A stretch of DNA of 64,000 nucleotides from a virus. Where the stretch lies: the IMG/VR virus record IMGVR_UViG_3300030098_003782, positions 4,001 to 68,000 of that record; one strand, 5' to 3'. Within the stretch, counting starts at the first letter, position 1. Every line of letters starts with the position of its first letter. The notes beneath the pieces are model-generated. The model ran no database searches, was not told the origin of the DNA, and was given only the letters and a program-made list of their open reading frames with translations. Shown piece after piece: positions 1 to 64,000 of this stretch. A program made the translations under genes and the position numbers.

Positions 1-1156
1 CGTGATCAAATAGTGGTAATTTAACCACGTTCACAGTATGTCCATCAATATGATCGTACGAATTAAAGTAACCAGTTAAACCTAATGATCTACCAGAACC
101 TGTAATAAACTTATGCTCACCTGTAGTCATCCAAGTATTTGTTTGACCTGCAAAGTGATTTTTAAGAGCCTCATCAAATTCTCTAGCACCACCAGTACCA
201 GTATAAAGAGTTACTTGTTTTTTAGAAGCATCAGTCATTCCATAAAATAAATCACCGATGATGTTCTTTAATTTTGTTTCAGTCATTGTAGAGTAAGTAT
301 CTGTTTCAACAATTTGCTCTAAAAGACCAGGACCTACGATTACAGGTTGTCCATTCTCATCTTTCATGTAAGTATGTCCGTTTGCATCATAAGTTTTTTG
401 ACCATACCAGTAGTACATTTCACACTCTTCTTTAAAATCAAGCATGTGTAAGTACTCTTCATAGTCCATCCAAAGTTTAGTAGTTTTTCCACCTTTAGTA
501 GGTAAAGAAAATTCAGCTACATAATCTTTAGCATTTCCAGACATGTGGTAAGATTTTCTAACTGTAGTTAGTTTATTTCTTACTTTACCTGGAGTTTCCC
601 AGTTAGAAGCATTACCTCTAGAGAAGTCTACTCCTACAGGTGCATACATTTGAGCCCAAAGAGCTCCTGCTGTAATATCCGCTGCAGCTACTGTAGCTGT
701 AGATACTGGGTTAACTAGTTGTAGTGTATATTTCCATGAAGTTCCTCCTGCAACTTGCTCAGGCTCTTTCATAATACGAGCTTGAGTACCTGCTTGAGAT
801 ACTAATACATATGGAAATACAAAATGTTTATCAGGAAATTCCAACTCGAAAGTTGCTCCTCCTAAACCAACATTTGATGTTGTTGATGGCGTTGCTGCTA
901 CTGGTCTCGTTCTCAATCTATGTGTTGCCACACGATACTCATATTCTAACCTGTCAATAGACTTGTAGTTACCAACACCTTCTGTTAGAAAAGATAAAGG
1001 AAATCTTTTATCGTCTTTACCTGCTAAATGAGTAATAATCGGAGACAGTTCAGTAGGTTTTGCCAACAACGCATTAGATAAACTGTTCATATCAGTCATC
1101 TGTGAATCATTGTAAAACGTCTTTTGGACGCTTATATTCGTTCCGTTTACTGCCAT
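1..1156 (-). CDS. Major capsid protein, crAss-like (3' end runs off the window)
   Basis: Not in the ORF track. My translation from ATG at 1156 (MAVNGTNISVQKTFYNDSQMTDMNSLSNALLAKP...TTVRKSYHMSG...LWMDYEEY...GPGLLEQI...VTLYTGTGG) is open to the window edge. Motifs and position downstream of portal/scaffold match crAss-like capsid genes. Confidence 0.88.
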   Translation of the reverse strand, partial: MAVNGTNISVQKTFYNDSQMTDMNSLSNALLAKPTELSPIITHLAGKDDKRFPLSFLTEGVGNYKSIDRLEYEYRVATHRLRTRPVAATPSTTSNVGLGGATFELEFPDKHFVFPYVLVSQAGTQARIMKEPEQVAGGTSWKYTLQLVNPVSTATVAAADITAGALWAQMYAPVGVDFSRGNASNWETPGKVRNKLTTVRKSYHMSGNAKDYVAEFSLPTKGGKTTKLWMDYEEYLHMLDFKEECEMYYWYGQKTYDANGHTYMKDENGQPVIVGPGLLEQIVETDTYSTMTETKLKNIIGDLFYGMTDASKKQVTLYTGTGGAREFDEALKNHFAGQTNTWMTTGEHKFITGSGRSLGLTGYFNSYDHIDGHTVNVVKLPLFDH

Positions 1157-1205
1157 TTTATTATAAATTTTATAGGGTACCTATCTCCCTGTTCAGGTAT
1201 ATTTT

Positions 1206-2297
1206 TTAAATACTAAGATCTAATTCATCAATATCAAAATTCTTTGCTCTTCTAGAAGATTTACGAGCACTTTTTACACTCTCCTCATTTCTAGATATTT
1301 TATCTCTTAAAGATTTTGAATTTCTTGTTTTAGCTTTTGTATTTATAATTTGGTCTAAATTGAATCCTTTAAACATTAAATAGTCTATAGCTAATCTAGT
1401 TTCTAAAGCTGCTTCAGAATGATCTAAATCTCTCTGAGTATAGCCTTCTTGATTTATAGGTTTAGAAAGGTAATTAAAAAATTTACTTTTTTCTCTTTCT
1501 GGAACCGTCAAACCAGAAAACTCTTTACCATTTTCAAGTGTATCTGCTACACCTTTCCAAAATTCTTCTTGTTGTTGGTATTGTTGAGCTCTCATTTGTT
1601 TTTGCTGTTCAACCATTTGCATTTGTCGTTGCTGTTGTACTTTACCTAAAGCTACTCTTGCAGCCTCTGCTTTATCATGAAGTTTACCTGAATCTGAATA
1701 ATCACTAATCATCTCTTTAGTAAAATCTCTATCGTGTCCTTTTAAACTAAAATATTCTGCTAAAACAGCTTTTTGACTTCGAACATCATCAGACTCTATT
1801 TTAATTTTATTATAATCTAAATTAGGATCATAAGCTTGCATAAAATTTTGACTTTCTCCTCCATTTAAAACATACTCTAAATGTTGTCTTACTAATGGAA
1901 ATTTATTCATAACTTCATCAATACGCTCATCTGCTAAAGTTTGAGCAATATCTTTAGTCATATTAATTAATCCTTCAGAAGTATCTTCATATTCATTATC
2001 TGTTTCATATCCAAATGCATTTAAAATTTCTGATACTACTGTCGAATCTTCTGATACTTCAGTCTCTTCATCTTTTTCAATTTCTTCTTTAACCTCTTCT
2101 TTTACAGGTTGAGGTTCTTGATTTTCAACTTCATTAACAACTTCTTCTTGTTGAACTTCTTCTTCTTGTTCAACATTTTTTGGTTCTTCTGTAGTAGGTA
2201 TTTCTTCATCAATAGCTACTGTTTCAACTCCATCACCTCCAATTACATCATCGAAAGTAATATCATCTAATTGTATTTTTTCATTTTCTGGGTCCAT
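1206..2297 (-). CDS. Conserved head-morphogenesis protein, putative scaffold
   Basis: Acidic low-complexity N-terminus, Q-rich coiled coil, located directly upstream of the capsid gene as in crAss-like head modules. Confidence 0.65.
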   Translation of the reverse strand: MDPENEKIQLDDITFDDVIGGDGVETVAIDEEIPTTEEPKNVEQEEEVQQEEVVNEVENQEPQPVKEEVKEEIEKDEETEVSEDSTVVSEILNAFGYETDNEYEDTSEGLINMTKDIAQTLADERIDEVMNKFPLVRQHLEYVLNGGESQNFMQAYDPNLDYNKIKIESDDVRSQKAVLAEYFSLKGHDRDFTKEMISDYSDSGKLHDKAEAARVALGKVQQQRQMQMVEQQKQMRAQQYQQQEEFWKGVADTLENGKEFSGLTVPEREKSKFFNYLSKPINQEGYTQRDLDHSEAALETRLAIDYLMFKGFNLDQIINTKAKTRNSKSLRDKISRNEESVKSARKSSRRAKNFDIDELDLSI

Positions 2298-2326
2298 ATT
2301 TATTATTTTTTATTGGTTTTAAGTTA

Positions 2327-2334
2327 CAAATTTA
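2327..2334 (-). promoter_or_regulatory. Bacteroidota-type -7 promoter box (TAAATTTG) for scaffold/capsid
   Basis: Exact TAnnTTTG match 30 nt upstream of the 2297 start, in an intergenic gap. Confidence 0.65.
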
Positions 2335-2397
2335 CTAATTATATTAATATTTTTTATAGTTTTTTTATTTTTGAGTTTTATATTATTATATAACACT

Positions 2398-3999
2398 TTA
2401 ACAATAATCACATCTATTTTTATTTAATTTTCTTACTCCTCCTTTTTTATATCTAGCTCCAAAACCAACACCAAAGTGTGGTTTACCTGTTTGAGGGTTA
2501 TATCCTGCAGATCCACTAATATTTAAAGGGCCCATAAGTCCTATCTGTCCAAATGCTCCTATATTAGTTAATTGTTTATTTGTTAAATCATAATTACCTT
2601 CAACGCCATATGAAAATTGGGGTCTACTACTTCCTCCTTTATTACCAAAAAATCCTCCCCAACCCGGTCGTCCTGCAAAATGATCTCCTGAATGAGCTAG
2701 TCTACCAGTAAGATTGTGAGTACCTTTTCCTTTAGTTGATAATGCGGGTGTTTTATAATTATATCCTACATCTAAATGTACTGGATTCCAATTCTTATCA
2801 TTAAGAAAACTCCAAAAACTACCTGGATCATTATACGGATTAAGTAAATGAGGTAAATTTGTTCTAAGATAACCCCCTATGTTAGCATGTACATCAGGAT
2901 CTTGATATGTACCTATTCTATTATCTACAACTTGTTGAAGATTATGATCCCATCCTGGTCCAAGATTTTGTGGTTGTCCCATAAATCCTTTACTAAAATT
3001 AAGTCCTCCTTTAAGTCCTAATCTAAATGGACTACCTATTGCATTTCCACACCCTTGACCTGATGATGTATCACATTCAAAATTAAGAGAATAGTTCATT
3101 AAATTATTTTTTACAGGATCAGGAGCTACTATATTAGTTGTTAATGGATCAGTATTAGGTCCTCCCTTTTGATATTTTCTTCTTAACCCACCCTTTTTAC
3201 TTATAGTTGCTTGTCCTCCAAAATCATCTGTTACTTGAAAAGGATCTAATTGGGTAGGATTAGATTGTTGAGCAACATTATTCATAAGTTCTACAATATC
3301 ATCATCTGAAAAATAATTAAATAATCTTTGTCCAATCCCTTCTGTTCCTTTTGCTTTTTGTAAATCTTCTAATGTAAATGGAGTAAACTCATCTCCAGTT
3401 GATTGAAACAAACCATCTCTTTCTAATTCATATCTTAATTGTATTAGATCTGCTCTTGTCTCTTGTGGTTTAGCGTCATGATGACTATAACTAATCATAT
3501 CATTATTTAACATTATATTTTTTGACGTAATATAATCTGATACATTTTCATCTAATGTCATTTGATTGTGATCAACATGTCCTAATTCATGAGCTAAAAT
3601 GCTATCGTGAGTTAAGTTTGTACCAAATTTTTTTGGAATATAACTTAATTCTGTCTCTGCATCATCCATATAAAGAATATTTTCTTTTTTATTAAAATGA
3701 GAACCTACATCTGATGCAATAGTACTATTAAATACTATATTAGGATTAGACATAAAATTTTTAGAAAGTTGATCTGCATACATTGGTTGAGCACCAACCT
3801 GATATCCCAGTCCACCATAATCTGCATGCAAAGAATTTGGTTTACCTGCAATATTTTTAGTTTTATCTAGTAGGTGATTATAATGACCACTACTAAGATA
3901 ATTACTATACCAATCTGTAACCCCAGAATAATCTGTTTCTGATACACCAGCAGTTTGATACATCCTAGGTCTTCTTTTATTTAATTTTTTCGTTTTCAT
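2398..3999 (-). CDS. Modular virion/cargo protein: zincin-like metalloprotease domain plus Gly/aromatic beta-rich domain
   Basis: HELGH at 3577-3591 with a downstream E (ETRADLIQLR); linkers KKGGLRRKYQKGG and RYKKGG; C-terminal alternating beta strands. Confidence 0.6.
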   Translation of the reverse strand: MKTKKLNKRRPRMYQTAGVSETDYSGVTDWYSNYLSSGHYNHLLDKTKNIAGKPNSLHADYGGLGYQVGAQPMYADQLSKNFMSNPNIVFNSTIASDVGSHFNKKENILYMDDAETELSYIPKKFGTNLTHDSILAHELGHVDHNQMTLDENVSDYITSKNIMLNNDMISYSHHDAKPQETRADLIQLRYELERDGLFQSTGDEFTPFTLEDLQKAKGTEGIGQRLFNYFSDDDIVELMNNVAQQSNPTQLDPFQVTDDFGGQATISKKGGLRRKYQKGGPNTDPLTTNIVAPDPVKNNLMNYSLNFECDTSSGQGCGNAIGSPFRLGLKGGLNFSKGFMGQPQNLGPGWDHNLQQVVDNRIGTYQDPDVHANIGGYLRTNLPHLLNPYNDPGSFWSFLNDKNWNPVHLDVGYNYKTPALSTKGKGTHNLTGRLAHSGDHFAGRPGWGGFFGNKGGSSRPQFSYGVEGNYDLTNKQLTNIGAFGQIGLMGPLNISGSAGYNPQTGKPHFGVGFGARYKKGGVRKLNKNRCDYC

Positions 4000-6788
4000 T
4001 ATCTAAGCCATTGTATTCTATAAGGATTCCATTCTACGTTATATGGTATTGGATTCCAATTTTCATCAAGATGCCCATAATTCCTACTAATATCTATTTG
4101 TGAATAAGGCTCTTTAGAATATCTTTTGATTAATCCACGTTCAGAACTGTTTGGTCCATAATGAGTATGATATTCAGGATCCCAATAGCTTTTATAATTT
4201 GATCGATCTGGCATTGCTCTTTCTTCTATTGTTCTATATAATCTAGATGGTACTTGTGTGATTTGGGACCACTTAGTTTTTACATTGGGATTAATATGTG
4301 CTAATTCTGCTATTAAATTATTCATATACAGTTGTTGTTTAAATCTATGTTTTATATCAGTTGGCCACGACATATTTTCTAAATTAGACCTATCACTTTC
4401 ACTTAATACTCCAAATTTAGGTATATGAATATTTCCACCTGATAGAACTTTATTTTCTAAGATATTGAATGGTTTAGATAACATTGGATACATTAAATTC
4501 TTTAGATATCCCATTTTAGATAAAACATTTGGGACAGCATGAGGTCTAAAATGTCCCTCTTCATTTGTTGGTAAATTCTTATGATTTGAATAATTATGTA
4601 TGTTCCCAACTCTAGATCCTTTTATCATGTTTAAAGCATCTTTCCAATGTAAAAATCCTTTTGACATATCGCTAAGTATATAAGGTGCATATTGTTGAAA
4701 ATTACCATCGTTTGAATATATATCATATACTTGTTTTTCGTTATCACTTAATTTATCATATGATTCTTTTGATAATGCAGATATTTCTATTTCAGGGATT
4801 AAATTCTCATATTTAGATTTTTTTTCTCCACCGTCTTTATGTTTATATGTACCATATTTACTTACTGTTGAATAAGGTTGCTTAAGAGATTGTTTAAGTA
4901 ATGCACGTTCACTACTATTTGGTCCGTAATGAGTATGGTACTCATGATCAAAATAGCTCTGGTAGTTTGAGTCATCTGGACTTTCTCCTTCTCTTATACT
5001 TCTTGATAATCTAGATAAAGGAGTTGTTAATTCAGACCATTTAGTTTTAGCTTCAGGATCAATATGTGCTAATTCCGCAAATAAAGTCCGCATATACTCA
5101 GGTACCTGCCTTTCGTATTCTTTGTCCCTCCTATTCCAAAACTCCTCTTCACTTATTGGGTAACGATCAGGATATTGATAATCCTCGTAGCTTTTTTTAA
5201 AACGTTGTGGAAGGTTAGGTATAGCAATATCTCCGGTTGGAAGGGTTTTTCTAAATACGTCATCCACAGTTCCTAATAATCCTGGTTTTAACGATTTTAA
5301 TCCAGGATACTCCCAGAATGGGGTCAACTTATTAGCGAGCGATGATTGAGCATGAGCTCTAAAATGTCCGTGTTCATCCATTTTCCATTTGTCACCGCTA
5401 GCTAAAGGTTTATTATATATATTTCCAACTCCAGATTTATCTACCATATTTATAGCATCTTTCCAATGTATATGCCCTTCTGTCCTATCACTTAATTGAA
5501 ACGGCATATATTGTTTAAAATCTTTAGAAGGAAGTGTATATGTATCATAAACTTGTTTTTGTGCATCACTTAATTTATTGTATGATTTATCTGACAGTGC
5601 AGATATCTCTACTTCAGGTATGGGGTTTCCACCATCTTCCATTTTTCTTAATCCACCTGTTTTTTTCTTTCTATTAAACAGTGGTATATTTAAACCAACT
5701 TGAAAACCAGGTTTTTTAGTAGCCAGATTATAATTATATTCTCCAGTTACTGGTCCAAGCCTCCCACTAATACCTACATGTTGTCCTGGTCTTAATGAAT
5801 GTTTAGTTCCCGCTTCATAAAACCCACTTAAATTCCATGGTATTATAGGAGCTGAATAACACATTCCTCCAAAACATCCTGCTTTACCTGGTCTACCAAC
5901 ACCTAAACTAAGTCTTGCAGATGCGTCTAATCCTTTAGGAAGTTTAATATTAGGCCAATTAATACCACCACTTGATTCAGTTGCAGGGACTTCAGTAGGA
6001 GGATCAACATTACCTGTACTAGGATCAAATATTCTAGCTGCAGTTGTTGTTGAAGGATATGATGTTGTAGGAGCTTTAAATCCATGTCCTAATTCTCCTT
6101 GAAATGATCCCATCCATCTAGTATCATAATCCCTCATATTATTAATTTTCCACTGAGGAGTTCCAAACCTATAATCCATATTAGCTCCAGTAAATATATT
6201 TCTATCATCTCCCCAACCTCTTGTTCCACGAATAGCTCCAATATCTAAATTGGGGGTAGAAAATCTATAGGTAGGAGAAAGAGATGCATTAATACCAGTG
6301 TTTCCACCCAAAACTTGGGATTTAAGACCAAATCCAGATGATCCTCCATATTGATATTTTCTGAATCCACCTTTTTGATATCCTGAAGGAGATTCTATTA
6401 TAGTTCCTTCATAAGGTCCAGTTGGTAAATCTTGTATTCCAGGAGGAACACCTTTATAACTTTCTACTAAATGACCTTGTTTATCTATCTTTTGAATATC
6501 TATTGGAGCTTTCATACCAACCGTATTAAAAGATGCTCCGGGTTGTACATCAGGGAAAGCCATAGATGCTTCAGTATTTCCTCTAGCATGTTCTTCTCTT
6601 AATCCTATTTCTTGTTCTTCTGGAGTATTAGCAACTTTCATTTCTTGTTCTTGTTGCTGTTTTTGCTCATATTCAGATATAAGATCTATACCTTGATCTG
6701 CAGCTTTAAACACATCAATTATACTGCCTGGAAAATTAGACAGTTTAATACGGTCTAATAAATCTCTTCTAGTCTGATTTGTTGGCAT
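3999..6788 (-). CDS. Modular virion/cargo protein with a beta-rich module and a tandemly duplicated ~250-aa domain
   Basis: Linkers YQKGGFRKYQYGG, KKTGGLRKMEDGG and HKDGG; two copies of IPE(V/I)EISALS...AELAHI...EYHTHYGPNSSER. Confidence 0.6.
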   Translation of the reverse strand: MPTNQTRRDLLDRIKLSNFPGSIIDVFKAADQGIDLISEYEQKQQQEQEMKVANTPEEQEIGLREEHARGNTEASMAFPDVQPGASFNTVGMKAPIDIQKIDKQGHLVESYKGVPPGIQDLPTGPYEGTIIESPSGYQKGGFRKYQYGGSSGFGLKSQVLGGNTGINASLSPTYRFSTPNLDIGAIRGTRGWGDDRNIFTGANMDYRFGTPQWKINNMRDYDTRWMGSFQGELGHGFKAPTTSYPSTTTAARIFDPSTGNVDPPTEVPATESSGGINWPNIKLPKGLDASARLSLGVGRPGKAGCFGGMCYSAPIIPWNLSGFYEAGTKHSLRPGQHVGISGRLGPVTGEYNYNLATKKPGFQVGLNIPLFNRKKKTGGLRKMEDGGNPIPEVEISALSDKSYNKLSDAQKQVYDTYTLPSKDFKQYMPFQLSDRTEGHIHWKDAINMVDKSGVGNIYNKPLASGDKWKMDEHGHFRAHAQSSLANKLTPFWEYPGLKSLKPGLLGTVDDVFRKTLPTGDIAIPNLPQRFKKSYEDYQYPDRYPISEEEFWNRRDKEYERQVPEYMRTLFAELAHIDPEAKTKWSELTTPLSRLSRSIREGESPDDSNYQSYFDHEYHTHYGPNSSERALLKQSLKQPYSTVSKYGTYKHKDGGEKKSKYENLIPEIEISALSKESYDKLSDNEKQVYDIYSNDGNFQQYAPYILSDMSKGFLHWKDALNMIKGSRVGNIHNYSNHKNLPTNEEGHFRPHAVPNVLSKMGYLKNLMYPMLSKPFNILENKVLSGGNIHIPKFGVLSESDRSNLENMSWPTDIKHRFKQQLYMNNLIAELAHINPNVKTKWSQITQVPSRLYRTIEERAMPDRSNYKSYWDPEYHTHYGPNSSERGLIKRYSKEPYSQIDISRNYGHLDENWNPIPYNVEWNPYRIQWLR
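4080..5631 (-). repeat. Intragenic diverged tandem duplication (copy 1 ~4850-5631, copy 2 ~4080-4805)
   Basis: Collinear shared peptides: IPEVEISALSDKSYNKLSD/IPEIEISALSKESYDKLSD, HWKDAINM/HWKDALNM, EHGHFRAHA/EEGHFRPHA, AELAHIDP/AELAHINP, EYHTHYGPNSSER in both. Confidence 0.9.
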
Positions 6789-9192
6789 TCTTTGCTTTTG
6801 CTTGTTTATCTGCTATTTCTTTTTTTGCTCTAATATCTCTATTTGCTGTATCTCTTTTAATATATTCTGCTTCTCTTTTTGTACTATTACTTTCTATTTC
6901 ACTGTCTCTTTTCATTATATCTGCCTCTCTAGAAAGCTGATTAGATTCTCTATCTATTTCTTCTTTTGCTTGATCTCCTCTAGATTTTTCAATTAACTCT
7001 TGTTCTCTTAATGCTAATTCTTTTTCTTTTATTTCAAAATCTCTAACCATTTTTTCTAACTGTAAAGACTCAACTCCGGTAGATGCCTGTTGTTTAGACT
7101 CAGCGTTTATTAAAGCTATTTCAATATCTTTTTGACGATCTTTTTCGTTTTCAATATTTTCTGCTTCCAATTCCATTTGTTTCATCTGAGTCTGATGTTG
7201 TAATGCTTGTTGTTGTGCTTGTTGCTGTGCCTGTTCTAATTCAGCTGCAGCTTTATCAGCTTTTTTAAGATTATCTTTAATTTGTGTAAAGCTGTCTGAA
7301 TCTAACATTTCTGCAATATCTCCCGGTTTAGCACCATTCTGCATCATAGCCTGAGTAAGTCCTCTAATGTTTTGTAACTTCTCAGCATCTTTACCTGCAT
7401 CAGAAACAAATATACCATAATTAGTTTCCATGTGTTGCATAGTATCAATATTTAAAAAGTCAGTGGTACCGTCTGGCATTACATATGTAGACTTTTTACC
7501 TGTTAACCATGCTTCTTTAGAATAGTCTAATAAAGCTTGAAAATCTCTTTGTTCCATTCTTTCAAATTTTCTAAACAGATCTTCAGTAATATGTGAGGAC
7601 TGTAATATAGCCTGTTGTGAAGATGCTTTACCTTCATAAGCTCCTATCTCTCCTTGTCTTTGTCTACTTACTCCTGAAATCTTTTCCCATTCCTGTAAAA
7701 TACTTTCTAGTAAAACAACATATTGTTGAATAGTTTTAATAGACATATCCATTACAGATTGATGTTGAGGATTTAATTGAATACCTTCTTTATTATAATC
7801 TACCCAAGCAATACCTGTACCTTCTACATAATACATAAATTTATCCATGTCCCATTTTTTAGGGATCATATTAATATCAAATTGTGCAATAATATCTTTA
7901 GATCTAGCAATAGCAAGTTCTAATCTATATTTATAAATATTATAATTTAGTTGATAAGGTATCCCTAATTTAACTAATGAAATATTTTTAGCGTTTACAT
8001 CTGAATATCTTCTACCATTAATAGGTAATTTACATCTAGAAGGGTTATCAAGAGAAAGTCTTTGATTTGCAATTGGATTTATATTAATATAAAAACGACC
8101 ATCTATCCTTGTTCCCTCCCAAACTTCATTAATCCATTTCCATTCTATTTTAGCACCAGCTTCTTTTAATTCTGCAGGTAATCTAAATCCATCTGGAACT
8201 TCTTGTTCTTCTATAGTGCCTGTCATTGGATCCATATAAGCTAAAAATCCTATTCTTTTTCTAGATTTCCAATAAACATTTACAACTTCTACTAATCTAT
8301 TTCTAAAAGAATTTGCATCTTTATTAGAAGAGTGCGCATATAAAAATGATACATCACTTTCAGAATGTCTAGGTTCTTCAAGTTCTAATACTTGTTGTTC
8401 TGATAAAGAATCATAATAATGATCTATTACAGTTGATGCGTGTACATATTTTCTAACTATAGCCCAATCTCCATCTTCAACAAATTCTAAATCAGGATCA
8501 AGATCATAATCTACATCAATAGGGTTAAGTATTTCATAAAAAGGTTCACCATTTCTTACTCCTCTATGAGTATAAACTTCTCCTGCTACTAAATAATGGA
8601 ACCATGCTTTTTGTATCTTATCATAAACTTCTTGATCTTGAAAAATAAAATTTAAAGCTTTTTGTCCCAGTAAAGCTCTTTGATCAACATAACTACTTTC
8701 AAACATTTCTGCTATATGTTGAGGCATAGGATTTTCTTGTTGTTGTTGTTCTGGACTCATGCCCATATCCTGCCCCTGATTTTGAACTGCTTGCATAAAA
8801 TGCAATTGTAAATTCATAAAAATTGCTTGAGATTTAGCTTGTTCTTTTATAGTTGTAGTATCTGCATTTTGTACTGTAACAGTATAATTGAGAGGCCTCT
8901 TAGATTTTTCCCCTAGAAGAAGATCAATTATGGGTTTGATAATGGGGTAGTTACGCATTTCAGAAGGAAAGTTTTTACGGGATTTACCGTAAGGTTTTAA
9001 TACGTACTTGTAATCAGCCTCATCAATTATACCATTATAGTAATCATATAGTATTTTAAGTTCATCTTTTCTTTGTGAATAGCCTGAACCAGAATCAGAG
9101 AGATCTATGAATGCTTCAACGCATTGTTCTCCCCATTTTTTTGTTTTTTTGCTTATAGGCAGTTTTTGCCTAGGTATTTTATCATATCCCAT
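6769..9192 (-). CDS. Portal protein
   Basis: 807 aa with NYPIIKPIIDLLLGE, WINEVWEG and ISGVSRQRQG motifs and a coiled-coil C-terminus; downstream of TerL. Confidence 0.9.
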   Translation of the reverse strand: MGYDKIPRQKLPISKKTKKWGEQCVEAFIDLSDSGSGYSQRKDELKILYDYYNGIIDEADYKYVLKPYGKSRKNFPSEMRNYPIIKPIIDLLLGEKSKRPLNYTVTVQNADTTTIKEQAKSQAIFMNLQLHFMQAVQNQGQDMGMSPEQQQQENPMPQHIAEMFESSYVDQRALLGQKALNFIFQDQEVYDKIQKAWFHYLVAGEVYTHRGVRNGEPFYEILNPIDVDYDLDPDLEFVEDGDWAIVRKYVHASTVIDHYYDSLSEQQVLELEEPRHSESDVSFLYAHSSNKDANSFRNRLVEVVNVYWKSRKRIGFLAYMDPMTGTIEEQEVPDGFRLPAELKEAGAKIEWKWINEVWEGTRIDGRFYININPIANQRLSLDNPSRCKLPINGRRYSDVNAKNISLVKLGIPYQLNYNIYKYRLELAIARSKDIIAQFDINMIPKKWDMDKFMYYVEGTGIAWVDYNKEGIQLNPQHQSVMDMSIKTIQQYVVLLESILQEWEKISGVSRQRQGEIGAYEGKASSQQAILQSSHITEDLFRKFERMEQRDFQALLDYSKEAWLTGKKSTYVMPDGTTDFLNIDTMQHMETNYGIFVSDAGKDAEKLQNIRGLTQAMMQNGAKPGDIAEMLDSDSFTQIKDNLKKADKAAAELEQAQQQAQQQALQHQTQMKQMELEAENIENEKDRQKDIEIALINAESKQQASTGVESLQLEKMVRDFEIKEKELALREQELIEKSRGDQAKEEIDRESNQLSREADIMKRDSEIESNSTKREAEYIKRDTANRDIRAKKEIADKQAKAKNANKSD

Positions 9193-9199
9193 AATCTGA

Positions 9200-9207
9200 C
9201 AAATTTA
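9200..9207 (-). promoter_or_regulatory. Bacteroidota-type -7 box (TAAATTTG) just upstream of portal
   Basis: TAnnTTTG match 8 nt upstream of the portal ATG; would give a nearly leaderless mRNA. Confidence 0.5.
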
Positions 9208-9267
9208 ACTAAATTTTTATTATTTTACTACATACTAAATTATTTGTAAATCTCTATTATAAATATA

Positions 9268-9606
9268 TCATTCAAGATAATTACAAATATCATATAAACC
9301 GTATTTTAATGTTAGCTCTTCTCCCTGTTCTATTTTTCTTAATGTTTTTAATCTTCTATAATCATCATCTCCTTCATCTTCTATTAGTTCACAATTAGGT
9401 TCTTCTGAATGATTTATAAAACCTCCTAATGGTGTCCTTATATAATTATGTTGAAAATTTGGATCATAAACATGAGTAATACCTATAACCACCTCTCCCG
9501 GAATATCTTCTTTTGCGAGGATCCCTGCTCCATGAATATTTGATGGTCCTATTGTTAAGTACTCTGGAAGAGGGTTATAAGGTTCTTTATCTTTACATTT
9601 ATCCAT
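9268..9606 (-). CDS. SET-domain protein (putative lysine methyltransferase)
   Basis: SNIHGAGILAKEDI, GGFINHSEEPNC and IEQGEELTLKY are the three SET signature motifs. ATG at 9606 follows the TerL stop, so it is preferred over 9627. Confidence 0.88.
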   Translation of the reverse strand: MDKCKDKEPYNPLPEYLTIGPSNIHGAGILAKEDIPGEVVIGITHVYDPNFQHNYIRTPLGGFINHSEEPNCELIEDEGDDDYRRLKTLRKIEQGEELTLKYGLYDICNYLE

Positions 9607-9607
9607 A

Positions 9608-11578
9608 TTAATAATAATTTTGATCAAACCACTTATCTGTAGCTCTATCTTCTAATATATCTTTAACTTCTGCATTATATAATTCTCTAGTATGATACAT
9701 TCCTATCATTAATGCCATTACACGGTCAAAGTTTCCTACGTGATTAAATTTAATTAGTTCCAATAATAATGCAGGATCATATATTTTATGCAAATTTAGT
9801 AATTGTTTTCCACTTTCGTCAGTATTTCTTACAGTATTTAACCAATCTCTTATATATATCTCACCTTGACGTTTTCTAGCATCGGTCATATGCATTCCAT
9901 ATTGACGTTTTACTGTCTTACTCCTAAGTTCTCTTTTATCTAACATTTCAAATTCTTCTTGAAGTTTATGTAACTTCCTATATCTTTTTGCGTAAGCTAT
10001 AACCTCACCACGGTCATTCTCAAATCCTATCTTACATCCATAATAATCTGCTAATAAAAATAAATTTCTATTATAATCGTCTTGTGTTTTAGGTCTTCCT
10101 ACATAAGAAGCTACTATAATATCATCTGGTTGAGAAAGATTATTAGGACGTTTAATTACATAAGCTGCTCCTAAAGAGGAACTGTCTGCAGATTGATTTT
10201 GGCCATAAGGGTCATGACAAATTACATACATATTTAAAGGAACTTGTTGTTCTTGATTTTTATAAGGAGCTTCATATATAACTACAGCTCCAGTTTTATC
10301 ATCATCTTTTCTATGAGGGAATTTAATTATTTGTCTAAGATCTCCATCAGGAGTAAATTTAACTTCTCCTTTGGAATTATGATATAATTTACCAACTGTT
10401 CCAATAGATTGAAGACCTCTAGCTTTAACAATATTATATTGTTCTTGTAGTGATGCAATATCAAATAAATTAGCTGTTACTTGTAAGGTAGCTTCTTGAG
10501 GAGAAAAAGGGTGCTCTGCTATATATTGGTCTAACGATTTTGCATCAGCTGCACCTTTTTTCTTTTCCCTCATATCTTTTTCATATTCTACCGCATCATC
10601 TTCTATTGAATTTCCTTGATTATCTATAAATCCATCTAAGTTTTTTTGAATAGGAATAAAATATCCACATTTAGTTCCAAATGCACCTTCATCCCAAATA
10701 TTATCATAATCCATACAATCATAAGCTGCAGGGTTATAGAATATCTCTTCCATTGCTTCAAAATCTGCACCTTCTGTACCACCTGTACCAAATGCAATCA
10801 TCATCCCTAAAGTTTTTGCTCCTTGTCTCATAGTAGGCATTGTTACCTCCCAAGCTTTTAATAATCCTGGAAATGAACCTGCTTCTTCAAAAAATACTAA
10901 TTCTCCTGCTTTACCCCTAACTTTATCTGGAGCATCTTTTAAACTTACCCCCATTATTTGAGATTTCATCCCCATTTCAATCTCTAATCCATTTACTTTC
11001 TTTTTATATCCTGCCATTTTATGCATCTCCCTATCTCTTAATCTAGGTTGAGCCCATGCAGTATGATCATCTATAAATGATAAGAATTCCCAAGCTTTAG
11101 ATAGAAGACCATCACCAATTAAATATTCTTTTTGCGCTGCAAATACGAAATTTTTAGAATTTTTTATAAAGAAATAATTACGAGCAAGCATAGATCCAGC
11201 TTTATATGAATATCCTTTACGTCTAGCTTTAAGAACAATCATATGTTTATTATCTGCTCTAGCTTTATCTATTTCTTGGAAATATTCCCAATCTCCATCA
11301 TAAAATCTTGGAAAAGATCTTTCACGTCTAGATTGAGTTGTGCCATCCGGTAACTTTTCATCTATAGCCCTATCAATAGGACAATAGTTTAAATAAAAAT
11401 AATGAAATCCAGTAACATGTAGTTCATCTACTTGATATCCATAAAGACATCTTTTTCTTTCCTCATCCCAAAAGTCGTAATATTCTTTTGTTCCAGGAAG
11501 TGCTCTTGTATAATACCCGTGCTCTAAGAATGTAAGTGCTGCTGGTCTTATTCTATTTATATCTTTAAATTTAGACAT
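9608..11578 (-). CDS. terL: Terminase large subunit
   Basis: Walker A-like LKARRKGYS, Walker B FFEEAG, GTGG, nuclease CHDPY and C-terminal NFDRVMA. Confidence 0.93.
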   Translation of the reverse strand: MSKFKDINRIRPAALTFLEHGYYTRALPGTKEYYDFWDEERKRCLYGYQVDELHVTGFHYFYLNYCPIDRAIDEKLPDGTTQSRRERSFPRFYDGDWEYFQEIDKARADNKHMIVLKARRKGYSYKAGSMLARNYFFIKNSKNFVFAAQKEYLIGDGLLSKAWEFLSFIDDHTAWAQPRLRDREMHKMAGYKKKVNGLEIEMGMKSQIMGVSLKDAPDKVRGKAGELVFFEEAGSFPGLLKAWEVTMPTMRQGAKTLGMMIAFGTGGTEGADFEAMEEIFYNPAAYDCMDYDNIWDEGAFGTKCGYFIPIQKNLDGFIDNQGNSIEDDAVEYEKDMREKKKGAADAKSLDQYIAEHPFSPQEATLQVTANLFDIASLQEQYNIVKARGLQSIGTVGKLYHNSKGEVKFTPDGDLRQIIKFPHRKDDDKTGAVVIYEAPYKNQEQQVPLNMYVICHDPYGQNQSADSSSLGAAYVIKRPNNLSQPDDIIVASYVGRPKTQDDYNRNLFLLADYYGCKIGFENDRGEVIAYAKRYRKLHKLQEEFEMLDKRELRSKTVKRQYGMHMTDARKRQGEIYIRDWLNTVRNTDESGKQLLNLHKIYDPALLLELIKFNHVGNFDRVMALMIGMYHTRELYNAEVKDILEDRATDKWFDQNYY

Positions 11579-11829
11579 TTATCTTTAATTTTTAAAAGTT
11601 CTGCACATTTTTCATATTCTTCTGTTCCTGTAAAATACTCTATTACCATATCTATTACATCTGCTGTTCTTCCATCTTCTTCTATAGGATCAAAAGGCAA
11701 ATAAAATCTGTCATCGCCATTCTTTTCAAAATTTTCGTAAATGTCATCTAAAGTTTTTCTTCTAGTAATAATCTCATAAGCATTTTCCATTGCTTCTTCA
11801 TATATTTGATAATCCTCTAAAAAATCCAT
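11557..11829 (-). CDS. Hypothetical protein with C-terminal UVR-like motif
   Basis: EEYEKCAELLKI resembles the UvrB/C interaction motif; overlaps neighbouring genes. Confidence 0.55.
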   Translation of the reverse strand: MDFLEDYQIYEEAMENAYEIITRRKTLDDIYENFEKNGDDRFYLPFDPIEEDGRTADVIDMVIEYFTGTEEYEKCAELLKIKDKCLNLKI

Positions 11830-12350
11830 TACATACTATATTTATTTACTTCAACTCCACCTCTATTAGTGTTAGCTGCTTGTTCTTCTTTTTTGACTAT
11901 ATCTTCTAATCTTGTAAGGCCGTCTACAACTTGCCCCATTTTAGATAAATTAGCTATTAAATCTTTTGCGTGAAATATAGGTTTACCATGATCATCCATT
12001 AAATGTAAGTCTATATCTCTAAAATATTTTTCTAATTTTATTATAGATTCTCTAGCTGCTTTTAATAATCTTACTGCTGAGGTTTCTATTAATTTTTCAT
12101 ATTTATCACAAGCTCCTAATATTTTTTCAGAAGGAGTCCATTTCTTTTTTTCTCCAAATATACTATTTTTTACTTCAACTTGACGTTGATCCCACTCATA
12201 AACTGAAAACGGTGATCTATGATCTATCATAAAATATACAAATGAAAGTTCATCCGTATTTAATTTTTTAAACTCTGGTATAGATAATGCGTATGCACTA
12301 GGTACAGCTTTATCATCATCTATATGTATTAAATCATCTCTCAATGCCAT
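11829..12350 (-). CDS. Conserved protein upstream of TerL (possible terminase small subunit)
   Basis: Helical 173-aa protein in packaging-gene position; function inferred from synteny only. Confidence 0.45.
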   Translation of the reverse strand: MALRDDLIHIDDDKAVPSAYALSIPEFKKLNTDELSFVYFMIDHRSPFSVYEWDQRQVEVKNSIFGEKKKWTPSEKILGACDKYEKLIETSAVRLLKAARESIIKLEKYFRDIDLHLMDDHGKPIFHAKDLIANLSKMGQVVDGLTRLEDIVKKEEQAANTNRGGVEVNKYSM

Positions 12351-12819
12351 AATAGTCTCCTCTTTTTATCCATTCTTTTTTTGCATGTTCTTCTAGTCTC
12401 AAATTATTATATAGTTTAACATCTACTACATACTCTGAAGAATATAATTCCTTTAATATAGTATATCTATGATTACCGTCCATTAATACATATCTATATA
12501 TTTTATTTGTTTTTTCACACTGTCTTATTTTTTGACTTATTGTTAAAGGGTCTTTTAATCCATATTCTTTTATATCTTCTTTTAATTTATCCCAATCATA
12601 TTTAGTATCATTTATTATTTTGGTAATATACCTATTAGAAGTATATATATCTTTTAAAGGTATTTTAATATAAGAGTAAGTCATATCTCTTTTGACATCT
12701 ATTATTTTAACACTTAATCTATAACGTCTAAATAAATTTAAAAATTCTCTTTTTATTTTATTCCATTTTTGAGGGCGATACCCCAAAAATCTTCGTAATT
12801 TAAATAGAAGTTTTTTCAT
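12334..12819 (-). CDS. ParB/sulfiredoxin-like domain protein
   Basis: LKEDIKEYGLKDPLTI...YVLMDGNHRY matches the ParB N-terminal signature. Confidence 0.75.
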   Translation of the reverse strand: MKKLLFKLRRFLGYRPQKWNKIKREFLNLFRRYRLSVKIIDVKRDMTYSYIKIPLKDIYTSNRYITKIINDTKYDWDKLKEDIKEYGLKDPLTISQKIRQCEKTNKIYRYVLMDGNHRYTILKELYSSEYVVDVKLYNNLRLEEHAKKEWIKRGDYYGIER

Positions 12820-13030
12820 TATTATTTTTTAATCTATTTATATGTTTTACTCTTTCAGACTTCACAGAGAATTTACCAAAATATGGGAGACGTATAGTTT
12901 CAAAATTACCCTCTTTTATAATTTTAGCTGCATATCTAAATTGGTGATTAATTATTTCTTCTACTTTTTTCAAAGGTAAATCATATTTATTAGCTAAACT
13001 ATATATAATCTCTTTTTTATTTTTAGACAT
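12800..13030 (-). CDS. HU/IHF-like DNA-binding protein
   Basis: NKKEIIYSLA...KKVEEII...IRLPYFGKFSVK, the HU/IHF pattern. Confidence 0.75.
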   Translation of the reverse strand: MSKNKKEIIYSLANKYDLPLKKVEEIINHQFRYAAKIIKEGNFETIRLPYFGKFSVKSERVKHINRLKNNNEKTSI

Positions 13031-13274
13031 CTTGCTTTTTCCATTTATCTTCAGGGCATGTTGAAGTTTTCCATTTAGCTTTATGTTCTAATTTACAACC
13101 ACATGTTGTACATCTCATAACATCTCTTTTTAAAGATGGACATTCTAAACATGTTTCTAATCTTTCTTTATAGTCCTCTTCTGTTACATTGGGTGCTCCT
13201 TGAGCTATATATGTACCTAAATCTTTAGAAAAGTTTTTAATCATTTTAAATACTGAAGGATATATTCTACTCAT
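13023..13274 (-). CDS. Small Cys-rich (Zn-binding) protein
   Basis: RLETCLECP...RCTTCGC...KAKW...CPEDKW. Confidence 0.7.
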   Translation of the reverse strand: MSRIYPSVFKMIKNFSKDLGTYIAQGAPNVTEEDYKERLETCLECPSLKRDVMRCTTCGCKLEHKAKWKTSTCPEDKWKKQDV

Positions 13275-13383
13275 CTATTTGTTCTACTTTTAAATTAACT
13301 AATTCACCATTTTTATCTTGGATTACAATTATTACATAAGGATCTGCTTCAAAAAAAGAAAATACTAATCCAAAATACATCAT
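13267..13383 (-). CDS. Small hypothetical protein (38 aa, not in track)
   Basis: MMYFGLVFSFFEADPYVIVIQDKNGELVNLKVEQIDE* exactly fills the gap and overlaps both neighbours. Confidence 0.55.
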   Translation of the reverse strand: MMYFGLVFSFFEADPYVIIVIQDKNGELVNLKVEQIDE

Positions 13384-13712
13384 TTTTTATTTATCGTTAT
13401 TTCTACAATATCTGTATCTGGGTCTAAAAAAGGATTTAATGTGTATATATTTCCTTTTTTTAACATTGTACCTTTATCTTTAAAACTTTTTACATAGTTA
13501 TTTAAAGTATTGTAATCTTTAATCCCCACCATTCTAGCTACTTCTTTTTTATTTCTAACACTACATAAATTTATTTCTTCTGTAATATTATTAACATCTA
13601 TAAAAGATGCTAATATTTTTAATTCTTTTTCTGTTAAATTAAAAATACCATTCCATAATTGAATATACTTATATGTACTGTCTATATTAACTTTTATTTT
13701 TTTCTTTTTCAT
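13380..13712 (-). CDS. Putative winged-helix DNA-binding protein (RepL-like)
   Basis: LTEKELKIL...KKEVARMVGI..YNTLNNYVKSFKDKG...YTLNP. Confidence 0.55.
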   Translation of the reverse strand: MKKKKIKVNIDSTYKYIQLWNGIFNLTEKELKILASFIDVNNITEEINLCSVRNKKEVARMVGIKDYNTLNNYVKSFKDKGTMLKKGNIYTLNPFLDPDTDIVEITINKK

Positions 13713-13896
13713 TTTCTAATATTTCAATTAATTTTTTGTCTCCTACCATAGGTCTAGCTCCTTTTTGTATTTTATACTCTTCAGGTTTAAATATACACTT
13801 AACCTCTGTAATAATATTATTAGAGTTTCTTTTAACAATCCATCTTCTACCTCTTACGGTACCTTGTTTTTTTAATACTTTTACTAGTGTTGACAT
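13687..13896 (-). CDS. Hypothetical basic protein
   Basis: ORF overlapping the downstream gene in the operon. Confidence 0.55.
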   Translation of the reverse strand: MSTLVKVLKKQGTVRGRRWIVKRNSNNIITEVKCIFKPEEYKIQKGARPMVGDKKLIEILENEKEKNKS

Positions 13897-14023
13897 AATT
13901 TATATTATTTTATTTCCTGTTATTAAACATATATGTTTATCCTTAGTTGTAAATAATCTGCGTTTACATTCTTTATTATGAAAACCTAAGTAATGTAAAA
14001 ATTTATATTTTCTTAATAAGTTT

Positions 14024-14266
14024 CTAAACATCTTTAAATATTATTTTTGCTCTACCATTCTCTATACTAATAGAAGCTGTTTTAGATTGCCTATTAAATT
14101 CTTCAATATATTCAGATATATTTTCTTTATCACATATATATGATAAAAATACCTGTAATTCCTTAGCAGCTAGTCTAGCAGAATCTCTAATTTCTTCTGC
14201 TTTAACCTTAGCATCTAATAAGCTTTGAAAGTCTTCTATTGATATAGTAACAGATCCGTTTACCAT
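14024..14266 (-). CDS. Hypothetical protein
   Basis: ORF coupled to the groES stop. Confidence 0.6.
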   Translation of the reverse strand: MVNGSVTISIEDFQSLLDAKVKAEEIRDSARLAAKELQVFLSYICDKENISEYIEEFNRQSKTASISIENGRAKIIFKDV

Positions 14267-14523
14267 TTACCTAATAGTTGATGTTCAGAAATCATTATAC
14301 AAGATTTTCCATCAAGTTCTACTAACATGGCTTCTGATCTAGGATCAACCATAGCGGTTTCACCTACTTTAACAAAACCACATTGTGGTCCTACAGCAAG
14401 TACCTCTAATATATTAGTGGAAATACTTTTTGCAGTACTCTCATCTAAAATAATTCCAGAATCTGTTGTTGATTTGCTTGGGTCTGGAAGGACAACCCAC
14501 GATCCGTTTGGTTTAAATTTCAT
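14260..14523 (-). CDS. groES: GroES/Cpn10 co-chaperonin
   Basis: FKPNGSWVVL...TTDSGIIL...EVLAVGP...VKVGE...ISEHQLLG. Confidence 0.85.
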   Translation of the reverse strand: MKFKPNGSWVVLPDPSKSTTDSGIILDESTAKSISTNILEVLAVGPQCGFVKVGETAMVDPRSEAMLVELDGKSCIMISEHQLLGKW

Positions 14524-14541
14524 AGTCTATATATTTTTGTA

Positions 14542-14574
14542 CAAATATATAAACTATTTTTTTATAAATCCAAA
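14542..14574 (-). promoter_or_regulatory. Bacteroidota sigma-A promoter (TTTG-N21-TATATTTG) for the groES/terminase operon
   Basis: -7 box at 14542-14549 and -33 TTTG at 14571-14574. Confidence 0.7.
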
Positions 14575-14595
14575 TATTTTTTATATTTTTTTCAA

Positions 14596-14845
14596 TAGGG
14601 TATAATTTCCCCCCTTGATTTTCTCTATTTCAAGTTGTGATTTCCCTCTAGCAGTGCTCCTTTATTTAAGGGACCCAAGGATAGTAATACTGATGTTAAT
14701 TCACCGCACTTACCTGTGTGCAATCTATCCTAACTAGAGTTTATACGTTAACTCTTTTGCAATTACCGGAGAAAACTCTATCTCTATTTGAGACTACAAT
14801 CCGATGTCTAATCCCGTTTTTGGTTACCAGGGGATGAATGATATT
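14596..14845 (-). ncRNA. Candidate structured non-coding RNA
   Basis: No ORF in the track covers it, GC higher than flanks, several nested stems, TATGTTTG box at 14852-14859 immediately upstream. Confidence 0.5.
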
Positions 14846-14851
14846 GCGATG

Positions 14852-14859
14852 CAAACATA
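14852..14859 (-). promoter_or_regulatory. Bacteroidota-type -7 box (TATGTTTG)
   Basis: TAnnTTTG match facing the non-coding structured region; no clear -33 box. Confidence 0.55.
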
Positions 14860-14994
14860 CAAAAAAATCCTAATAAAAAAAATAAAACATAAAAAATTTT
14901 TTTTGAGGGGGTTTGTGAACGTGTGAACCACTACCATCAAAGACCCCCACTTAGTTTCGATAATTTTATCACCCAACCTTAAAAATATAATAAC

Positions 14995-15219
14995 ATGGAA
15001 ACAACTAACAGTTCAATGGTATCAGTAGAATCATTCATCGTCACTAAGAATCCTAACTACTTCATCGTAACCTTCGAGGATACTGAGGTAGAGGTAGGGG
15101 ACGAACTACATGTAACTCAATTTAATACTAGACTTATTTTAAAATCTAATAAGGATAAGTATGAGAAACTCATGAAGAATGGAACTACCGTTAAAATGAA
15201 TACAACTCCTAGAGATTAG
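14995..15219 (+). CDS. Hypothetical early protein
   Basis: A-rich start context; followed by a terminator hairpin. Confidence 0.65.
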   Translation: METTNSSMVSVESFIVTKNPNYFIVTFEDTEVEVGDELHVTQFNTRLILKSNKDKYEKLMKNGTTVKMNTTPRD

Positions 15220-15236
15220 GGGTTGTATTTCTTTTT
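15199..15236 (+). terminator. Intrinsic terminator
   Basis: AATACAACTCCT-agagatt-AGGGGTTGTATT followed by TCTTTTT. Confidence 0.7.
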
Positions 15237-15386
15237 GTTATGTCTTTGAAACACAAGTCTCGAGACATTCATAATACTTGTTGTGAGTTTGTGTGTGTGA
15301 GTGTGACAACCAAGTCACATTCACCACATTTTCCCACAATTTGACAATCAACTAGAATGTTAACATATAAATATATAACACAACCA

Positions 15387-15497
15387 ATGAAATTAAACAT
15401 TAAAACCTTTTGGATAACTACAATAGTTATGATAATTATAATCATAGCTATTAATATCTTTTTAAATCTATACTTATCAGGTGGATGTATAATATAA
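15387..15497 (+). CDS. Small single-TM peptide (36 aa, not in track)
   Basis: MKLNIKTFWITTIVMIIIIIAINIFLNLYLSGGCII*; co-oriented with neighbours, A-rich start context. Confidence 0.5.
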   Translation: MKLNIKTFWITTIVMIIIIIAINIFLNLYLSGGCII

Positions 15498-15530
15498 AAC
15501 AAATAAATAACTAATTAAAACTTATCAATC

Positions 15531-15929
15531 ATGAAAGAAACAGAATTAGATACTAAGATCTTAAACAAAAACTTAGAAATAACTAGAGTAACTAAACAAC
15601 TTGATGATTTAACATCAGATTATGTTGAGTTAAAAGAAAAATTAAATCAAAAAGATAAAAGTTTACATTTCTTATTAACTGAAGTTCATGAAAGAATGTA
15701 TGAAATGACAGAATATTTTGAAAGATTACAACCAATCAAACTTAATCCAATAAATACAGATGAATTAGATTATTATAATAAAATAACAACTGATTTAACT
15801 GATGAAAAAGAAATGATAGAAACTAAACTATTTAGATTAAAAGACATAGATGAAATGACTGATTTTGATGATCAAACTAGTCGTTCAATCTTAAAAGATT
15901 TAAGAAAAGTAATTAAATCCCTTGAATAG
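15531..15929 (+). CDS. Hypothetical coiled-coil early protein
   Basis: ORF with heptad pattern. Confidence 0.65.
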   Translation: MKETELDTKILNKNLEITRVTKQLDDLTSDYVELKEKLNQKDKSLHFLLTEVHERMYEMTEYFERLQPIKLNPINTDELDYYNKITTDLTDEKEMIETKLFRLKDIDEMTDFDDQTSRSILKDLRKVIKSLE

Positions 15930-15942
15930 GGGTTTAATTACT
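15908..15942 (+). terminator. Hairpin / probable terminator
   Basis: AGTAATTAAATCCC...GGGGTTTAATTACT inverted repeat over the stop codon. Confidence 0.55.
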
Positions 15943-16010
15943 ATTTATAATTAAACATTTATTACGACAAATAAAATTAACTAATTATAAACATTTAAAC
16001 AACAAACATT

Positions 16011-16217
16011 ATGAAAATTAAATTAAAAGGACAATGTGTAGACATTAAAAAGAACAGTATCGAAGAATTAACAAGATTACAAAAAGTAATAATCCAAGAG
16101 ATTAAACTAAATAATCGTAAGGTTAGAAAACAACTATTAGAATTATCACTAGGAATAGTTAACAAAAGAATCAGTGACATTGCTTACGATTTAGCATACG
16201 CTAACGAAGTACAATAA
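16011..16217 (+). CDS. Hypothetical early protein
   Basis: ORF with A-rich start context. Confidence 0.6.
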   Translation: MKIKLKGQCVDIKKNSIEELTRLQKVIIQEIKLNNRKVRKQLLELSLGIVNKRISDIAYDLAYANEVQ

Positions 16218-16390
16218 CAATATAAAGAATAGCTAACAGAATATCTGCAGAATTCCCCAAGATCGGGGTTAAACGTATTTTAACCTTAAATAACAGTATC
16301 TTAAAAGTCATATAAAGGATCAGGTGTGACAGCTATTCTTTTATTAAAACAAATAACAATTAAATATTAATCAAATTAAATAACTAAATT

Positions 16391-17017
16391 ATGAAAAAAC
16401 CAGAAATTAACTCAGGGAGTTTAGAAACATTAGTAGAAGGAAACTGTCTACTAATAAATGCAAAAATTGTAGGACAAAATAAAGATAAAGTTCAATTACA
16501 ATTTGCAGAGAAAATATCAACAAGTAAAACTGAAGCTACTTCAGATGTTACAAGTTTAATATCATATTTCAATAGATATGATGATAGATTCTCATCAGGA
16601 GCACAAAGATCTTGGGCAGTAATGGATATTCAAGCTGCAACAGAAGATTATGGAATAGATTTTACAACTACAGGAGATTGGTATGAATCACAAGAAGGAA
16701 CAATGATGGATCTAAACATATTAAATCCAGTATTAAATAATGGAAGAATGGTAAGATTACAAATTGTAGAAACTACAGAGCCTAATCCTTATCAAGAAGC
16801 AAATGTTGAGAAAACATGTAAAACAAGAGGTAAAGGTGGATCACCAATTACTTATAAAGGTAATTATATTTGGAGAAATGTATATCCAGTAGGTGTTTTA
16901 TCTTTAGATGCTGTTATTCCTCATACATTATTGGAAGCAGATCCAGTTGAAGTTAAAATCGAAACAACTAATGAAGAAATGGTTGGTGAGTTAGAGACTG
17001 ATAATATTGGTCTTTAA
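16391..17017 (+). CDS. Hypothetical protein with acidic tail
   Basis: 208-aa ORF followed by a terminator. Confidence 0.7.
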   Translation: MKKPEINSGSLETLVEGNCLLINAKIVGQNKDKVQLQFAEKISTSKTEATSDVTSLISYFNRYDDRFSSGAQRSWAVMDIQAATEDYGIDFTTTGDWYESQEGTMMDLNILNPVLNNGRMVRLQIVETTEPNPYQEANVEKTCKTRGKGGSPITYKGNYIWRNVYPVGVLSLDAVIPHTLLEADPVEVKIETTNEEMVGELETDNIGL

Positions 17018-17025
17018 GTTATCTT

Positions 17026-17075
17026 AAGTATTAAAGGGAGTGAAGTGAGTAATAGCTCCCTTTAATATTTTATTT
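17026..17075 (+). terminator. Intrinsic terminator
   Basis: TATTAAAGGGAG...CTCCCTTTAATA plus T-run. Confidence 0.7.
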
Positions 17076-17095
17076 ATTAACTTAAAATATAAATT

Positions 17096-17320
17096 ATGTC
17101 AAAAATGGGATGGATAGCACAAATGATTGAAGATGGTAGTTATGAAATATTTAAACAATCATATAAAAATGCATCAAAAAATAATAGTGAATTCTTTAAA
17201 TTTGAAGGAGCAAATTGTGATATAAGTTTAGGTAAACATATTTGTAAATATGTAGATAATTATTTACTAGAACAACACAAATTAAATAAAAAATTAGAAA
17301 ATGATATACTTAATCAGTAA
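17096..17320 (+). CDS. Hypothetical protein
   Basis: ORF overlapping the polA start. Confidence 0.6.
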   Translation: MSKMGWIAQMIEDGSYEIFKQSYKNASKNNSEFFKFEGANCDISLGKHICKYVDNYLLEQHKLNKKLENDILNQ

Positions 17321-19193
17321 CACACAAAGTTTAAGTCCTAATTTTAAATCTGCTACAATAGATGATGTAGTAAACTATTGTAAAGATAAAGAAGTATTAG
17401 GCGTAGATACAGAAACAGAAGGAATGGACTTCACTTGTAAGAAAATGATAATGTTTCAAATAGGTGATGAAGATAATCAATATATAATTGACACAAGATT
17501 CATATCAATTGAACCATTAAGAGGCATCTTAGAGTCCAAAAATATTATTAAAATATTTCATAACGCCAAGTTTGATTATAAATTCATAAAAGCAACATCA
17601 AATATTGAACTTGAGTGTGTCTATGACACTTTCCTTGTTGAAAGAATATTAAATTGTGGTAAGGATGGGATGAAATATGGACTCAAAGATGTATGTAATA
17701 AATATTTAAATGTAGAATTAAATAAAGATGTAAGGAATCAATTTATTGGTCTAACTGGTCAACCTTATAAAGATGATCAAATAGTTTATGGTGCTAAAGA
17801 TGTAGAATATTTAATAAATATAAGAAAGCATCAATTACCATTAATAGATAAATATAAATTAAATAATGTAGTTGACTTAGAAAATGAAGCAGTATTAGCA
17901 TTCTCTGATATAGAATACAATGGTTTAGATTTAGATATAGAACAATGGAAAACATTAGAAGATATAAATACTACTGAAGCTGATGCTTTAGCTTTTAATT
18001 TAGATCAAGAAATAGTAGAAGATACTAAATTAGAAAAGTTTGTATCTAAATATATTCAAACAGATATGTTCACAGCTGTTGAAGACTTAAGAAAGGTTGA
18101 CGTTAAATGGACATCACCTAAACAAGTATTAAATGTATTTCAAACTATTATACCTAAACTTGAAAATGTAAATGGTAGAGAAATGTATAAATATAGATTT
18201 AAACATAATATTATAGATACATATATTAGATATAAAGAAGCAATGAAATTGTGTACATCATATGGACATAAATTCTTTGATAATTTATCATCAGATAATA
18301 AAATTCATACAAATTTTCATCAAATTCTAGACACAGGTAGAGTAAGCTCATCTAAACCTAACATGCAACAAATACCAGCAGATAATAGATTTAGGAATTG
18401 TTTTATTGCACCTGACGGATGGAGCTTTGTAAGTGCTGATTACTCAAGCCAAGAGTTAAATGTAATTGCCTTTGGATCTAAAGATCCTGTGTGGTTGGAG
18501 GCTTTAGAAGAAGGACAGGACTTACATTCTACCTGTGCAGAATTAGTATATGGAGATGAATGGACTAATGCAGCTGAAGATAATTGTCTTTATAATATAA
18601 ATAAATTTAAATGTAAATGTAAAAAACATCAAAAACTTAGAACAAATGTTAAAACAATTAATTTCGGTCTTGCTTATGGCATGGGTCCCAATAAGCTTGC
18701 TGATACTCTTAATATCAGTGTGGATGGAGCTAAAGAACTCATCGAAAAGTACTTCAAAGCGTTCCCAGCAATTAAAGGATTCTTAGATAAATTAGGTAAC
18801 TATGGTAAAAAATATGGTTATATTAAAACATTTCCTCCTTATAATAGGCGTAGATGGTTTACTAATTGGTATCCTAGAATATGGGATAATAAATCAGCTA
18901 GTATGCAATTAGGTACAATTGAACGTGCATCTAAAAATACACCTATTCAAGGAGCTAGTGCAGATATGACTAAACGTGCTTTAGTATTAATGCGAACATA
19001 TATTCAAAGTCGTAATATGCCAGTTAAATTAGTAATGACTGTACATGATCAGATAGATACTATTTGTCACAATGAATATTTAAATGAGTGGACAAGAGAT
19101 ATGCAAGCAATAATGGAAGAAGCTGCATTAGAAATAGTAACTAATGGCTTATTAAAAGCTGAAGTAACAGTAGATAAATGTTGGACAAAATAA
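17301..19193 (+). CDS. polA: Family A DNA polymerase with 3'-5' exonuclease domain
   Basis: ExoI DTET, HNAKFD, YGAKD; TGRVSSSKPNMQQIP; motif A ADYSSQEL; motif B KTINFGLAYG; motif C VHDQI. Confidence 0.95.
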   Translation: MIYLISNTQSLSPNFKSATIDDVVNYCKDKEVLGVDTETEGMDFTCKKMIMFQIGDEDNQYIIDTRFISIEPLRGILESKNIIKIFHNAKFDYKFIKATSNIELECVYDTFLVERILNCGKDGMKYGLKDVCNKYLNVELNKDVRNQFIGLTGQPYKDDQIVYGAKDVEYLINIRKHQLPLIDKYKLNNVVDLENEAVLAFSDIEYNGLDLDIEQWKTLEDINTTEADALAFNLDQEIVEDTKLEKFVSKYIQTDMFTAVEDLRKVDVKWTSPKQVLNVFQTIIPKLENVNGREMYKYRFKHNIIDTYIRYKEAMKLCTSYGHKFFDNLSSDNKIHTNFHQILDTGRVSSSKPNMQQIPADNRFRNCFIAPDGWSFVSADYSSQELNVIAFGSKDPVWLEALEEGQDLHSTCAELVYGDEWTNAAEDNCLYNINKFKCKCKKHQKLRTNVKTINFGLAYGMGPNKLADTLNISVDGAKELIEKYFKAFPAIKGFLDKLGNYGKKYGYIKTFPPYNRRRWFTNWYPRIWDNKSASMQLGTIERASKNTPIQGASADMTKRALVLMRTYIQSRNMPVKLVMTVHDQIDTICHNEYLNEWTRDMQAIMEEAALEIVTNGLLKAEVTVDKCWTK

Positions 19194-19438
19194 AAATAAA
19201 TAATATGGATAAAGAATTAGTAGAATATTTCATTAATGAAATGATAGAAGATAAAGAATGGCATGATAGGTGGAAAGCAAATCATATTGAATTTGACAAC
19301 TATTTTAAATATAGTGGTAAAATTGAAGAAGATTCACCTAGTTATCAATTTGAATCTCAAAATGTTACTAAATATAATGATAAATTATATGAAATAAAAA
19401 TAAAAGAAAAAGAAAATGAACACATTAACACTATTTGA
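19178..19438 (+). CDS. Hypothetical protein
   Basis: ORF overlapping both neighbours. Confidence 0.55.
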   Translation: MLDKIKINNMDKELVEYFINEMIEDKEWHDRWKANHIEFDNYFKYSGKIEEDSPSYQFESQNVTKYNDKLYEIKIKEKENEHINTI

Positions 19439-20603
19439 CATGGATCAAGTAAAAGATATAGAACAAAGACGAGCATTAAATGCTTGGGTTAAAGCTGATT
19501 ATATAGGTAGTATAATAGCTGGAACAGGTTTTGGTAAATCTAGATGCGGAATATTAGCAATAAAGCATACACTTTCTCATAAAAATACATGTCCTGAATC
19601 AGGTAAAGCTTTAATACTGGTTCCTACCATACAACTCCAAGATCAATTTCATGAAGAGTTTTATAAATGGGACGCAGGAGATCTTTTAAATCAAGTGGAT
19701 ATTTTATGCTATCAGTCTGCTTATAAACTTCAAAATGAACATTATGATATTGTAGTGTGCGATGAGATACATTTAGGCCTTAGTAAAGAATATAAAAAAT
19801 TCTTTGATAATAATACATATGATAAATTACTATGTATGACAGCTACTATACCTGAAGATCAAGAATATGCTAATTATTTAAATATATTAGCACCTACAAT
19901 TTATAGTATTACATTAGATGAATGTGTTAAACTAGGATTAATAAGCCCTTATAAAATAGAATGTATACCTGTAGAATTAACTTCAGATGAAAGAGAACAA
20001 TATAAAAGTATCAACAATCAATTTGTTAGATATAAATATATGTTAGGAGAGTTTAATGCTTTTGATCGAGCTAAACAAATTATGAGTACTTCAAATTCTC
20101 ATCCTGAAGATAAAAAAGCTGCAGCACAATTCTATCAAGCTATTAGAGCAAGAAAAGCAATTATAGATTTCGCTGAAAATAAAATATTAAAGTTTAAATC
20201 ATTAGTAATGAATAATTTAGACAATAAGATTTTAGCTTTTAGCGGAGCTAATGCTTTTACTGATCAACTATCTGAATCAATATCTCCTTTAGCAATGTCT
20301 TATCATTCAGGTAAGACTAAGAAACAAAGAGAATTTGCTTTAGATGCATTTAAAAATGATGTAATAAAAGTATTATGTTCAACAAAAGCATTAAATCAAG
20401 GATTAGATATTCCTGATGCTAATATGGGTATAATATGTGGTATAACAAGTAAATCTCTACCTATGATACAACGAGTTGGAAGACTTGTTAGATTTCAAGA
20501 AAATAAGGTAGGTAAGATAGTAATACTATATGTTAAAAATAGTCAAGAAGAGAAATGGCTTAAAAACTCTACTAAAAATTTGGATAACGTAATATGGATG
20601 TAA
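19416..20603 (+). CDS. Superfamily 2 DExH helicase
   Basis: AGTGFGKS, DEIH, TAT, GLDIP, QRVGRLVR. Confidence 0.92.
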   Translation: MNTLTLFDMDQVKDIEQRRALNAWVKADYIGSIIAGTGFGKSRCGILAIKHTLSHKNTCPESGKALILVPTIQLQDQFHEEFYKWDAGDLLNQVDILCYQSAYKLQNEHYDIVVCDEIHLGLSKEYKKFFDNNTYDKLLCMTATIPEDQEYANYLNILAPTIYSITLDECVKLGLISPYKIECIPVELTSDEREQYKSINNQFVRYKYMLGEFNAFDRAKQIMSTSNSHPEDKKAAAQFYQAIRARKAIIDFAENKILKFKSLVMNNLDNKILAFSGANAFTDQLSESISPLAMSYHSGKTKKQREFALDAFKNDVIKVLCSTKALNQGLDIPDANMGIICGITSKSLPMIQRVGRLVRFQENKVGKIVILYVKNSQEEKWLKNSTKNLDNVIWM

Positions 20604-20622
20604 AAAATAATTAAATAAAAGT

Positions 20623-20652
20623 TTTGTATTATGAAAAAAATGTTTATATTTG
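20623..20652 (+). promoter_or_regulatory. Bacteroidota sigma-A promoter (TTTG...TATATTTG) for the replication operon
   Basis: -33 TTTG at 20623-20626 and -7 box at 20645-20652. Confidence 0.65.
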
Positions 20653-20689
20653 TACTCACGTTCCGTTTAACTATAAAAGAATTTTTGAT

Positions 20690-21247
20690 ATGAAGATAGA
20701 AATAGATTTTGAAATACTGAAAGAAACTAATATGAGTTCTGATGATTTTACATATTTATTTATAATATATCGAAAAGGATTTAATTATTTAAACAGCCTT
20801 AATTTAAAACCAAACTTAGAAGAATTGGAAAGAAAAGGATATATAAAGATCGGTGAAAGTCCTGATAATCATGTTATTAGACAGGAATTCATCGATCTTT
20901 TTGTGTCTGATTTTGATTCAATGTTTGCAGAATTAATAAGCAAGTATCCTATGAAAGTCAATTCTTCTTCAAGAGGTGTTAGGGTATTGCATGCTAAGGA
21001 TCCAGATGCTATGGCTAATAAAAAAGCTAGAATGAGGTACAAAAAAATTGTTGATAATAAAGTATATAAACATAAATATATAATGAAATGTTTAGATAAA
21101 CAATTAGCAATTGAAAGAAATAACCTTGAATATTTACAAAACTTAGAAACATGGATTAATAACCATACTTGGGAAAAGTATGAAAACTTAGATGAAAATG
21201 CAATACAAAAAGACCCCCTTAAACCAAGAATCACAAGATCTTTATAA
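20690..21247 (+). CDS. Hypothetical replication-associated protein upstream of DnaB
   Basis: ATG at 20690 lies downstream of the promoter. F..L...YP...YLQNLETWIN...W resembles C-termini of phage replication initiators. Confidence 0.55.
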   Translation: MKIEIDFEILKETNMSSDDFTYLFIIYRKGFNYLNSLNLKPNLEELERKGYIKIGESPDNHVIRQEFIDLFVSDFDSMFAELISKYPMKVNSSSRGVRVLHAKDPDAMANKKARMRYKKIVDNKVYKHKYIMKCLDKQLAIERNNLEYLQNLETWINNHTWEKYENLDENAIQKDPLKPRITRSL

Positions 21248-22148
21248 GAAAAGAGGTTTTAAAAGCATAGACCAATCAGTTACAACTTCTATTAATGAGG
21301 TTAGAACTGCTATGCTCGGTAATAGACCAGTCTTTCCAACTAAATGGGCAAGACTAAATAAAAACTTATTAGGAGGATTACAACCTGGTAAGATGTATGT
21401 AATTGCTGGTAGACCTGGAGTAGGTAAATCAGCATTTAGTAATCAGATGATATTTGACATATTAGATAATGAACTTAAAGAGAAAGTTATAGTATTATAT
21501 TGGAGTTTTGAAATGCCAGGACACCAACAAATATTAAGAGCTGGATCAAAAGACGTTAAAAAACAAGTGTTAGATTTATTATCAGTAGAAAATAAATTAA
21601 GTGAACAAGATTATGAACTATATAAAGATAAAGTATCAAAATATAGAAGATATCCTATTCACTTTAATAATGTTCCTAGAACTATAGAATATATTAAGCA
21701 AACTAATGTAGACATAACAAATAATGATCCTAATCTTAGGATTATAAATATATTTGATCACTCAAGGTTAGTAGTAGGTAATGCAGATTCAGAACTTCAA
21801 AGATTAAATGAGCTATCTAAAGGATGTATGTGGATGCAAGCTAAAATGGGAGTTATAAATATATTATTATCTCAGCTTAATAGAAATATAGAACAGGAAC
21901 ATCGTGCTAAAGCACAATATCAACCACTGCTAACAGATTTATTTGGTGGTGATAGTATCGGACAGGATGCACATGTTGTAATGATGTTGCAACGTCCATA
22001 CGATTTATATGGAATAACAGAGACATATTGCCATGAAGATCCAATAGGATTATTAGCTGTTCATGTAGAAAAGAATAGAGATGGTTTACTTGGTATGATA
22101 CCTTTTGAAGCAGAAATGTCAACATTTACAATTAAAGAAAGGAAATAA
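21192..22148 (+). CDS. dnaB: DnaB-like replicative helicase (C-terminal ATPase domain only)
   Basis: IAGRPGVGKS, SFEM, LLSQLNRNIE, SIGQDAHVV, KNRDG. Confidence 0.92.
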   Translation: MKMQYKKTPLNQESQDLYKKRGFKSIDQSVTTSINEVRTAMLGNRPVFPTKWARLNKNLLGGLQPGKMYVIAGRPGVGKSAFSNQMIFDILDNELKEKVIVLYWSFEMPGHQQILRAGSKDVKKQVLDLLSVENKLSEQDYELYKDKVSKYRRYPIHFNNVPRTIEYIKQTNVDITNNDPNLRIINIFDHSRLVVGNADSELQRLNELSKGCMWMQAKMGVINILLSQLNRNIEQEHRAKAQYQPLLTDLFGGDSIGQDAHVVMMLQRPYDLYGITETYCHEDPIGLLAVHVEKNRDGLLGMIPFEAEMSTFTIKERK

Positions 22149-22149
22149 A

Positions 22150-22332
22150 ATGAAAGAAAAAGCAATAGAAATAGTTAAAAATTTAACTAAAACAATTAAT
22201 AGTTTAGAACATAGAAAAAATCCTATAGGTTTAATTAGAAATGATATGTTTTCTTTACCAACAGCTTCTAAAGATAAACTTATTAAAAAAAGAGATGAAC
22301 TAATAACTAAATATAATATAAAATGGAAATAA
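22150..22332 (+). CDS. Hypothetical protein
   Basis: ATG directly after the dnaB stop. Confidence 0.55.
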   Translation: MKEKAIEIVKNLTKTINSLEHRKNPIGLIRNDMFSLPTASKDKLIKKRDELITKYNIKWK

Positions 22333-22427
22333 TAATTTGCACAACAATATTTATTTTGGGGATAGCTGTAGGAATTTATGCAGCTTCTCAAATGGATGAA
22401 GATATAAATAAAAGAACAAAAAAATGA
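22323..22427 (+). CDS. Small membrane peptide (34 aa, not in track)
   Basis: MEIIICTTIFILGIAVGIYAASQMDEDINKRTKK*; ATGA overlap with the next ORF. Confidence 0.55.
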   Translation: MEIIICTTIFILGIAVGIYAASQMDEDINKRTKK

Positions 22428-22585
22428 TGTATATAGTATTAATTTTAACAGGAATATTTGCAATATGGAGCACACTTTATGTCTACTCTATAAAGAAAAA
22501 AGGAGTAAATAATATAATAAATAATATAAAAGAATATGAGCAAAAAGAAAGGAAAAACAAATGTAAAGTTAGCAGTTCTAAATGA
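22424..22585 (+). CDS. Small membrane peptide (53 aa, not in track)
   Basis: MMYIVLILTGIFAIWSTLYVYSIKKKG...; hydrophobic N-terminus, basic tail. Confidence 0.5.
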   Translation: MMYIVLILTGIFAIWSTLYVYSIKKKGVNNIINNIKEYEQKERKNKCKVSSSK

Positions 22586-22694
22586 AATTAATCATGTAGA
22601 TAAACGATTAAAAAGATTTAAGAATAATGAAGAAGAAACTTCTAAATTAATGGCTAGACGTAATACACTAAGGAGTAAATTAAAAACTAAATAA
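22536..22694 (+). CDS. Small basic protein (52 aa, not in track)
   Basis: MSKKKGKTNVKLAVLNEINHVDKRLKRF...; TAATG overlap with the next ORF. Confidence 0.55.
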   Translation: MSKKKGKTNVKLAVLNEINHVDKRLKRFKNNEEETSKLMARRNTLRSKLKTK

Positions 22695-22864
22695 TGAATT
22701 GGAACAGTAAAACAAAACAATGGACAGATTTAAAATCTGTAACAGTAATTAGAATGGCTACAATTGCTAGAAAGTTAAAAGCTAAACGCATGTCAATAAA
22801 AAACATTGCAGAAGTTCTTGATAGAAGCGAGAGTAGAATTAGAGAATATCTTAAAACCAAATAA
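22694..22864 (+). CDS. Small helix-turn-helix protein (56 aa, not in track)
   Basis: MSIKNIAEVLDRSESRIREYL is a classic HTH pattern; fills the gap before the AAA gene. Confidence 0.65.
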   Translation: MNWNSKTKQWTDLKSVTVIRMATIARKLKAKRMSIKNIAEVLDRSESRIREYLKTK

Positions 22865-22865
22865 T

Positions 22866-23564
22866 ATGGAATTACCAAAAACGAAGGTAAAGGCTAGCCG
22901 TAAATCGCCTAAAAATATGATAATATATGGTCCTCCTAAAATTGGTAAGACTACTATATTATCACAGTTAGATGATTGTTTAATTATTGACTTAGAAAAT
23001 GGTTCAGATATGATTGATGCTTTAAAAATTAAAGTAAATAATTTAAAAGAACTTGCTGATGTCGGTAGAGAAATAATCAAACAAGGAAAACCTTATAAAT
23101 ATATTGCTATTGACACTATATCTAAATTAGAAGAATGGTGTGAAGAAGAAGGTAAGAAAATTTATATGAAAACTCCTATGGGTAAAAACTTTGAAACTAA
23201 AAACCCTGGTATGTCAATACTATCATTGCCTAATGGCGCTGGCTATTTATATTTAAGAATGGCCTATAAAAAATGGATAGATAGATTAAACTTATTAGCG
23301 GATCATGTTATCTTAGTTGGACACCTTAAAGATAAAATGCTTGAAAAGAAAGGTAAAGAGGTTGCTGTAAAGGATCTTGATTTAACTGGTAAAATTAAGC
23401 AAATAACCTGTGCTAATGCTGATGCTGTTGGTTATATTTATAGAGAAGAAGAAGAAACTATGGTTTCATTTAATTCTATGGATGATATAACTGCAGGTTC
23501 AAGATGTGCACATTTAAAAGGAGAGACCATGCCTATGAATTGGTCGGATATATATATAGATTAA
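22866..23564 (+). CDS. AAA_24/Sak4-like P-loop ATPase
   Basis: IIYGPPKIGKTT, IIDLENG, IAIDTIS, ILVGH, ADAVGY; ATG at 22866 preferred. Confidence 0.85.
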   Translation: MELPKTKVKASRKSPKNMIIYGPPKIGKTTILSQLDDCLIIDLENGSDMIDALKIKVNNLKELADVGREIIKQGKPYKYIAIDTISKLEEWCEEEGKKIYMKTPMGKNFETKNPGMSILSLPNGAGYLYLRMAYKKWIDRLNLLADHVILVGHLKDKMLEKKGKEVAVKDLDLTGKIKQITCANADAVGYIYREEEETMVSFNSMDDITAGSRCAHLKGETMPMNWSDIYID

Positions 23565-23575
23565 ATTAAACAAAA

Positions 23576-24205
23576 ATGATTAAAATGAGAAAAAATGTAG
23601 AAGCAGGGAGAACCCCTGAAAAAATTACCGTATCAATGATCGATCAGGATCTTAAAGACGGTATTAGTAAACCAGAAATGGCAATTAAATATGGTATTAA
23701 ACCATGGGAAGTAGATGAAATGTTTAAACATCCATTTCTTAAAGGTAGAAGACCTAGTAGAAAAAAAGCTTTATCTTTTAGCTTTGTAGATGATATAACA
23801 GAAGACAGAATAAAAGAAACTGGTACTGTTATAGATAAAGATATACCAGGATTTGAAGGAACTAAAGAACAATTAGAAGAAATAGATCCTAATCAAATGA
23901 CTTTAGAAGATGCTATACAAGATACTATAGATGAAACTGAAAATCTTGTTAATAAAGCAAAAGAAACTAATGATTCTATTGTAGATTTACTTGGCCCTCA
24001 TACTCAGACTCCAGAAGAAACTATTAAAGAAGCTGCAGAATGGACAGCTAAAAATGAAGATGGAGAAAAGATAGAGTTAGATCAAGAAGATCAAGATACA
24101 CTTAATGATGCTTTTAATACTTTCGTAAATGAAGATGGAAAAACATTAAAAGAAACTTTTGACGAAGAGTTAGAAGATGAAGACGATGACACGTTTGAAC
24201 TATAA
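23576..24205 (+). CDS. Hypothetical protein: HTH-like N-terminus and long acidic C-terminus
   Basis: GISKPEMAIKYGIKPWEVDEMF followed by a D/E-rich region. Confidence 0.6.
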   Translation: MIKMRKNVEAGRTPEKITVSMIDQDLKDGISKPEMAIKYGIKPWEVDEMFKHPFLKGRRPSRKKALSFSFVDDITEDRIKETGTVIDKDIPGFEGTKEQLEEIDPNQMTLEDAIQDTIDETENLVNKAKETNDSIVDLLGPHTQTPEETIKEAAEWTAKNEDGEKIELDQEDQDTLNDAFNTFVNEDGKTLKETFDEELEDEDDDTFEL

Positions 24206-24231
24206 ATTAATAATAATTAAAAACAATAAAA

Positions 24232-25017
24232 ATGGCAATACAAAGTAATGCAAGTACAGAAGAAGTTATGGGGGGAATGAAAACATTCTCAGGTTTAACT
24301 AATGTAAAAGTTATAGCGGTAAATCCAACATTAGCAGAATTACATGCTGTGGGAATTAATGTTAAACAAGAACCTAATTATAATATTACTATGGGAGATG
24401 AAGAATATAAGAAGATTGTATTCTGGTTAGAAAATTCTGACGGTAACTTTAAATTAGAAATATTAATGCAACCAAAAGAAAGAGTTTCACAAACTGGTAA
24501 ATATCAATGGATGAATAATATTGGTCAATCTACTTGGTCTGAAGAAGAACCTACATATGAGTGGTGGAAAAAAGAAGGTCAAAGAAAAGCATATACAGGT
24601 GAAGAAACTCTTATTAATTTTGTTAAAGCTTGGGCTAACGTAGCATCAGGAGATGAAGTTTATTTTGATTCTATGCCTGCAATAGCTAATGGAACTTTAT
24701 CAGAAGTTAAATCATTAATTTCTAGTTTACATACTAATGAAGTTAGAGTACTTATTGGAGTTAAAGATGATAAATATCAACAAGTATATACTAAACATTT
24801 TGGGCGAATAAAACCTCAACGTGATGATTTATTTGTTAGAGCTTTAAATGATGACTATGGTTCGTTTAATGCTGACTTTAATGCAGACCTTAAATGGGGA
24901 ACACATGTTCCTTCAGCTACATTAGTAACTCCTGACACTATTAATGAAAATGAAGATTGGACAGCAGAACCTGCGATGGCAGGAAATGGTAAAACAGATG
25001 AAGACCTTCCATTTTAA
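24232..25017 (+). CDS. Putative single-stranded DNA-binding protein
   Basis: Ends in DEDLPF (SSB-type tip); sits between the AAA ATPase and primase. Confidence 0.65.
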   Translation: MAIQSNASTEEVMGGMKTFSGLTNVKVIAVNPTLAELHAVGINVKQEPNYNITMGDEEYKKIVFWLENSDGNFKLEILMQPKERVSQTGKYQWMNNIGQSTWSEEEPTYEWWKKEGQRKAYTGEETLINFVKAWANVASGDEVYFDSMPAIANGTLSEVKSLISSLHTNEVRVLIGVKDDKYQQVYTKHFGRIKPQRDDLFVRALNDDYGSFNADFNADLKWGTHVPSATLVTPDTINENEDWTAEPAMAGNGKTDEDLPF

Positions 25018-26012
25018 TGATTAGCTCAAGAAGCAGTCAAGATCATTTACATACTGATGTCATACTTGGTAAAATTACTGAGTATGACATTTTTATGTAT
25101 TATTGTCCTAGTTTTAAAGAATTGGGTAAAAAATTTTGTAGTGAACTACGCGAAGATAAGACACCAACTGCATCTATTGTAGCGTGGAACGGAAATTTAC
25201 TTTATAAAGATTTTGGACATCCTGATCATACTTTTAATTGTTTTAGTTATGTACAATTTAAATATAATTGTACATTTATAAATGCTCTTAAAATAATTGA
25301 TTGCGACTTTAATCTTAATTTAAGTACTAAAAAAGAAGAATCTTTATTTACAATGGGATATCTTGGATACAAAAGAAACCAACCTGAATTTACTGAAAGA
25401 ATTACGATAATTAAAAAGAAACGCAGATCTTGGAATAAAGAAGATGCGAACTTTTGGCGAAAATATTTGGTAAGTAAAAAAATACTTAATACTTTTGCAG
25501 TTGAACCAATAAGTCATTACTGGGTGAATAACAACAGATTTACTTGTAAATCAATAACTTACGCTTTTAAATTCAAAAATCGATATAAAATCTATTCTCC
25601 TTATGAAGAAAAAAATAAGTGGTTAAGCAATACAAAAAAGACAGACATACAAGGCTATAACCAACTCCCGAATAAGGGTGAGAGACTTATTATTACTTCT
25701 TCACTTAAAGATATTATGTGTTTATATGCTGCAGGCTATCATTCGATTGCTATGCAAAGTGAAATGCAAATACCAGATGAGAAATTAATAAGTGAGCTTA
25801 AAAATAGATTCAATACAATAGAAATTTTATACGATAACGATTTTAATAAAGAAAGTAATCCAGGCCAAACAATGGCTAAGAAAATTTGTGACTTATATGG
25901 TTTTAATAACATCTGTATACCAAGTAAATTTAAATCAAAAGATCCATCTGATTTAATATACAAAGTAAACAGTTTTAATGAACTTAAAAATATATTAAAT
26001 GACAAGAGATGA
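25017..26012 (+). CDS. DnaG-like (TOPRIM) primase, crAss-type
   Basis: SELREDKTPT, YKDFG, IITSSLKD, LYDND, KDPSD. Confidence 0.85.
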   Translation: MISSRSSQDHLHTDVILGKITEYDIFMYYCPSFKELGKKFCSELREDKTPTASIVAWNGNLLYKDFGHPDHTFNCFSYVQFKYNCTFINALKIIDCDFNLNLSTKKEESLFTMGYLGYKRNQPEFTERITIIKKKRRSWNKEDANFWRKYLVSKKILNTFAVEPISHYWVNNNRFTCKSITYAFKFKNRYKIYSPYEEKNKWLSNTKKTDIQGYNQLPNKGERLIITSSLKDIMCLYAAGYHSIAMQSEMQIPDEKLISELKNRFNTIEILYDNDFNKESNPGQTMAKKICDLYGFNNICIPSKFKSKDPSDLIYKVNSFNELKNILNDKR

Positions 26013-27168
26013 AGTAATTGAAAAATTTAGAACACGTAAAGGATTTTTAAAAAAAGGAGCACAATGGTTAGCTGATAAATGGGATATTGATATAGCTATT
26101 ATTAAAGATTGTAAAAAACTTGTAACTTCAGAAGAATGGGTACAAGAACGAATGAATAATGATAATGGACACGAATTAAGTCAAAGTCAAGCATTTACAA
26201 AACATTTATTAGATAACGGATTAACAATGGCAGACGTAAAGTCTGTTAAGTTTTGGCAGAACTTTAATGGAGAACAAAGATATAGTATAGTAACACATAA
26301 TCAATGGCATGAACAGCCGCAGGTTAAAGAAGAGCTACTTAAATATATAAAAACAAGATCAACTAAAGTACCAAAACTTAAATATAAAAAACCAAAAGAC
26401 CCTATTTGCTATGAAATATCTTTACCAGATATACATTATGGTAAAATAACTGATGAAGGATCAGAAGCATTAGAAAAGCATTATATACAAGCTATTCAAG
26501 ATTTACATAGAAAAGCGGATGGTTTAGAGATTGAAAAATTTCTTTTACCTGTGGGTAATGACGGACTTAATTCAGAAGGTATGAGTAGAGCTACAACTAA
26601 AGGTACACCTCAACAAGATAGTATGCGTTGGCGCCAATCTTTTAGAGGATACTGGCATTTAGTTACAAAAGCAATTGATTATTTATCACAATTTGCTCCT
26701 GTAGATGTGATAGTTGTACAAGGTAATCATGATTTTGAACGAATGTTTTATGTTGGTGAAGTATTAGATGCTTTATATCACAATAATAAAAATGTATCTG
26801 TAGACAATAGTTTAGAATCACGTAAATATTATGAATATGGTACAAATATGATTATGTTTACACATGGTGACAAAGAAAAACCTCAAGAGCTTCCATTATT
26901 AATTGCTACTGAAGAACCAGAAATGTGGAGTAGATGTAAAGTTAGAGAAGTACATTGTGGGCATAAACATAAAGAGATGCTTAACGAGTATATGGGTACT
27001 AAAGTTAGATTTATTCCTAGTATATGTGCTAATGACACTTGGCATAAAACACAAGGTTATGTGGGAACATTACGGTGCGGACAAGCATATATTTGGAATA
27101 AAAATAGAGGACTAGAAGGATATTTACAAACAAATGTAATGAATTATGACGAAGAAAAAGTATGCTAG
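25999..27168 (+). CDS. Calcineurin-like metallophosphoesterase
   Basis: PDIHYG, GND, GNHD, THGD, HCGHKH. Confidence 0.85.
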   Translation: MTRDEVIEKFRTRKGFLKKGAQWLADKWDIDIAIIKDCKKLVTSEEWVQERMNNDNGHELSQSQAFTKHLLDNGLTMADVKSVKFWQNFNGEQRYSIVTHNQWHEQPQVKEELLKYIKTRSTKVPKLKYKKPKDPICYEISLPDIHYGKITDEGSEALEKHYIQAIQDLHRKADGLEIEKFLLPVGNDGLNSEGMSRATTKGTPQQDSMRWRQSFRGYWHLVTKAIDYLSQFAPVDVIVVQGNHDFERMFYVGEVLDALYHNNKNVSVDNSLESRKYYEYGTNMIMFTHGDKEKPQELPLLIATEEPEMWSRCKVREVHCGHKHKEMLNEYMGTKVRFIPSICANDTWHKTQGYVGTLRCGQAYIWNKNRGLEGYLQTNVMNYDEEKVC

Positions 27169-27589
27169 AAGAAAAAGATCTAAAGTTAAAAATGCTAAAA
27201 AATCTACATATAAAGGACTCGAATTTAAATCTAATCTAGAATTACATTGTTATAAAAAATTAGAAGAAGCTAAAATTAAAGTTAAATATGAACAGGAAAC
27301 ATTTACTATATTTCCTGCAATGGTTTATCCTTTAGCTTGTTATGAAGGAACAGCTAAAAAGCTTTATAACAAAGGATCTAAAATCAGGCCTATAACATAC
27401 ACTCCTGATTTTGTAGATCCAAACGGTAAATTTATTATCGAAACAAAAGGCTATGCAAATGAGTCTTTTCCTTTAAGGTGGAAACTATTCAAGAAACATC
27501 TTAAAGAAAACAATCATCACTATGTGCTATTTATGCCAAGAAATAAAAAGCAAGTAGATGAGGTTGTAGAACTTATCAAACAATTATAG
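27146..27589 (+). CDS. PD-(D/E)xK endonuclease (T7 endonuclease I-like resolvase)
   Basis: FKSNLE...YE...YTPDFV...IIETKG. Confidence 0.82.
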   Translation: MTKKKYARRKRSKVKNAKKSTYKGLEFKSNLELHCYKKLEEAKIKVKYEQETFTIFPAMVYPLACYEGTAKKLYNKGSKIRPITYTPDFVDPNGKFIIETKGYANESFPLRWKLFKKHLKENNHHYVLFMPRNKKQVDEVVELIKQL

Positions 27590-27684
27590 GTTAGAGGGGA
27601 GGTTAGTGATTTAATTAATAACTGTGCGGTTATACTTTGTGGTAATTACAATTCCTCCCCTTTTTCCTTTTACATTATTATATT

Positions 27685-27888
27685 ATGAAAAAAAGACCAA
27701 GAAGAACTCCAAGATCATGGAAAATAGTAGGTAAAAAAGTTATTGAATATTTTTACAATAACCCATATGCTAATAGTCATGAGGAGATAAGTGAAAAATT
27801 TAACATAGATAAATCTTCAATACGTAAAATACTTAGTGAAGAAATAGACCGTAGATTTAAAAATGCGGAAAGAGTAAGAAACTTATAA
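27685..27888 (+). CDS. Small HTH protein
   Basis: SHEEISEKFNIDKSSIRKIL. Confidence 0.6.
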   Translation: MKKRPRRTPRSWKIVGKKVIEYFYNNPYANSHEEISEKFNIDKSSIRKILSEEIDRRFKNAERVRNL

Positions 27889-27907
27889 ATCAATTAAATA
27901 AAAAATT

Positions 27908-28123
27908 ATGAATTACGACCAATGGAAATTAAGTAACCCTATAGATGACGGATATGGATACAACATGTTAAGCGATTGTTGCGGAGCATTAATGTATGAT
28001 GATTGTGATATTTGTCCTGAGTGTAAAGAACATTGTGAACCTATAGAGGATTATGAATATGAAGCCGCTAAAAAAGAGGCATATGAAGAAATGAAAGCAG
28101 ATGGGGAAAGAGACGAGTTTTAA
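27908..28123 (+). CDS. Small Cys-rich Zn-ribbon protein
   Basis: SDCCGA...CDICPECKEHC. Confidence 0.65.
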   Translation: MNYDQWKLSNPIDDGYGYNMLSDCCGALMYDDCDICPECKEHCEPIEDYEYEAAKKEAYEEMKADGERDEF

Positions 28124-28139
28124 ATAAATTAAATTAAAC

Positions 28140-29312
28140 ATGAGAACAGTACAAGATCAACTCTCTAGAATATCAAAAACATTGATATTTTCAGAGCCTT
28201 TCTATGGTATCTTTCTTATTGGATTACAAAAAGAATTCAATAAGCAGTGCGCTACCGCAGGTGTAGGAAAACACGGTATTGGGATGAGACTAGTAATCAA
28301 CCCAGATTTCTTTGGTGAACTTAGTGAGTTACATCAACAAGGTTTACTAAAACATGAGCTATTACATATAGCTTTTGGACATATTATATTAGCGGATAAA
28401 TACTCTAATAAAAAACTATTTAATATTGCGGCAGATATAGAAATCAACCAATATATTGATAGTAACATGTTGCCAGCTGGCGGGCTAACTTTGGATACGT
28501 TTAAAGAGCTTAATCTAAAGAAAAGAGCAGGTACTGCTTATTATTACAAGAAACTTGAAGAAACTATGGATTGTAATGGTAATAGCAGCTGCGATGCGGT
28601 ACAAGAAATTCTTGACCAAATGGATGGTAATAGTCAATATTGCCATAAAGAATGGAAAGAAATTGGTGATTTGCCTGAAGCTGAGAAGAAACTAGTACAA
28701 AAGCAATATGAGCATCAGATGAAACAGACTGCAGAAGAGATCCAAAAGAAATGTGGTACTATCCCTGGTGAGCTAGCAGAGATTATTGAAAGACTATTTA
28801 CTATAAACCCTCCTAAATTCAATTGGAAGCAATATCTTAAAAGGTTTATTAATAACGCATCTAAAATCTATACTAAAAAGCTTAGACGTAAATATAATAA
28901 GCGTTATTCAGGTAATCCGGGTCTTAAAATTAAGCATAAAAATCATGTGCTAGTTGGCGTAGATACTTCAGGCTCAGTAAGCAGCGAAGAGTTAATAGAG
29001 TTTATGCATGAGTTAAATCATATGCACAAAACTGGTAACCAAATTACTGTAGCACAGTTTGATACAGAACTAACTGATGTTTCAGAGTTTGATCCTAAAA
29101 AGAATTGGGAAATTAAAGGTAGAGGTGGAACATATTTTCAACCAGTTATAGATCATTATAATGACCCTAAAACTAAATACTCTGCTTTTATATGTCTTAC
29201 TGATGGTGAGGCCCCTAATCCTGAAAAATGCCCTAAGAATGCTTTATGGGTACATAGTAGCAGATCTTCTATAAATGAAGATTTAACTGGAATAAAAATA
29301 CAATTAAATTAA
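28140..29312 (+). CDS. Metallopeptidase-vWA protein (DUF2201-like)
   Basis: LKHELLH, NIAADIEIN, MIDAS motif VDTSGS, GRGGT, LTDG. Confidence 0.88.
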   Translation: MRTVQDQLSRISKTLIFSEPFYGIFLIGLQKEFNKQCATAGVGKHGIGMRLVINPDFFGELSELHQQGLLKHELLHIAFGHIILADKYSNKKLFNIAADIEINQYIDSNMLPAGGLTLDTFKELNLKKRAGTAYYYKKLEETMDCNGNSSCDAVQEILDQMDGNSQYCHKEWKEIGDLPEAEKKLVQKQYEHQMKQTAEEIQKKCGTIPGELAEIIERLFTINPPKFNWKQYLKRFINNASKIYTKKLRRKYNKRYSGNPGLKIKHKNHVLVGVDTSGSVSSEELIEFMHELNHMHKTGNQITVAQFDTELTDVSEFDPKKNWEIKGRGGTYFQPVIDHYNDPKTKYSAFICLTDGEAPNPEKCPKNALWVHSSRSSINEDLTGIKIQLN

Positions 29313-29318
29313 ACAAAA

Positions 29319-30494
29319 ATGAATCAAGTAAACTTAAACATTGATGAACTACAAAATTTTGTAGGACACATCATAAAAAACAATCGTCATTTACAGGCAG
29401 ACGGAAAAAAGCCTGTAGCAATTGAAGTAGTAGGTGAATCTGGTATTGGTAAAACTACTAGTATTATGGATATGACTCAAGCACATGGCTTGGATTTTGT
29501 TAAATTAAATTTAGCACAAATCGAAGAGCTTGGAGATTTAGTTGGATTTCCTATTAAACAATTCCAAATGTGGACTATGAAGGGAGATAAAAAGATAGGT
29601 AAATGGGTAGATGAAGTAGCAGTTAATGACCATTCTAAACTAGGTTTTCAAACTACTGGTAAAAGTAGAATGTCTTATTCAGCCCCGGAGTGGATCGCTG
29701 ATAAGAAAGCAGGCGGTGTATTATTGCTTGATGACTGGAACCGTGCAGATGTAAGATTTATTCAAGCGTGTATGGAGCTAGTAGACAGACAGCAATATAT
29801 ATCATGGACTCTTCCTAAAGATTGGCATATTATATTAACTGCTAATCCTGATAATGGAGATTATATGGTTAATTCTGTCGATGCAGCTCAGAAGACTCGT
29901 TACATTACTGCAAACTTAAAGTTTGATATAGATGTATGGGCCCGCTGGGCGGAGGAGAATGATATAGACACTAGGTGTATTAACTTCTTGCTAATGCATC
30001 CTGAACTAGTTACACAAGAGACTAATGCTAGGTCTATTTCAACGTTCTTTAATGCTATATCTAGTATAAAGAGCTTTGAAGACCAATTGCCGTTAATCCA
30101 AATGATTGGTGAAGGTAGTGTAGGTAACGAATTTGCATCTATGTTTACCACATTTATAAATAACAAATTAGATAAGCTAATAACTCCTAAAGAAATAGTA
30201 ACTGGACCAGAAGAAGTATTGGCCCAAATAACTGAGTGTATAGGTAAAGACGATAACTATAGAGCTGATATAGCTAGTCTTTTAGCAACCAGAGTAGCTA
30301 ATTTCTCTGTTGCTTTTTCAAAAACGGACACTGTAACACAAAAAATGCAACAGCGTCTTATTAATCTATGCACAAAAGACTATTTTACTAATGATTTAAA
30401 ATATTTAGTAGTTAGGACTATATTTAATGGAAATAAGCAGAAGTTTAACCAAATGATGATGAATCCAGCTATCGTCAAAATGACAATTAAATAA
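29319..30494 (+). CDS. MoxR-like AAA+ ATPase
   Basis: GESGIGKT, DLVGFP, LLLDDWNRA, ILTANP; adjacent to the vWA gene. Confidence 0.88.
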   Translation: MNQVNLNIDELQNFVGHIIKNNRHLQADGKKPVAIEVVGESGIGKTTSIMDMTQAHGLDFVKLNLAQIEELGDLVGFPIKQFQMWTMKGDKKIGKWVDEVAVNDHSKLGFQTTGKSRMSYSAPEWIADKKAGGVLLLDDWNRADVRFIQACMELVDRQQYISWTLPKDWHIILTANPDNGDYMVNSVDAAQKTRYITANLKFDIDVWARWAEENDIDTRCINFLLMHPELVTQETNARSISTFFNAISSIKSFEDQLPLIQMIGEGSVGNEFASMFTTFINNKLDKLITPKEIVTGPEEVLAQITECIGKDDNYRADIASLLATRVANFSVAFSKTDTVTQKMQQRLINLCTKDYFTNDLKYLVVRTIFNGNKQKFNQMMMNPAIVKMTIK

Positions 30495-30496
30495 TT

Positions 30497-31528
30497 ATGG
30501 CAAGTAAAAATATACACGCAGGTGAATTCCCGGATCAAGCAATAATTGATCTGGGATTCGAAGACGGTACTAGTGTTGGATTTATGGTTGGTAATATGGA
30601 TATAAAAGAGGTATATTTATCAGAGTCTAAAGCTCAATACGATAAATTAATAGAACTTTTAGAAACAGAAACAACAGCTGATTTAACTCAAGTTAAAAGA
30701 GCTTTTATATTACCAATGCATAATGTATCAACTGATAGATTAAAAGCAGCATTAAAAGAACATAAAATTAGTATTACTAATGATTATGAAAAAGCTGATT
30801 TTATTATACCGCATACTAATTTTCATGATACATATACTCAAGTAGATAATATTCCACAAAATAAATTAATGTTTAAAATATATAATGGATATTTTTCTAA
30901 TGATCATAGACAGGCAGTTCAAGATTATCATAGTGATACTGGTTACAATGTTTTATTAGATAAAAGATCTTTAGGTAATTATAATCAATGGAATATAGAA
31001 TATACTAGTGCTCCTTATGATAGTTATTGCTTTAGTAATATGGCTATTGTACTAGCTGCAATGGTTGAGGATGGTGAACTACAAGTTATTGAAACAGATA
31101 CTATTCTTAATCAATCTGCTAATAGAGTTCCTATGACTAAAGAGTTAATGGAAGATATTAAAAAGATGATAGATGGATATGACGTTTCTGATGAAGAATT
31201 AGAAATGGCTGGAAAAATTATCCCAACTATTGATCCTACTGGAGAACCGTATTTATTATATGAATATTCTGATTTCTTACAAAATAAATCATATAGTTAT
31301 AGTAGAAATAAAGATGTTCAATATTGGTTACAAAAACATAGAATATCAGAATTATCTCATTGTAATGCTGAACAAGCTATTAAATATTTTGAAGATAAAG
31401 GTATGTTAGATTCAAGATGTTTTAGAGCATTAGAAGTAGAATGTAGAAAAGAAATACAAATCCATAATAGGGAATTGTATACATTTAAAGTTCAAGTTAA
31501 ACCTGAGTACAGAAAATATATGCAATAA
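30497..31528 (+). CDS. Hypothetical protein, third gene of the vWA-MoxR unit
   Basis: Starts 2 nt after the MoxR stop. Confidence 0.65.
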   Translation: MASKNIHAGEFPDQAIIDLGFEDGTSVGFMVGNMDIKEVYLSESKAQYDKLIELLETETTADLTQVKRAFILPMHNVSTDRLKAALKEHKISITNDYEKADFIIPHTNFHDTYTQVDNIPQNKLMFKIYNGYFSNDHRQAVQDYHSDTGYNVLLDKRSLGNYNQWNIEYTSAPYDSYCFSNMAIVLAAMVEDGELQVIETDTILNQSANRVPMTKELMEDIKKMIDGYDVSDEELEMAGKIIPTIDPTGEPYLLYEYSDFLQNKSYSYSRNKDVQYWLQKHRISELSHCNAEQAIKYFEDKGMLDSRCFRALEVECRKEIQIHNRELYTFKVQVKPEYRKYMQ

Positions 31529-31657
31529 CTGAGGAGAGTTGTTTGCATAACACTCATGTTTAATTTGATTGCATAGAAGGGGGATAACAGAGGCCTAGTG
31601 AAACATGATTTCCAAGGACAAAACCCCCTGATATGTTTAACCATTAAAAATTAAAAT

Positions 31658-32413
31658 ATGAAAGAAAAGATAGCCCTAATAGATGGCGATAGTTTAATCT
31701 ATTATGAAATGGGTAAGCCTACCCTAGAAGAGGCGATAGAAAGTTTGGATGGTAGATTGCATCAAATGTTTGAACAAACAGAAGCAACACACTATGCTGG
31801 ATTTCTTACATCTGGTAAATGTTTTAGATATGCGGCAGCTAAAACTAGACCTTATAAAGGAAATAGAAAACACGGTGATAAACCTATTATATTTCCTGCT
31901 ATAAAAGAATATTTAAGACAACATTGGGGATTTACATCTGTTACTGAGCTAGAAGCTGATGATTTAGTTTCTATATATCATAACAATGAAAATACAGTTA
32001 TATGCAGTCCTGATAAAGATGTACTTTATCAAAATGAAGGAAAACATTATAATTATGGAAAAGCAGAACACGTAGAATGTACAAGCGGTCAAGCTAAAAC
32101 ATTTTTATGGAAACAAATGTTAATGGGAGATTCAACAGATGGTATACAAGGAGTACCAAAAGTAGGAGAAAAAACTTCAGAAAAATGGGTAAATACTACT
32201 CGTCCATTAGATCTTCCTGAATTTGTATTAGAAAAATATATAGAAAAATTTGGAATTCATGGTGGAATCTCTAACTTTGCAGAGACATTCAAACTTATAT
32301 ACATTTTAAAATGTAAAAGTGAAGTTCGTAAAGAATTAGATATTGAATTACCAACTTTAAAATATCTAATTAATGAAGTTAAATCTAAAAATCCTGATGA
32401 TCTATGGCAATAA
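31658..32413 (+). CDS. 5'-3' exonuclease / RNase H (T7 gp6-like)
   Basis: LIDGDS, YKGNR, EADD, SPDKD, GDSTDGIQGVPKVG. Confidence 0.9.
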   Translation: MKEKIALIDGDSLIYYEMGKPTLEEAIESLDGRLHQMFEQTEATHYAGFLTSGKCFRYAAAKTRPYKGNRKHGDKPIIFPAIKEYLRQHWGFTSVTELEADDLVSIYHNNENTVICSPDKDVLYQNEGKHYNYGKAEHVECTSGQAKTFLWKQMLMGDSTDGIQGVPKVGEKTSEKWVNTTRPLDLPEFVLEKYIEKFGIHGGISNFAETFKLIYILKCKSEVRKELDIELPTLKYLINEVKSKNPDDLWQ

Positions 32414-33171
32414 AGTGTACTGATTTAATATACAAACCTGTAAATGCTTTAACAATTAGACTTTCAGGTGGAACAAAATCTTTAATACCTCATACGGTAA
32501 ATAATAAAATCATATCTTTAGAAAGTCCAGATGGTATAATTACATCAACAGACTCAATCATGGATATTAAAAAATTTAAATATAAAATAAATATAATTGA
32601 ACAAATAACAAGACAGGGCGTATTATACTATGATTTATCAACAGCCAAAAGAACTAAAAGCTCAACATTTATTTTACCTATGTTAGGAGGAAAAAGAAGA
32701 TTATTTTTCTGGAACACATTATTGATGAATGCCTTTGTAGGCATAGAAGACAAAAAAGATTGCATTGTATTACTATATAAATTTTCTATGGATCCTTTGT
32801 TTTTAAAATTTGAAAAAGCAATAAAAACTTTTAATAATTTCTTAGAAAAAATAGATATAGATCCTTATCATGTATTATTTATATTTAACATTCCTAAAAT
32901 ACATGTTAAAAATTATAATAAATTAAAACAAGGAAAATACTCAGAATTAGATGAAGACTATAAATTAGATATATTAGAATTTCATGATTTTTCTTTCAAA
33001 AAAGGACAAGTTGCACAGGTTTTATGGAAATCAGAAAAAAGAAGAAAAGCAATGGAAAAAGCTTTGAACGCAGATATAGATCCTGAATCTGAATTATTAA
33101 CAGCTATAGATTTTGATAAAGAAATTTATGATTTAGAAATATATGAAATCAAAAAACAATTAAAAATATGA
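32404..33171 (+). CDS. Hypothetical protein
   Basis: 255-aa ORF overlapping both neighbours. Confidence 0.65.
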   Translation: MAIKCTDLIYKPVNALTIRLSGGTKSLIPHTVNNKIISLESPDGIITSTDSIMDIKKFKYKINIIEQITRQGVLYYDLSTAKRTKSSTFILPMLGGKRRLFFWNTLLMNAFVGIEDKKDCIVLLYKFSMDPLFLKFEKAIKTFNNFLEKIDIDPYHVLFIFNIPKIHVKNYNKLKQGKYSELDEDYKLDILEFHDFSFKKGQVAQVLWKSEKRRKAMEKALNADIDPESELLTAIDFDKEIYDLEIYEIKKQLKI

Positions 33172-33554
33172 CAAAAAAGAAAAAAGATATAAAAATGTCT
33201 GTACCTGAAGGTATGGAGTTTAATAAATCATATAATATAAGTGATACATTTGGAGGTCATAGTAAATATTACTATGATTTTGATAGAAACAAAGGAGAAT
33301 ATATAACCTTTGATGAAAAATTAGATATCATTGTAAAAAGTGTAACAGATTTATTAAAAGAAAAAAATAAAGCATACGGTGATAGTGCGTTAAATCCTGC
33401 TGGTATATTCAGCAAACTTAACGCTACCGAAGCTTTATGTGCTAGAATTGATGATAAAATTATGAGGATTAAAAACAAAGGTATTAATGATGAAACAGAA
33501 GATACAGTTAATGATTTGATTGGATATTTATTGTTATTAAAAATGTCTATGTAA
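33168..33554 (+). CDS. DUF1599 / nucleotide-modification-associated domain protein
   Basis: KEKNKAYGDS...RIDDKIMRI...EDTVNDLIGY. Confidence 0.78.
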   Translation: MTKKKKDIKMSVPEGMEFNKSYNISDTFGGHSKYYYDFDRNKGEYITFDEKLDIIVKSVTDLLKEKNKAYGDSALNPAGIFSKLNATEALCARIDDKIMRIKNKGINDETEDTVNDLIGYLLLLKMSM

Positions 33555-33586
33555 AAAGAAAGGGGGTTAATTACCCCCCTTTTTTC
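33553..33586. terminator. Bidirectional intrinsic terminator between convergent blocks
   Basis: AAAAAGAAAGGGGG-ttaatta-CCCCCCTTTTTT. Confidence 0.85.
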
Positions 33587-33597
33587 CGACAATTTTT

Positions 33598-36500
33598 CTA
33601 GAGATTAAACCACTTAATAGCCTCTCCAGGAGTTGTACTAGTCCCAACACCTTTTAGTATAGGAACAGCCTTTTCTAGTTTATTATCCCATTTAAGTTCT
33701 CCTTTTTTATTTTTACCTGATTTTCTTTGGTAGTATATATTTTTTTCAGGTATTAATCCTCCCATATTACCAGTACCAAAATAATACATATTTTCTAAAG
33801 TAGATAAAGCAAATGCAAAAATATTTTCTATAGGTCTAACTGTTGCAGTAGGAGATTTAGTTAATCTCCATGTTTCTTCAGGATTTACATAAAATAAAAG
33901 TTCTGATCGTAGTCTTCTGTTTTGATACAATAAGAAATTAGTTGCCCAAGAATTAGGTTCTTCATCATCAGGATCTATTAGTAATGCCGCTGCAAAAGAA
34001 AGTAAAAATGATCCAGCAAGAGAATTTATTTCTATTGCTACTCTTCTTATATTTTGTTTTTCTAGTTCAGACATATTTTTATATTGATTGCTTTGAGATT
34101 TAATAGAGTCTCTAAGCATTTTATAAAAAGTAACATAAGTTCCTTGAGTCAATGCTCCTAATTCATGATCTGAATGCCATGTTTCTCCATGTCCAAATCT
34201 TCTTCTGTATCCAGGAACCATCCATCCTCTAAATAACATTACCAATTTACCATACCAATGTCTTTTTAAATGATTAGAATCAAATTGATTATATACACCA
34301 TTAGTACGTTTATTTATACCGTGAAGTCTATTCATAAATCTAACCTTATCAAAATTAGCTACTCTTGGATCTATTTTAAGTCTTCCATTAACTTGACTAT
34401 GAGCATCTAACATTGTCATATCAGATCCATCAGGATTTTTTAATTGTTTACCATTTTTATCTTTAGCTTTCATAAACTCAAGCATTGCCATACCTCTAGT
34501 AACTTGCACCTCATGCTCTGCTCCATGTTGTAAGAAAAACAATGCATCTGAAGAAAATAATTTTTTAGCATTTGAACCTGTTACATTTTTACCGTTAGTT
34601 TTAGCAAATTGTCCTTGAATCATATCATACTCATTTAACATTTGGCCTACAAATGTAGTAGGAGCTATTTTACCTAAATCTCCAATTCCTCCACCTTTAC
34701 TCCAATAAGTTGTTTTTGCTTTTAAAACTGATTTTCTATCTACAAACTGACCGGCCGCAGCTTCACTCCATCCTATTATATTATCAAGTACGTTTTGGTT
34801 AACTCCTTGCAATAAGTTAAAAGATAAAGCATTCATAGCAGTATATCCGGCTAATTTACCTGATAATTTATTAGCTTCAAACTGTTTACCTAAAAATGTA
34901 AATTGTTTTTTAATTGTTTTTTCTCCATATATATTTTGATCTAAAAAAGATGTTAAATGTTTAAAATTATTAGTTTCATGACCTTCTTTAGACCTAGGTT
35001 GTTCAATACCTAAACCTTTTGCTAAACTATTTATAATCTTTATACCTGATGGAGAAGTTAAATCTGTTTCTCTAGATTCAATTATATCTGTCATGATTTG
35101 TATTTCTGCTTGAATACTTGCTTTTGCTTCGTAAGTATTTGCCATAGCCACAAATTGCAGTAAACTAGATGTTATATCTAAACTAATATCTTTTTTGTCA
35201 ACTGCATTAGTATAAAATGCAGGAACAACTTTACGCTGTTTACCTCCAATGGTTTCCCATTGCTGTCCGTATATATGCTGATCTGTTTCTGTAATATCTG
35301 TACCATCAATCCACCATTCTTTTAATGTAGGTAATACTCCTTTTTCTATAAGCATGTCTTTATCAACTTTTCTTATTGAAGGTAACATATACGACATTTC
35401 ACTAAAACTATCTCTTCCTAATTGATGACCTGCGGATCCTAATTTATCTTGATGCTCTTTATATATTTTTAAAACTCCTTCATAGAATTTTTTAGATTTA
35501 GGATTAGCCATAATAGCTTTATACTTTGGATTCGTATAGTCTGTTCTTTTTCTCCCGTCAGACATTTTTTCTCCTCGTGAGGGTCTTAATAAAGATCCTT
35601 TAGGAGTTAATTGTGATGGATATCTAGGATTAACATAATAATTAGTTTGTCTCCAATTATCTAAAATACTTAATTCCATTTCATAAGTAGTCAATTGATC
35701 TACTTCTAAAGCGGTAATTGTATTATCATCTACCTTTTTTTGGAATGGTCTCATTACTTTATAAAGATCTTGAATCTTTTTTTCATGCTTTTCCATTATT
35801 TGTTGAGCATCTTTTTTAGGTACTGTATTTTCTCTTCTCCATTTACCCATAGCCTCTCCAAATGCTCTTCGTGTTAATCTGTACAATTCATCTCTAGTTT
35901 GAGCTCTGTATACAATTTTACCATTAACTTTGTAATTATCTATACTATTTAAATAGTCTTCAAATAACTCATCGCTCTCAAAATCTTTTCTTTCTCTAAA
36001 ATAAGTTTTATTTTTTGCTTCTATAACTGCTTTTTGTTTATTAATTTGGTACCTATTCATATCATCTGGTTGTACTATACTAGCTCTATCAATTTGTTTA
36101 TAAGTACCTTTTTCATCTCTCACCCAAGTTTTAACACTTTCAAGCATTTCTCCATATAATTTTTCAACATTATTAATAGACTTTCCTTCACTAAATTCTT
36201 TATACAGATTCATTATTTCATATGCAGTATCTCTACTTTTATCTTCGCCTTTTATTAAAGAGTCTTTAACCGCTAGTGCAAATAATTGAATAGCATTATC
36301 ATTAGAATATACTAATGGATCTAACCAAAATGAAAACTTACTTGCATCTTTAGAAGCTCTAGTTAATATTTCAGTTAAAGCCTGTTTATGCATTTTTTTA
36401 CTTTCTAACTGTTCTTTTACTAATTCAATAAGATTTTCATCATATTCTTCTTTAGTTATCCTATTTGTTCTAAGATCATTTTGTAAAGAAACAAATTTAT

Positions 36501-38130
36501 TACTTTTTTTATCTAGATGTCTAGTAGCAGCTACTACTTTATTTTCTAAAGTTTCTTGTTCATCAATATTTTGTATTAAACTGTCTATATTTTCATTTAC
36601 TTCTTGAGAAATATAAGGAGTTAAAAAATCAGCCATTGCTGGAATAACTATTCTGAAATATTGATCTTGTAAAGATCTTCTTTGTCTTACTACAGCGCCT
36701 AATTTATCATATGTAGTTTGGAAAGCAGTTGTATGTTTTGCCATGCCTTGCTTTTCTGTAGTAAATAATGTTTCTAATCCTTCTAAAATATCAAATCCTC
36801 TAATATATTCATTTAATTCTGAAACACTAGAAGCATCTTTAGAATCTAATTTTTCACCATTTTTTATTTTATTTTCTAATAATTGATATTTATTAGCAAT
36901 ATTAGCTGTAATTTTAGCAGACATGTCTATAAAAGATATAAAATCCTCTAATGTCTTTACGCTTTCTAAAGTTTCTTCTAGAGATTCAGCTCTTGCTTGA
37001 CTTGCAGCATCATTACGTTGTTCTGCTATTTTTTTAAGTTGTCTAGTATATATTCTAACTTCATCTATTTTCTTTTGTAAAGAATTTTTGTCTCTAGACT
37101 CTTGAGTAAATCCACTTATATTACCAACAAAAGCCTCAGATCTTAATTCTCCAGCAAACATTTGTTCTGCTAATACGGCAGCAGCATTTTGCCTTATTCC
37201 AAACATTTTTCCAATAGATCTAAATATTTTATTTAATAATATTCTAAATTTAGATGGATTTTTTCTTTCTATTTTAGCTCCTTCTATACCTATAGCTGTA
37301 GCTAATATTTCTTTATCTAATTTAACTCCATCTAAATGAGGATAAGCATCTATTACATCTAAAGCTATAGAAGATCCTTGTAATTGTTTTAAAGCCTGTC
37401 TTATTAAAGGATTTTGCATTCCTAATAAATCTACGTATATATGCCCAAATTCATGATAAACACTATCATCTTGTAGATATTCATTATTTAATCTAATGAC
37501 AGCAGATCTAGGTCCCACACCTCTAACATCAGCAGAAACATTTTCTGCTAAATCATTAGTAAATTCTATTCTAGTTTTTATTCCTACGTTTTTAAAAACA
37601 TCTTGTAATTTAGAAGCTTTTTTAGCAGACTCACTTAAAGCCTCTTCTTTTCCATATAAAGCTCTATTTTCTGATGTATTTTCTCTTCTAACCTGCTCAG
37701 AAAGAGATTGTTCAGCTAATTTCATTTCTCTTTCTTCCTTTTGTCTAGCTAATAATTCCTCTTCAGCTTGAATTTCTGCAATATCTTCAGGAAAAGTCAT
37801 ATTTTTGATATTGTTAAGAACTGCAGTATTTATTTTAAAGGTATACTTTTCATTTCTTTCATGTCCAAATCTATTTCTAGTTTGCCCTTTATACTCATAG
37901 TCAATTAAATTAGGATATCTTCTATTTATTCTTCTAACATGATTTAAAGCTATACTAGAGTCTTCTCCTTGATAAATATACATTTGTCCTTTATATTGCT
38001 GTATAACGTTATACTCTTTTAAAATATCATGTATCATACCTAAATTAGGATTTCTTTCCTGTAACGCATTATATAAATGCGTTAAAAATTGATTAGGTCT
38101 ACCATGTAAGTAATATCTACATCTTTTCAT
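33598..38130 (-). CDS. Giant virion/ejection protein with zincin-like motif
   Basis: HEFGH at 37441-37455; 1510 aa; follows the vRNAP gene as in crAss-like phages. Confidence 0.7.
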   Translation of the reverse strand: MKRCRYYLHGRPNQFLTHLYNALQERNPNLGMIHDILKEYNVIQQYKGQMYIYQGEDSSIALNHVRRINRRYPNLIDYEYKGQTRNRFGHERNEKYTFKINTAVLNNIKNMTFPEDIAEIQAEEELLARQKEEREMKLAEQSLSEQVRRENTSENRALYGKEEALSESAKKASKLQDVFKNVGIKTRIEFTNDLAENVSADVRGVGPRSAVIRLNNEYLQDDSVYHEFGHIYVDLLGMQNPLIRQALKQLQGSSIALDVIDAYPHLDGVKLDKEILATAIGIEGAKIERKNPSKFRILLNKIFRSIGKMFGIRQNAAAVLAEQMFAGELRSEAFVGNISGFTQESRDKNSLQKKIDEVRIYTRQLKKIAEQRNDAASQARAESLEETLESVKTLEDFISFIDMSAKITANIANKYQLLENKIKNGEKLDSKDASSVSELNEYIRGFDILEGLETLFTTEKQGMAKHTTAFQTTYDKLGAVVRQRRSLQDQYFRIVIPAMADFLTPYISQEVNENIDSLIQNIDEQETLENKVVAATRHLDKKSNKFVSLQNDLRTNRITKEEYDENLIELVKEQLESKKMHKQALTEILTRASKDASKFSFWLDPLVYSNDNAIQLFALAVKDSLIKGEDKSRDTAYEIMNLYKEFSEGKSINNVEKLYGEMLESVKTWVRDEKGTYKQIDRASIVQPDDMNRYQINKQKAVIEAKNKTYFRERKDFESDELFEDYLNSIDNYKVNGKIVYRAQTRDELYRLTRRAFGEAMGKWRRENTVPKKDAQQIMEKHEKKIQDLYKVMRPFQKKVDDNTITALEVDQLTTYEMELSILDNWRQTNYYVNPRYPSQLTPKGSLLRPSRGEKMSDGRKRTDYTNPKYKAIMANPKSKKFYEGVLKIYKEHQDKLGSAGHQLGRDSFSEMSYMLPSIRKVDKDMLIEKGVLPTLKEWWIDGTDITETDQHIYGQQWETIGGKQRKVVPAFYTNAVDKKDISLDITSSLLQFVAMANTYEAKASIQAEIQIMTDIIESRETDLTSPSGIKIINSLAKGLGIEQPRSKEGHETNNFKHLTSFLDQNIYGEKTIKKQFTFLGKQFEANKLSGKLAGYTAMNALSFNLLQGVNQNVLDNIIGWSEAAAGQFVDRKSVLKAKTTYWSKGGGIGDLGKIAPTTFVGQMLNEYDMIQGQFAKTNGKNVTGSNAKKLFSSDALFFLQHGAEHEVQVTRGMAMLEFMKAKDKNGKQLKNPDGSDMTMLDAHSQVNGRLKIDPRVANFDKVRFMNRLHGINKRTNGVYNQFDSNHLKRHWYGKLVMLFRGWMVPGYRRRFGHGETWHSDHELGALTQGTYVTFYKMLRDSIKSQSNQYKNMSELEKQNIRRVAIEINSLAGSFLLSFAAALLIDPDDEEPNSWATNFLLYQNRRLRSELLFYVNPEETWRLTKSPTATVRPIENIFAFALSTLENMYYFGTGNMGGLIPEKNIYYQRKSGKNKKGELKWDNKLEKAVPILKGVGTSTTPGEAIKWFNL

Positions 38131-38131
38131 A

Positions 38132-41100
38132 TTATATTGATTTTATATTTACACATCTTTTTTTAGCATCTTCATTATCCTCAACAATTTCATCTATTCT
38201 TTGTTCATGATATTTTGCTAAACCTGGTTGAATATTTTCTCTACCTGCTTGATTACCTTGTATTACAGATTTATCTACTCTCATACCTTCAGAATTATAA
38301 ATATTTAATTCTTTTAATCCATAAGGTATTCCTTTAGTAGTAGATCTTTTATATAAAACATTATCACCTACTTCGTCTACTTTAACAAATAATTTAGTAC
38401 CTTGTGGAGAAGACACTTTAAAATAATCTGTTGTTTTATTTAAAATCTTAGAATATATTCTACTATCTTTTTTATTTAGTTGAATTGTATTTGCAGCTAC
38501 AGACTCTTTATTAACTTTAATTTGATTAACTACATCAGTGTAATAAAAATTACGTATAAAATCATGTGCAAAATTATTACCTAAATATTCTATTTCATCT
38601 AATAATTCAAATTGCTCATAAAAATAAGTTGATGAATTACTTAATACTTCTACAGGTATTATATCTATAAAACTATCATGTCCCGGAGTAAATCCATGTG
38701 ATAATAAAGATATACGTATAAAATCAGTAGCCAACTCTCTTATTTCTGCTTCTGAATCTAAAAATAGATTTTTTAATCCTAAAGAAAATAAATCTGTTTC
38801 ACTTTTTGTAAATGAATTAATATTTTGAAATTTAACTCTAGTTAATATTGAATCTTCCTTAAGATTTTCTGGATGTTCTATTATATTTTTTATAAACATA
38901 TTTTCCTCTAATCTAGGAAATTTAGCTTTTAAATCTTGTAGTTTTGCTAATACATTTGTTTTTGGTCGTATTAATAGATTTCTTATATTATCTTCTGTAA
39001 ATACTGTAGATTTTAAAGGGCTATTTTCTTTAGACATTATTTCTAATAATATAGCTTCTTCTATAAGTCTATGATCAACATCAGATAAATTATCTTTATT
39101 TAATAATGTTCTTATTTGCTCTTTAACTTTAATTACAGATCTTTTATTATGAATAAAAAATTCTGATCCAAAATCTAATAATTTATCAATTAACTGTTTG
39201 TAAGATTTTTGTAGGGGATATGATTCTCCTTCTAAAACACTATTAAGACCTCCAATTAAATCGTTTTGTACTAAAACATCTTTTCTTGATTTATATGATA
39301 ATAATCCACCAAAATTAGCCTGATCTGCACCTTTATCTTGATTTAAAAGTACATAAGCACTTGTTAAATCTCTTCCTGTTTTATGGAAAGATAAGAAATT
39401 ACTAAGATACTGAAGTTGATCTTCATGAATTATATTTTCTTCTGATATATTACTTAATTTTTCCGTAGACATTTCTACAAATCCAAAATCTGAAACTTCT
39501 GAAAATGGCATATCTATATGCTGCCCAACAGTATATTTTGATGTATAGGTATTCCAAGTTTCACTTACAGCTTCGTATAACATATTAGGTGTATATTCAC
39601 CATCTTGATATACTCTAGTTAACATTCTAATAACAGGTTGATTTAAAAAGTCATGCGTAACATATTCATTAATACCTAAAGAGTCAAATAAAATACTAAT
39701 AGGCGCAGTTAAAGCATTATCATTTCTAAAATACATATCTGGATTTTTAGCATTATCTACTGCAGAACTAATACGCTTAGAAATATTATATTCAATCAAT
39801 TCACTTTTTTCACCTCTTGTACGATTAGAAGTAGTTTTATCATCAAATATAGATTGTAAATTATTATATTCTTGACCATCTATAACAGGAGCTAAACCAG
39901 CTTTTAAATGTAATTGAGAATAAACTGCAATATTTTTACCGGTTGCGGCATTAGCATATATTCCAATACCACTGTTACCATCTTTATTCATTCTTTCTAA
40001 TTGAATTTCAGAAAAAGAATCATTATGATCAAATTCTTCTTTTAGTCCTAAAGTTTCTTTAACTTGATTTGCTATAAATGCAAGATTAGGAGAGTCTAAT
40101 GGGGTTACTACCTCTCCAAAATGTGCAAAAGATTTAAGAATAGATTCTGCTAAATCAATTATTATATTTTCTAACTCAGGTCTTTCTAGTTTTTCTAATG
40201 CTGAATAATCTACTTCTGGGCCTATAAATAAATTTCTATAATTTACATTTATTTTTTCCTGTCTTCCAGTCTCAGGGTTTTTTCTTGTATTAGGCTTCAT
40301 TAATTGTAATGTATCAATATCAAAATCAGCTCCCATTTGAACTGTAATACCTGCAGGAACCATAATTGCTTGATCATAATTTCTAGGTAATATATACTTA
40401 ATAATCATAGGAAGCATAGAATTTTTACCTTGAGTAGGAATACGATATCCTATTAATATTCTTAATTCTTCAGGCATTGTGGATAAATCTTCCCCAGGTT
40501 TAAATCCATATTGAGCAGCTAGTTCTTCACTAATAGCTACTTCTGCATGTTTTATAGTACCATTTTCATTTCTAATAAATTTTAATTCTGTCCAAGAGCT
40601 TGGTAAACCCGTAGCTTGATCCCATGTTATATGGCCTCCTAATTCTGCTATTTGTTTAGCACTTCCTCCATTAATTGTTTGTTTAACAATATCTTTTTTA
40701 AGCATCCCCATAATAATACTTTCAAACTTTCGTTTTAAAGTTGGAAAAGCTAAAGGTATTTTAAATCTATAGTTTCCTTTTTCTGTTTTTTCAATCTCTA
40801 AAGCTTTTATATAATTTTCAGCTAATTCTCTATCTTTAATTTCTTGTATTAATCTGGTTCTTAAATTTTTAAGTAAATTTAATTGTGCTGTATTTTGGGC
40901 TTCATATCCAACTGCTTTTACTAAATCTCCATATCCTAAATCATTCATAAGCTTTTTATAGCTTTTATCAATCATATTTGATACAGTATTATGATATAAA
41001 TCAAATACCTGTCTTCCATTTAAAGCTCTTTCATTAATTCTATTTTGATTTACAATATAATTTAATGCGGGATCATTTAAATCTATATTAGATATAATAC

Positions 41101-44100
41101 CTAACATAAATTGTCTACCCAATAAACCATAATCTTTAGTTTTTTCAGGTATTATTTGTGGTATTCTAAATCCTGATCCAGGTAAAGTAGTTACATCCAT
41201 ATTAGTTAATCTGTCTAACACTTGATCAGTATCATTTAAATTTTCTACTCCTGTATAAGCTAATTTTTTAGTACTTACAGTATTTAATACATGCATAGTA
41301 GGTAATTCTGCAAAATTTCCTTCACCTTCTAATCTTTGTCTAATTAACTCTGCAGTAGGATTATTTAATGTAAATTCTTCTGTTAATACCATATAAGAAT
41401 TTTTTGTATTTTGAGGCATCATCATACCATTTTTTTCAACCATAGCATCAAAATATCCTTTTATAGGCTCAAGTCTTCTACGCCTTCCACTATTATCCCT
41501 AAAAAATTTATTTCCAGATCTTCCATTTTTATAATTTTGATATGCCTCTTCATCTTCTTTTTGCCACTCTCCTTTACCTTCTTTAAAAGCTTTATAAAAA
41601 TCTATAGATACAACTCCAAAAGCATCTGACTTATTAGACCTTTTATATGAATTTCCTATTTTTTCTGCATTTATATCTCCTTGAGCTTCTAAAGTTGCTG
41701 TTATAGAATCCCCAATTTGCTCATAAACTACCGGAGTAGTAAAAAAGTCTTCCATTAAACCTTCATTAAACTGTCTATAAAATCCATATCCAGGATCTTT
41801 TAAGTCTCCTTTTAATAATAATTTATACCCAGGAGTTTCCATATTACCAAATCTTTTAGAAAAATCTGTATAACTTTTATTAAAAGCTATCCCTCCTCTA
41901 GTAAATTTTTGTAGTTCAATCTTATGAACCATATTATTAAACTCATATTGTCTAAATAATTCTTCAAGACTAGAATATGGATTAGAAACAGATTTTTTAA
42001 GTTTATCTAATATACCTTTTGATTGATAATAAGCCATATTTTTCTTAGCTCTTTCGTTTAAAGCATCTATAACTTTTGCAACCTCATTGTTTAAAGCATC
42101 ATTAACAGCTTCTCTATTAATAACCATCACATCTCCAGAAAGATAATCTTTCCAGTCTACATCACTTAAAAGATATTGTATTTTTGTTTGAAATACAGCT
42201 GAATTTTCAACCGGTGTTAATTGTAACAATTGAAAAGCTTTACCATCTTTACTTCTTGGGGATTCTTGATAATGAAATCCAGGTATTAACTGATTATCTG
42301 GTAATCCTCCTTCTTCTACTGATTCTGTTTGTAAATCTGCTTGTTGATATCTCATCAAGTCTTGAATTATAAGACCTTTAATTATATCTTTATCAGATAA
42401 ATTAAGTTTAGTTTTAATAGTATCTATAGAAGGAACTGTATAAGCTTTTAACTTAGATCTGTCAGAAAGATTAGGTACAAACATTTTAACGTATCCTCTT
42501 TTTCCTGATCTATCCATAAAAGCTCCAAGTCTTATATAAGCAGATTGTATCTCATTCATTTCACCAAAATCAAAAGATCTTCCACTAAATTTTACATATC
42601 CATCAAATATTTCAGTTGTTAAATTTGCTCTAGCTTCATTAGAAAAATTACCTGCAAGACCTCCATATATTGTTAACCATAAAGATCTGGCTTTAGAATT
42701 ATATTCTGCAGGATTATAAAATACATCTTTTAAAAATGGTTCAAAAAACTCTCTATTATTACCTTTAAGATTTAAAATTAAATCATCCATAGGAGTAGGC
42801 ATATTTATAGGATGTATTGAATTATTTTTAACATTTAAAAATGATGTAAATAAATCTACTTGTCCAGACATTGCTATACTAGAAAATTTAGATAAAATAC
42901 CTCTATAAGTAGTATATATATTTTCTCCTTTATTTACACCTTTTACAAGTCTAGATACTTCTGTCGCAGTTCCATTATCTAGCATATTTTTATATAATGC
43001 AACTCCTTTTAACTTTTGACCTGTTTTAGAAAATTCGGTAGAACCTTCATTAAAATATGTTGTTAATAATTCTTTAGATTTTTGAGGTGAGCTTGTTATA
43101 TCAACTCCTAAAATATGTAAAAAATTAATTAAATCTTCTATTCTTTTTTCTGGTAAAGGTTTAGACGGATTATCATTATAAATTTTATTCATAGATTTAA
43201 AAGTTGTATTTAATTTAGATACTCTTTTTTTATTTGTACTATAAATTAAATTATCCCCAACTTGTCTTATACTGTATAAATGTCTTTCATTTGGAAATCC
43301 TTTATGCTGCACAGCATTTGTTCTCCATTGATCTATAATTCTAGTTTCTACCGCATTTCTATTAGAATTCATAAACTGTAATCCTTCTGTAGTTTCTTTA
43401 GCTAAGAAAAAATTATTTTTACTTTGCATAAAAGTAAATGCAAAACCAGCTCTTAAATTATTATCTGTAGTTTCTCTTAATCGTTTAACAACTTCAGCTA
43501 TATGAGGTTTTGTTTTACCTGCAATATCTAATCTGTTAAGTATTATTGGAAAGGATGTTGAATCTGCTAATATACTTTGAATGTCTTTATAGACCGTATC
43601 AAAAGGTAAGTAATTTTCATAGCCTAAATATGAAGATTCTCCTGAAGGAATAGTTGATAAAAATTCTTTTATTTGAGAATTTATTTTATTTCTCATATCT
43701 TCTTCTACTCTAGATCTAGAATAAATTCTTTCATAAGCTGTTCCCTCCTCTACCTCTTCTAATATAACTTCTCCAAGTTTTAATTTTAATCCATAATTTA
43801 CTAAACCATCCTGCATTAAACTTTCAAATCCTACTCTTCTTAAATTTTCAAGTTCTGAATTATCAATTATATCATTCCAATTTGTATAAATATTTAATAA
43901 ATATTCATGATTATTTTGATTAGGATACATATGAGTTTTAGGCTCTCCTTTTATAGGTCTAACAGATTGTTTTTTAATTTGATTATTAAATAATATTTTG
44001 TCATCTCTTTTTTCATACCATTCTCTTAATACTTCTAATTTCTCTGCTCCCTCTATGGGTAGTCCCTCATTAGTAGAAAAAGCCTCTCTAAGAACTGAAT

Positions 44101-46501
44101 TTTTTACTTTATTATTTAAAGTTTTATATGGAACTTTTTTATTTTGATCTTTATAACTTTGTATTGTATTTCTATATCTAGCTGTTAAATAGTCTATAAC
44201 TTCTTTAATATTTGCATCTGAATATCCTTCTATACTATTAGCTGTATCAGGTCTAAATCTTTGTATATTTCTTTTAAATGTTACAGGAACTACGTTAGAT
44301 TCAAGCATTTCATAAGCTTGTTTTATAGTCATACTATCTTTAAAAAGAGATTTAATAAAATTCCATATATTTTTAAAGAACTTACCTATTTTGCCGCCAG
44401 GAGTTGCCTGCCCATCAGTTAGCATATACTCACTAAACTCTTCAGCCATTTTTTCTTCTAGTACTAATTTCTCAGCTTCTTTTATAGATAACTTTTCTTG
44501 TCCAAATTGTTTTCGTATCTTATTTATTTCTCTTATTTCTTTGTCTGTAGGTATACCGTATTTTTTTCTAGCCTCTTTATACAAAGATTCTCTTTGTTTA
44601 TCATTCATCCATATTCTAAACATACCATGAAATCCTTCATGAAATTCTGTTCCTATTTTAGCATTTTGGTATAAATAAAATGCCATATTTTCAAAATATC
44701 CATGTCTAGTTATATTACCTATTTTATTAACTCCTTCTAATACAGTGGTAGATCCTTTACCAAATCTATCTTCTAACCACTGTTTTGCTTTTTCTTTATC
44801 TATTCTAGGAGAATGTCTAGCATCTCTTTCTGCGCTAAATACAGTTAAGTCATCTAAATCTTCAGGTTTTATTTTAGGAGCTGCAGATATATTAGGTGGA
44901 TTAGTTTTTGCTGTTGGAGGCCCTAAATTAGGAGATATAGCTGGATTTAAACCTCCTTCTGGAATTATAGTAGGATCAGTTAATATAGATTTACCGTCTA
45001 TTAATACATCATTAAATATTACATGTGTATTATAGTAAATAGATCCTTCTATATTTTTTAAATCTGTATTTAAAATTGCTCCATGGTTTTTAATTGGTAT
45101 ATTATAAGCATAGGGGTCACCATGAGCCTCTTCATCAAATAAATATTCTTGATATGAATTATATCCCCCAGGTTTAGTAAATCCTGGAATAGAAAATTTT
45201 TCTTGGCTAGTTAATAAATCTACATTTATTTGGTGTTTTTTATTTTTAAGTGTATTTAAAAATTCATTTATTAAATAACTTGTTTCTTTTGATTTTGGAG
45301 ATTTTATTTTCTTTGATGTTTTCCATTTAAAGTTTGGTACAGGAGAATCTATAGACTCTTCTACAAAACGCCCAACATCATATACAAACTCTTCTCCGTT
45401 TAACCCTTTATTAAACTCTTTAGAATCTATTCTTATAGCTTTATCATGTGTAGGACTATAAAAATTTAAGAATACTACATTTCCTTCATTAAGAGGAACT
45501 TCTTCAATAGATAAAAAATTAGGATCTTTATGTGCAACTTCAAATAATGTGCTATTACCTACTACTTGATTAATATTTTCAACTCTATTTTCAGATAATT
45601 CATTTAATATATATTCATAAGCCTTATCAGATAAATTTCTAGTACTTAATTTAACATATGAATACTTACCTTCTGGAGTCATGGTTAGAGAAAATATTTG
45701 TCCCATATGTTCAGGTTGAGGTATTCTAGTAGGATCTCCTAAATCTCCAATAATAGCCTCTTGTATCTTTGGGTTTAAATAGCTTAAATCTCCAGGATTC
45801 CATCTAGGAGTTTTACCTATACCTGTAGCAACAAGTAATATAGGTCTAGTTTCTTCTCCCGTAGGTGTTATAAAATTACCATCAATATCTCTAAGTGTAG
45901 TCATTTTTAACTCTTCAGTAATATTAAAAAATACTGGCATACCCCCAATTCTAATATTATTAAAATTAGGTATTTTAGAGTCTACTTGTAATTCAACTTT
46001 TTTCGGATTTTTAGCCGTTAAAGCTTCATATATTGCTTTTCTAATATGAGTATTTACATTATGTTCTTTAAAAGATTCTAATAAATCTAATCTATTACCT
46101 TCTTTATCTACAATATATAAAGGAGCTTCTATCCAAGGCTCTTCAAATTTATCTTTATTATTTGCCCAATAATCATTTTCAATAAATTGAATTTCTACAA
46201 AATCTCCAGGTAATACTTTAGGAGTATTTAAATTAGATTGATCTAAATTATCAGAAACATTATTTATAGTATTTGGATTTTTCTTTACAGGTACTATTTC
46301 ATCACCTTGAATTCTAACAGCTCTTCTAATCCTACCTTCTACATTTTGAATTTCATTACCATATTTAGCATTAGCAATTTTTATTTTACTACTATCAACT
46401 TCTTTATTAGGTTGTAGTCTAGCTTCAATTGCAGCTTTTAATTTGGCGATTTCAGCAAGTCTAGCTTCTATATCGCTTATTCTTTTTTTATTACATCCCA
46501 T
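38132..46501 (-). CDS. Virion-packaged two-barrel RNA polymerase with fused zincin-like domain
   Basis: YRIPTQGKNSM...MGADFDIDT (DFDID at 40313-40327), typical of crAss-like vRNAP such as phi14:2 gp66; HEGFH at 44627-44641 with EEKMAEEF. Confidence 0.9.
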   Translation of the reverse strand: MGCNKKRISDIEARLAEIAKLKAAIEARLQPNKEVDSSKIKIANAKYGNEIQNVEGRIRRAVRIQGDEIVPVKKNPNTINNVSDNLDQSNLNTPKVLPGDFVEIQFIENDYWANNKDKFEEPWIEAPLYIVDKEGNRLDLLESFKEHNVNTHIRKAIYEALTAKNPKKVELQVDSKIPNFNNIRIGGMPVFFNITEELKMTTLRDIDGNFITPTGEETRPILLVATGIGKTPRWNPGDLSYLNPKIQEAIIGDLGDPTRIPQPEHMGQIFSLTMTPEGKYSYVKLSTRNLSDKAYEYILNELSENRVENINQVVGNSTLFEVAHKDPNFLSIEEVPLNEGNVVFLNFYSPTHDKAIRIDSKEFNKGLNGEEFVYDVGRFVEESIDSPVPNFKWKTSKKIKSPKSKETSYLINEFLNTLKNKKHQINVDLLTSQEKFSIPGFTKPGGYNSYQEYLFDEEAHGDPYAYNIPIKNHGAILNTDLKNIEGSIYYNTHVIFNDVLIDGKSILTDPTIIPEGGLNPAISPNLGPPTAKTNPPNISAAPKIKPEDLDDLTVFSAERDARHSPRIDKEKAKQWLEDRFGKGSTTVLEGVNKIGNITRHGYFENMAFYLYQNAKIGTEFHEGFHGMFRIWMNDKQRESLYKEARKKYGIPTDKEIREINKIRKQFGQEKLSIKEAEKLVLEEKMAEEFSEYMLTDGQATPGGKIGKFFKNIWNFIKSLFKDSMTIKQAYEMLESNVVPVTFKRNIQRFRPDTANSIEGYSDANIKEVIDYLTARYRNTIQSYKDQNKKVPYKTLNNKVKNSVLREAFSTNEGLPIEGAEKLEVLREWYEKRDDKILFNNQIKKQSVRPIKGEPKTHMYPNQNNHEYLLNIYTNWNDIIDNSELENLRRVGFESLMQDGLVNYGLKLKLGEVILEEVEEGTAYERIYSRSRVEEDMRNKINSQIKEFLSTIPSGESSYLGYENYLPFDTVYKDIQSILADSTSFPIILNRLDIAGKTKPHIAEVVKRLRETTDNNLRAGFAFTFMQSKNNFFLAKETTEGLQFMNSNRNAVETRIIDQWRTNAVQHKGFPNERHLYSIRQVGDNLIYSTNKKRVSKLNTTFKSMNKIYNDNPSKPLPEKRIEDLINFLHILGVDITSSPQKSKELLTTYFNEGSTEFSKTGQKLKGVALYKNMLDNGTATEVSRLVKGVNKGENIYTTYRGILSKFSSIAMSGQVDLFTSFLNVKNNSIHPINMPTPMDDLILNLKGNNREFFEPFLKDVFYNPAEYNSKARSLWLTIYGGLAGNFSNEARANLTTEIFDGYVKFSGRSFDFGEMNEIQSAYIRLGAFMDRSGKRGYVKMFVPNLSDRSKLKAYTVPSIDTIKTKLNLSDKDIIKGLIIQDLMRYQQADLQTESVEEGGLPDNQLIPGFHYQESPRSKDGKAFQLLQLTPVENSAVFQTKIQYLLSDVDWKDYLSGDVMVINREAVNDALNNEVAKVIDALNERAKKNMAYYQSKGILDKLKKSVSNPYSSLEELFRQYEFNNMVHKIELQKFTRGGIAFNKSYTDFSKRFGNMETPGYKLLLKGDLKDPGYGFYRQFNEGLMEDFFTTPVVYEQIGDSITATLEAQGDINAEKIGNSYKRSNKSDAFGVVSIDFYKAFKEGKGEWQKEDEEAYQNYKNGRSGNKFFRDNSGRRRRLEPIKGYFDAMVEKNGMMMPQNTKNSYMVLTEEFTLNNPTAELIRQRLEGEGNFAELPTMHVLNTVSTKKLAYTGVENLNDTDQVLDRLTNMDVTTLPGSGFRIPQIIPEKTKDYGLLGRQFMLGIISNIDLNDPALNYIVNQNRINERALNGRQVFDLYHNTVSNMIDKSYKKLMNDLGYGDLVKAVGYEAQNTAQLNLLKNLRTRLIQEIKDRELAENYIKALEIEKTEKGNYRFKIPLAFPTLKRKFESIIMGMLKKDIVKQTINGGSAKQIAELGGHITWDQATGLPSSWTELKFIRNENGTIKHAEVAISEELAAQYGFKPGEDLSTMPEELRILIGYRIPTQGKNSMLPMIIKYILPRNYDQAIMVPAGITVQMGADFDIDTLQLMKPNTRKNPETGRQEKINVNYRNLFIGPEVDYSALEKLERPELENIIIDLAESILKSFAHFGEVVTPLDSPNLAFIANQVKETLGLKEEFDHNDSFSEIQLERMNKDGNSGIGIYANAATGKNIAVYSQLHLKAGLAPVIDGQEYNNLQSIFDDKTTSNRTRGEKSELIEYNISKRISSAVDNAKNPDMYFRNDNALTAPISILFDSLGINEYVTHDFLNQPVIRMLTRVYQDGEYTPNMLYEAVSETWNTYTSKYTVGQHIDMPFSEVSDFGFVEMSTEKLSNISEENIIHEDQLQYLSNFLSFHKTGRDLTSAYVLLNQDKGADQANFGGLLSYKSRKDVLVQNDLIGGLNSVLEGESYPLQKSYKQLIDKLLDFGSEFFIHNKRSVIKVKEQIRTLLNKDNLSDVDHRLIEEAILLEIMSKENSPLKSTVFTEDNIRNLLIRPKTNVLAKLQDLKAKFPRLEENMFIKNIIEHPENLKEDSILTRVKFQNINSFTKSETDLFSLGLKNLFLDSEAEIRELATDFIRISLLSHGFTPGHDSFIDIIPVEVLSNSSTYFYEQFELLDEIEYLGNNFAHDFIRNFYYTDVVNQIKVNKESVAANTIQLNKKDSRIYSKILNKTTDYFKVSSPQGTKLFVKVDEVGDNVLYKRSTTKGIPYGLKELNIYNSEGMRVDKSVIQGNQAGRENIQPGLAKYHEQRIDEIVEDNEDAKKRCVNIKSI

Positions 46502-46504
46502 ATA

Positions 46505-49500
46505 TTAAGTATTACAATTATCGTCTTCTTTGTTAAGCTCTTGTCTTAACCGTTCCTCCTCTTCTAAAAGTTGTTGATAATATTCATCTACACCTTCTAT
46601 AGGAAGTACATCTACTTCAGCTGTTGAGTTATCTATATCTTTTTTCATATCATCATTTAACTCCTCTTTTAATCTTTGTTCTTCTTCTGGAGATATCTCT
46701 TCCTTTATTATTACTTCTTCAGTTGAAAAATCTGTTTTATCTGTTTGAGTTTCACCCTCAACTGTTTCTTCTGTGTTTAAAACAACATCACCTTCTATAA
46801 CTCCTAACTCAATAAGTTTTTCATAAGCATATCTTCTACTTCCCTTTGCATTGTCTCTTCCTGCTCTATAAGGAGCTTGAAATGATAATGTTCCCATTAA
46901 TTTTGAATCGTAATCACTTTTTCGAAGAGGTATTCCTTCTTCTATTTCTTCTTTTATTTCTGGCATTAATTCTGCAGTAACTCGTTCAGAATTACCAGTA
47001 TTTATAGGACCAGTTCCCCATATCCATCTTTGCATAGCATTAACTAGTATAGCTTCGCTGTGTTCTTGAGGATTATTTAAAATATCTTCCATTAAAAAAT
47101 CAGCAATTAATTCGTTTCCTTTTCCTGTTTCTTTAGCTTTGCTATAAATAAATCTTTCTATTTCTTTTTCTGACCTATTTTTATCACGGTATAGTTGTAA
47201 TACTTCTTTATGCTTGTCTTGAAGAACATCTTCTAATAATTTTAATCTTTCTTCTTTACTAGTTACAGGAGGAATACCTTTAATTTTTCTAAAAGATCTA
47301 TGCTTACCGCTTTTCTCATCTTCTTCAATAGGGGTTTCTTTCTTTGTATTATTTTTAGGATTTAATTTTACAGCTTTAAGAGCTTCTAAAACATTAAGTT
47401 TATGTCTTAAATATTTAGCCTGTTTAGGATTATCTCTAATTTCATCTAATTCTTTTATAGTTTTTTCTATTTCCTTATCTATAAGTTCAACAGAAACATT
47501 TGGATCTCCATATTTATCTTGAATTGCTATTTCTTGTTTTTGCATTTTTTTAACTTCAGCTTCTACTTCTTTACGCTTTGCTTTACTAACTGCAGAAGGA
47601 ATATTTCTTAATGCACTTTGTGGATCAGATTCAGTATTTATAATTTCATCTGCTCTTCTATTTGCTGCGTTTTTAATACTTTGCTCTCCTGCAGCTAAGG
47701 CAGCTCTAATATAATTAGTTCGTCCTCTATTTGTTTGTAATCTATTCCAGTTCTCCATAAGATCTTGTAAATTACGATGTAAAAAATAATATTCTGACAT
47801 CTGTTTTTGTATAGCCTCTTTATCTAAAGGATGTTCAAATTTAACATTTTTAACTGAATTTGCAACACCATCTGTAAAAGTTTTATAAGCTTTATTATGC
47901 AGTTCATTTAAATCTTCTTTAGGAATTTGGGCCATAGTTGTTATAACATTTCCATTTTCATCTGTTTTTCCTGTTGCTTGTGCATTTAAAATGTATTCTT
48001 CTACTAAAGCATCAAATTGCTCAGTAGCTAAATCTACTTGTTCTTCTAATGTGCTTAAGGTTACACCTGGAACTAGTGAATCTATTTCTTTAGCTTTATC
48101 TTCTTTTTGGTTACTTATAGTATCTAAAAAAACTGCATTATGAAGAAGTTGAGCTTTAAGCATTTGATTTTCTTTTATTCTGTTTGCTTCTCTTTCTCTT
48201 CTAGTTTTTCCCATTAAAACTCTTGGAAGACCTTTTGTTGCTTCTTCAGAAAACATTTCATCTAAAGCATTTTTTCTTCTAACTATAGTTTCAGTTTCTT
48301 CTAGCATATTATCAATAACTTTATTTTTATCTATTTGTATATCTTGAGCTATACCAAAAAGATTTTTAAATTCTGTATCAGAAAGAGATCTAAAGTCATT
48401 TAATCTAGTTGTAAAAAATTCTAATGTACCTGCATTATCTAATGTTGATATTTCATTTATAAGAGCTTGAGTCATTGCTTGATCAGCTAACTTATCTTTA
48501 CCTTCAGCTCTGTATTTATCAGCTTTATCTAAATAGTACGAAGTTGCTGAACTAGATTGACCTCTATTAATAATACCCATAAAAGCGTCATCATTCATAA
48601 TTTCCTGAACTCTAGAAGCTAGTTTATTTCTATTTTTTACTCTACTATAAGTACCTACACTTCCTCCTATACCTCCAACTATAGCTCCAATCATCATAGA
48701 TTCTAATCCTTCTGTTTCTCCAAACGTTCTAGATAAACCTTCAGTTATAGCTTCTGTTGAAGTTATACCTCCATCATTATCAAATCTAGAAGCATAATAT
48801 TCTGTAGAAGCTACATTAGTAGCATATTGACCTCCTTCTTGTATTGCTTCTACAGTCATTCCTCTTCTTGCTCCACTTGTCCATTTTCTTAATCTTCCTA
48901 ATTTAGAGGCTGATCCTTTATCTACTATTTGTTTACCAGTTTGTTGTAATCCTCCTCCAGTTATTCCACCTTTTAAACTTTGTTTAGTTACACCCCCAGC
49001 TAAAAATTTACCAAACATACCTACATTAGTTATAGATAATATAGACATATTAGCTGCAAAACTAGCATTACCAGCAGCTTGAGATAAAGCTTCTATTTCA
49101 TTTAAAACATGTCCAGGTATACCTTCAGGATATTTTTCTAGAGCTTCGTCCATTAATCTTCTTTTTATATTTTTTTGAGTTTCTCTAGCTTCTACAGAAG
49201 ATTCTGCTAAAGACATCATAGCCCCTGCTTCTAAAGTTAATAGTCCTTTTTTAATTCTTCCTGTTTTATTAACTTTGTCATACATTGATAATAACTGTTC
49301 TCCTCGTTTAGTTCCTTTAGCTGTTTTATAAAGTTTATGTATTCTTTCAGCTTTAGTTGCAGCATTTAATACCCTACTCGCTTGAAGAACTCTACCAGCT
49401 ATTCCTATAGCGCCATATCCTCCAGTCATCCATACAGTTGCTAGTGATCCTAAAGTGTATCCTAAACCATTAGCAGCTTTATCAGCCCAAAAGTTAGCTG

Positions 49501-50053
49501 TGCCCATTCTACCCCAAAGACCCATATCTTGCTCTGCTCTTGTATAATAATTAGGCATTTCTTTTCTACCCCATTCATTCCACCCATCTACCATTTTACC
49601 AATTTCATTATTATGATATTGACCACCACTTAACATTTCATCAATACCAGCTATTATACCTATAGTATTTTCTACTATAGCCCCTCCTGTAGTTATAGCT
49701 GCTTTTTTAAGTCCATGATTCCATTTTTCTCCAGTAGTTTGTTTTTGTGCCCTTAGTTCATTCCATTCTTCTCCATAAGCACTGAATATAATTCCATATT
49801 TACTGTATTTAGATGGATGATCATATTCACCCAAGTCCGGATTCCATTGTTTATATGATAAATCCCTATGTCTGAACATAGAAGGATCAGTTATACGTCC
49901 GCTTTTAGGTCCTACAGGTAAAGGCATATCAGGATCTATATGTAAACTATTTGTAAAATTAGTAGGTCTATGCCTTTTTCTATAATTAGGTAATTTAATA
50001 TCCTTATCTATATTTATACCTGTATAATATTTTGATCTATCGTGATGGCTCAT
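46505..50053 (-). CDS. Large virion/ejection protein
   Basis: Gly/Ala-rich hydrophobic segments (GYTLGSLATVWMTGG, MMIGAIVGGIGG), EAIQEGGQ, long helical region; immediately upstream of vRNAP. Confidence 0.65.
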   Translation of the reverse strand: MSHHDRSKYYTGINIDKDIKLPNYRKRHRPTNFTNSLHIDPDMPLPVGPKSGRITDPSMFRHRDLSYKQWNPDLGEYDHPSKYSKYGIIFSAYGEEWNELRAQKQTTGEKWNHGLKKAAITTGGAIVENTIGIIAGIDEMLSGGQYHNNEIGKMVDGWNEWGRKEMPNYYTRAEQDMGLWGRMGTANFWADKAANGLGYTLGSLATVWMTGGYGAIGIAGRVLQASRVLNAATKAERIHKLYKTAKGTKRGEQLLSMYDKVNKTGRIKKGLLTLEAGAMMSLAESSVEARETQKNIKRRLMDEALEKYPEGIPGHVLNEIEALSQAAGNASFAANMSILSITNVGMFGKFLAGGVTKQSLKGGITGGGLQQTGKQIVDKGSASKLGRLRKWTSGARRGMTVEAIQEGGQYATNVASTEYYASRFDNDGGITSTEAITEGLSRTFGETEGLESMMIGAIVGGIGGSVGTYSRVKNRNKLASRVQEIMNDDAFMGIINRGQSSSATSYYLDKADKYRAEGKDKLADQAMTQALINEISTLDNAGTLEFFTTRLNDFRSLSDTEFKNLFGIAQDIQIDKNKVIDNMLEETETIVRRKNALDEMFSEEATKGLPRVLMGKTRREREANRIKENQMLKAQLLHNAVFLDTISNQKEDKAKEIDSLVPGVTLSTLEEQVDLATEQFDALVEEYILNAQATGKTDENGNVITTMAQIPKEDLNELHNKAYKTFTDGVANSVKNVKFEHPLDKEAIQKQMSEYYFLHRNLQDLMENWNRLQTNRGRTNYIRAALAAGEQSIKNAANRRADEIINTESDPQSALRNIPSAVSKAKRKEVEAEVKKMQKQEIAIQDKYGDPNVSVELIDKEIEKTIKELDEIRDNPKQAKYLRHKLNVLEALKAVKLNPKNNTKKETPIEEDEKSGKHRSFRKIKGIPPVTSKEERLKLLEDVLQDKHKEVLQLYRDKNRSEKEIERFIYSKAKETGKGNELIADFLMEDILNNPQEHSEAILVNAMQRWIWGTGPINTGNSERVTAELMPEIKEEIEEGIPLRKSDYDSKLMGTLSFQAPYRAGRDNAKGSRRYAYEKLIELGVIEGDVVLNTEETVEGETQTDKTDFSTEEVIIKEEISPEEEQRLKEELNDDMKKDIDNSTAEVDVLPIEGVDEYYQQLLEEEERLRQELNKEDDNCNT

Positions 50054-50061
50054 ATATAATT

Positions 50062-52746
50062 TTAATTTTTGAGATATCTTCTATATCTTAAAATATTCTC
50101 AGTTAATATTGCTAATCCTTTTGATTTATCATGAACTTCACCATCAATAATAACAGTATTATTTTCATAGTCAAATGTTACATTAGAGTATTCACTTGGA
50201 CTATATTGATCTAGCCTTTGTTGTATTCCAGAAATCCATTTTTTATTAACTTCAAATTCTGCACTTCCTAAGTATTCATTTAAAGCTGGTATACTAATTT
50301 GAGACGCATCAGCTAAGAAAGCTATAACATTACCTTCATCTTCACCACTTGTTATTTTAACTGGTATATAAAGTTGAGCTTCTCCCCCAACTTCCATATT
50401 GGTTATTCCTATTTGACTTGTTACAACTTCATATTCTCCTATATTATGTTCTTGAATACTTTTTGCACTAAATCCTGCATCAGTTTTACCATTAGCAGAT
50501 TGTAACATAAGTTGTGATGGAACAACGCCATCTTTAAAAAAGTTTTTTAGTGCTGCATTAACCTGTCCTGATGTTTCATATGTTGAACCAAAATTAGTCA
50601 TAATCATTGTTTCCATAGAAACAGGAGAATCATCAAATCTTCCTGCGAATGCATTTTCTGCTGTAGTTTTTTCGTTCTCTAACATTTCGTCAATAGCTTT
50701 TACAAAATCACCTGCTGCATCAGCCATTTGATTATTCCACATCTGTGCGTTCATAACTGTTTGAGCATCTAGTTTTTTATTTGGATCCACCTTTCTGAGT
50801 AAAGCGCCTGTTACTAGATTTGTTAAATAGAAATTATCCATACTTCCTACAGGAGATACTGCAGTTGGGCTACCTATATTCATTCCTTTAAGATCTAATA
50901 AACTAGTTATTGGTGTATCTGGATTCCATTCATTATACATATCTACTATATCTTGTCCTGTAAGTGAAAATTCTTGATTTGAGTGAAACCACGGATTTGC
51001 AGCAGTAAGTAATTGAAGTCCTCCACCTAAAAACCAATCATCTCCTCCAACAGCCATAAAATCTGTATTATTAATTTGCTCTCCTCTAAGTTCTACATAT
51101 TCATTATAACTTAAATTTGTATGATCTCCTACAGAAAGTTCAGGAAGTTTTATATTAATTTTTTGATTTGTTACATCATATAACTGCATATCACTAGCCA
51201 TACCATTTAATACGTCATGATATTTATTAATATCTAAACTATTAACATCAGCATAAGTATTTAAGTGTGTTTGACCAACTTCTCTTTTAAAGCGCATTTC
51301 TTCTGTATAATCTAAATACTCTGAATAAATACGATCTGAATATTTTTGATCACTTTCTCCATCTAGCCTTTCTGGAGCATTACCTGGTTTCCAGTCTAAA
51401 TATTCTAATATAGGAGCATTAGCATTTTGATATGCAGTTTTATATGCATTAAGATGCTTTTGAACTAATCCTATAACTTGAATATCAGATAAATTATCAA
51501 TATCTAATCCTTCTCCTTTTGTAGGAAGTTCATTACCAAGATTATCATATTTAATATCATCTGGATGAACATTTTCAGTCCATTGAATTTGCTTAAGATA
51601 ATTTCTTAAATTCTTTACATAATCACCTCTTTTTTCAACTGCATCATCATAGTCTAGAGATAAAGGTTTAACATGTACAACTTCACTATAAGAAATATCA
51701 TCTGTATTAAATTGAGAATTAATGTTCTTTAATTTAGTTTTTTCTTTCTCTTTCCACATTTCGTCATAACTTATCTGTCTTCCAGATGCTACTGTTCTCT
51801 TGCCTCCATAAGTACCTACAGCTAATTGAGTTTCTCTTGCTACAGCATTTTTATATAACAATTCTTGTAAAGCTTTTAAAGGCCCTATCTCGTCTACTCT
51901 AGGCATTATTTCATCTTCCTTAATATCTCCATTTTGAATTAGTTGATTAATAGAATGTAATGCAAGAGGTATACCCTCGCTATCTGTTTGAGCTAAATTA
52001 TATGTATTTAAATCTATCTCCTGAGCTAAAGAAGCTTGAACATCTGGATCAGACATAACATCATTAACAACCATTTGTATTAGTTCAGTAGGAATTTCAG
52101 ATGTTTTACTTGTAGTTCTAACCCAATATTTAGGTTCTCCTTTATCTCCTCTAGTAGTAGTAATTTCAAAATCTTCATTATAAGGAATATCAGTACCTAA
52201 ATTTTGACGAATAAAAGGTTTAACCGCTTTCATTCTTTCTACTACTTTTTCTGTAATATCTACATCATGAAAAAAGTTTCTACCATTATAAATAGAATTG
52301 TCTTGAAGTACACCATTTTCATCATACTGAATACCTTGATATAAATAATCAGATTGAGCTAATCTACCTTGATATGTATTTGCATTTATATCACCCTTAT
52401 CATAAGCTTTTTGAAGTCTTTCCATATAGTCTTGTCTGTTCTTAACACTTTGTGCTATAGGACTATATTCATTAGTAAATGCTCTAGCTCCTTTATTTAT
52501 GGCTATACCTAAAGTTTCATAATCTCCACGATTAGCCCAATTTTCTAACATTCCAGTATATTTTTGAGATAACTGATTTTTTAAGTGAGCATCTTTTTCT
52601 AAAGATTGCATTTGACCTACAGAATTAGAAAACTCATCAGCTGCAGAATATCCTTCTATGTATTGATTTCTTGCTAATTTAGCTAATTCTACTGTACCTA
52701 AATCTCTATAACTTGAGATTGGTTTTGGTATATTTATTCTTGCCAT
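50062..52746 (-). CDS. Putative internal virion protein
   Basis: 894-aa ORF in the cargo gene cluster. Confidence 0.55.
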   Translation of the reverse strand: MARINIPKPISSYRDLGTVELAKLARNQYIEGYSAADEFSNSVGQMQSLEKDAHLKNQLSQKYTGMLENWANRGDYETLGIAINKGARAFTNEYSPIAQSVKNRQDYMERLQKAYDKGDINANTYQGRLAQSDYLYQGIQYDENGVLQDNSIYNGRNFFHDVDITEKVVERMKAVKPFIRQNLGTDIPYNEDFEITTTRGDKGEPKYWVRTTSKTSEIPTELIQMVVNDVMSDPDVQASLAQEIDLNTYNLAQTDSEGIPLALHSINQLIQNGDIKEDEIMPRVDEIGPLKALQELLYKNAVARETQLAVGTYGGKRTVASGRQISYDEMWKEKEKTKLKNINSQFNTDDISYSEVVHVKPLSLDYDDAVEKRGDYVKNLRNYLKQIQWTENVHPDDIKYDNLGNELPTKGEGLDIDNLSDIQVIGLVQKHLNAYKTAYQNANAPILEYLDWKPGNAPERLDGESDQKYSDRIYSEYLDYTEEMRFKREVGQTHLNTYADVNSLDINKYHDVLNGMASDMQLYDVTNQKINIKLPELSVGDHTNLSYNEYVELRGEQINNTDFMAVGGDDWFLGGGLQLLTAANPWFHSNQEFSLTGQDIVDMYNEWNPDTPITSLLDLKGMNIGSPTAVSPVGSMDNFYLTNLVTGALLRKVDPNKKLDAQTVMNAQMWNNQMADAAGDFVKAIDEMLENEKTTAENAFAGRFDDSPVSMETMIMTNFGSTYETSGQVNAALKNFFKDGVVPSQLMLQSANGKTDAGFSAKSIQEHNIGEYEVVTSQIGITNMEVGGEAQLYIPVKITSGEDEGNVIAFLADASQISIPALNEYLGSAEFEVNKKWISGIQQRLDQYSPSEYSNVTFDYENNTVIIDGEVHDKSKGLAILTENILRYRRYLKN

Positions 52747-52759
52747 ATTTTATTTATTA

Positions 52760-55700
52760 TTAAAAGTATTTGGTTTGTCCCATTCCGTACATATTAGCAT
52801 AATTAGCTATATCTTCATTTGTACAATTTTCACAGAATAGTCTTCCATCCTGATGATATAAAGTCCCACCTAAGTGTCTTCTTAATAACATACGATTTGT
52901 AGTATTATCTATACTATATCCTTGAGCTTTTAAGGTATCTCCTTTATATCCTAAAACATCTCTAGTTAATTGTCCTATACCCTGAGCTGCAGAGAATATT
53001 CCTGAATACTTCATATATTCTTGATCATCTCTCCATTTATTTAAAGCTGCTGTATTAAAAGCTTGTACATCTTGTAGCCTCTTAGCTTCTTGTTGCTGTA
53101 ATTGCATATTTTGTGTCATCGCTTCTTGTTCTTGTCTTACATTAAAAAGCTCTGTTTGATTTTCAATTGCAACATTTTGATTTTCTATATTAGTGTTATA
53201 ATCTTTTTCTAACTTTGCAATCTCCATATCACCTTTATGCTTCTTGCCCCAGGTTGCCATTCTATTTATTAAATTGGCAGGACCTCCTCCAGACTGATCT
53301 ATAAAAGTATTCATAGCATTAAAATCAGCATCGTTTTTAGCTCTTTGCATATTTAAATTTATGTGATTTAATTTTTGAGCTCTTACTCTTTTTGGGACTA
53401 TAGGAGATGTAACTCCAGATTCAAAAGGAAGTGTTTCTGGTTTTGGTTGAGTATGAAGTAATGAATATGCTGCTGGTGCTAAATTGGCTAAAGCTCCCAT
53501 ACCAATAGCTACATCAGCTCCTCTATCGCCAGTTATACTTCTTTGCCACCATGGAAGTTGTTCTATTTCTTCTTTATTTACTAATGAATTATTAACAGTA
53601 GATACACCTGTACTACCATCTTCAAGTAAAGGACCAATAAATTGTTGATTAGGCCTTTGTATAAAATCAGGAATTCCATCATTATCTTCATCTGTTAAAG
53701 GAATTGGTTCTATATAAGATCCGGTAGGAACAAACCCTTCATCTATTCCTCCCATCAATTGATCCCATGCGGCTTGATGCTGTGGCCCCCATTGTGTAGT
53801 ATTATCCCAATTATAAGGTTTATATTTTCCACTTAACGGATCATATTGTGATCTATGCCATCTTTCATAATCTGCTCTAAATTCATCAAAACTAGAATAT
53901 CCTCTAGCATTTAATTCTTCTTCTGTAGGTTGCACATAAGTACCATAATTTTTCATAGCAGAGTATGAAGAATCAACATCACCTTCTGAGTATTTAAATT
54001 CAGGAGGATTTATATATCCTTTATCAGATAAATAGTTTTCAGCATCTATTGAAAAATAATCTCCTATTTGATTCCCATCTTCAAAATTAGTTGTAACATC
54101 ACCTTCTCGTGTAAATCCAGTAATTAAATTATAATCATTATCAACTGATTTATTATTATTAAATTTTCCAGCTATAAAATTTGGACCATAGTTTTTAACT
54201 CCTTCTGTTAAATTTATTTGACCATTATTATCAGATGTAAATTGTCCTGTATGAGTATATCCCCAATCAACAAATTCTTCTCCAGAATCCTCTGCTGCAT
54301 CTATATCGTTATAAGTAAATTCACCTGTTCCATGAGGCTTTCCATCTTTAAACTCTCCTTGGTACATTCCAATAATATAATCTGTACCTGCTGCAGGAAC
54401 AAACTCATGATCTAAAATCATTTCTCCAAGAGGGTCTTTTTCATCAGCATTTGGTGTCCAATATGTATACATAACTCCGCTACCATCTTGACAATTGCCA
54501 CTTATACATACAGTATATCCGTCACCCATTTCAGCATTAAATCCATAAGCTCTATCATAATCTTTTCTAAGCCCTATTGTTTCTTTTGGACCCTCTTCTT
54601 TTTCTTCTTTTTCTGGTTTTATTTCTTTATATTTACCATCTACAACTTGATAAAGATTTCCATTTTTTTCACTTTGATAATACCTGCCCTCTAAAGCATT
54701 TTTTATCTTTGGAGTACCTATAATTGGATTTTCTAAATTACTACCTAAACCTTCTAATATAGCATTATATTGAGCCATTGCTTCATTCCAACTTATACCT
54801 GCAGTTGCTGGATTAACCTTACCTTCACTTTTTTTGTCAGGATCTAAAGGATAATCAAATCTTTTTGGAATACTTGGATTTGCTATACCTCCATTTTCAT
54901 ACTTCATAAATCCTCCATGCTTAGCTTCTTGTACTTTATTAGGACTTCTACCAGCTGCTTTTTCTTGCATTCTTGCTAAGTAATTAATCTGCTCTTGATC
55001 TCCACCAGAAGCTAAAATTTGTTTATGCATATCAGCAAAAGACATACCTCCTTTCTTTAAATGTGAAGAAAAGAAATAATCTTTTGCTCCGCCATTTTTC
55101 ATAACTACTTTATCCATAGTTTCTCCATCTTCTACTTCAGTCATAGGATCTACTAAAATACCTCCTTGATCGTGAGTTTGACCAGTAAATTCTACTGCGT
55201 CTGATCCTGGTATAGTAGTCATCATACCTCCAGGTAGTTGTTGCATTTTTTGATATAAACTAGGATTAGACATATACATTCCTCCAGATGCCTGTTTTTG
55301 TCTAAGACCTCCATTTTGAAACCCAAATAAATATTCTGTAATACCCATATCAGGTAAATTAAACCATCCTCTTTTTCCTACTGAACTATAAGGTCCCTTT
55401 TTTGACTTTTTAGTTTTTTCAGTTTTATCTTCAGATTCAGGAATTTGAAAAGTATAAGAATCTTCAAATGACGGGCCTATCATCACAGATCTATTTGGAT
55501 TTTCTTTATAATTAAATTCAGATACAGCTTGATTATAATAGTCAGGAGTACCATGAACATCTGAAGATGTATTATAATAATCAGACCAATATTGACCAAT
55601 ACCTTCAACTGATGTTGGTGCTGCTGTAGGATCAAGCATATAATATAACCTAGCCGCTAAAACATTAGCTAACGGATTAGATCTAACCTGCTCTAAAGTC

Positions 55701-56020
55701 ATATTATTAAAGTCTATTCCAAATTTGTCTTTAACTTGTTGTAATTTTTTCTTATTTTTAGGATGAGATTTAACGTCTTTAATGGCGTTATATGCAGGTG
55801 GCATTATTTGCATATAGTTTGTACCTGCAGAAGGATTCCATCCTCCTGTAGATTCTGCTATAGCTGTATAAGTTAATAAATCTTTACCTCCATATTCATC
55901 AGAAACTTTTTGAATAGCATCAGCTAATTCAGGTTTTAAATCTCTATATGTAGTACTTTTTAATGGAATACCTTGAAAGTCATCCCAATATCCAGCATTT
56001 TGATATTTCTTTCTTAACAT
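52760..56020 (-). CDS. Modular virion protein: lytic-transglycosylase-like, THDQGG domain, MORN repeats, coiled coil
   Basis: AIAESTGG...YMQIMP...ANVLAARLYY; GQTHDQGG..EVEDGE; YQGEFKDGKPHGTGEFTY; DEDNDGIPD; several xxGG linkers. Confidence 0.65.
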   Translation of the reverse strand: MLRKKYQNAGYWDDFQGIPLKSTTYRDLKPELADAIQKVSDEYGGKDLLTYTAIAESTGGWNPSAGTNYMQIMPPAYNAIKDVKSHPKNKKKLQQVKDKFGIDFNNMTLEQVRSNPLANVLAARLYYMLDPTAAPTSVEGIGQYWSDYYNTSSDVHGTPDYYNQAVSEFNYKENPNRSVMIGPSFEDSYTFQIPESEDKTEKTKKSKKGPYSSVGKRGWFNLPDMGITEYLFGFQNGGLRQKQASGGMYMSNPSLYQKMQQLPGGMMTTIPGSDAVEFTGQTHDQGGILVDPMTEVEDGETMDKVVMKNGGAKDYFFSSHLKKGGMSFADMHKQILASGGDQEQINYLARMQEKAAGRSPNKVQEAKHGGFMKYENGGIANPSIPKRFDYPLDPDKKSEGKVNPATAGISWNEAMAQYNAILEGLGSNLENPIIGTPKIKNALEGRYYQSEKNGNLYQVVDGKYKEIKPEKEEKEEGPKETIGLRKDYDRAYGFNAEMGDGYTVCISGNCQDGSGVMYTYWTPNADEKDPLGEMILDHEFVPAAGTDYIIGMYQGEFKDGKPHGTGEFTYNDIDAAEDSGEEFVDWGYTHTGQFTSDNNGQINLTEGVKNYGPNFIAGKFNNNKSVDNDYNLITGFTREGDVTTNFEDGNQIGDYFSIDAENYLSDKGYINPPEFKYSEGDVDSSYSAMKNYGTYVQPTEEELNARGYSSFDEFRADYERWHRSQYDPLSGKYKPYNWDNTTQWGPQHQAAWDQLMGGIDEGFVPTGSYIEPIPLTDEDNDGIPDFIQRPNQQFIGPLLEDGSTGVSTVNNSLVNKEEIEQLPWWQRSITGDRGADVAIGMGALANLAPAAYSLLHTQPKPETLPFESGVTSPIVPKRVRAQKLNHINLNMQRAKNDADFNAMNTFIDQSGGGPANLINRMATWGKKHKGDMEIAKLEKDYNTNIENQNVAIENQTELFNVRQEQEAMTQNMQLQQQEAKRLQDVQAFNTAALNKWRDDQEYMKYSGIFSAAQGIGQLTRDVLGYKGDTLKAQGYSIDNTTNRMLLRRHLGGTLYHQDGRLFCENCTNEDIANYANMYGMGQTKYF

Positions 56021-56038
56021 AATTTTTATTTTTTTTAA

Positions 56039-58339
56039 TTAATATCCGTATCTTGGAACTCCTCTCATAAATCCTCCACCTCTATACATTACATTTCTAC
56101 CAAGATTTTGTCCAGATATTGTTTTTTGTGCTAAGTTACCAGCTGCAATATTAGCTAATTGAGAACCATATAAACCTCCCACTCTTTCATTTAAATCATA
56201 TATAGCTTCATTTCTATTAGCGGCCGCTTCTGATTCATAATCTCTCTGAGCTTGTGCAGCCTTTCTAGTACCAAATGCTTGTTTTCCATATCCCCACAAT
56301 GCTCCAAGTCCAGCTCCAATTGCTGTACCAGGTCCTGGAAATAAAGATCCAATTGTAGCTCCAGTTCCAGCAGATTGTAATACAGATCCTGTATATTCTC
56401 CAAAATTAGATTTAGTTGGATCATCATCGTCAGCTAATGCACTAACTCCCATTCCTGCTAATGAAGCAATAGTACCTAATCCTGCTCCTGATTGTGCAAA
56501 TGATTTTAATCCTGCACCAATAGCGCTACCCCCAACTTCAGACCCTATAGCAGCAGCATCAGCAGCTGTAGAAGCCGCAGTAGGTGCCGCATATGGTACT
56601 CCTTTAAAAGCCATTTGTGATCCCTTAGCAGTTAATTCAGCACCTTTAGCAGCTGCTTCTGTTGCAGCCCCTGCTACTCCTGGAGCTAATGCTCCTCCAG
56701 CTTTGCTTAACTCAGCACCTTTAGCCATTAAATTAGCTGCTCTAACAGTTTTATAAGCATCTACTCCACCAGCTATAGCTGAACCAAGTGTTGATGCTTC
56801 ATGTTCAGGAAATAATGTACTACCTATTCCTCTAGCCAAAGTGTTTGCAGTTCCTTCTACTTGTGAAGCAGCAGTTCCTGCCATTGCTTCTGCTTGCATA
56901 GCTTCTTGTTCCGCTAGTGCTTCGTCTTGTATTCTCTGTTGTTCAGTTGACTGTCTTAATCCAGTTGCTTCTTGTGACAGTGATTGTCCTACAGTTCCTA
57001 ATTGTTGTAGTCTTTGTGCTTGTATATTAGGATCTGTTTCTTCTCCAACAATTGTAGATGTATATCCTAATTGAGGAGCAGTACCTTGTCCTGCACCCGA
57101 TAATGTATTGTCATACATTCCTCCTGTCTCTCTTCTAAATGGACCTTCTGGACCCTTTTGAGTTCTTCCACTAAGAGGTATATTAACACCCCATCCTCCA
57201 GTCCACCCTGCAGCATCTTTTCCTACATTCATTGAAAATGGACCATAATTTACGCTTCCACCATAACTTGTTCCTGGAGAAAAAGATTTTTCAGTTCCGT
57301 ATCCAATATTTCCTCTAATTCCCCAATTTGAATTTTGAGGGTAATATCCTAATCCTGCCTGTACATGACCGTATCCTCCTTTATTTAGACCAGTTTCTAA
57401 TGTATTAAATACATCTCCCGTTTTAGTATTATAATAATTATTACTCCCTTTTAACAAGGATCCTATTTCTCCTTCGATTCCTCCTACGAGACTACCACTT
57501 TTATTTAAAGGATGTTGATAAGCGTAATTAAGTCCTAGAGTTGTTCTGTTTTTATCCAAAGCTGTTCCTTCATTTACTCCAGAACCTGCTTTATCACGTA
57601 TATTACCTCTATACATCATACTACTAGTAAGACTTGGGCTTATACTAAAACTACCTCTACTACCTTCAAGCCCAGATAATTCATAATCAGTATCTGGACC
57701 TGTCCTTAAGAATGCTGGACTGTAATTAGCATTTAGAGTAGTACCTTGTCCTATACCAAAATTACCACTAAGACTAGGATTAAAAAAATCTGCTTGTCTA
57801 TTTCTAATTGCTATAGGCTCATCTAACCAGTTTTGATATCTATTAAAATGTCGTGATCCAGGCTCATAGCCAAATGGATTATTTTTGTTTAAATCTATTA
57901 CTTTAGGATCAGGTTTAAATCCTGCATTTTGATATTTTTTAGTACCCCCATATCTGTATTGCATAGGTCTAATACCTCCTGTTTTTAAAGATCCTCTAGG
58001 AACAGTTCCCTTTACTGGAGGCAAACCTTTAACTCTTTGACCTTTTTTGTACCCATCTGTACCGTCACTTATATAGTAAGTTCCTATTTGAACTTGTTGC
58101 ATAGATCCAGAAGGTGTTGATCCAGATTGATCTGGAACAAGATGTATAATTTTTCCTATTCTAGTATTTTCATCTACCTCTTGAAGTTTAACTTCTCCAT
58201 CAATTCCACTAATAAATTCTTGTAAATCTGGGGTATTAGCAGAATTTAGAATCATGTCCCACAGACTCTTTGTTTTTCCACCATTTTGATATAATTTTGT
58301 TTTCATTTTATTTATATGTTTTACGTACTGCTGCTTCAC
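56039..58339 (-). CDS. Modular virion/ejection protein with beta-rich module and Gly-zipper membrane segment
   Basis: Linkers YQNGG, KTGG, YRYGG, KYQNAG, RETGG; AGTGATIGSLFPGPGTAIGAGLGALWG. Confidence 0.6.
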   Translation of the reverse strand: MKQQYVKHINKMKTKLYQNGGKTKSLWDMILNSANTPDLQEFISGIDGEVKLQEVDENTRIGKIIHLVPDQSGSTPSGSMQQVQIGTYYISDGTDGYKKGQRVKGLPPVKGTVPRGSLKTGGIRPMQYRYGGTKKYQNAGFKPDPKVIDLNKNNPFGYEPGSRHFNRYQNWLDEPIAIRNRQADFFNPSLSGNFGIGQGTTLNANYSPAFLRTGPDTDYELSGLEGSRGSFSISPSLTSSMMYRGNIRDKAGSGVNEGTALDKNRTTLGLNYAYQHPLNKSGSLVGGIEGEIGSLLKGSNNYYNTKTGDVFNTLETGLNKGGYGHVQAGLGYYPQNSNWGIRGNIGYGTEKSFSPGTSYGGSVNYGPFSMNVGKDAAGWTGGWGVNIPLSGRTQKGPEGPFRRETGGMYDNTLSGAGQGTAPQLGYTSTIVGEETDPNIQAQRLQQLGTVGQSLSQEATGLRQSTEQQRIQDEALAEQEAMQAEAMAGTAASQVEGTANTLARGIGSTLFPEHEASTLGSAIAGGVDAYKTVRAANLMAKGAELSKAGGALAPGVAGAATEAAAKGAELTAKGSQMAFKGVPYAAPTAASTAADAAAIGSEVGGSAIGAGLKSFAQSGAGLGTIASLAGMGVSALADDDDPTKSNFGEYTGSVLQSAGTGATIGSLFPGPGTAIGAGLGALWGYGKQAFGTRKAAQAQRDYESEAAANRNEAIYDLNERVGGLYGSQLANIAAGNLAQKTISGQNLGRNVMYRGGGFMRGVPRYGY

Positions 58340-61300
58340 CAGAGTACAAATTTAGTAAATTATTGCTTATGTTGTTATAAATTAGACGAATTCCTGCCCA
58401 TTTATCTATAAATTTTCTTCTATTTTGCCATTCTTTAGCTGTATCTATGTAAGATGGATTTATAATTTCACTCATTCCATCAACAATAAACATATTATTT
58501 GTAGAAGAAGTTGTTATAGTTCCTGTATTAATTCCTCCTATTATATTAGGATTTGTTATAGTTCCTGCCATATAATAAGAACTTGTATCTATAGCTATTG
58601 CTGCCATGTCTCTAAAATTATTTACTTTCCAATTATTACCTACTCTTCTAATATTAACTAAATATTCAAGAGCAGTTGGAGCTACAGCTCTACTACCATC
58701 CAATTCTCCTGCAGATATTTGTAAAGTATTATATACAAAGAAAGAAGTAAATCCGTGTTCTAGTACACTAATATTTTGAGGATTAAAAGTTTCTAAAGTA
58801 TAGTTGAAACTTGCTAATAATGTATCTTCTTCTCTATATTCATTATGTATATATTCTATTTCAAATGGAGATACTTCTCCATAAAAATTTCCTCTTGAAT
58901 CTGAATTATGCTTCCAAATATAATTAGACTGGTCAGTAATAGAATAAAAATCTTTTGATGTATTAAAGTATATATATGGAGTATAATCATGGAATCCACA
59001 CCACACATTAAATTCTGGATAGTAAGATATAGTCCATCCTTTAGGAGTAAAATACGTATCATCATCCCAATCAAGAGGATCAAATGTAAATGTATTAGGT
59101 CCTCCAGGATTATCATTAACAATTACAGTTACATATTGACCAACATCACAATCAAAAAATATTTCACCTCCTTGCCATGTTGATCCAGCTTGTGCTATTG
59201 TTGATAAATACTCATTCCATCCAGTAATAAAATCAGATGTAGGTATAAGATCTTTTTTAGTTAATATAATTCTTTTAAATTTAGGATCATATATTGCTGT
59301 AAGCCCAAGACCTATTACAGGATTATCAAATATTATACTAATACATGAAGCATTAAAACTATATGCTTCTAACGCAAATGTTAAGTTATTTTCAAACCAA
59401 TTTTCCATTCCTGCAGTACTAATTTCATTTAGCTTATCTTTCATTAAAAATACTTTTTTAGCATTTCTATCTATAAAGAAATATCCATAATTAGTAGTTG
59501 CTGTTGCCCACTGAGATTGTGTACCTCCATATCCCTTATCTGTTTGCATTATTTCATCTGGATCCTGCTGGAATATATCTCCACTACCTACAAAAGCTTC
59601 AGTACCGTCTTTCATTTGCATTTGCTGTTTACCTTTGGTAACATACAAACTTTCTTCCATATGGAAATATAATAAATTATTAAAAGAAGATAGTTTCCAC
59701 AACTCCCCTCTATTTTTTGGAGCATCTTTAAATTCATTTGCTAAGAATAATCTATAGTTATCTGTTAAACTAGTAGTATCTCTTTTAACACTTCTATGTG
59801 CTCTTGTAGGAAATTCAGTCTGTTCAATTTCTTTTAACGGTAATGGAAAAGCTGGTCTTAAATCATTTTCAGCTGAAAAACTATCATCATAATTTAAATT
59901 ATCTTGATGTGTAAAATCATCTTCTCCATTAGCTTGTATCATTCTTTTAGCTATAGATCCTGGAAAATATAAATCTTTATCGCTTTCAGTATGTCTAAAA
60001 TTAATATTATCAGTGCTTTCTACTATATGATAATATATAGCTCTTCTAGGATGTGAATCTTCATCTGTATTATTATGTTGTATTGTAGATCTAAATCCGT
60101 ATCTACATATATAAGTATCTCCCCCAAATATTCCTTCAGAATTTATTCTTTCAGTACTAAAATTAGCTGAACCTCCGTCATAAGAGGCAGGATCACCATT
60201 TGATTTAAATATAAAATTATTTAATTCATCACCTAAAACCTCAAATCCTGTCCACACTAACTCTTGATTATCTATAGATTTATAAACGTCAGTTTTAAAA
60301 GCATGTAAATTTGCCATTATAGATTGGCTTCTTCTTTGGTTTACTTCTTCATCAGAATTATACGCATAATTAATATAAGGATCATTATCATTTAATAAAG
60401 GATTTGTCAATATCCAAGGATGATTTAAATGTGAATGCCCCCAAGTACCTAGTACATCACTACTTAACCCAGAAACACCGGCATCTCCACCTCTATAATT
60501 AAACATATTATAATTTAATATTTCATGATTATCTTTTAGACCTAATATAATAGCACTTTCTCCAAATTCATTAGCTACTTTACCTCCAAACCCTAAAGCT
60601 GATACTTCAAATATACTATCCCCAGGAATATATGATTTTGCTTTTTGTCCAAGAAGTCTAGGAGCTGCTTTATGGTGTACTATATCATTAGTAGACTCAT
60701 CAAAATATTTTAAAGAATTACAAGCTGTGTAAAAACATCCTGAAAACATAGCAGACTTTATATCTCTTGCATAACAATTATATGGTTCATCCCATCCCCA
60801 AAATTGTTCTATCTTTTTTATAGGCTCACTATAATTTCCTCCTCCATCATCTTCAATAATTTTAGATAACATTTTTTTAGGTTGATATAAAGTAGGTCCA
60901 TTCCAAGCAAAATTTCTAACCCAATATTCAGGTTTTATATGAGTTGCTCCAGCTAAACTATTTTGTGTTCTTAATAAATTAAAATCATGAAATGAAAATG
61001 ATTTATATCCTTTTTCACCATGTAAAGCATCGTCCCAAAGATCAGTATTAGGATTATAATTATACATACTAGGGTATACAGGATAATGGTGATATGCTCT
61101 AGGCCAAGAGTCTTTACTCCATATATTTTGTCTTTTAGCCATTGCTGCACTAAGTATCTGAGCAGAATCTGCATTACTAGCAGCTACATCACATAAACCT
61201 AATTGAACTGTTTCTGGAAACATGGGTAATATAAGGCTTTGTCCTAAAATTCTTTTATCTTCATGTTTTCTTTTAGCTCTATATATTCTAAACCCTTGAA

Positions 61301-63671
61301 CTTTATTTGCAATATCTCCAGGAATTTTTATATCATCTAATTTAAATCCTAATGCTTTTACATCATGAGATAATTTTACATCATGTAAATCATCTTCTTC
61401 GTATAAACCTTCACCTGTTGTAACATGGAATTCTATATAATTATTGGAACTGCAATCACTCATATGTTTTACAGAATGACTCAAACAAGAACTTCCATTA
61501 CTCCATGTTCTTAAATACATTCTATCTCCTGGCATCAATGTTACAGCGTTACTCCAAGCAGATTCTTCACAAATATGACAATCATCTGAAGTATTAGCAG
61601 TTTCACTAAAAGAATCAGAATTTATAGGGCTTATTACACCATTAGCTTCTTTTACTAGCTGAACATAACCATGCTGACTACCACTACCACCAGGATTATC
61701 TAATTCTATATATACTCTCCATGCTGCTTTAACTATCATTGGCTGATCTGCTACAAAGTATCTATTACTCTTCCATAAAGTATCCATCATATCTGGATAT
61801 AAGGTTGGATTAGTTTGTGTTGCAGTAACATTTGGACTACCAAAAACACAAGTTTTAAATGTACTACAAGATATTTCTCCAACAGTATCATCCCCAGCAA
61901 AACTTATTCGAGCAGTAGTAGAACCACTAAGACTATCTGACGCCCAATCTTTAACATTATCTTCTGTACCTTGAGATTTTGTAACTAATGATTCATTATC
62001 ATGTATAGTTTTATGGGTTGGATTACCATTTGAAGGAAAGTGATGATGTCTAACATTTAATCCTTTTAAACTAGCCTGTTGAGTAATTCCATCCCAAACT
62101 TCAAAATTATCTGTACTAGGATATACTTCTGTAGCATTTTCCCAATAATTCATATTTCTATTATCATAACTATAATTTACTAGATCATGATCACTAAAAT
62201 CATAAAGGTGAAATTTTCTAATATAGCTAGGACTTATTTTTTCAAAATCTTTAAACCAACCATCTGTAGGTAATAGATCTTTATCATCTCCAGTAGCCTC
62301 TCTACCAGGTATATGATACGCATATGACATACTACCATCATTTAAAATAAATGCAATATAAAATGCATATACCTCATCTCTCATATATCCTTTATATTTG
62401 AATATATTAGGAGCATATCTATAAGATTTACTATGATCAACATTTACTTGTGTTGGGGGAGTTTTTCCTATTACATCTACTGGATAACTATTAAATCCTG
62501 TTTGTAGATTATCAACAGTTAAAACATTTACATCAAAATTATTAAAATCTTTAGTTACTGCTGTTAGTTTTATATTATTAGCATATTTTTGATATCCTAA
62601 ATCGTCTCTACTAGTAGTATTTCCTATATATAATATACCATCTAATTGATTAATTGTCTTAGCTGTTTCATATGAAATAGTATCTATAATAACATCTTCC
62701 AAAGAAGTTGAACTAAACCCTTCTATACCACTAAATGTAACATTCATATCAGATGCTCCTAAAACTATTTCTAAATCATTTAATCTATAAGCATCTACAG
62801 CTTCTCCCATCTTTCTAATTATAACAGGTCTTAAATACTTATAATCATCATTTAAATTGGTAATATTCCATGTAATAGATTTAGATGTTTGACTACCTGA
62901 TTTAGCCCCATCTTTTTTAGTAGTTGGTCTAGTATGATCTCCTTCATCTACAATAGAAATAGGATTAGACATTGTTAAATAATTAGTAGCAGTATAAGAA
63001 TCATCAACATAAGCTAAAGATAAATAATATACTCCTGTTAATAACCCTCCTCCTTCTTTTACTGCATTTTGATATGTACTTGGACCTTGAGATATTTCTA
63101 ATAAATCTATATGCGGTACTGGTCCTGAGTTAGGAAATAAATTTAAAAGGTCTATATGATTATCATGACTATTAACAGGATTTATTCCATATAAATTATT
63201 AAGAGAAGATCCAGAATTTAATTGTTTATCTATATTTAATGCTCTAGGAGGATTTAAATCATCTGTCCAATATACAATTAATTCTCCTTCCGGATTAATA
63301 TTAAATGTTCCTTCTATAGGAAAATTTTTATTAAAATTTAGATTTACCTTAATTCCGTGTACTGCAGTTAAAGGGGTATATACAACTTGAAATTGATCAT
63401 TTTCCCATTTACCTATAGCAGATTCTCCTGTATTAGTAATATAAAATATAATAGCTTTATCATTAGCAACTTCTATTATTCCTATCACAGTATCATTATT
63501 ATCAATACTTACATTTTGTTCTGCACCACCTTCATTAGAAATAGAACCTTTCTTTTCATTTATGATAGCATTTCTAGCATATCTCCAAGTTCCTTCAGGT
63601 TGGTCGATATGAGCTGTATCTTTAAATAGTCCTTTTAAAAATCTTTTATTTTTCTTACTTTGTTCTGCCAT
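58308..63671 (-). CDS. Tail stabilisation / muzzle protein
   Basis: KGLFKD..HIDQPEGTWRYARN, YWTDDLNPPRALNID, GYMRDEVYAF, GGDTYICRY, WTISY...FHDYTP are typical of crAss-like tail proteins. Confidence 0.75.
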   Translation of the reverse strand: MAEQSKKNKRFLKGLFKDTAHIDQPEGTWRYARNAIINEKKGSISNEGGAEQNVSIDNNDTVIGIIEVANDKAIIFYITNTGESAIGKWENDQFQVVYTPLTAVHGIKVNLNFNKNFPIEGTFNINPEGELIVYWTDDLNPPRALNIDKQLNSGSSLNNLYGINPVNSHDNHIDLLNLFPNSGPVPHIDLLEISQGPSTYQNAVKEGGGLLTGVYYLSLAYVDDSYTATNYLTMSNPISIVDEGDHTRPTTKKDGAKSGSQTSKSITWNITNLNDDYKYLRPVIIRKMGEAVDAYRLNDLEIVLGASDMNVTFSGIEGFSSTSLEDVIIDTISYETAKTINQLDGILYIGNTTSRDDLGYQKYANNIKLTAVTKDFNNFDVNVLTVDNLQTGFNSYPVDVIGKTPPTQVNVDHSKSYRYAPNIFKYKGYMRDEVYAFYIAFILNDGSMSYAYHIPGREATGDDKDLLPTDGWFKDFEKISPSYIRKFHLYDFSDHDLVNYSYDNRNMNYWENATEVYPSTDNFEVWDGITQQASLKGLNVRHHHFPSNGNPTHKTIHDNESLVTKSQGTEDNVKDWASDSLSGSTTARISFAGDDTVGEISCSTFKTCVFGSPNVTATQTNPTLYPDMMDTLWKSNRYFVADQPMIVKAAWRVYIELDNPGGSGSQHGYVQLVKEANGVISPINSDSFSETANTSDDCHICEESAWSNAVTLMPGDRMYLRTWSNGSSCLSHSVKHMSDCSSNNYIEFHVTTGEGLYEEDDLHDVKLSHDVKALGFKLDDIKIPGDIANKVQGFRIYRAKRKHEDKRILGQSLILPMFPETVQLGLCDVAASNADSAQILSAAMAKRQNIWSKDSWPRAYHHYPVYPSMYNYNPNTDLWDDALHGEKGYKSFSFHDFNLLRTQNSLAGATHIKPEYWVRNFAWNGPTLYQPKKMLSKIIEDDGGGNYSEPIKKIEQFWGWDEPYNCYARDIKSAMFSGCFYTACNSLKYFDESTNDIVHHKAAPRLLGQKAKSYIPGDSIFEVSALGFGGKVANEFGESAIILGLKDNHEILNYNMFNYRGGDAGVSGLSSDVLGTWGHSHLNHPWILTNPLLNDNDPYINYAYNSDEEVNQRRSQSIMANLHAFKTDVYKSIDNQELVWTGFEVLGDELNNFIFKSNGDPASYDGGSANFSTERINSEGIFGGDTYICRYGFRSTIQHNNTDEDSHPRRAIYYHIVESTDNINFRHTESDKDLYFPGSIAKRMIQANGEDDFTHQDNLNYDDSFSAENDLRPAFPLPLKEIEQTEFPTRAHRSVKRDTTSLTDNYRLFLANEFKDAPKNRGELWKLSSFNNLLYFHMEESLYVTKGKQQMQMKDGTEAFVGSGDIFQQDPDEIMQTDKGYGGTQSQWATATTNYGYFFIDRNAKKVFLMKDKLNEISTAGMENWFENNLTFALEAYSFNASCISIIFDNPVIGLGLTAIYDPKFKRIILTKKDLIPTSDFITGWNEYLSTIAQAGSTWQGGEIFFDCDVGQYVTVIVNDNPGGPNTFTFDPLDWDDDTYFTPKGWTISYYPEFNVWCGFHDYTPYIYFNTSKDFYSITDQSNYIWKHNSDSRGNFYGEVSPFEIEYIHNEYREEDTLLASFNYTLETFNPQNISVLEHGFTSFFVYNTLQISAGELDGSRAVAPTALEYLVNIRRVGNNWKVNNFRDMAAIAIDTSSYYMAGTITNPNIIGGINTGTITTSSTNNMFIVDGMSEIINPSYIDTAKEWQNRRKFIDKWAGIRLIYNNISNNLLNLYSGEAAVRKTYK

Positions 63672-64000
63672 TAATCTCTATATAAATCTTCTCTTGTGTT
63701 TAATTGTTCAAATGCTAAATCATGCCTGTTTAAATTAGGTATGAGTCTTACCCATTGATTCATAAACGATTCATATCTATCTATATCTGGGTAATTAGCT
63801 GCATTTCTAGCTTGTGTACAATAGTATTTCCACTGCTGTTCTGCAAAATCATATTTAATCCCATTCACTTTAAACGTAGGATTAGATAATAAGATTTTTT
63901 TGTATACATACCAAAATAATGCCTCTTTGAAGCTTATTTCATCTGGTACTAAAGGATAACAATCCTCATCAGTTGGAAAAGCCATATAACTTAAACATAT
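63671..64000 (-). CDS. Tail ring/tubular protein (5' end outside window)
   Basis: Frame open to the window edge (ICLSYMAFPTDEDCYPLVPD...EALFWY...WKYYCTQAR); directly upstream of the muzzle gene. Confidence 0.65.
   Translation of the reverse strand: MCLSYMAFPTDEDCYPLVPDEISFKEALFWYVYKKILLSNPTFKVNGIKYDFAEQQWKYYCTQARNAANYPDIDRYESFMNQWVRLIPNLNRHDLAFEQLNTREDLYRD

Follow-up and report, generated by a model that had tools for sequence, protein, structure and literature searches.

The window, i.e., the whole stretch of 64,000 nucleotides analyzed here, belongs to a crassvirus, a marine crAss-like phage, and its virion genes include matches to Crass_capsid, crAss_MUZ, Ring_1, and portal. Four late open reading frames, designated ORFs A to D, carry repeated copies of a short basic-aromatic-Gly-Gly motif, and every copy listed in a preliminary description of the sequence was located in both the translations and the DNA. 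The interval from the portal gene to the MCP gene contains ORF B, ORF A, and an acidic scaffold-like ORF; ORFs D and C come after the muzzle gene, as gp45 and gp46 come after gp44 in crAss001. The genes and motif copies are as follows:

1206..2297, minus strand: gene for a scaffold-like protein (363 aa, acidic, Gln-rich, Cys-free), between the cargo genes and the MCP gene
2398..3999, minus strand: ORF A (533 aa)
2437..2451, minus strand: YKKGG near the C-terminus of ORF A
3160..3198, minus strand: doublet KKGGLRRKYQKGG in ORF A, including YQKGG (3160-3174)
3946..3960, minus strand: YQTAG at the N-terminus of ORF A
3999..6788, minus strand: ORF B (929 aa)
5628..5666, minus strand: doublet KKTGGLRKMEDGG in ORF B, directly behind the beta module
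6342..6380, minus strand: doublet YQKGGFRKYQYGG at the end of the ORF B N-domain, with YQKGG (6366-6380) and YQYGG (6342-6356)
6769..9192, minus strand: portal gene, immediately upstream of ORF B
52760..56020, minus strand: ORF C (1086 aa)
54887..54925, minus strand: doublet KHGGFMKYENGG in ORF C
55280..55321, minus strand: doublet FQNGGLRQKQASGG in ORF C
55991..56005, minus strand: YQNAG at the N-terminus of ORF C
56039..58339, minus strand: ORF D (766 aa as listed)
56072..56086, minus strand: YRGGG in the conserved C-terminal NVMYxxGG..MPRYGY element of ORF D
57119..57133, minus strand: RETGG junction in ORF D, with GG-MY invariant in the D family
57920..57988, minus strand: triple LKTGG..YRYGG.KKYQNAG in ORF D
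58277..58291, minus strand: YQNGG at the N-terminus of ORF D
58308..63671, minus strand: crassvirus muzzle gene (crAss_MUZ), immediately upstream of ORF D

Each of the four ORFs consists of several modules of disparate type, and the identities of several modules are leads only. ORF A, which pairs an HExxH module with a beta module, opens with a basic leader and YQTAG (residues 1-18), followed by a HELGH-bearing zincin-like/LPD23-like module (approximately 20-262), the doublet KKGGLRRKYQKGG (268-280), the beta module (292-515), and YKKGG with a basic Cys tail, VRKLNKNRCDYC (517-533). The earlier label 'zincin' is based on the HELGH motif and on a lead from the ESM Atlas that points to LPD23 (0.90-0.91), a 'large polyvalent protein-associated domain'; Pfam gave nothing significant for the module (the best match, to M48, was weak at E 0.14) and confirmed neither LPD23 nor MuF in the window. 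ORF B comprises a conserved DUF192-like N-domain (1-136) closing with YQKGGFRKYQYGG (137-149), a beta module (150-371), KKTGGLRKMEDGG (375-387), and a duplicated domain, already noted in the preliminary description and visible in the sequence, with HKDGG (650-654) between its two copies. Against DUF192 (PF02643), ORF B scored E 2e-4 and 21.9 bits, below the 27-bit cut-off, and PF02643 is precomputed on 4 of 12 ORF A homologues carrying an ORF B-type N-domain. GG140/141 is invariant in an alignment of 24 N-domain sequences, in which 20 of the 23 others are 59-76% identical to the window sequence up to GG140/141 and unrelated beyond it; the three divergent sequences are only 36-42% identical to it.

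ORF C, combining a lysozyme-like lead with MORN, begins with an MLRKKYQNAG leader, followed by the lysozyme/SLT-like lead (approximately 10-230), FQNGGLRQKQASGG (234-247), MKNGG, LKKGG, and KHGGFMKYENGG (367-378), a MORN repeat (553-572), and a C-terminal region weakly resembling crAss001 gp45 708-792. Pfam confirmed the MORN assignment (25.2 bits vs. a cut-off of 22.5), and the former label 'transglycosylase' reduces to an ESM Atlas lead (SLT, 0.85), its sole basis. ORF D pairs a beta module with Gly-zipper helices: an MKTKLYQNGG leader is followed by a small beta domain, the triple LKTGG/YRYGG/KKYQNAG (118-140), the beta module (174-390), an RRETGG-MY junction (402-409), a long helical Ala/Gly-rich region with a weak Gly-zipper match, and the C-terminal NVMYRGGGFMRGVPRYGY. 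Because its orthologues begin MxxKxYQxxG, the listed GTG start probably lies 11 codons too early, M12 being the likelier start. In the D family, Y6, Q7, and G10 (the Y, the Q, and the last G of YQNGG) are invariant in eight sequences, as is the C-terminal NVMYxxGG, at an overall identity of only 43-54%.

The beta-rich module described earlier proved to be a real repeated family, with 11 instances in the window and related loci. The family member P0027 (E 2.5e-28) matched the outer-membrane beta-barrel family PF13505 (OMP_b-brl) at 28.9 bits (cut-off 28.7); Pfam scans of the 22 further members examined returned nothing. In the AF2 model of ORF A, residues 302-515 form 11 strands of 9-13 residues (pLDDT 42-82 as 10-residue block means); Foldseek gave no match for this module at E <= 1e-3, and its weak top matches were mostly TOM40, VDAC, PelB, OmpU, BamA, and a designed transmembrane barrel. 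ORF D 238-344 matched TIGR03519 (PorP/SprF) at E 0.002, far below the family cut-off. In the low-confidence models of ORF A (mean pLDDT 48.5) and ORF D (mean pLDDT 41.1), every motif copy, including the ORF A sites at 1-21, 245-306, and 517-533, lies in coil between structured blocks.

The motif has the consensus (K/R)-(Y/F)-(Q/K)-x-(G/A)-G-hydrophobic-(K/R)-K and is frequently doubled, with an eight-residue period. YQx[GA]G occurs seven times in ORFs A-D (3,314 aa) and is absent from the remaining 47 called ORFs (16,974 aa); shuffling within proteins gave a mean of 0.19, and none of 2000 shuffles reached seven. The broader [YFM][QEKR]x[GA]G is found 14 times vs. two elsewhere (shuffle mean 1.53, maximum 9, 0/2000 reaching 14), and the originally proposed pattern, [KR][KYMF]xxGG, six times vs. 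two (shuffle mean 0.72, 0/2000). Enrichment over background is thus borne out for three motif definitions, and a scan of the called ORFs agreed that the replication genes lack the motif. Since bare GG is not enriched beyond composition (47 in ORFs A-D, shuffle mean 44.1, 665/2000 reaching 47), the signal lies in the context around GG rather than in glycine richness.

Across 83 related viral loci, the motif count was zero in 74 portals, 66 terminases, and 41 scaffold-like proteins, and the density in the four cargo families was 2.2-3.1 per 1000 aa. Among 132 distinct instances (56 proteins), the N-terminus is no more than 25 aa away in 11 and the C-terminus in 26, and 95 are internal. Typical sites are the N-terminus behind a basic leader, a position approximately 10-15 aa ahead of the C-terminus, and internal joints, in support of the earlier proposal that copies sit at termini and between unrelated modules. 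GG/AG is invariant across instances and the residue after it tolerant; the aromatic, Gln/Lys, and basic positions are conserved, conservation being symmetric, spanning roughly 10 residues, and accompanied by basic flanks; doublets are most often spaced 8 aa apart (14 cases). Of 40 portal-adjacent proteins, 21 end in GG plus a tail of 3-20 aa with at least three K/R; Cys occurs in 13 of these 21 tails (e.g., KKCKYGCW), and a KKLxKxRR element is common to N-leaders such as MKKKKLTKSRRKIYQTGG and C-tails. In G001, a complete but more distant relative, three cargo ORFs (1,901 aa) contain six of 13 loose hits and the remaining 25,854 aa contain seven; the strict motif is rarer there, and variants include YTAGG and YNKGG. 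The data support a peptide signal that is under selection and restricted to late proteins of the virion or cargo type.

Comparison of orthologues revealed module exchange at the linker: of 34 breakpoints in homology, 19 are no more than 10 aa away from a motif copy (8% expected), and inserts in P0031, L081, and P0036 are flanked on both sides by extra motif copies. ORF A 272-524 corresponds to residues 1-250 of the ORF C orthologue in L081, the beta module of ORF D is missing in L082, and each of 12 ORF A homologues covers only 41-49% of ORF A. The four ORFs are strings of exchangeable modules whose joints and N-terminal basic leaders are set off by the motif, as are many C-terminal basic tails, often Cys-bearing; relatives swap, insert, or delete modules at these joints.

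In crAss001, gp45 and gp46 (cargo proteins C1 and C2) were detected in virions, and pieces of gp45 lie on both sides of the portal, according to the main text of Bayfield et al., 2023 (PMC10172136). These proteins resemble ORFs C and D in gene place directly behind the muzzle, and gp45 is enriched in aromatic-GG motifs, but the motif is looser, [YF]x(0-2)GG (nine copies in gp45, shuffle mean 2.48, 4/2000 reaching nine), and sequence similarity to ORF C is marginal (ORF C 934-1018 vs. gp45 708-792, pairwise E 0.003). ORF D gave nothing better than E 3.7 against gp45, and phmmer found no match among PDB chains. Gp45 starts with a basic leader followed by FDTGG, and aromatic-GG motifs bracket its cryo-EM-resolved segments 214-245 and 425-552 (segments as given in the main text of PMC10172136). 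ORFs A-D are probably packed in the virion and injected into the host: synteny with gp45/gp46 points to packaging of ORFs C and D, and that of ORFs A and B, which have no crAss001 counterpart at that place, is suggested solely by where their genes lie, after the portal gene and before the scaffold-like one. The strict motif is missing from the giant cargo ORFs of RNA-polymerase-like type (33598-50053) and from ORF 50062-52746, all of which are expected to be packaged; the motif is therefore not a general packaging signal, which weakens the earlier reading of it as a universal tag.

The closest known concept is that of polyvalent proteins, in line with the Atlas lead of the ORF A HExxH module. 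Iyer et al., 2017 (PMC5512222) portray them as multidomain proteins that combine dissimilar activities and presumably enter the host together with the DNA after being packaged in the capsid; domain mosaicism is extensive, and zincin-like peptidase and lysozyme domains are among the modules. They differ from ORFs A-D in that the main text of that paper describes no conserved junction or end motif, basic leaders, Cys tails, or barrel-like modules, and the words 'linker', 'glycine', and 'crAss' are absent from it. Nor was a conserved joint motif found in the searched open-access papers and preprints; in ORFs A-D, swappable cargo building blocks are delimited, at their ends and inner joints, by a short basic-aromatic-Gly-Gly peptide. 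Viral Gly-Gly/Ala-Gly maturation sites (adenovirus AVP, ASFV pS273R, poxvirus I7L) and SUMO/Ulp sites have GG or AG at P2-P1 and a hydrophobic residue a few positions upstream; adenovirus/ASFV/poxvirus-type precursors lose short basic terminal peptides, and SUMO tails end in ..YQEQTGG. In contrast, the hydrophobic position of the window motif is shifted by one, and no clan CE protease was found in the related records (0/5). With the T4 internal-protein capsid targeting sequence and the portal-linked cargo of MuF/SPP1 gp7 type, a short N-terminal tag or a conserved domain next to the portal brings variable cargo into the head. Likewise, the B-type gene directly follows the portal gene, but no T4-type prohead protease was found (PF03420, 0/5), the N-domain is DUF192-like and not MuF, and the motif recurs internally and at C-termini. 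C39 peptidase-ABC leaders (LSxxELxxIxGG) also place Gly-Gly ahead of the mature part; the window leaders lack that pattern and are basic and 5-18 aa long, and the motif occurs internally and at C-ends as well.

We propose, with a probability of roughly 0.4, that selection maintains the motif as a tag at the junctions and ends of modular, likely virion-packed and ejected cargo, serving as handle and hinge. The functional unit would be a short basic/aromatic peptide insulated by Gly-Gly hinges, with an internal form, GG-hydrophobic-R-K-Y-Q-x-GG, and an end form, leader-YQxGG or GG-basic tail. Sticky handles would bring cargo into the procapsid by way of the strongly acidic scaffold-like protein (14% Glu, 9% Asp), a possible partner of the basic tags, and later by way of DNA; thanks to the hinges, the modules would remain like beads on a string and could pass portal and tail singly. 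The cargo set could diversify quickly because any module flanked by such joints would be accepted. No cutting at the joints would be needed, and cutting would stay compatible. Counted against the handle-and-hinge proposal were the resemblance of the invariant small GG/AG and of the short leaders and tails to protease sites and propeptides, the lack of the strict motif in the RNA-polymerase-like giants and ORF 50062-52746, the purely positional case for packaging of ORFs A and B, the rarity of the strict motif in G001, and the low confidence of both AlphaFold models.

A serious, though tentative, alternative is that a protease recognizes the motif and cuts behind GG or AG, which would make ORFs A-D polyproteins; basic leaders, tails, and eight-residue spacers would then be removed to give separate effectors (barrel, peptidase, lysozyme, membrane helices) by a cargo-borne HExxH module, an unrecognized phage protease, or a host protease. 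The invariant GG/AG with its tolerant following residue suits such a site, the distance of copies from the protein ends (5-18 aa at the N-terminus, 10-16 aa at the C-terminus) is propeptide-like, and, provided that both flanking GGs were cut, fused and split genes would end up with identical mature modules. Cleavage after xGG/AG is known from the proteases of adenovirus, ASFV, and poxvirus and from SUMO proteases, and pVIc of adenovirus is a C-terminal peptide that is basic and contains Cys. On the other hand, five related records (three of them at least 95% complete) contained neither Peptidase_C48 (PF02902), C5 (PF00770), or C39 (PF03412) nor the prohead proteases S78 (PF04586) and S77 (PF03420) (0/5 for each); Pfam detected no Gly-Gly-specific cysteine protease (C48/C5/C39) in the window, and Pfam and PHROGs no protease among the structural genes. 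Judging from sequence, HExxH modules inside the cargo proteins would be the only protease candidates, and their concentration in portal-to-scaffold intervals (10/38, vs. three in 214,285 aa elsewhere) favors processing, but 28 of the 38 intervals lack HExxH, and the symmetric conservation, basic flanks, and eight-residue period are more typical of a binding or structural unit. Zincin-mediated processing is proposed for polyvalent injected proteins in PMC5512222, and cutting would account for the gp45 pieces on both portal sides (PMC10172136, main text). However, the crAss001 virion gel bands of 15-300 kDa given in the methods of PMC6235969, taken without the assignment of bands to proteins, show no sign of fragmentation, nor does peptide coverage across gp45 in PMC10172136, whose main text has no word beginning 'cleav', 'proteoly', or 'protease'. 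A specific variant, adenovirus/ASFV-like maturation by a GG/AG-specific endopeptidase that would cleave the YQxGG joints of polyvalent precursors within the DNA-filled head, seems unlikely; the enzyme may be a cargo-borne zincin, an unrecognized phage enzyme, or a host Ulp-like enzyme. If true, such cutting would strip the basic leader, spacer, and tail peptides used as scaffold/DNA handles, free, among others, ready-made outer-membrane beta-barrel modules building a channel through the Bacteroidota envelope, and likewise explain the gp45 pieces.

That Gly- and Lys-rich late proteins of an AT-rich genome yield such strings unaided is a practically negligible prospect and was rejected: ORFs A-D are indeed Gly-rich, and composition accounts for all of their GG, but the composition-preserving shuffles never matched the motif counts, the motif is family-limited in the 83 loci, and aligned positions keep it in dozens of relatives, as in the 24-sequence N-domain alignment. 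It is also quite improbable that the motif is a footprint of recombination at short shared linker DNA, merely tolerated as a flexible linker without other function. Its coincidence with homology breakpoints and insert borders, and the approximately 12-15 nt common to the copies (such as AAATATCAAAAxGGxGG), would fit that explanation. However, the linker DNA identity of 14 copies (0.521) did not exceed the expectation from peptide and codon usage (0.507 ± 0.010 in synonymous resampling, 44/500 reaching 0.521), and the earlier suggestion that similar linker DNA drives module shuffling gained no special support; selection acts on the peptide, not the DNA. Moreover, the motif is kept at termini, where nothing is joined, remains invariant where overall protein identity is 43-54%, and, unlike passive linkers, conserves its aromatic, Gln/Lys, and basic positions.

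The window comes from a crAss-like phage (Crassvirales) and its G+C content is approximately 30%. Its portal has 521 relatives in IMG/VR, which are uncultured viral contigs, and among the best 80 of these 521 the portal identity is 72–88%. Four modular cargo-type ORFs, designated A–D, are arranged as follows (the remainder of the tail module was taken from relatives' sequences):

2–1156, crassvirus major capsid protein (Pfam, E 7.6e-59)
1206–2297, minus strand, scaffold-like protein
2398–3999, minus strand, ORF A, 533 aa
3999–6788, minus strand, ORF B, 929 aa
6769–9192, P22-like portal (Pfam)
9608–11578, large terminase (PHROGs)
16–33 kb, plus strand, block of replication genes
33598–50053, three giant ORFs, where crassviruses carry their virion RNA-polymerase genes
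52760–56020, minus strand, ORF C, 1086 aa
56039–58339, minus strand, ORF D, 766 aa
58308–63671, crassvirus muzzle protein (Pfam, E 2.5e-59)
63671–63985, tail ring protein 1 (Pfam)
2455–3126 (in A), 5676–6341 (in B), and 57170–57820 (in D), minus strand, three paralogous beta modules

Between the terminase and portal genes, 9268–9627 (minus strand) encodes a small protein with a SET domain (Pfam, E 2.7e-10), and a weak Cpn10/GroES-like match at 14260–14523 (minus strand; E 2e-4) barely exceeds its cut-off (21.7 vs. 21.1 bits). In the replication block, 28140–30494 (plus strand) encodes a DUF2201 putative metallopeptidase and VWA-like protein, followed by an ATPase (phrog_1297); PHROGs assigns the former to an HNH endonuclease family, at odds with Pfam.

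The basic-aromatic-x-x-Gly-Gly peptide of ORFs A–D, for example YQx[GA]G (the motif), is a real and conserved motif, hitherto undescribed, that marks the joints and ends of modular crassvirus cargo proteins; full-text searches of open-access papers and preprints yielded nothing relevant on the motif strings or on cleavage of crAss-like or ejection proteins. Every copy reported in the preliminary description was found in the translations at matching DNA coordinates, and the pattern proposed there, [KR][KYMF]xxGG, is enriched (six in A–D vs. two elsewhere; none of 2000 shuffles attains six). YQx[GA]G occurs seven times in A–D (3,314 aa) vs. zero in the 47 other window ORFs (16,974 aa), with a within-protein shuffle mean of 0.19 and 0 of 2000 shuffles reaching seven, and [YFM][QEKR]x[GA]G occurs 14 times vs. 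two in the other 47 ORFs, again with 0 of 2000 shuffles reaching the observed count. Since GG alone is a composition effect in A–D (47 observed vs. a shuffle mean of 44.1) and the motif counts exceed the shuffles, it is the context of Gly-Gly that carries the signal.

Across the 83 related viral loci surveyed (833 ORFs, 243,521 aa), [YF][QKE]xGG has the counts listed below; all other window-conserved families have none.

Table. Copies of [YF][QKE]xGG in 83 related loci (family: copies; proteins; residues; copies per 1000 aa)
B-family: 54; 28; 18,037 aa; 2.99
C-family orthologues: 5; 2; 2,245 aa; 2.23
D-family orthologues: 4; 2; 1,272 aa; 3.14
A homologue: 2; 1; 781 aa; 2.56
Portals: 0; 74; 55,605 aa; 0
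Terminases: 0; 66; 39,364 aa; 0
Scaffold-like proteins: 0; 41; 14,844 aa; 0
Unassigned ORFs: 39; 262; 65,786 aa; 0.59

The 24 unassigned ORFs with this pattern include 15 versions of the variable portal-adjacent gene and five capsid proteins with a single FKVGGE each. The motif is also present in 44 of the 61 scanned proteins (P0002–P0062) fetched as homologues of A and of the beta module. Its consensus, derived from 132 distinct instances in 56 proteins, is K(-1) Y/F Q/K K/T/N G/A G followed by a hydrophobic residue, K/R, and K; 11 are N-terminal and 26 C-terminal (within 25 aa of the respective end), and 95 are internal. Doublets are most frequently spaced by eight residues (14 cases). In the more distant complete relative G001 (85,958 bases), loose motif hits number 13, six in three cargo ORFs (1,901 aa) and seven in the other 25,854 aa; the strict motif is rarer there and the variants IYTAGG, YNKGG, and LKTGG stand at equivalent positions, so the strict form depends on lineage. 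Upstream of the muzzle gene, relatives encode small tail-region proteins bearing the motif (L083:6288–7592, L081:8638–9096, L083:8620–9108), one with six copies (KKMMYKKAGK, KMKKGGK, etc.) and others with the motif at the C-terminus, so the tag may extend beyond the four families of the window.

Homology comparisons place the motif at module borders. The first 136 residues of B (N-domain) are 59–76% identical to the window's in 20 of 23 other aligned sequences, up to ..IIESPAAYQKGG, and 36–42% identical in the three divergent ones; GG140/141 is invariant in this alignment, and unrelated sequences follow it, with total protein lengths from 143 to 1,553 aa. A core motif is no more than 10 aa away from 19 of the 34 distinct internal BLAST homology breakpoints in A–D, vs. 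8% expected. Each of the 12 database homologues of A spans just 41–49% of it. Module swaps at the motif were observed: A 272–524 corresponds to the first 250 aa of the L081 ORF C orthologue. One 917-aa protein of L004 combines the N-domain with the beta modules of both A and B, and L082 carries D without its beta module. Invariant in the D family (eight sequences, 43–54% identity) are the leader residues Y6, Q7, and G10, the GG-MY junction, and, at the C-terminus, NVMYxxGG..MPRYGY; its additional modules in P0031, L081, and P0036 are flanked by extra motif copies. The listed GTG start of ORF D (56039–58339, minus strand) is probably wrong, as orthologues begin at a Met 11 codons downstream (MKTKLYQNGG), which places the motif at residues 6–10. 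The suggestion that similar linker DNA allows module shuffling gained no particular support: the DNA identity of the copies is 0.521, vs. 0.507 ± 0.010 in resampling by peptide and codon usage (44 of 500 resamplings reach 0.521). This identity is no higher than peptide and codon usage demand. Selection acts on the peptide; microhomology-driven shuffling, while possible, is not indicated.

At the N-termini of second-gene and post-muzzle proteins, a basic leader precedes the motif (MKTKKLNKRRPRMYQTAG, MKKKKLTKSRRKIYQTGG, MLRKKYQNAG, MNKKLYQTAG), and many of these proteins end in GG and a basic tail (..KKGGVRKLNKNRCDYC, ..KKGGVRKKLKKARRKLY, ..FKKGGLKKKCKYGCW). Of 40 distinct portal-adjacent proteins, 21 have such a tail under a strict definition, and in 13 of these the tail contains Cys. 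A KKLxKxRR element is common to leaders and tails, whose sequences resemble the two parts of a long joint, GG-V-RK-KLxKxRR-x-YQxGG, divided by gene fission. The Cys-bearing tail, GG-x-KKKCKYGCW (or CxYC / KVCW), is conserved behind unrelated modules in L012, L026, L029, L033, L040, L060, and other loci, with a window counterpart at 2401–2436 (minus strand); it could be a disulfide anchor, a metal anchor, or a packaging tag.

AlphaFold2 models of A (mean pLDDT 48.5, low confidence, 16-row alignment) and D (mean pLDDT 41.1), although weak, place the motif outside folded domains, in agreement with its earlier placement at domain borders. In A, the motif sites (1–21, 245–306, and 517–533) lie in unstructured low-pLDDT stretches, with a helical block (22–244) and eleven long strands (302–515) between them; in D, all five sites are in coil and separate a small beta domain, a beta meander (179–376), and long helices (426–739). 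A co-fold of the portal (807 aa) with B 1–150 scored 0.00 and carries no weight either way.

The beta module looks like an outer-membrane barrel. P0027, one of the fetched homologues, matches Pfam OMP_b-brl at 28.9 bits vs. a cut-off of 28.7, D 238–344 matches PorP/SprF weakly (E 0.002, the only hit in an NCBIfam scan of six proteins), and the weak Foldseek hits, none at E ≤ 1e-3, are mainly transmembrane barrels. The aromatic residue that closes its last strand is also the motif's own (..GVGFGARY-KKGG). The family is rare (52 cluster representatives at E ≤ 1e-3 among 1.84 billion proteins) and occupies varied positions in proteins of 118–1,706 aa. Searches of C, D (phmmer), and the beta-module profile against PDB sequences gave no meaningful match; in tblastn against GenBank phages, ORF A matched Cellulophaga phage tail proteins alone, in a 28% stretch, and no match was obtained for ORF D. 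The motif-flanked barrel-like modules suggest that an outer-membrane pore may be among the proteins this phage injects; no ejection protein is known to have been so described.

As for the other modules, the N-domain of B is DUF192-like, and ESM Atlas provided leads from the HELGH module of A to LPD23 and from the C N-terminus to SLT/lysozyme; Pfam, applied to six sub-regions, gave no significant match for zincin-like or lysozyme-like modules. Of 38 portal-to-scaffold intervals, 10 (L005, L013, L026, L028, L033, L036, L048, L058, L066, and L070) contain HExxH modules, vs. three HExxH in 214,285 aa elsewhere; the modules stand in at least four different contexts, e.g., HEVKHLLSPTG, HEIGHAGSPTG, HELGHTD, and HEVGHNIGG.

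In crAss001, the genes after the muzzle gene encode the cargo proteins gp45 (C1) and gp46 (C2), both detected in virions, and resolved segments of gp45 lie in the tail barrel (214–245) and on the capsid side of the portal (425–552) (PMC10172136); the main text of that paper contains no words starting with 'cleav', 'proteoly', or 'protease'. With regard to possible gp45 fragments in crAss001, the main text of PMC6235969 describes the virion gel bands by size alone (15–300 kDa). The gp45 protein, whose N-terminus is MAKKKIKRRGKMPPNIFDTGG, carries a looser version of the window's motif, [YF]x(0-2)GG, nine times vs. a shuffle mean of 2.48 (4 of 2000 shuffles reach nine), at 10.7 per 1000 aa vs. 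1.32 in 26 other crAss001 proteins, and motifs of this type flank both resolved segments (Y208-GG, F260..GGG, F426-GG, F559..GG). The C-terminus of p-crAssphage gp48, RLNVYRCGGHRR, resembles that of the D family. The nearest concept is that of polyvalent proteins of phages and conjugative elements, for which zincin-mediated processing has been proposed (PMC5512222); 'linker', 'glycine', and 'crAss' are absent from its main text. Motif-bearing cargo extends this polyvalent, injected-protein theme.

Two readings of the motif were weighed. We tentatively favor, with a probability of roughly 0.4, an uncleaved basic handle plus hinge: the basic peptide would be the handle and the Gly-Gly that insulates it the hinge, without cutting. 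Symmetry of the basic flanks and a period of eight residues are what a binding or structural unit would show. The same two features speak against a processing site at which cargo is cut at GG/AG, as had been proposed; in favor of processing are the invariance of GG/AG, the short leaders and tails, and the fact that fused and split versions of the genes are equivalent. Cleavage is further disfavored by the absence of protease families C48, C39, S78, C5, and S77 from all five related records searched, three of them 95–100% complete. Pfam and PHROGs detected no protease among the structural genes of the window, L026, and L081, and the only peptidase-like items found were the cargo-borne HExxH modules and the early-block DUF2201 metallopeptidase/VWA gene. 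We therefore regard cutting as a possible but somewhat doubtful reading and place the uncleaved handle and hinge slightly ahead of it; both may coexist. In a control search, Bacteroides thetaiotaomicron was positive for Peptidase_C48 (Ulp1-like), a lead indicating that a host enzyme of a Gly-Gly-cutting clan exists in the phylum infected by crassviruses.

Crassvirales rank among the most abundant phages of the gut and sea, and the cargo protein that they load and eject amounts to megadaltons. In uncultured crassviruses, the joint motif offers a sequence rule for spotting cargo or ejection proteins and the places where their modules meet. The predicted GG sites make cargo processing checkable by N-terminomics, and the motif might serve as a portable tag with which foreign proteins are loaded into phage heads.

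ORF 1206–2297 (minus strand), directly before the capsid gene, encodes a Cys-free, Gln-rich protein of 363 aa (14% Glu, 9% Asp, 1% His), and its acidic, Gln-rich, Cys-free, His-poor composition rules it out as a protease. The passages of the crassvirus literature examined contained no assignment of a scaffolding protein. The ORF is conserved at 54–75% identity in 41 loci, shows a weak likeness to crAss001 gp31 (E 0.004), and, by its sequence, is probably the scaffolding protein.
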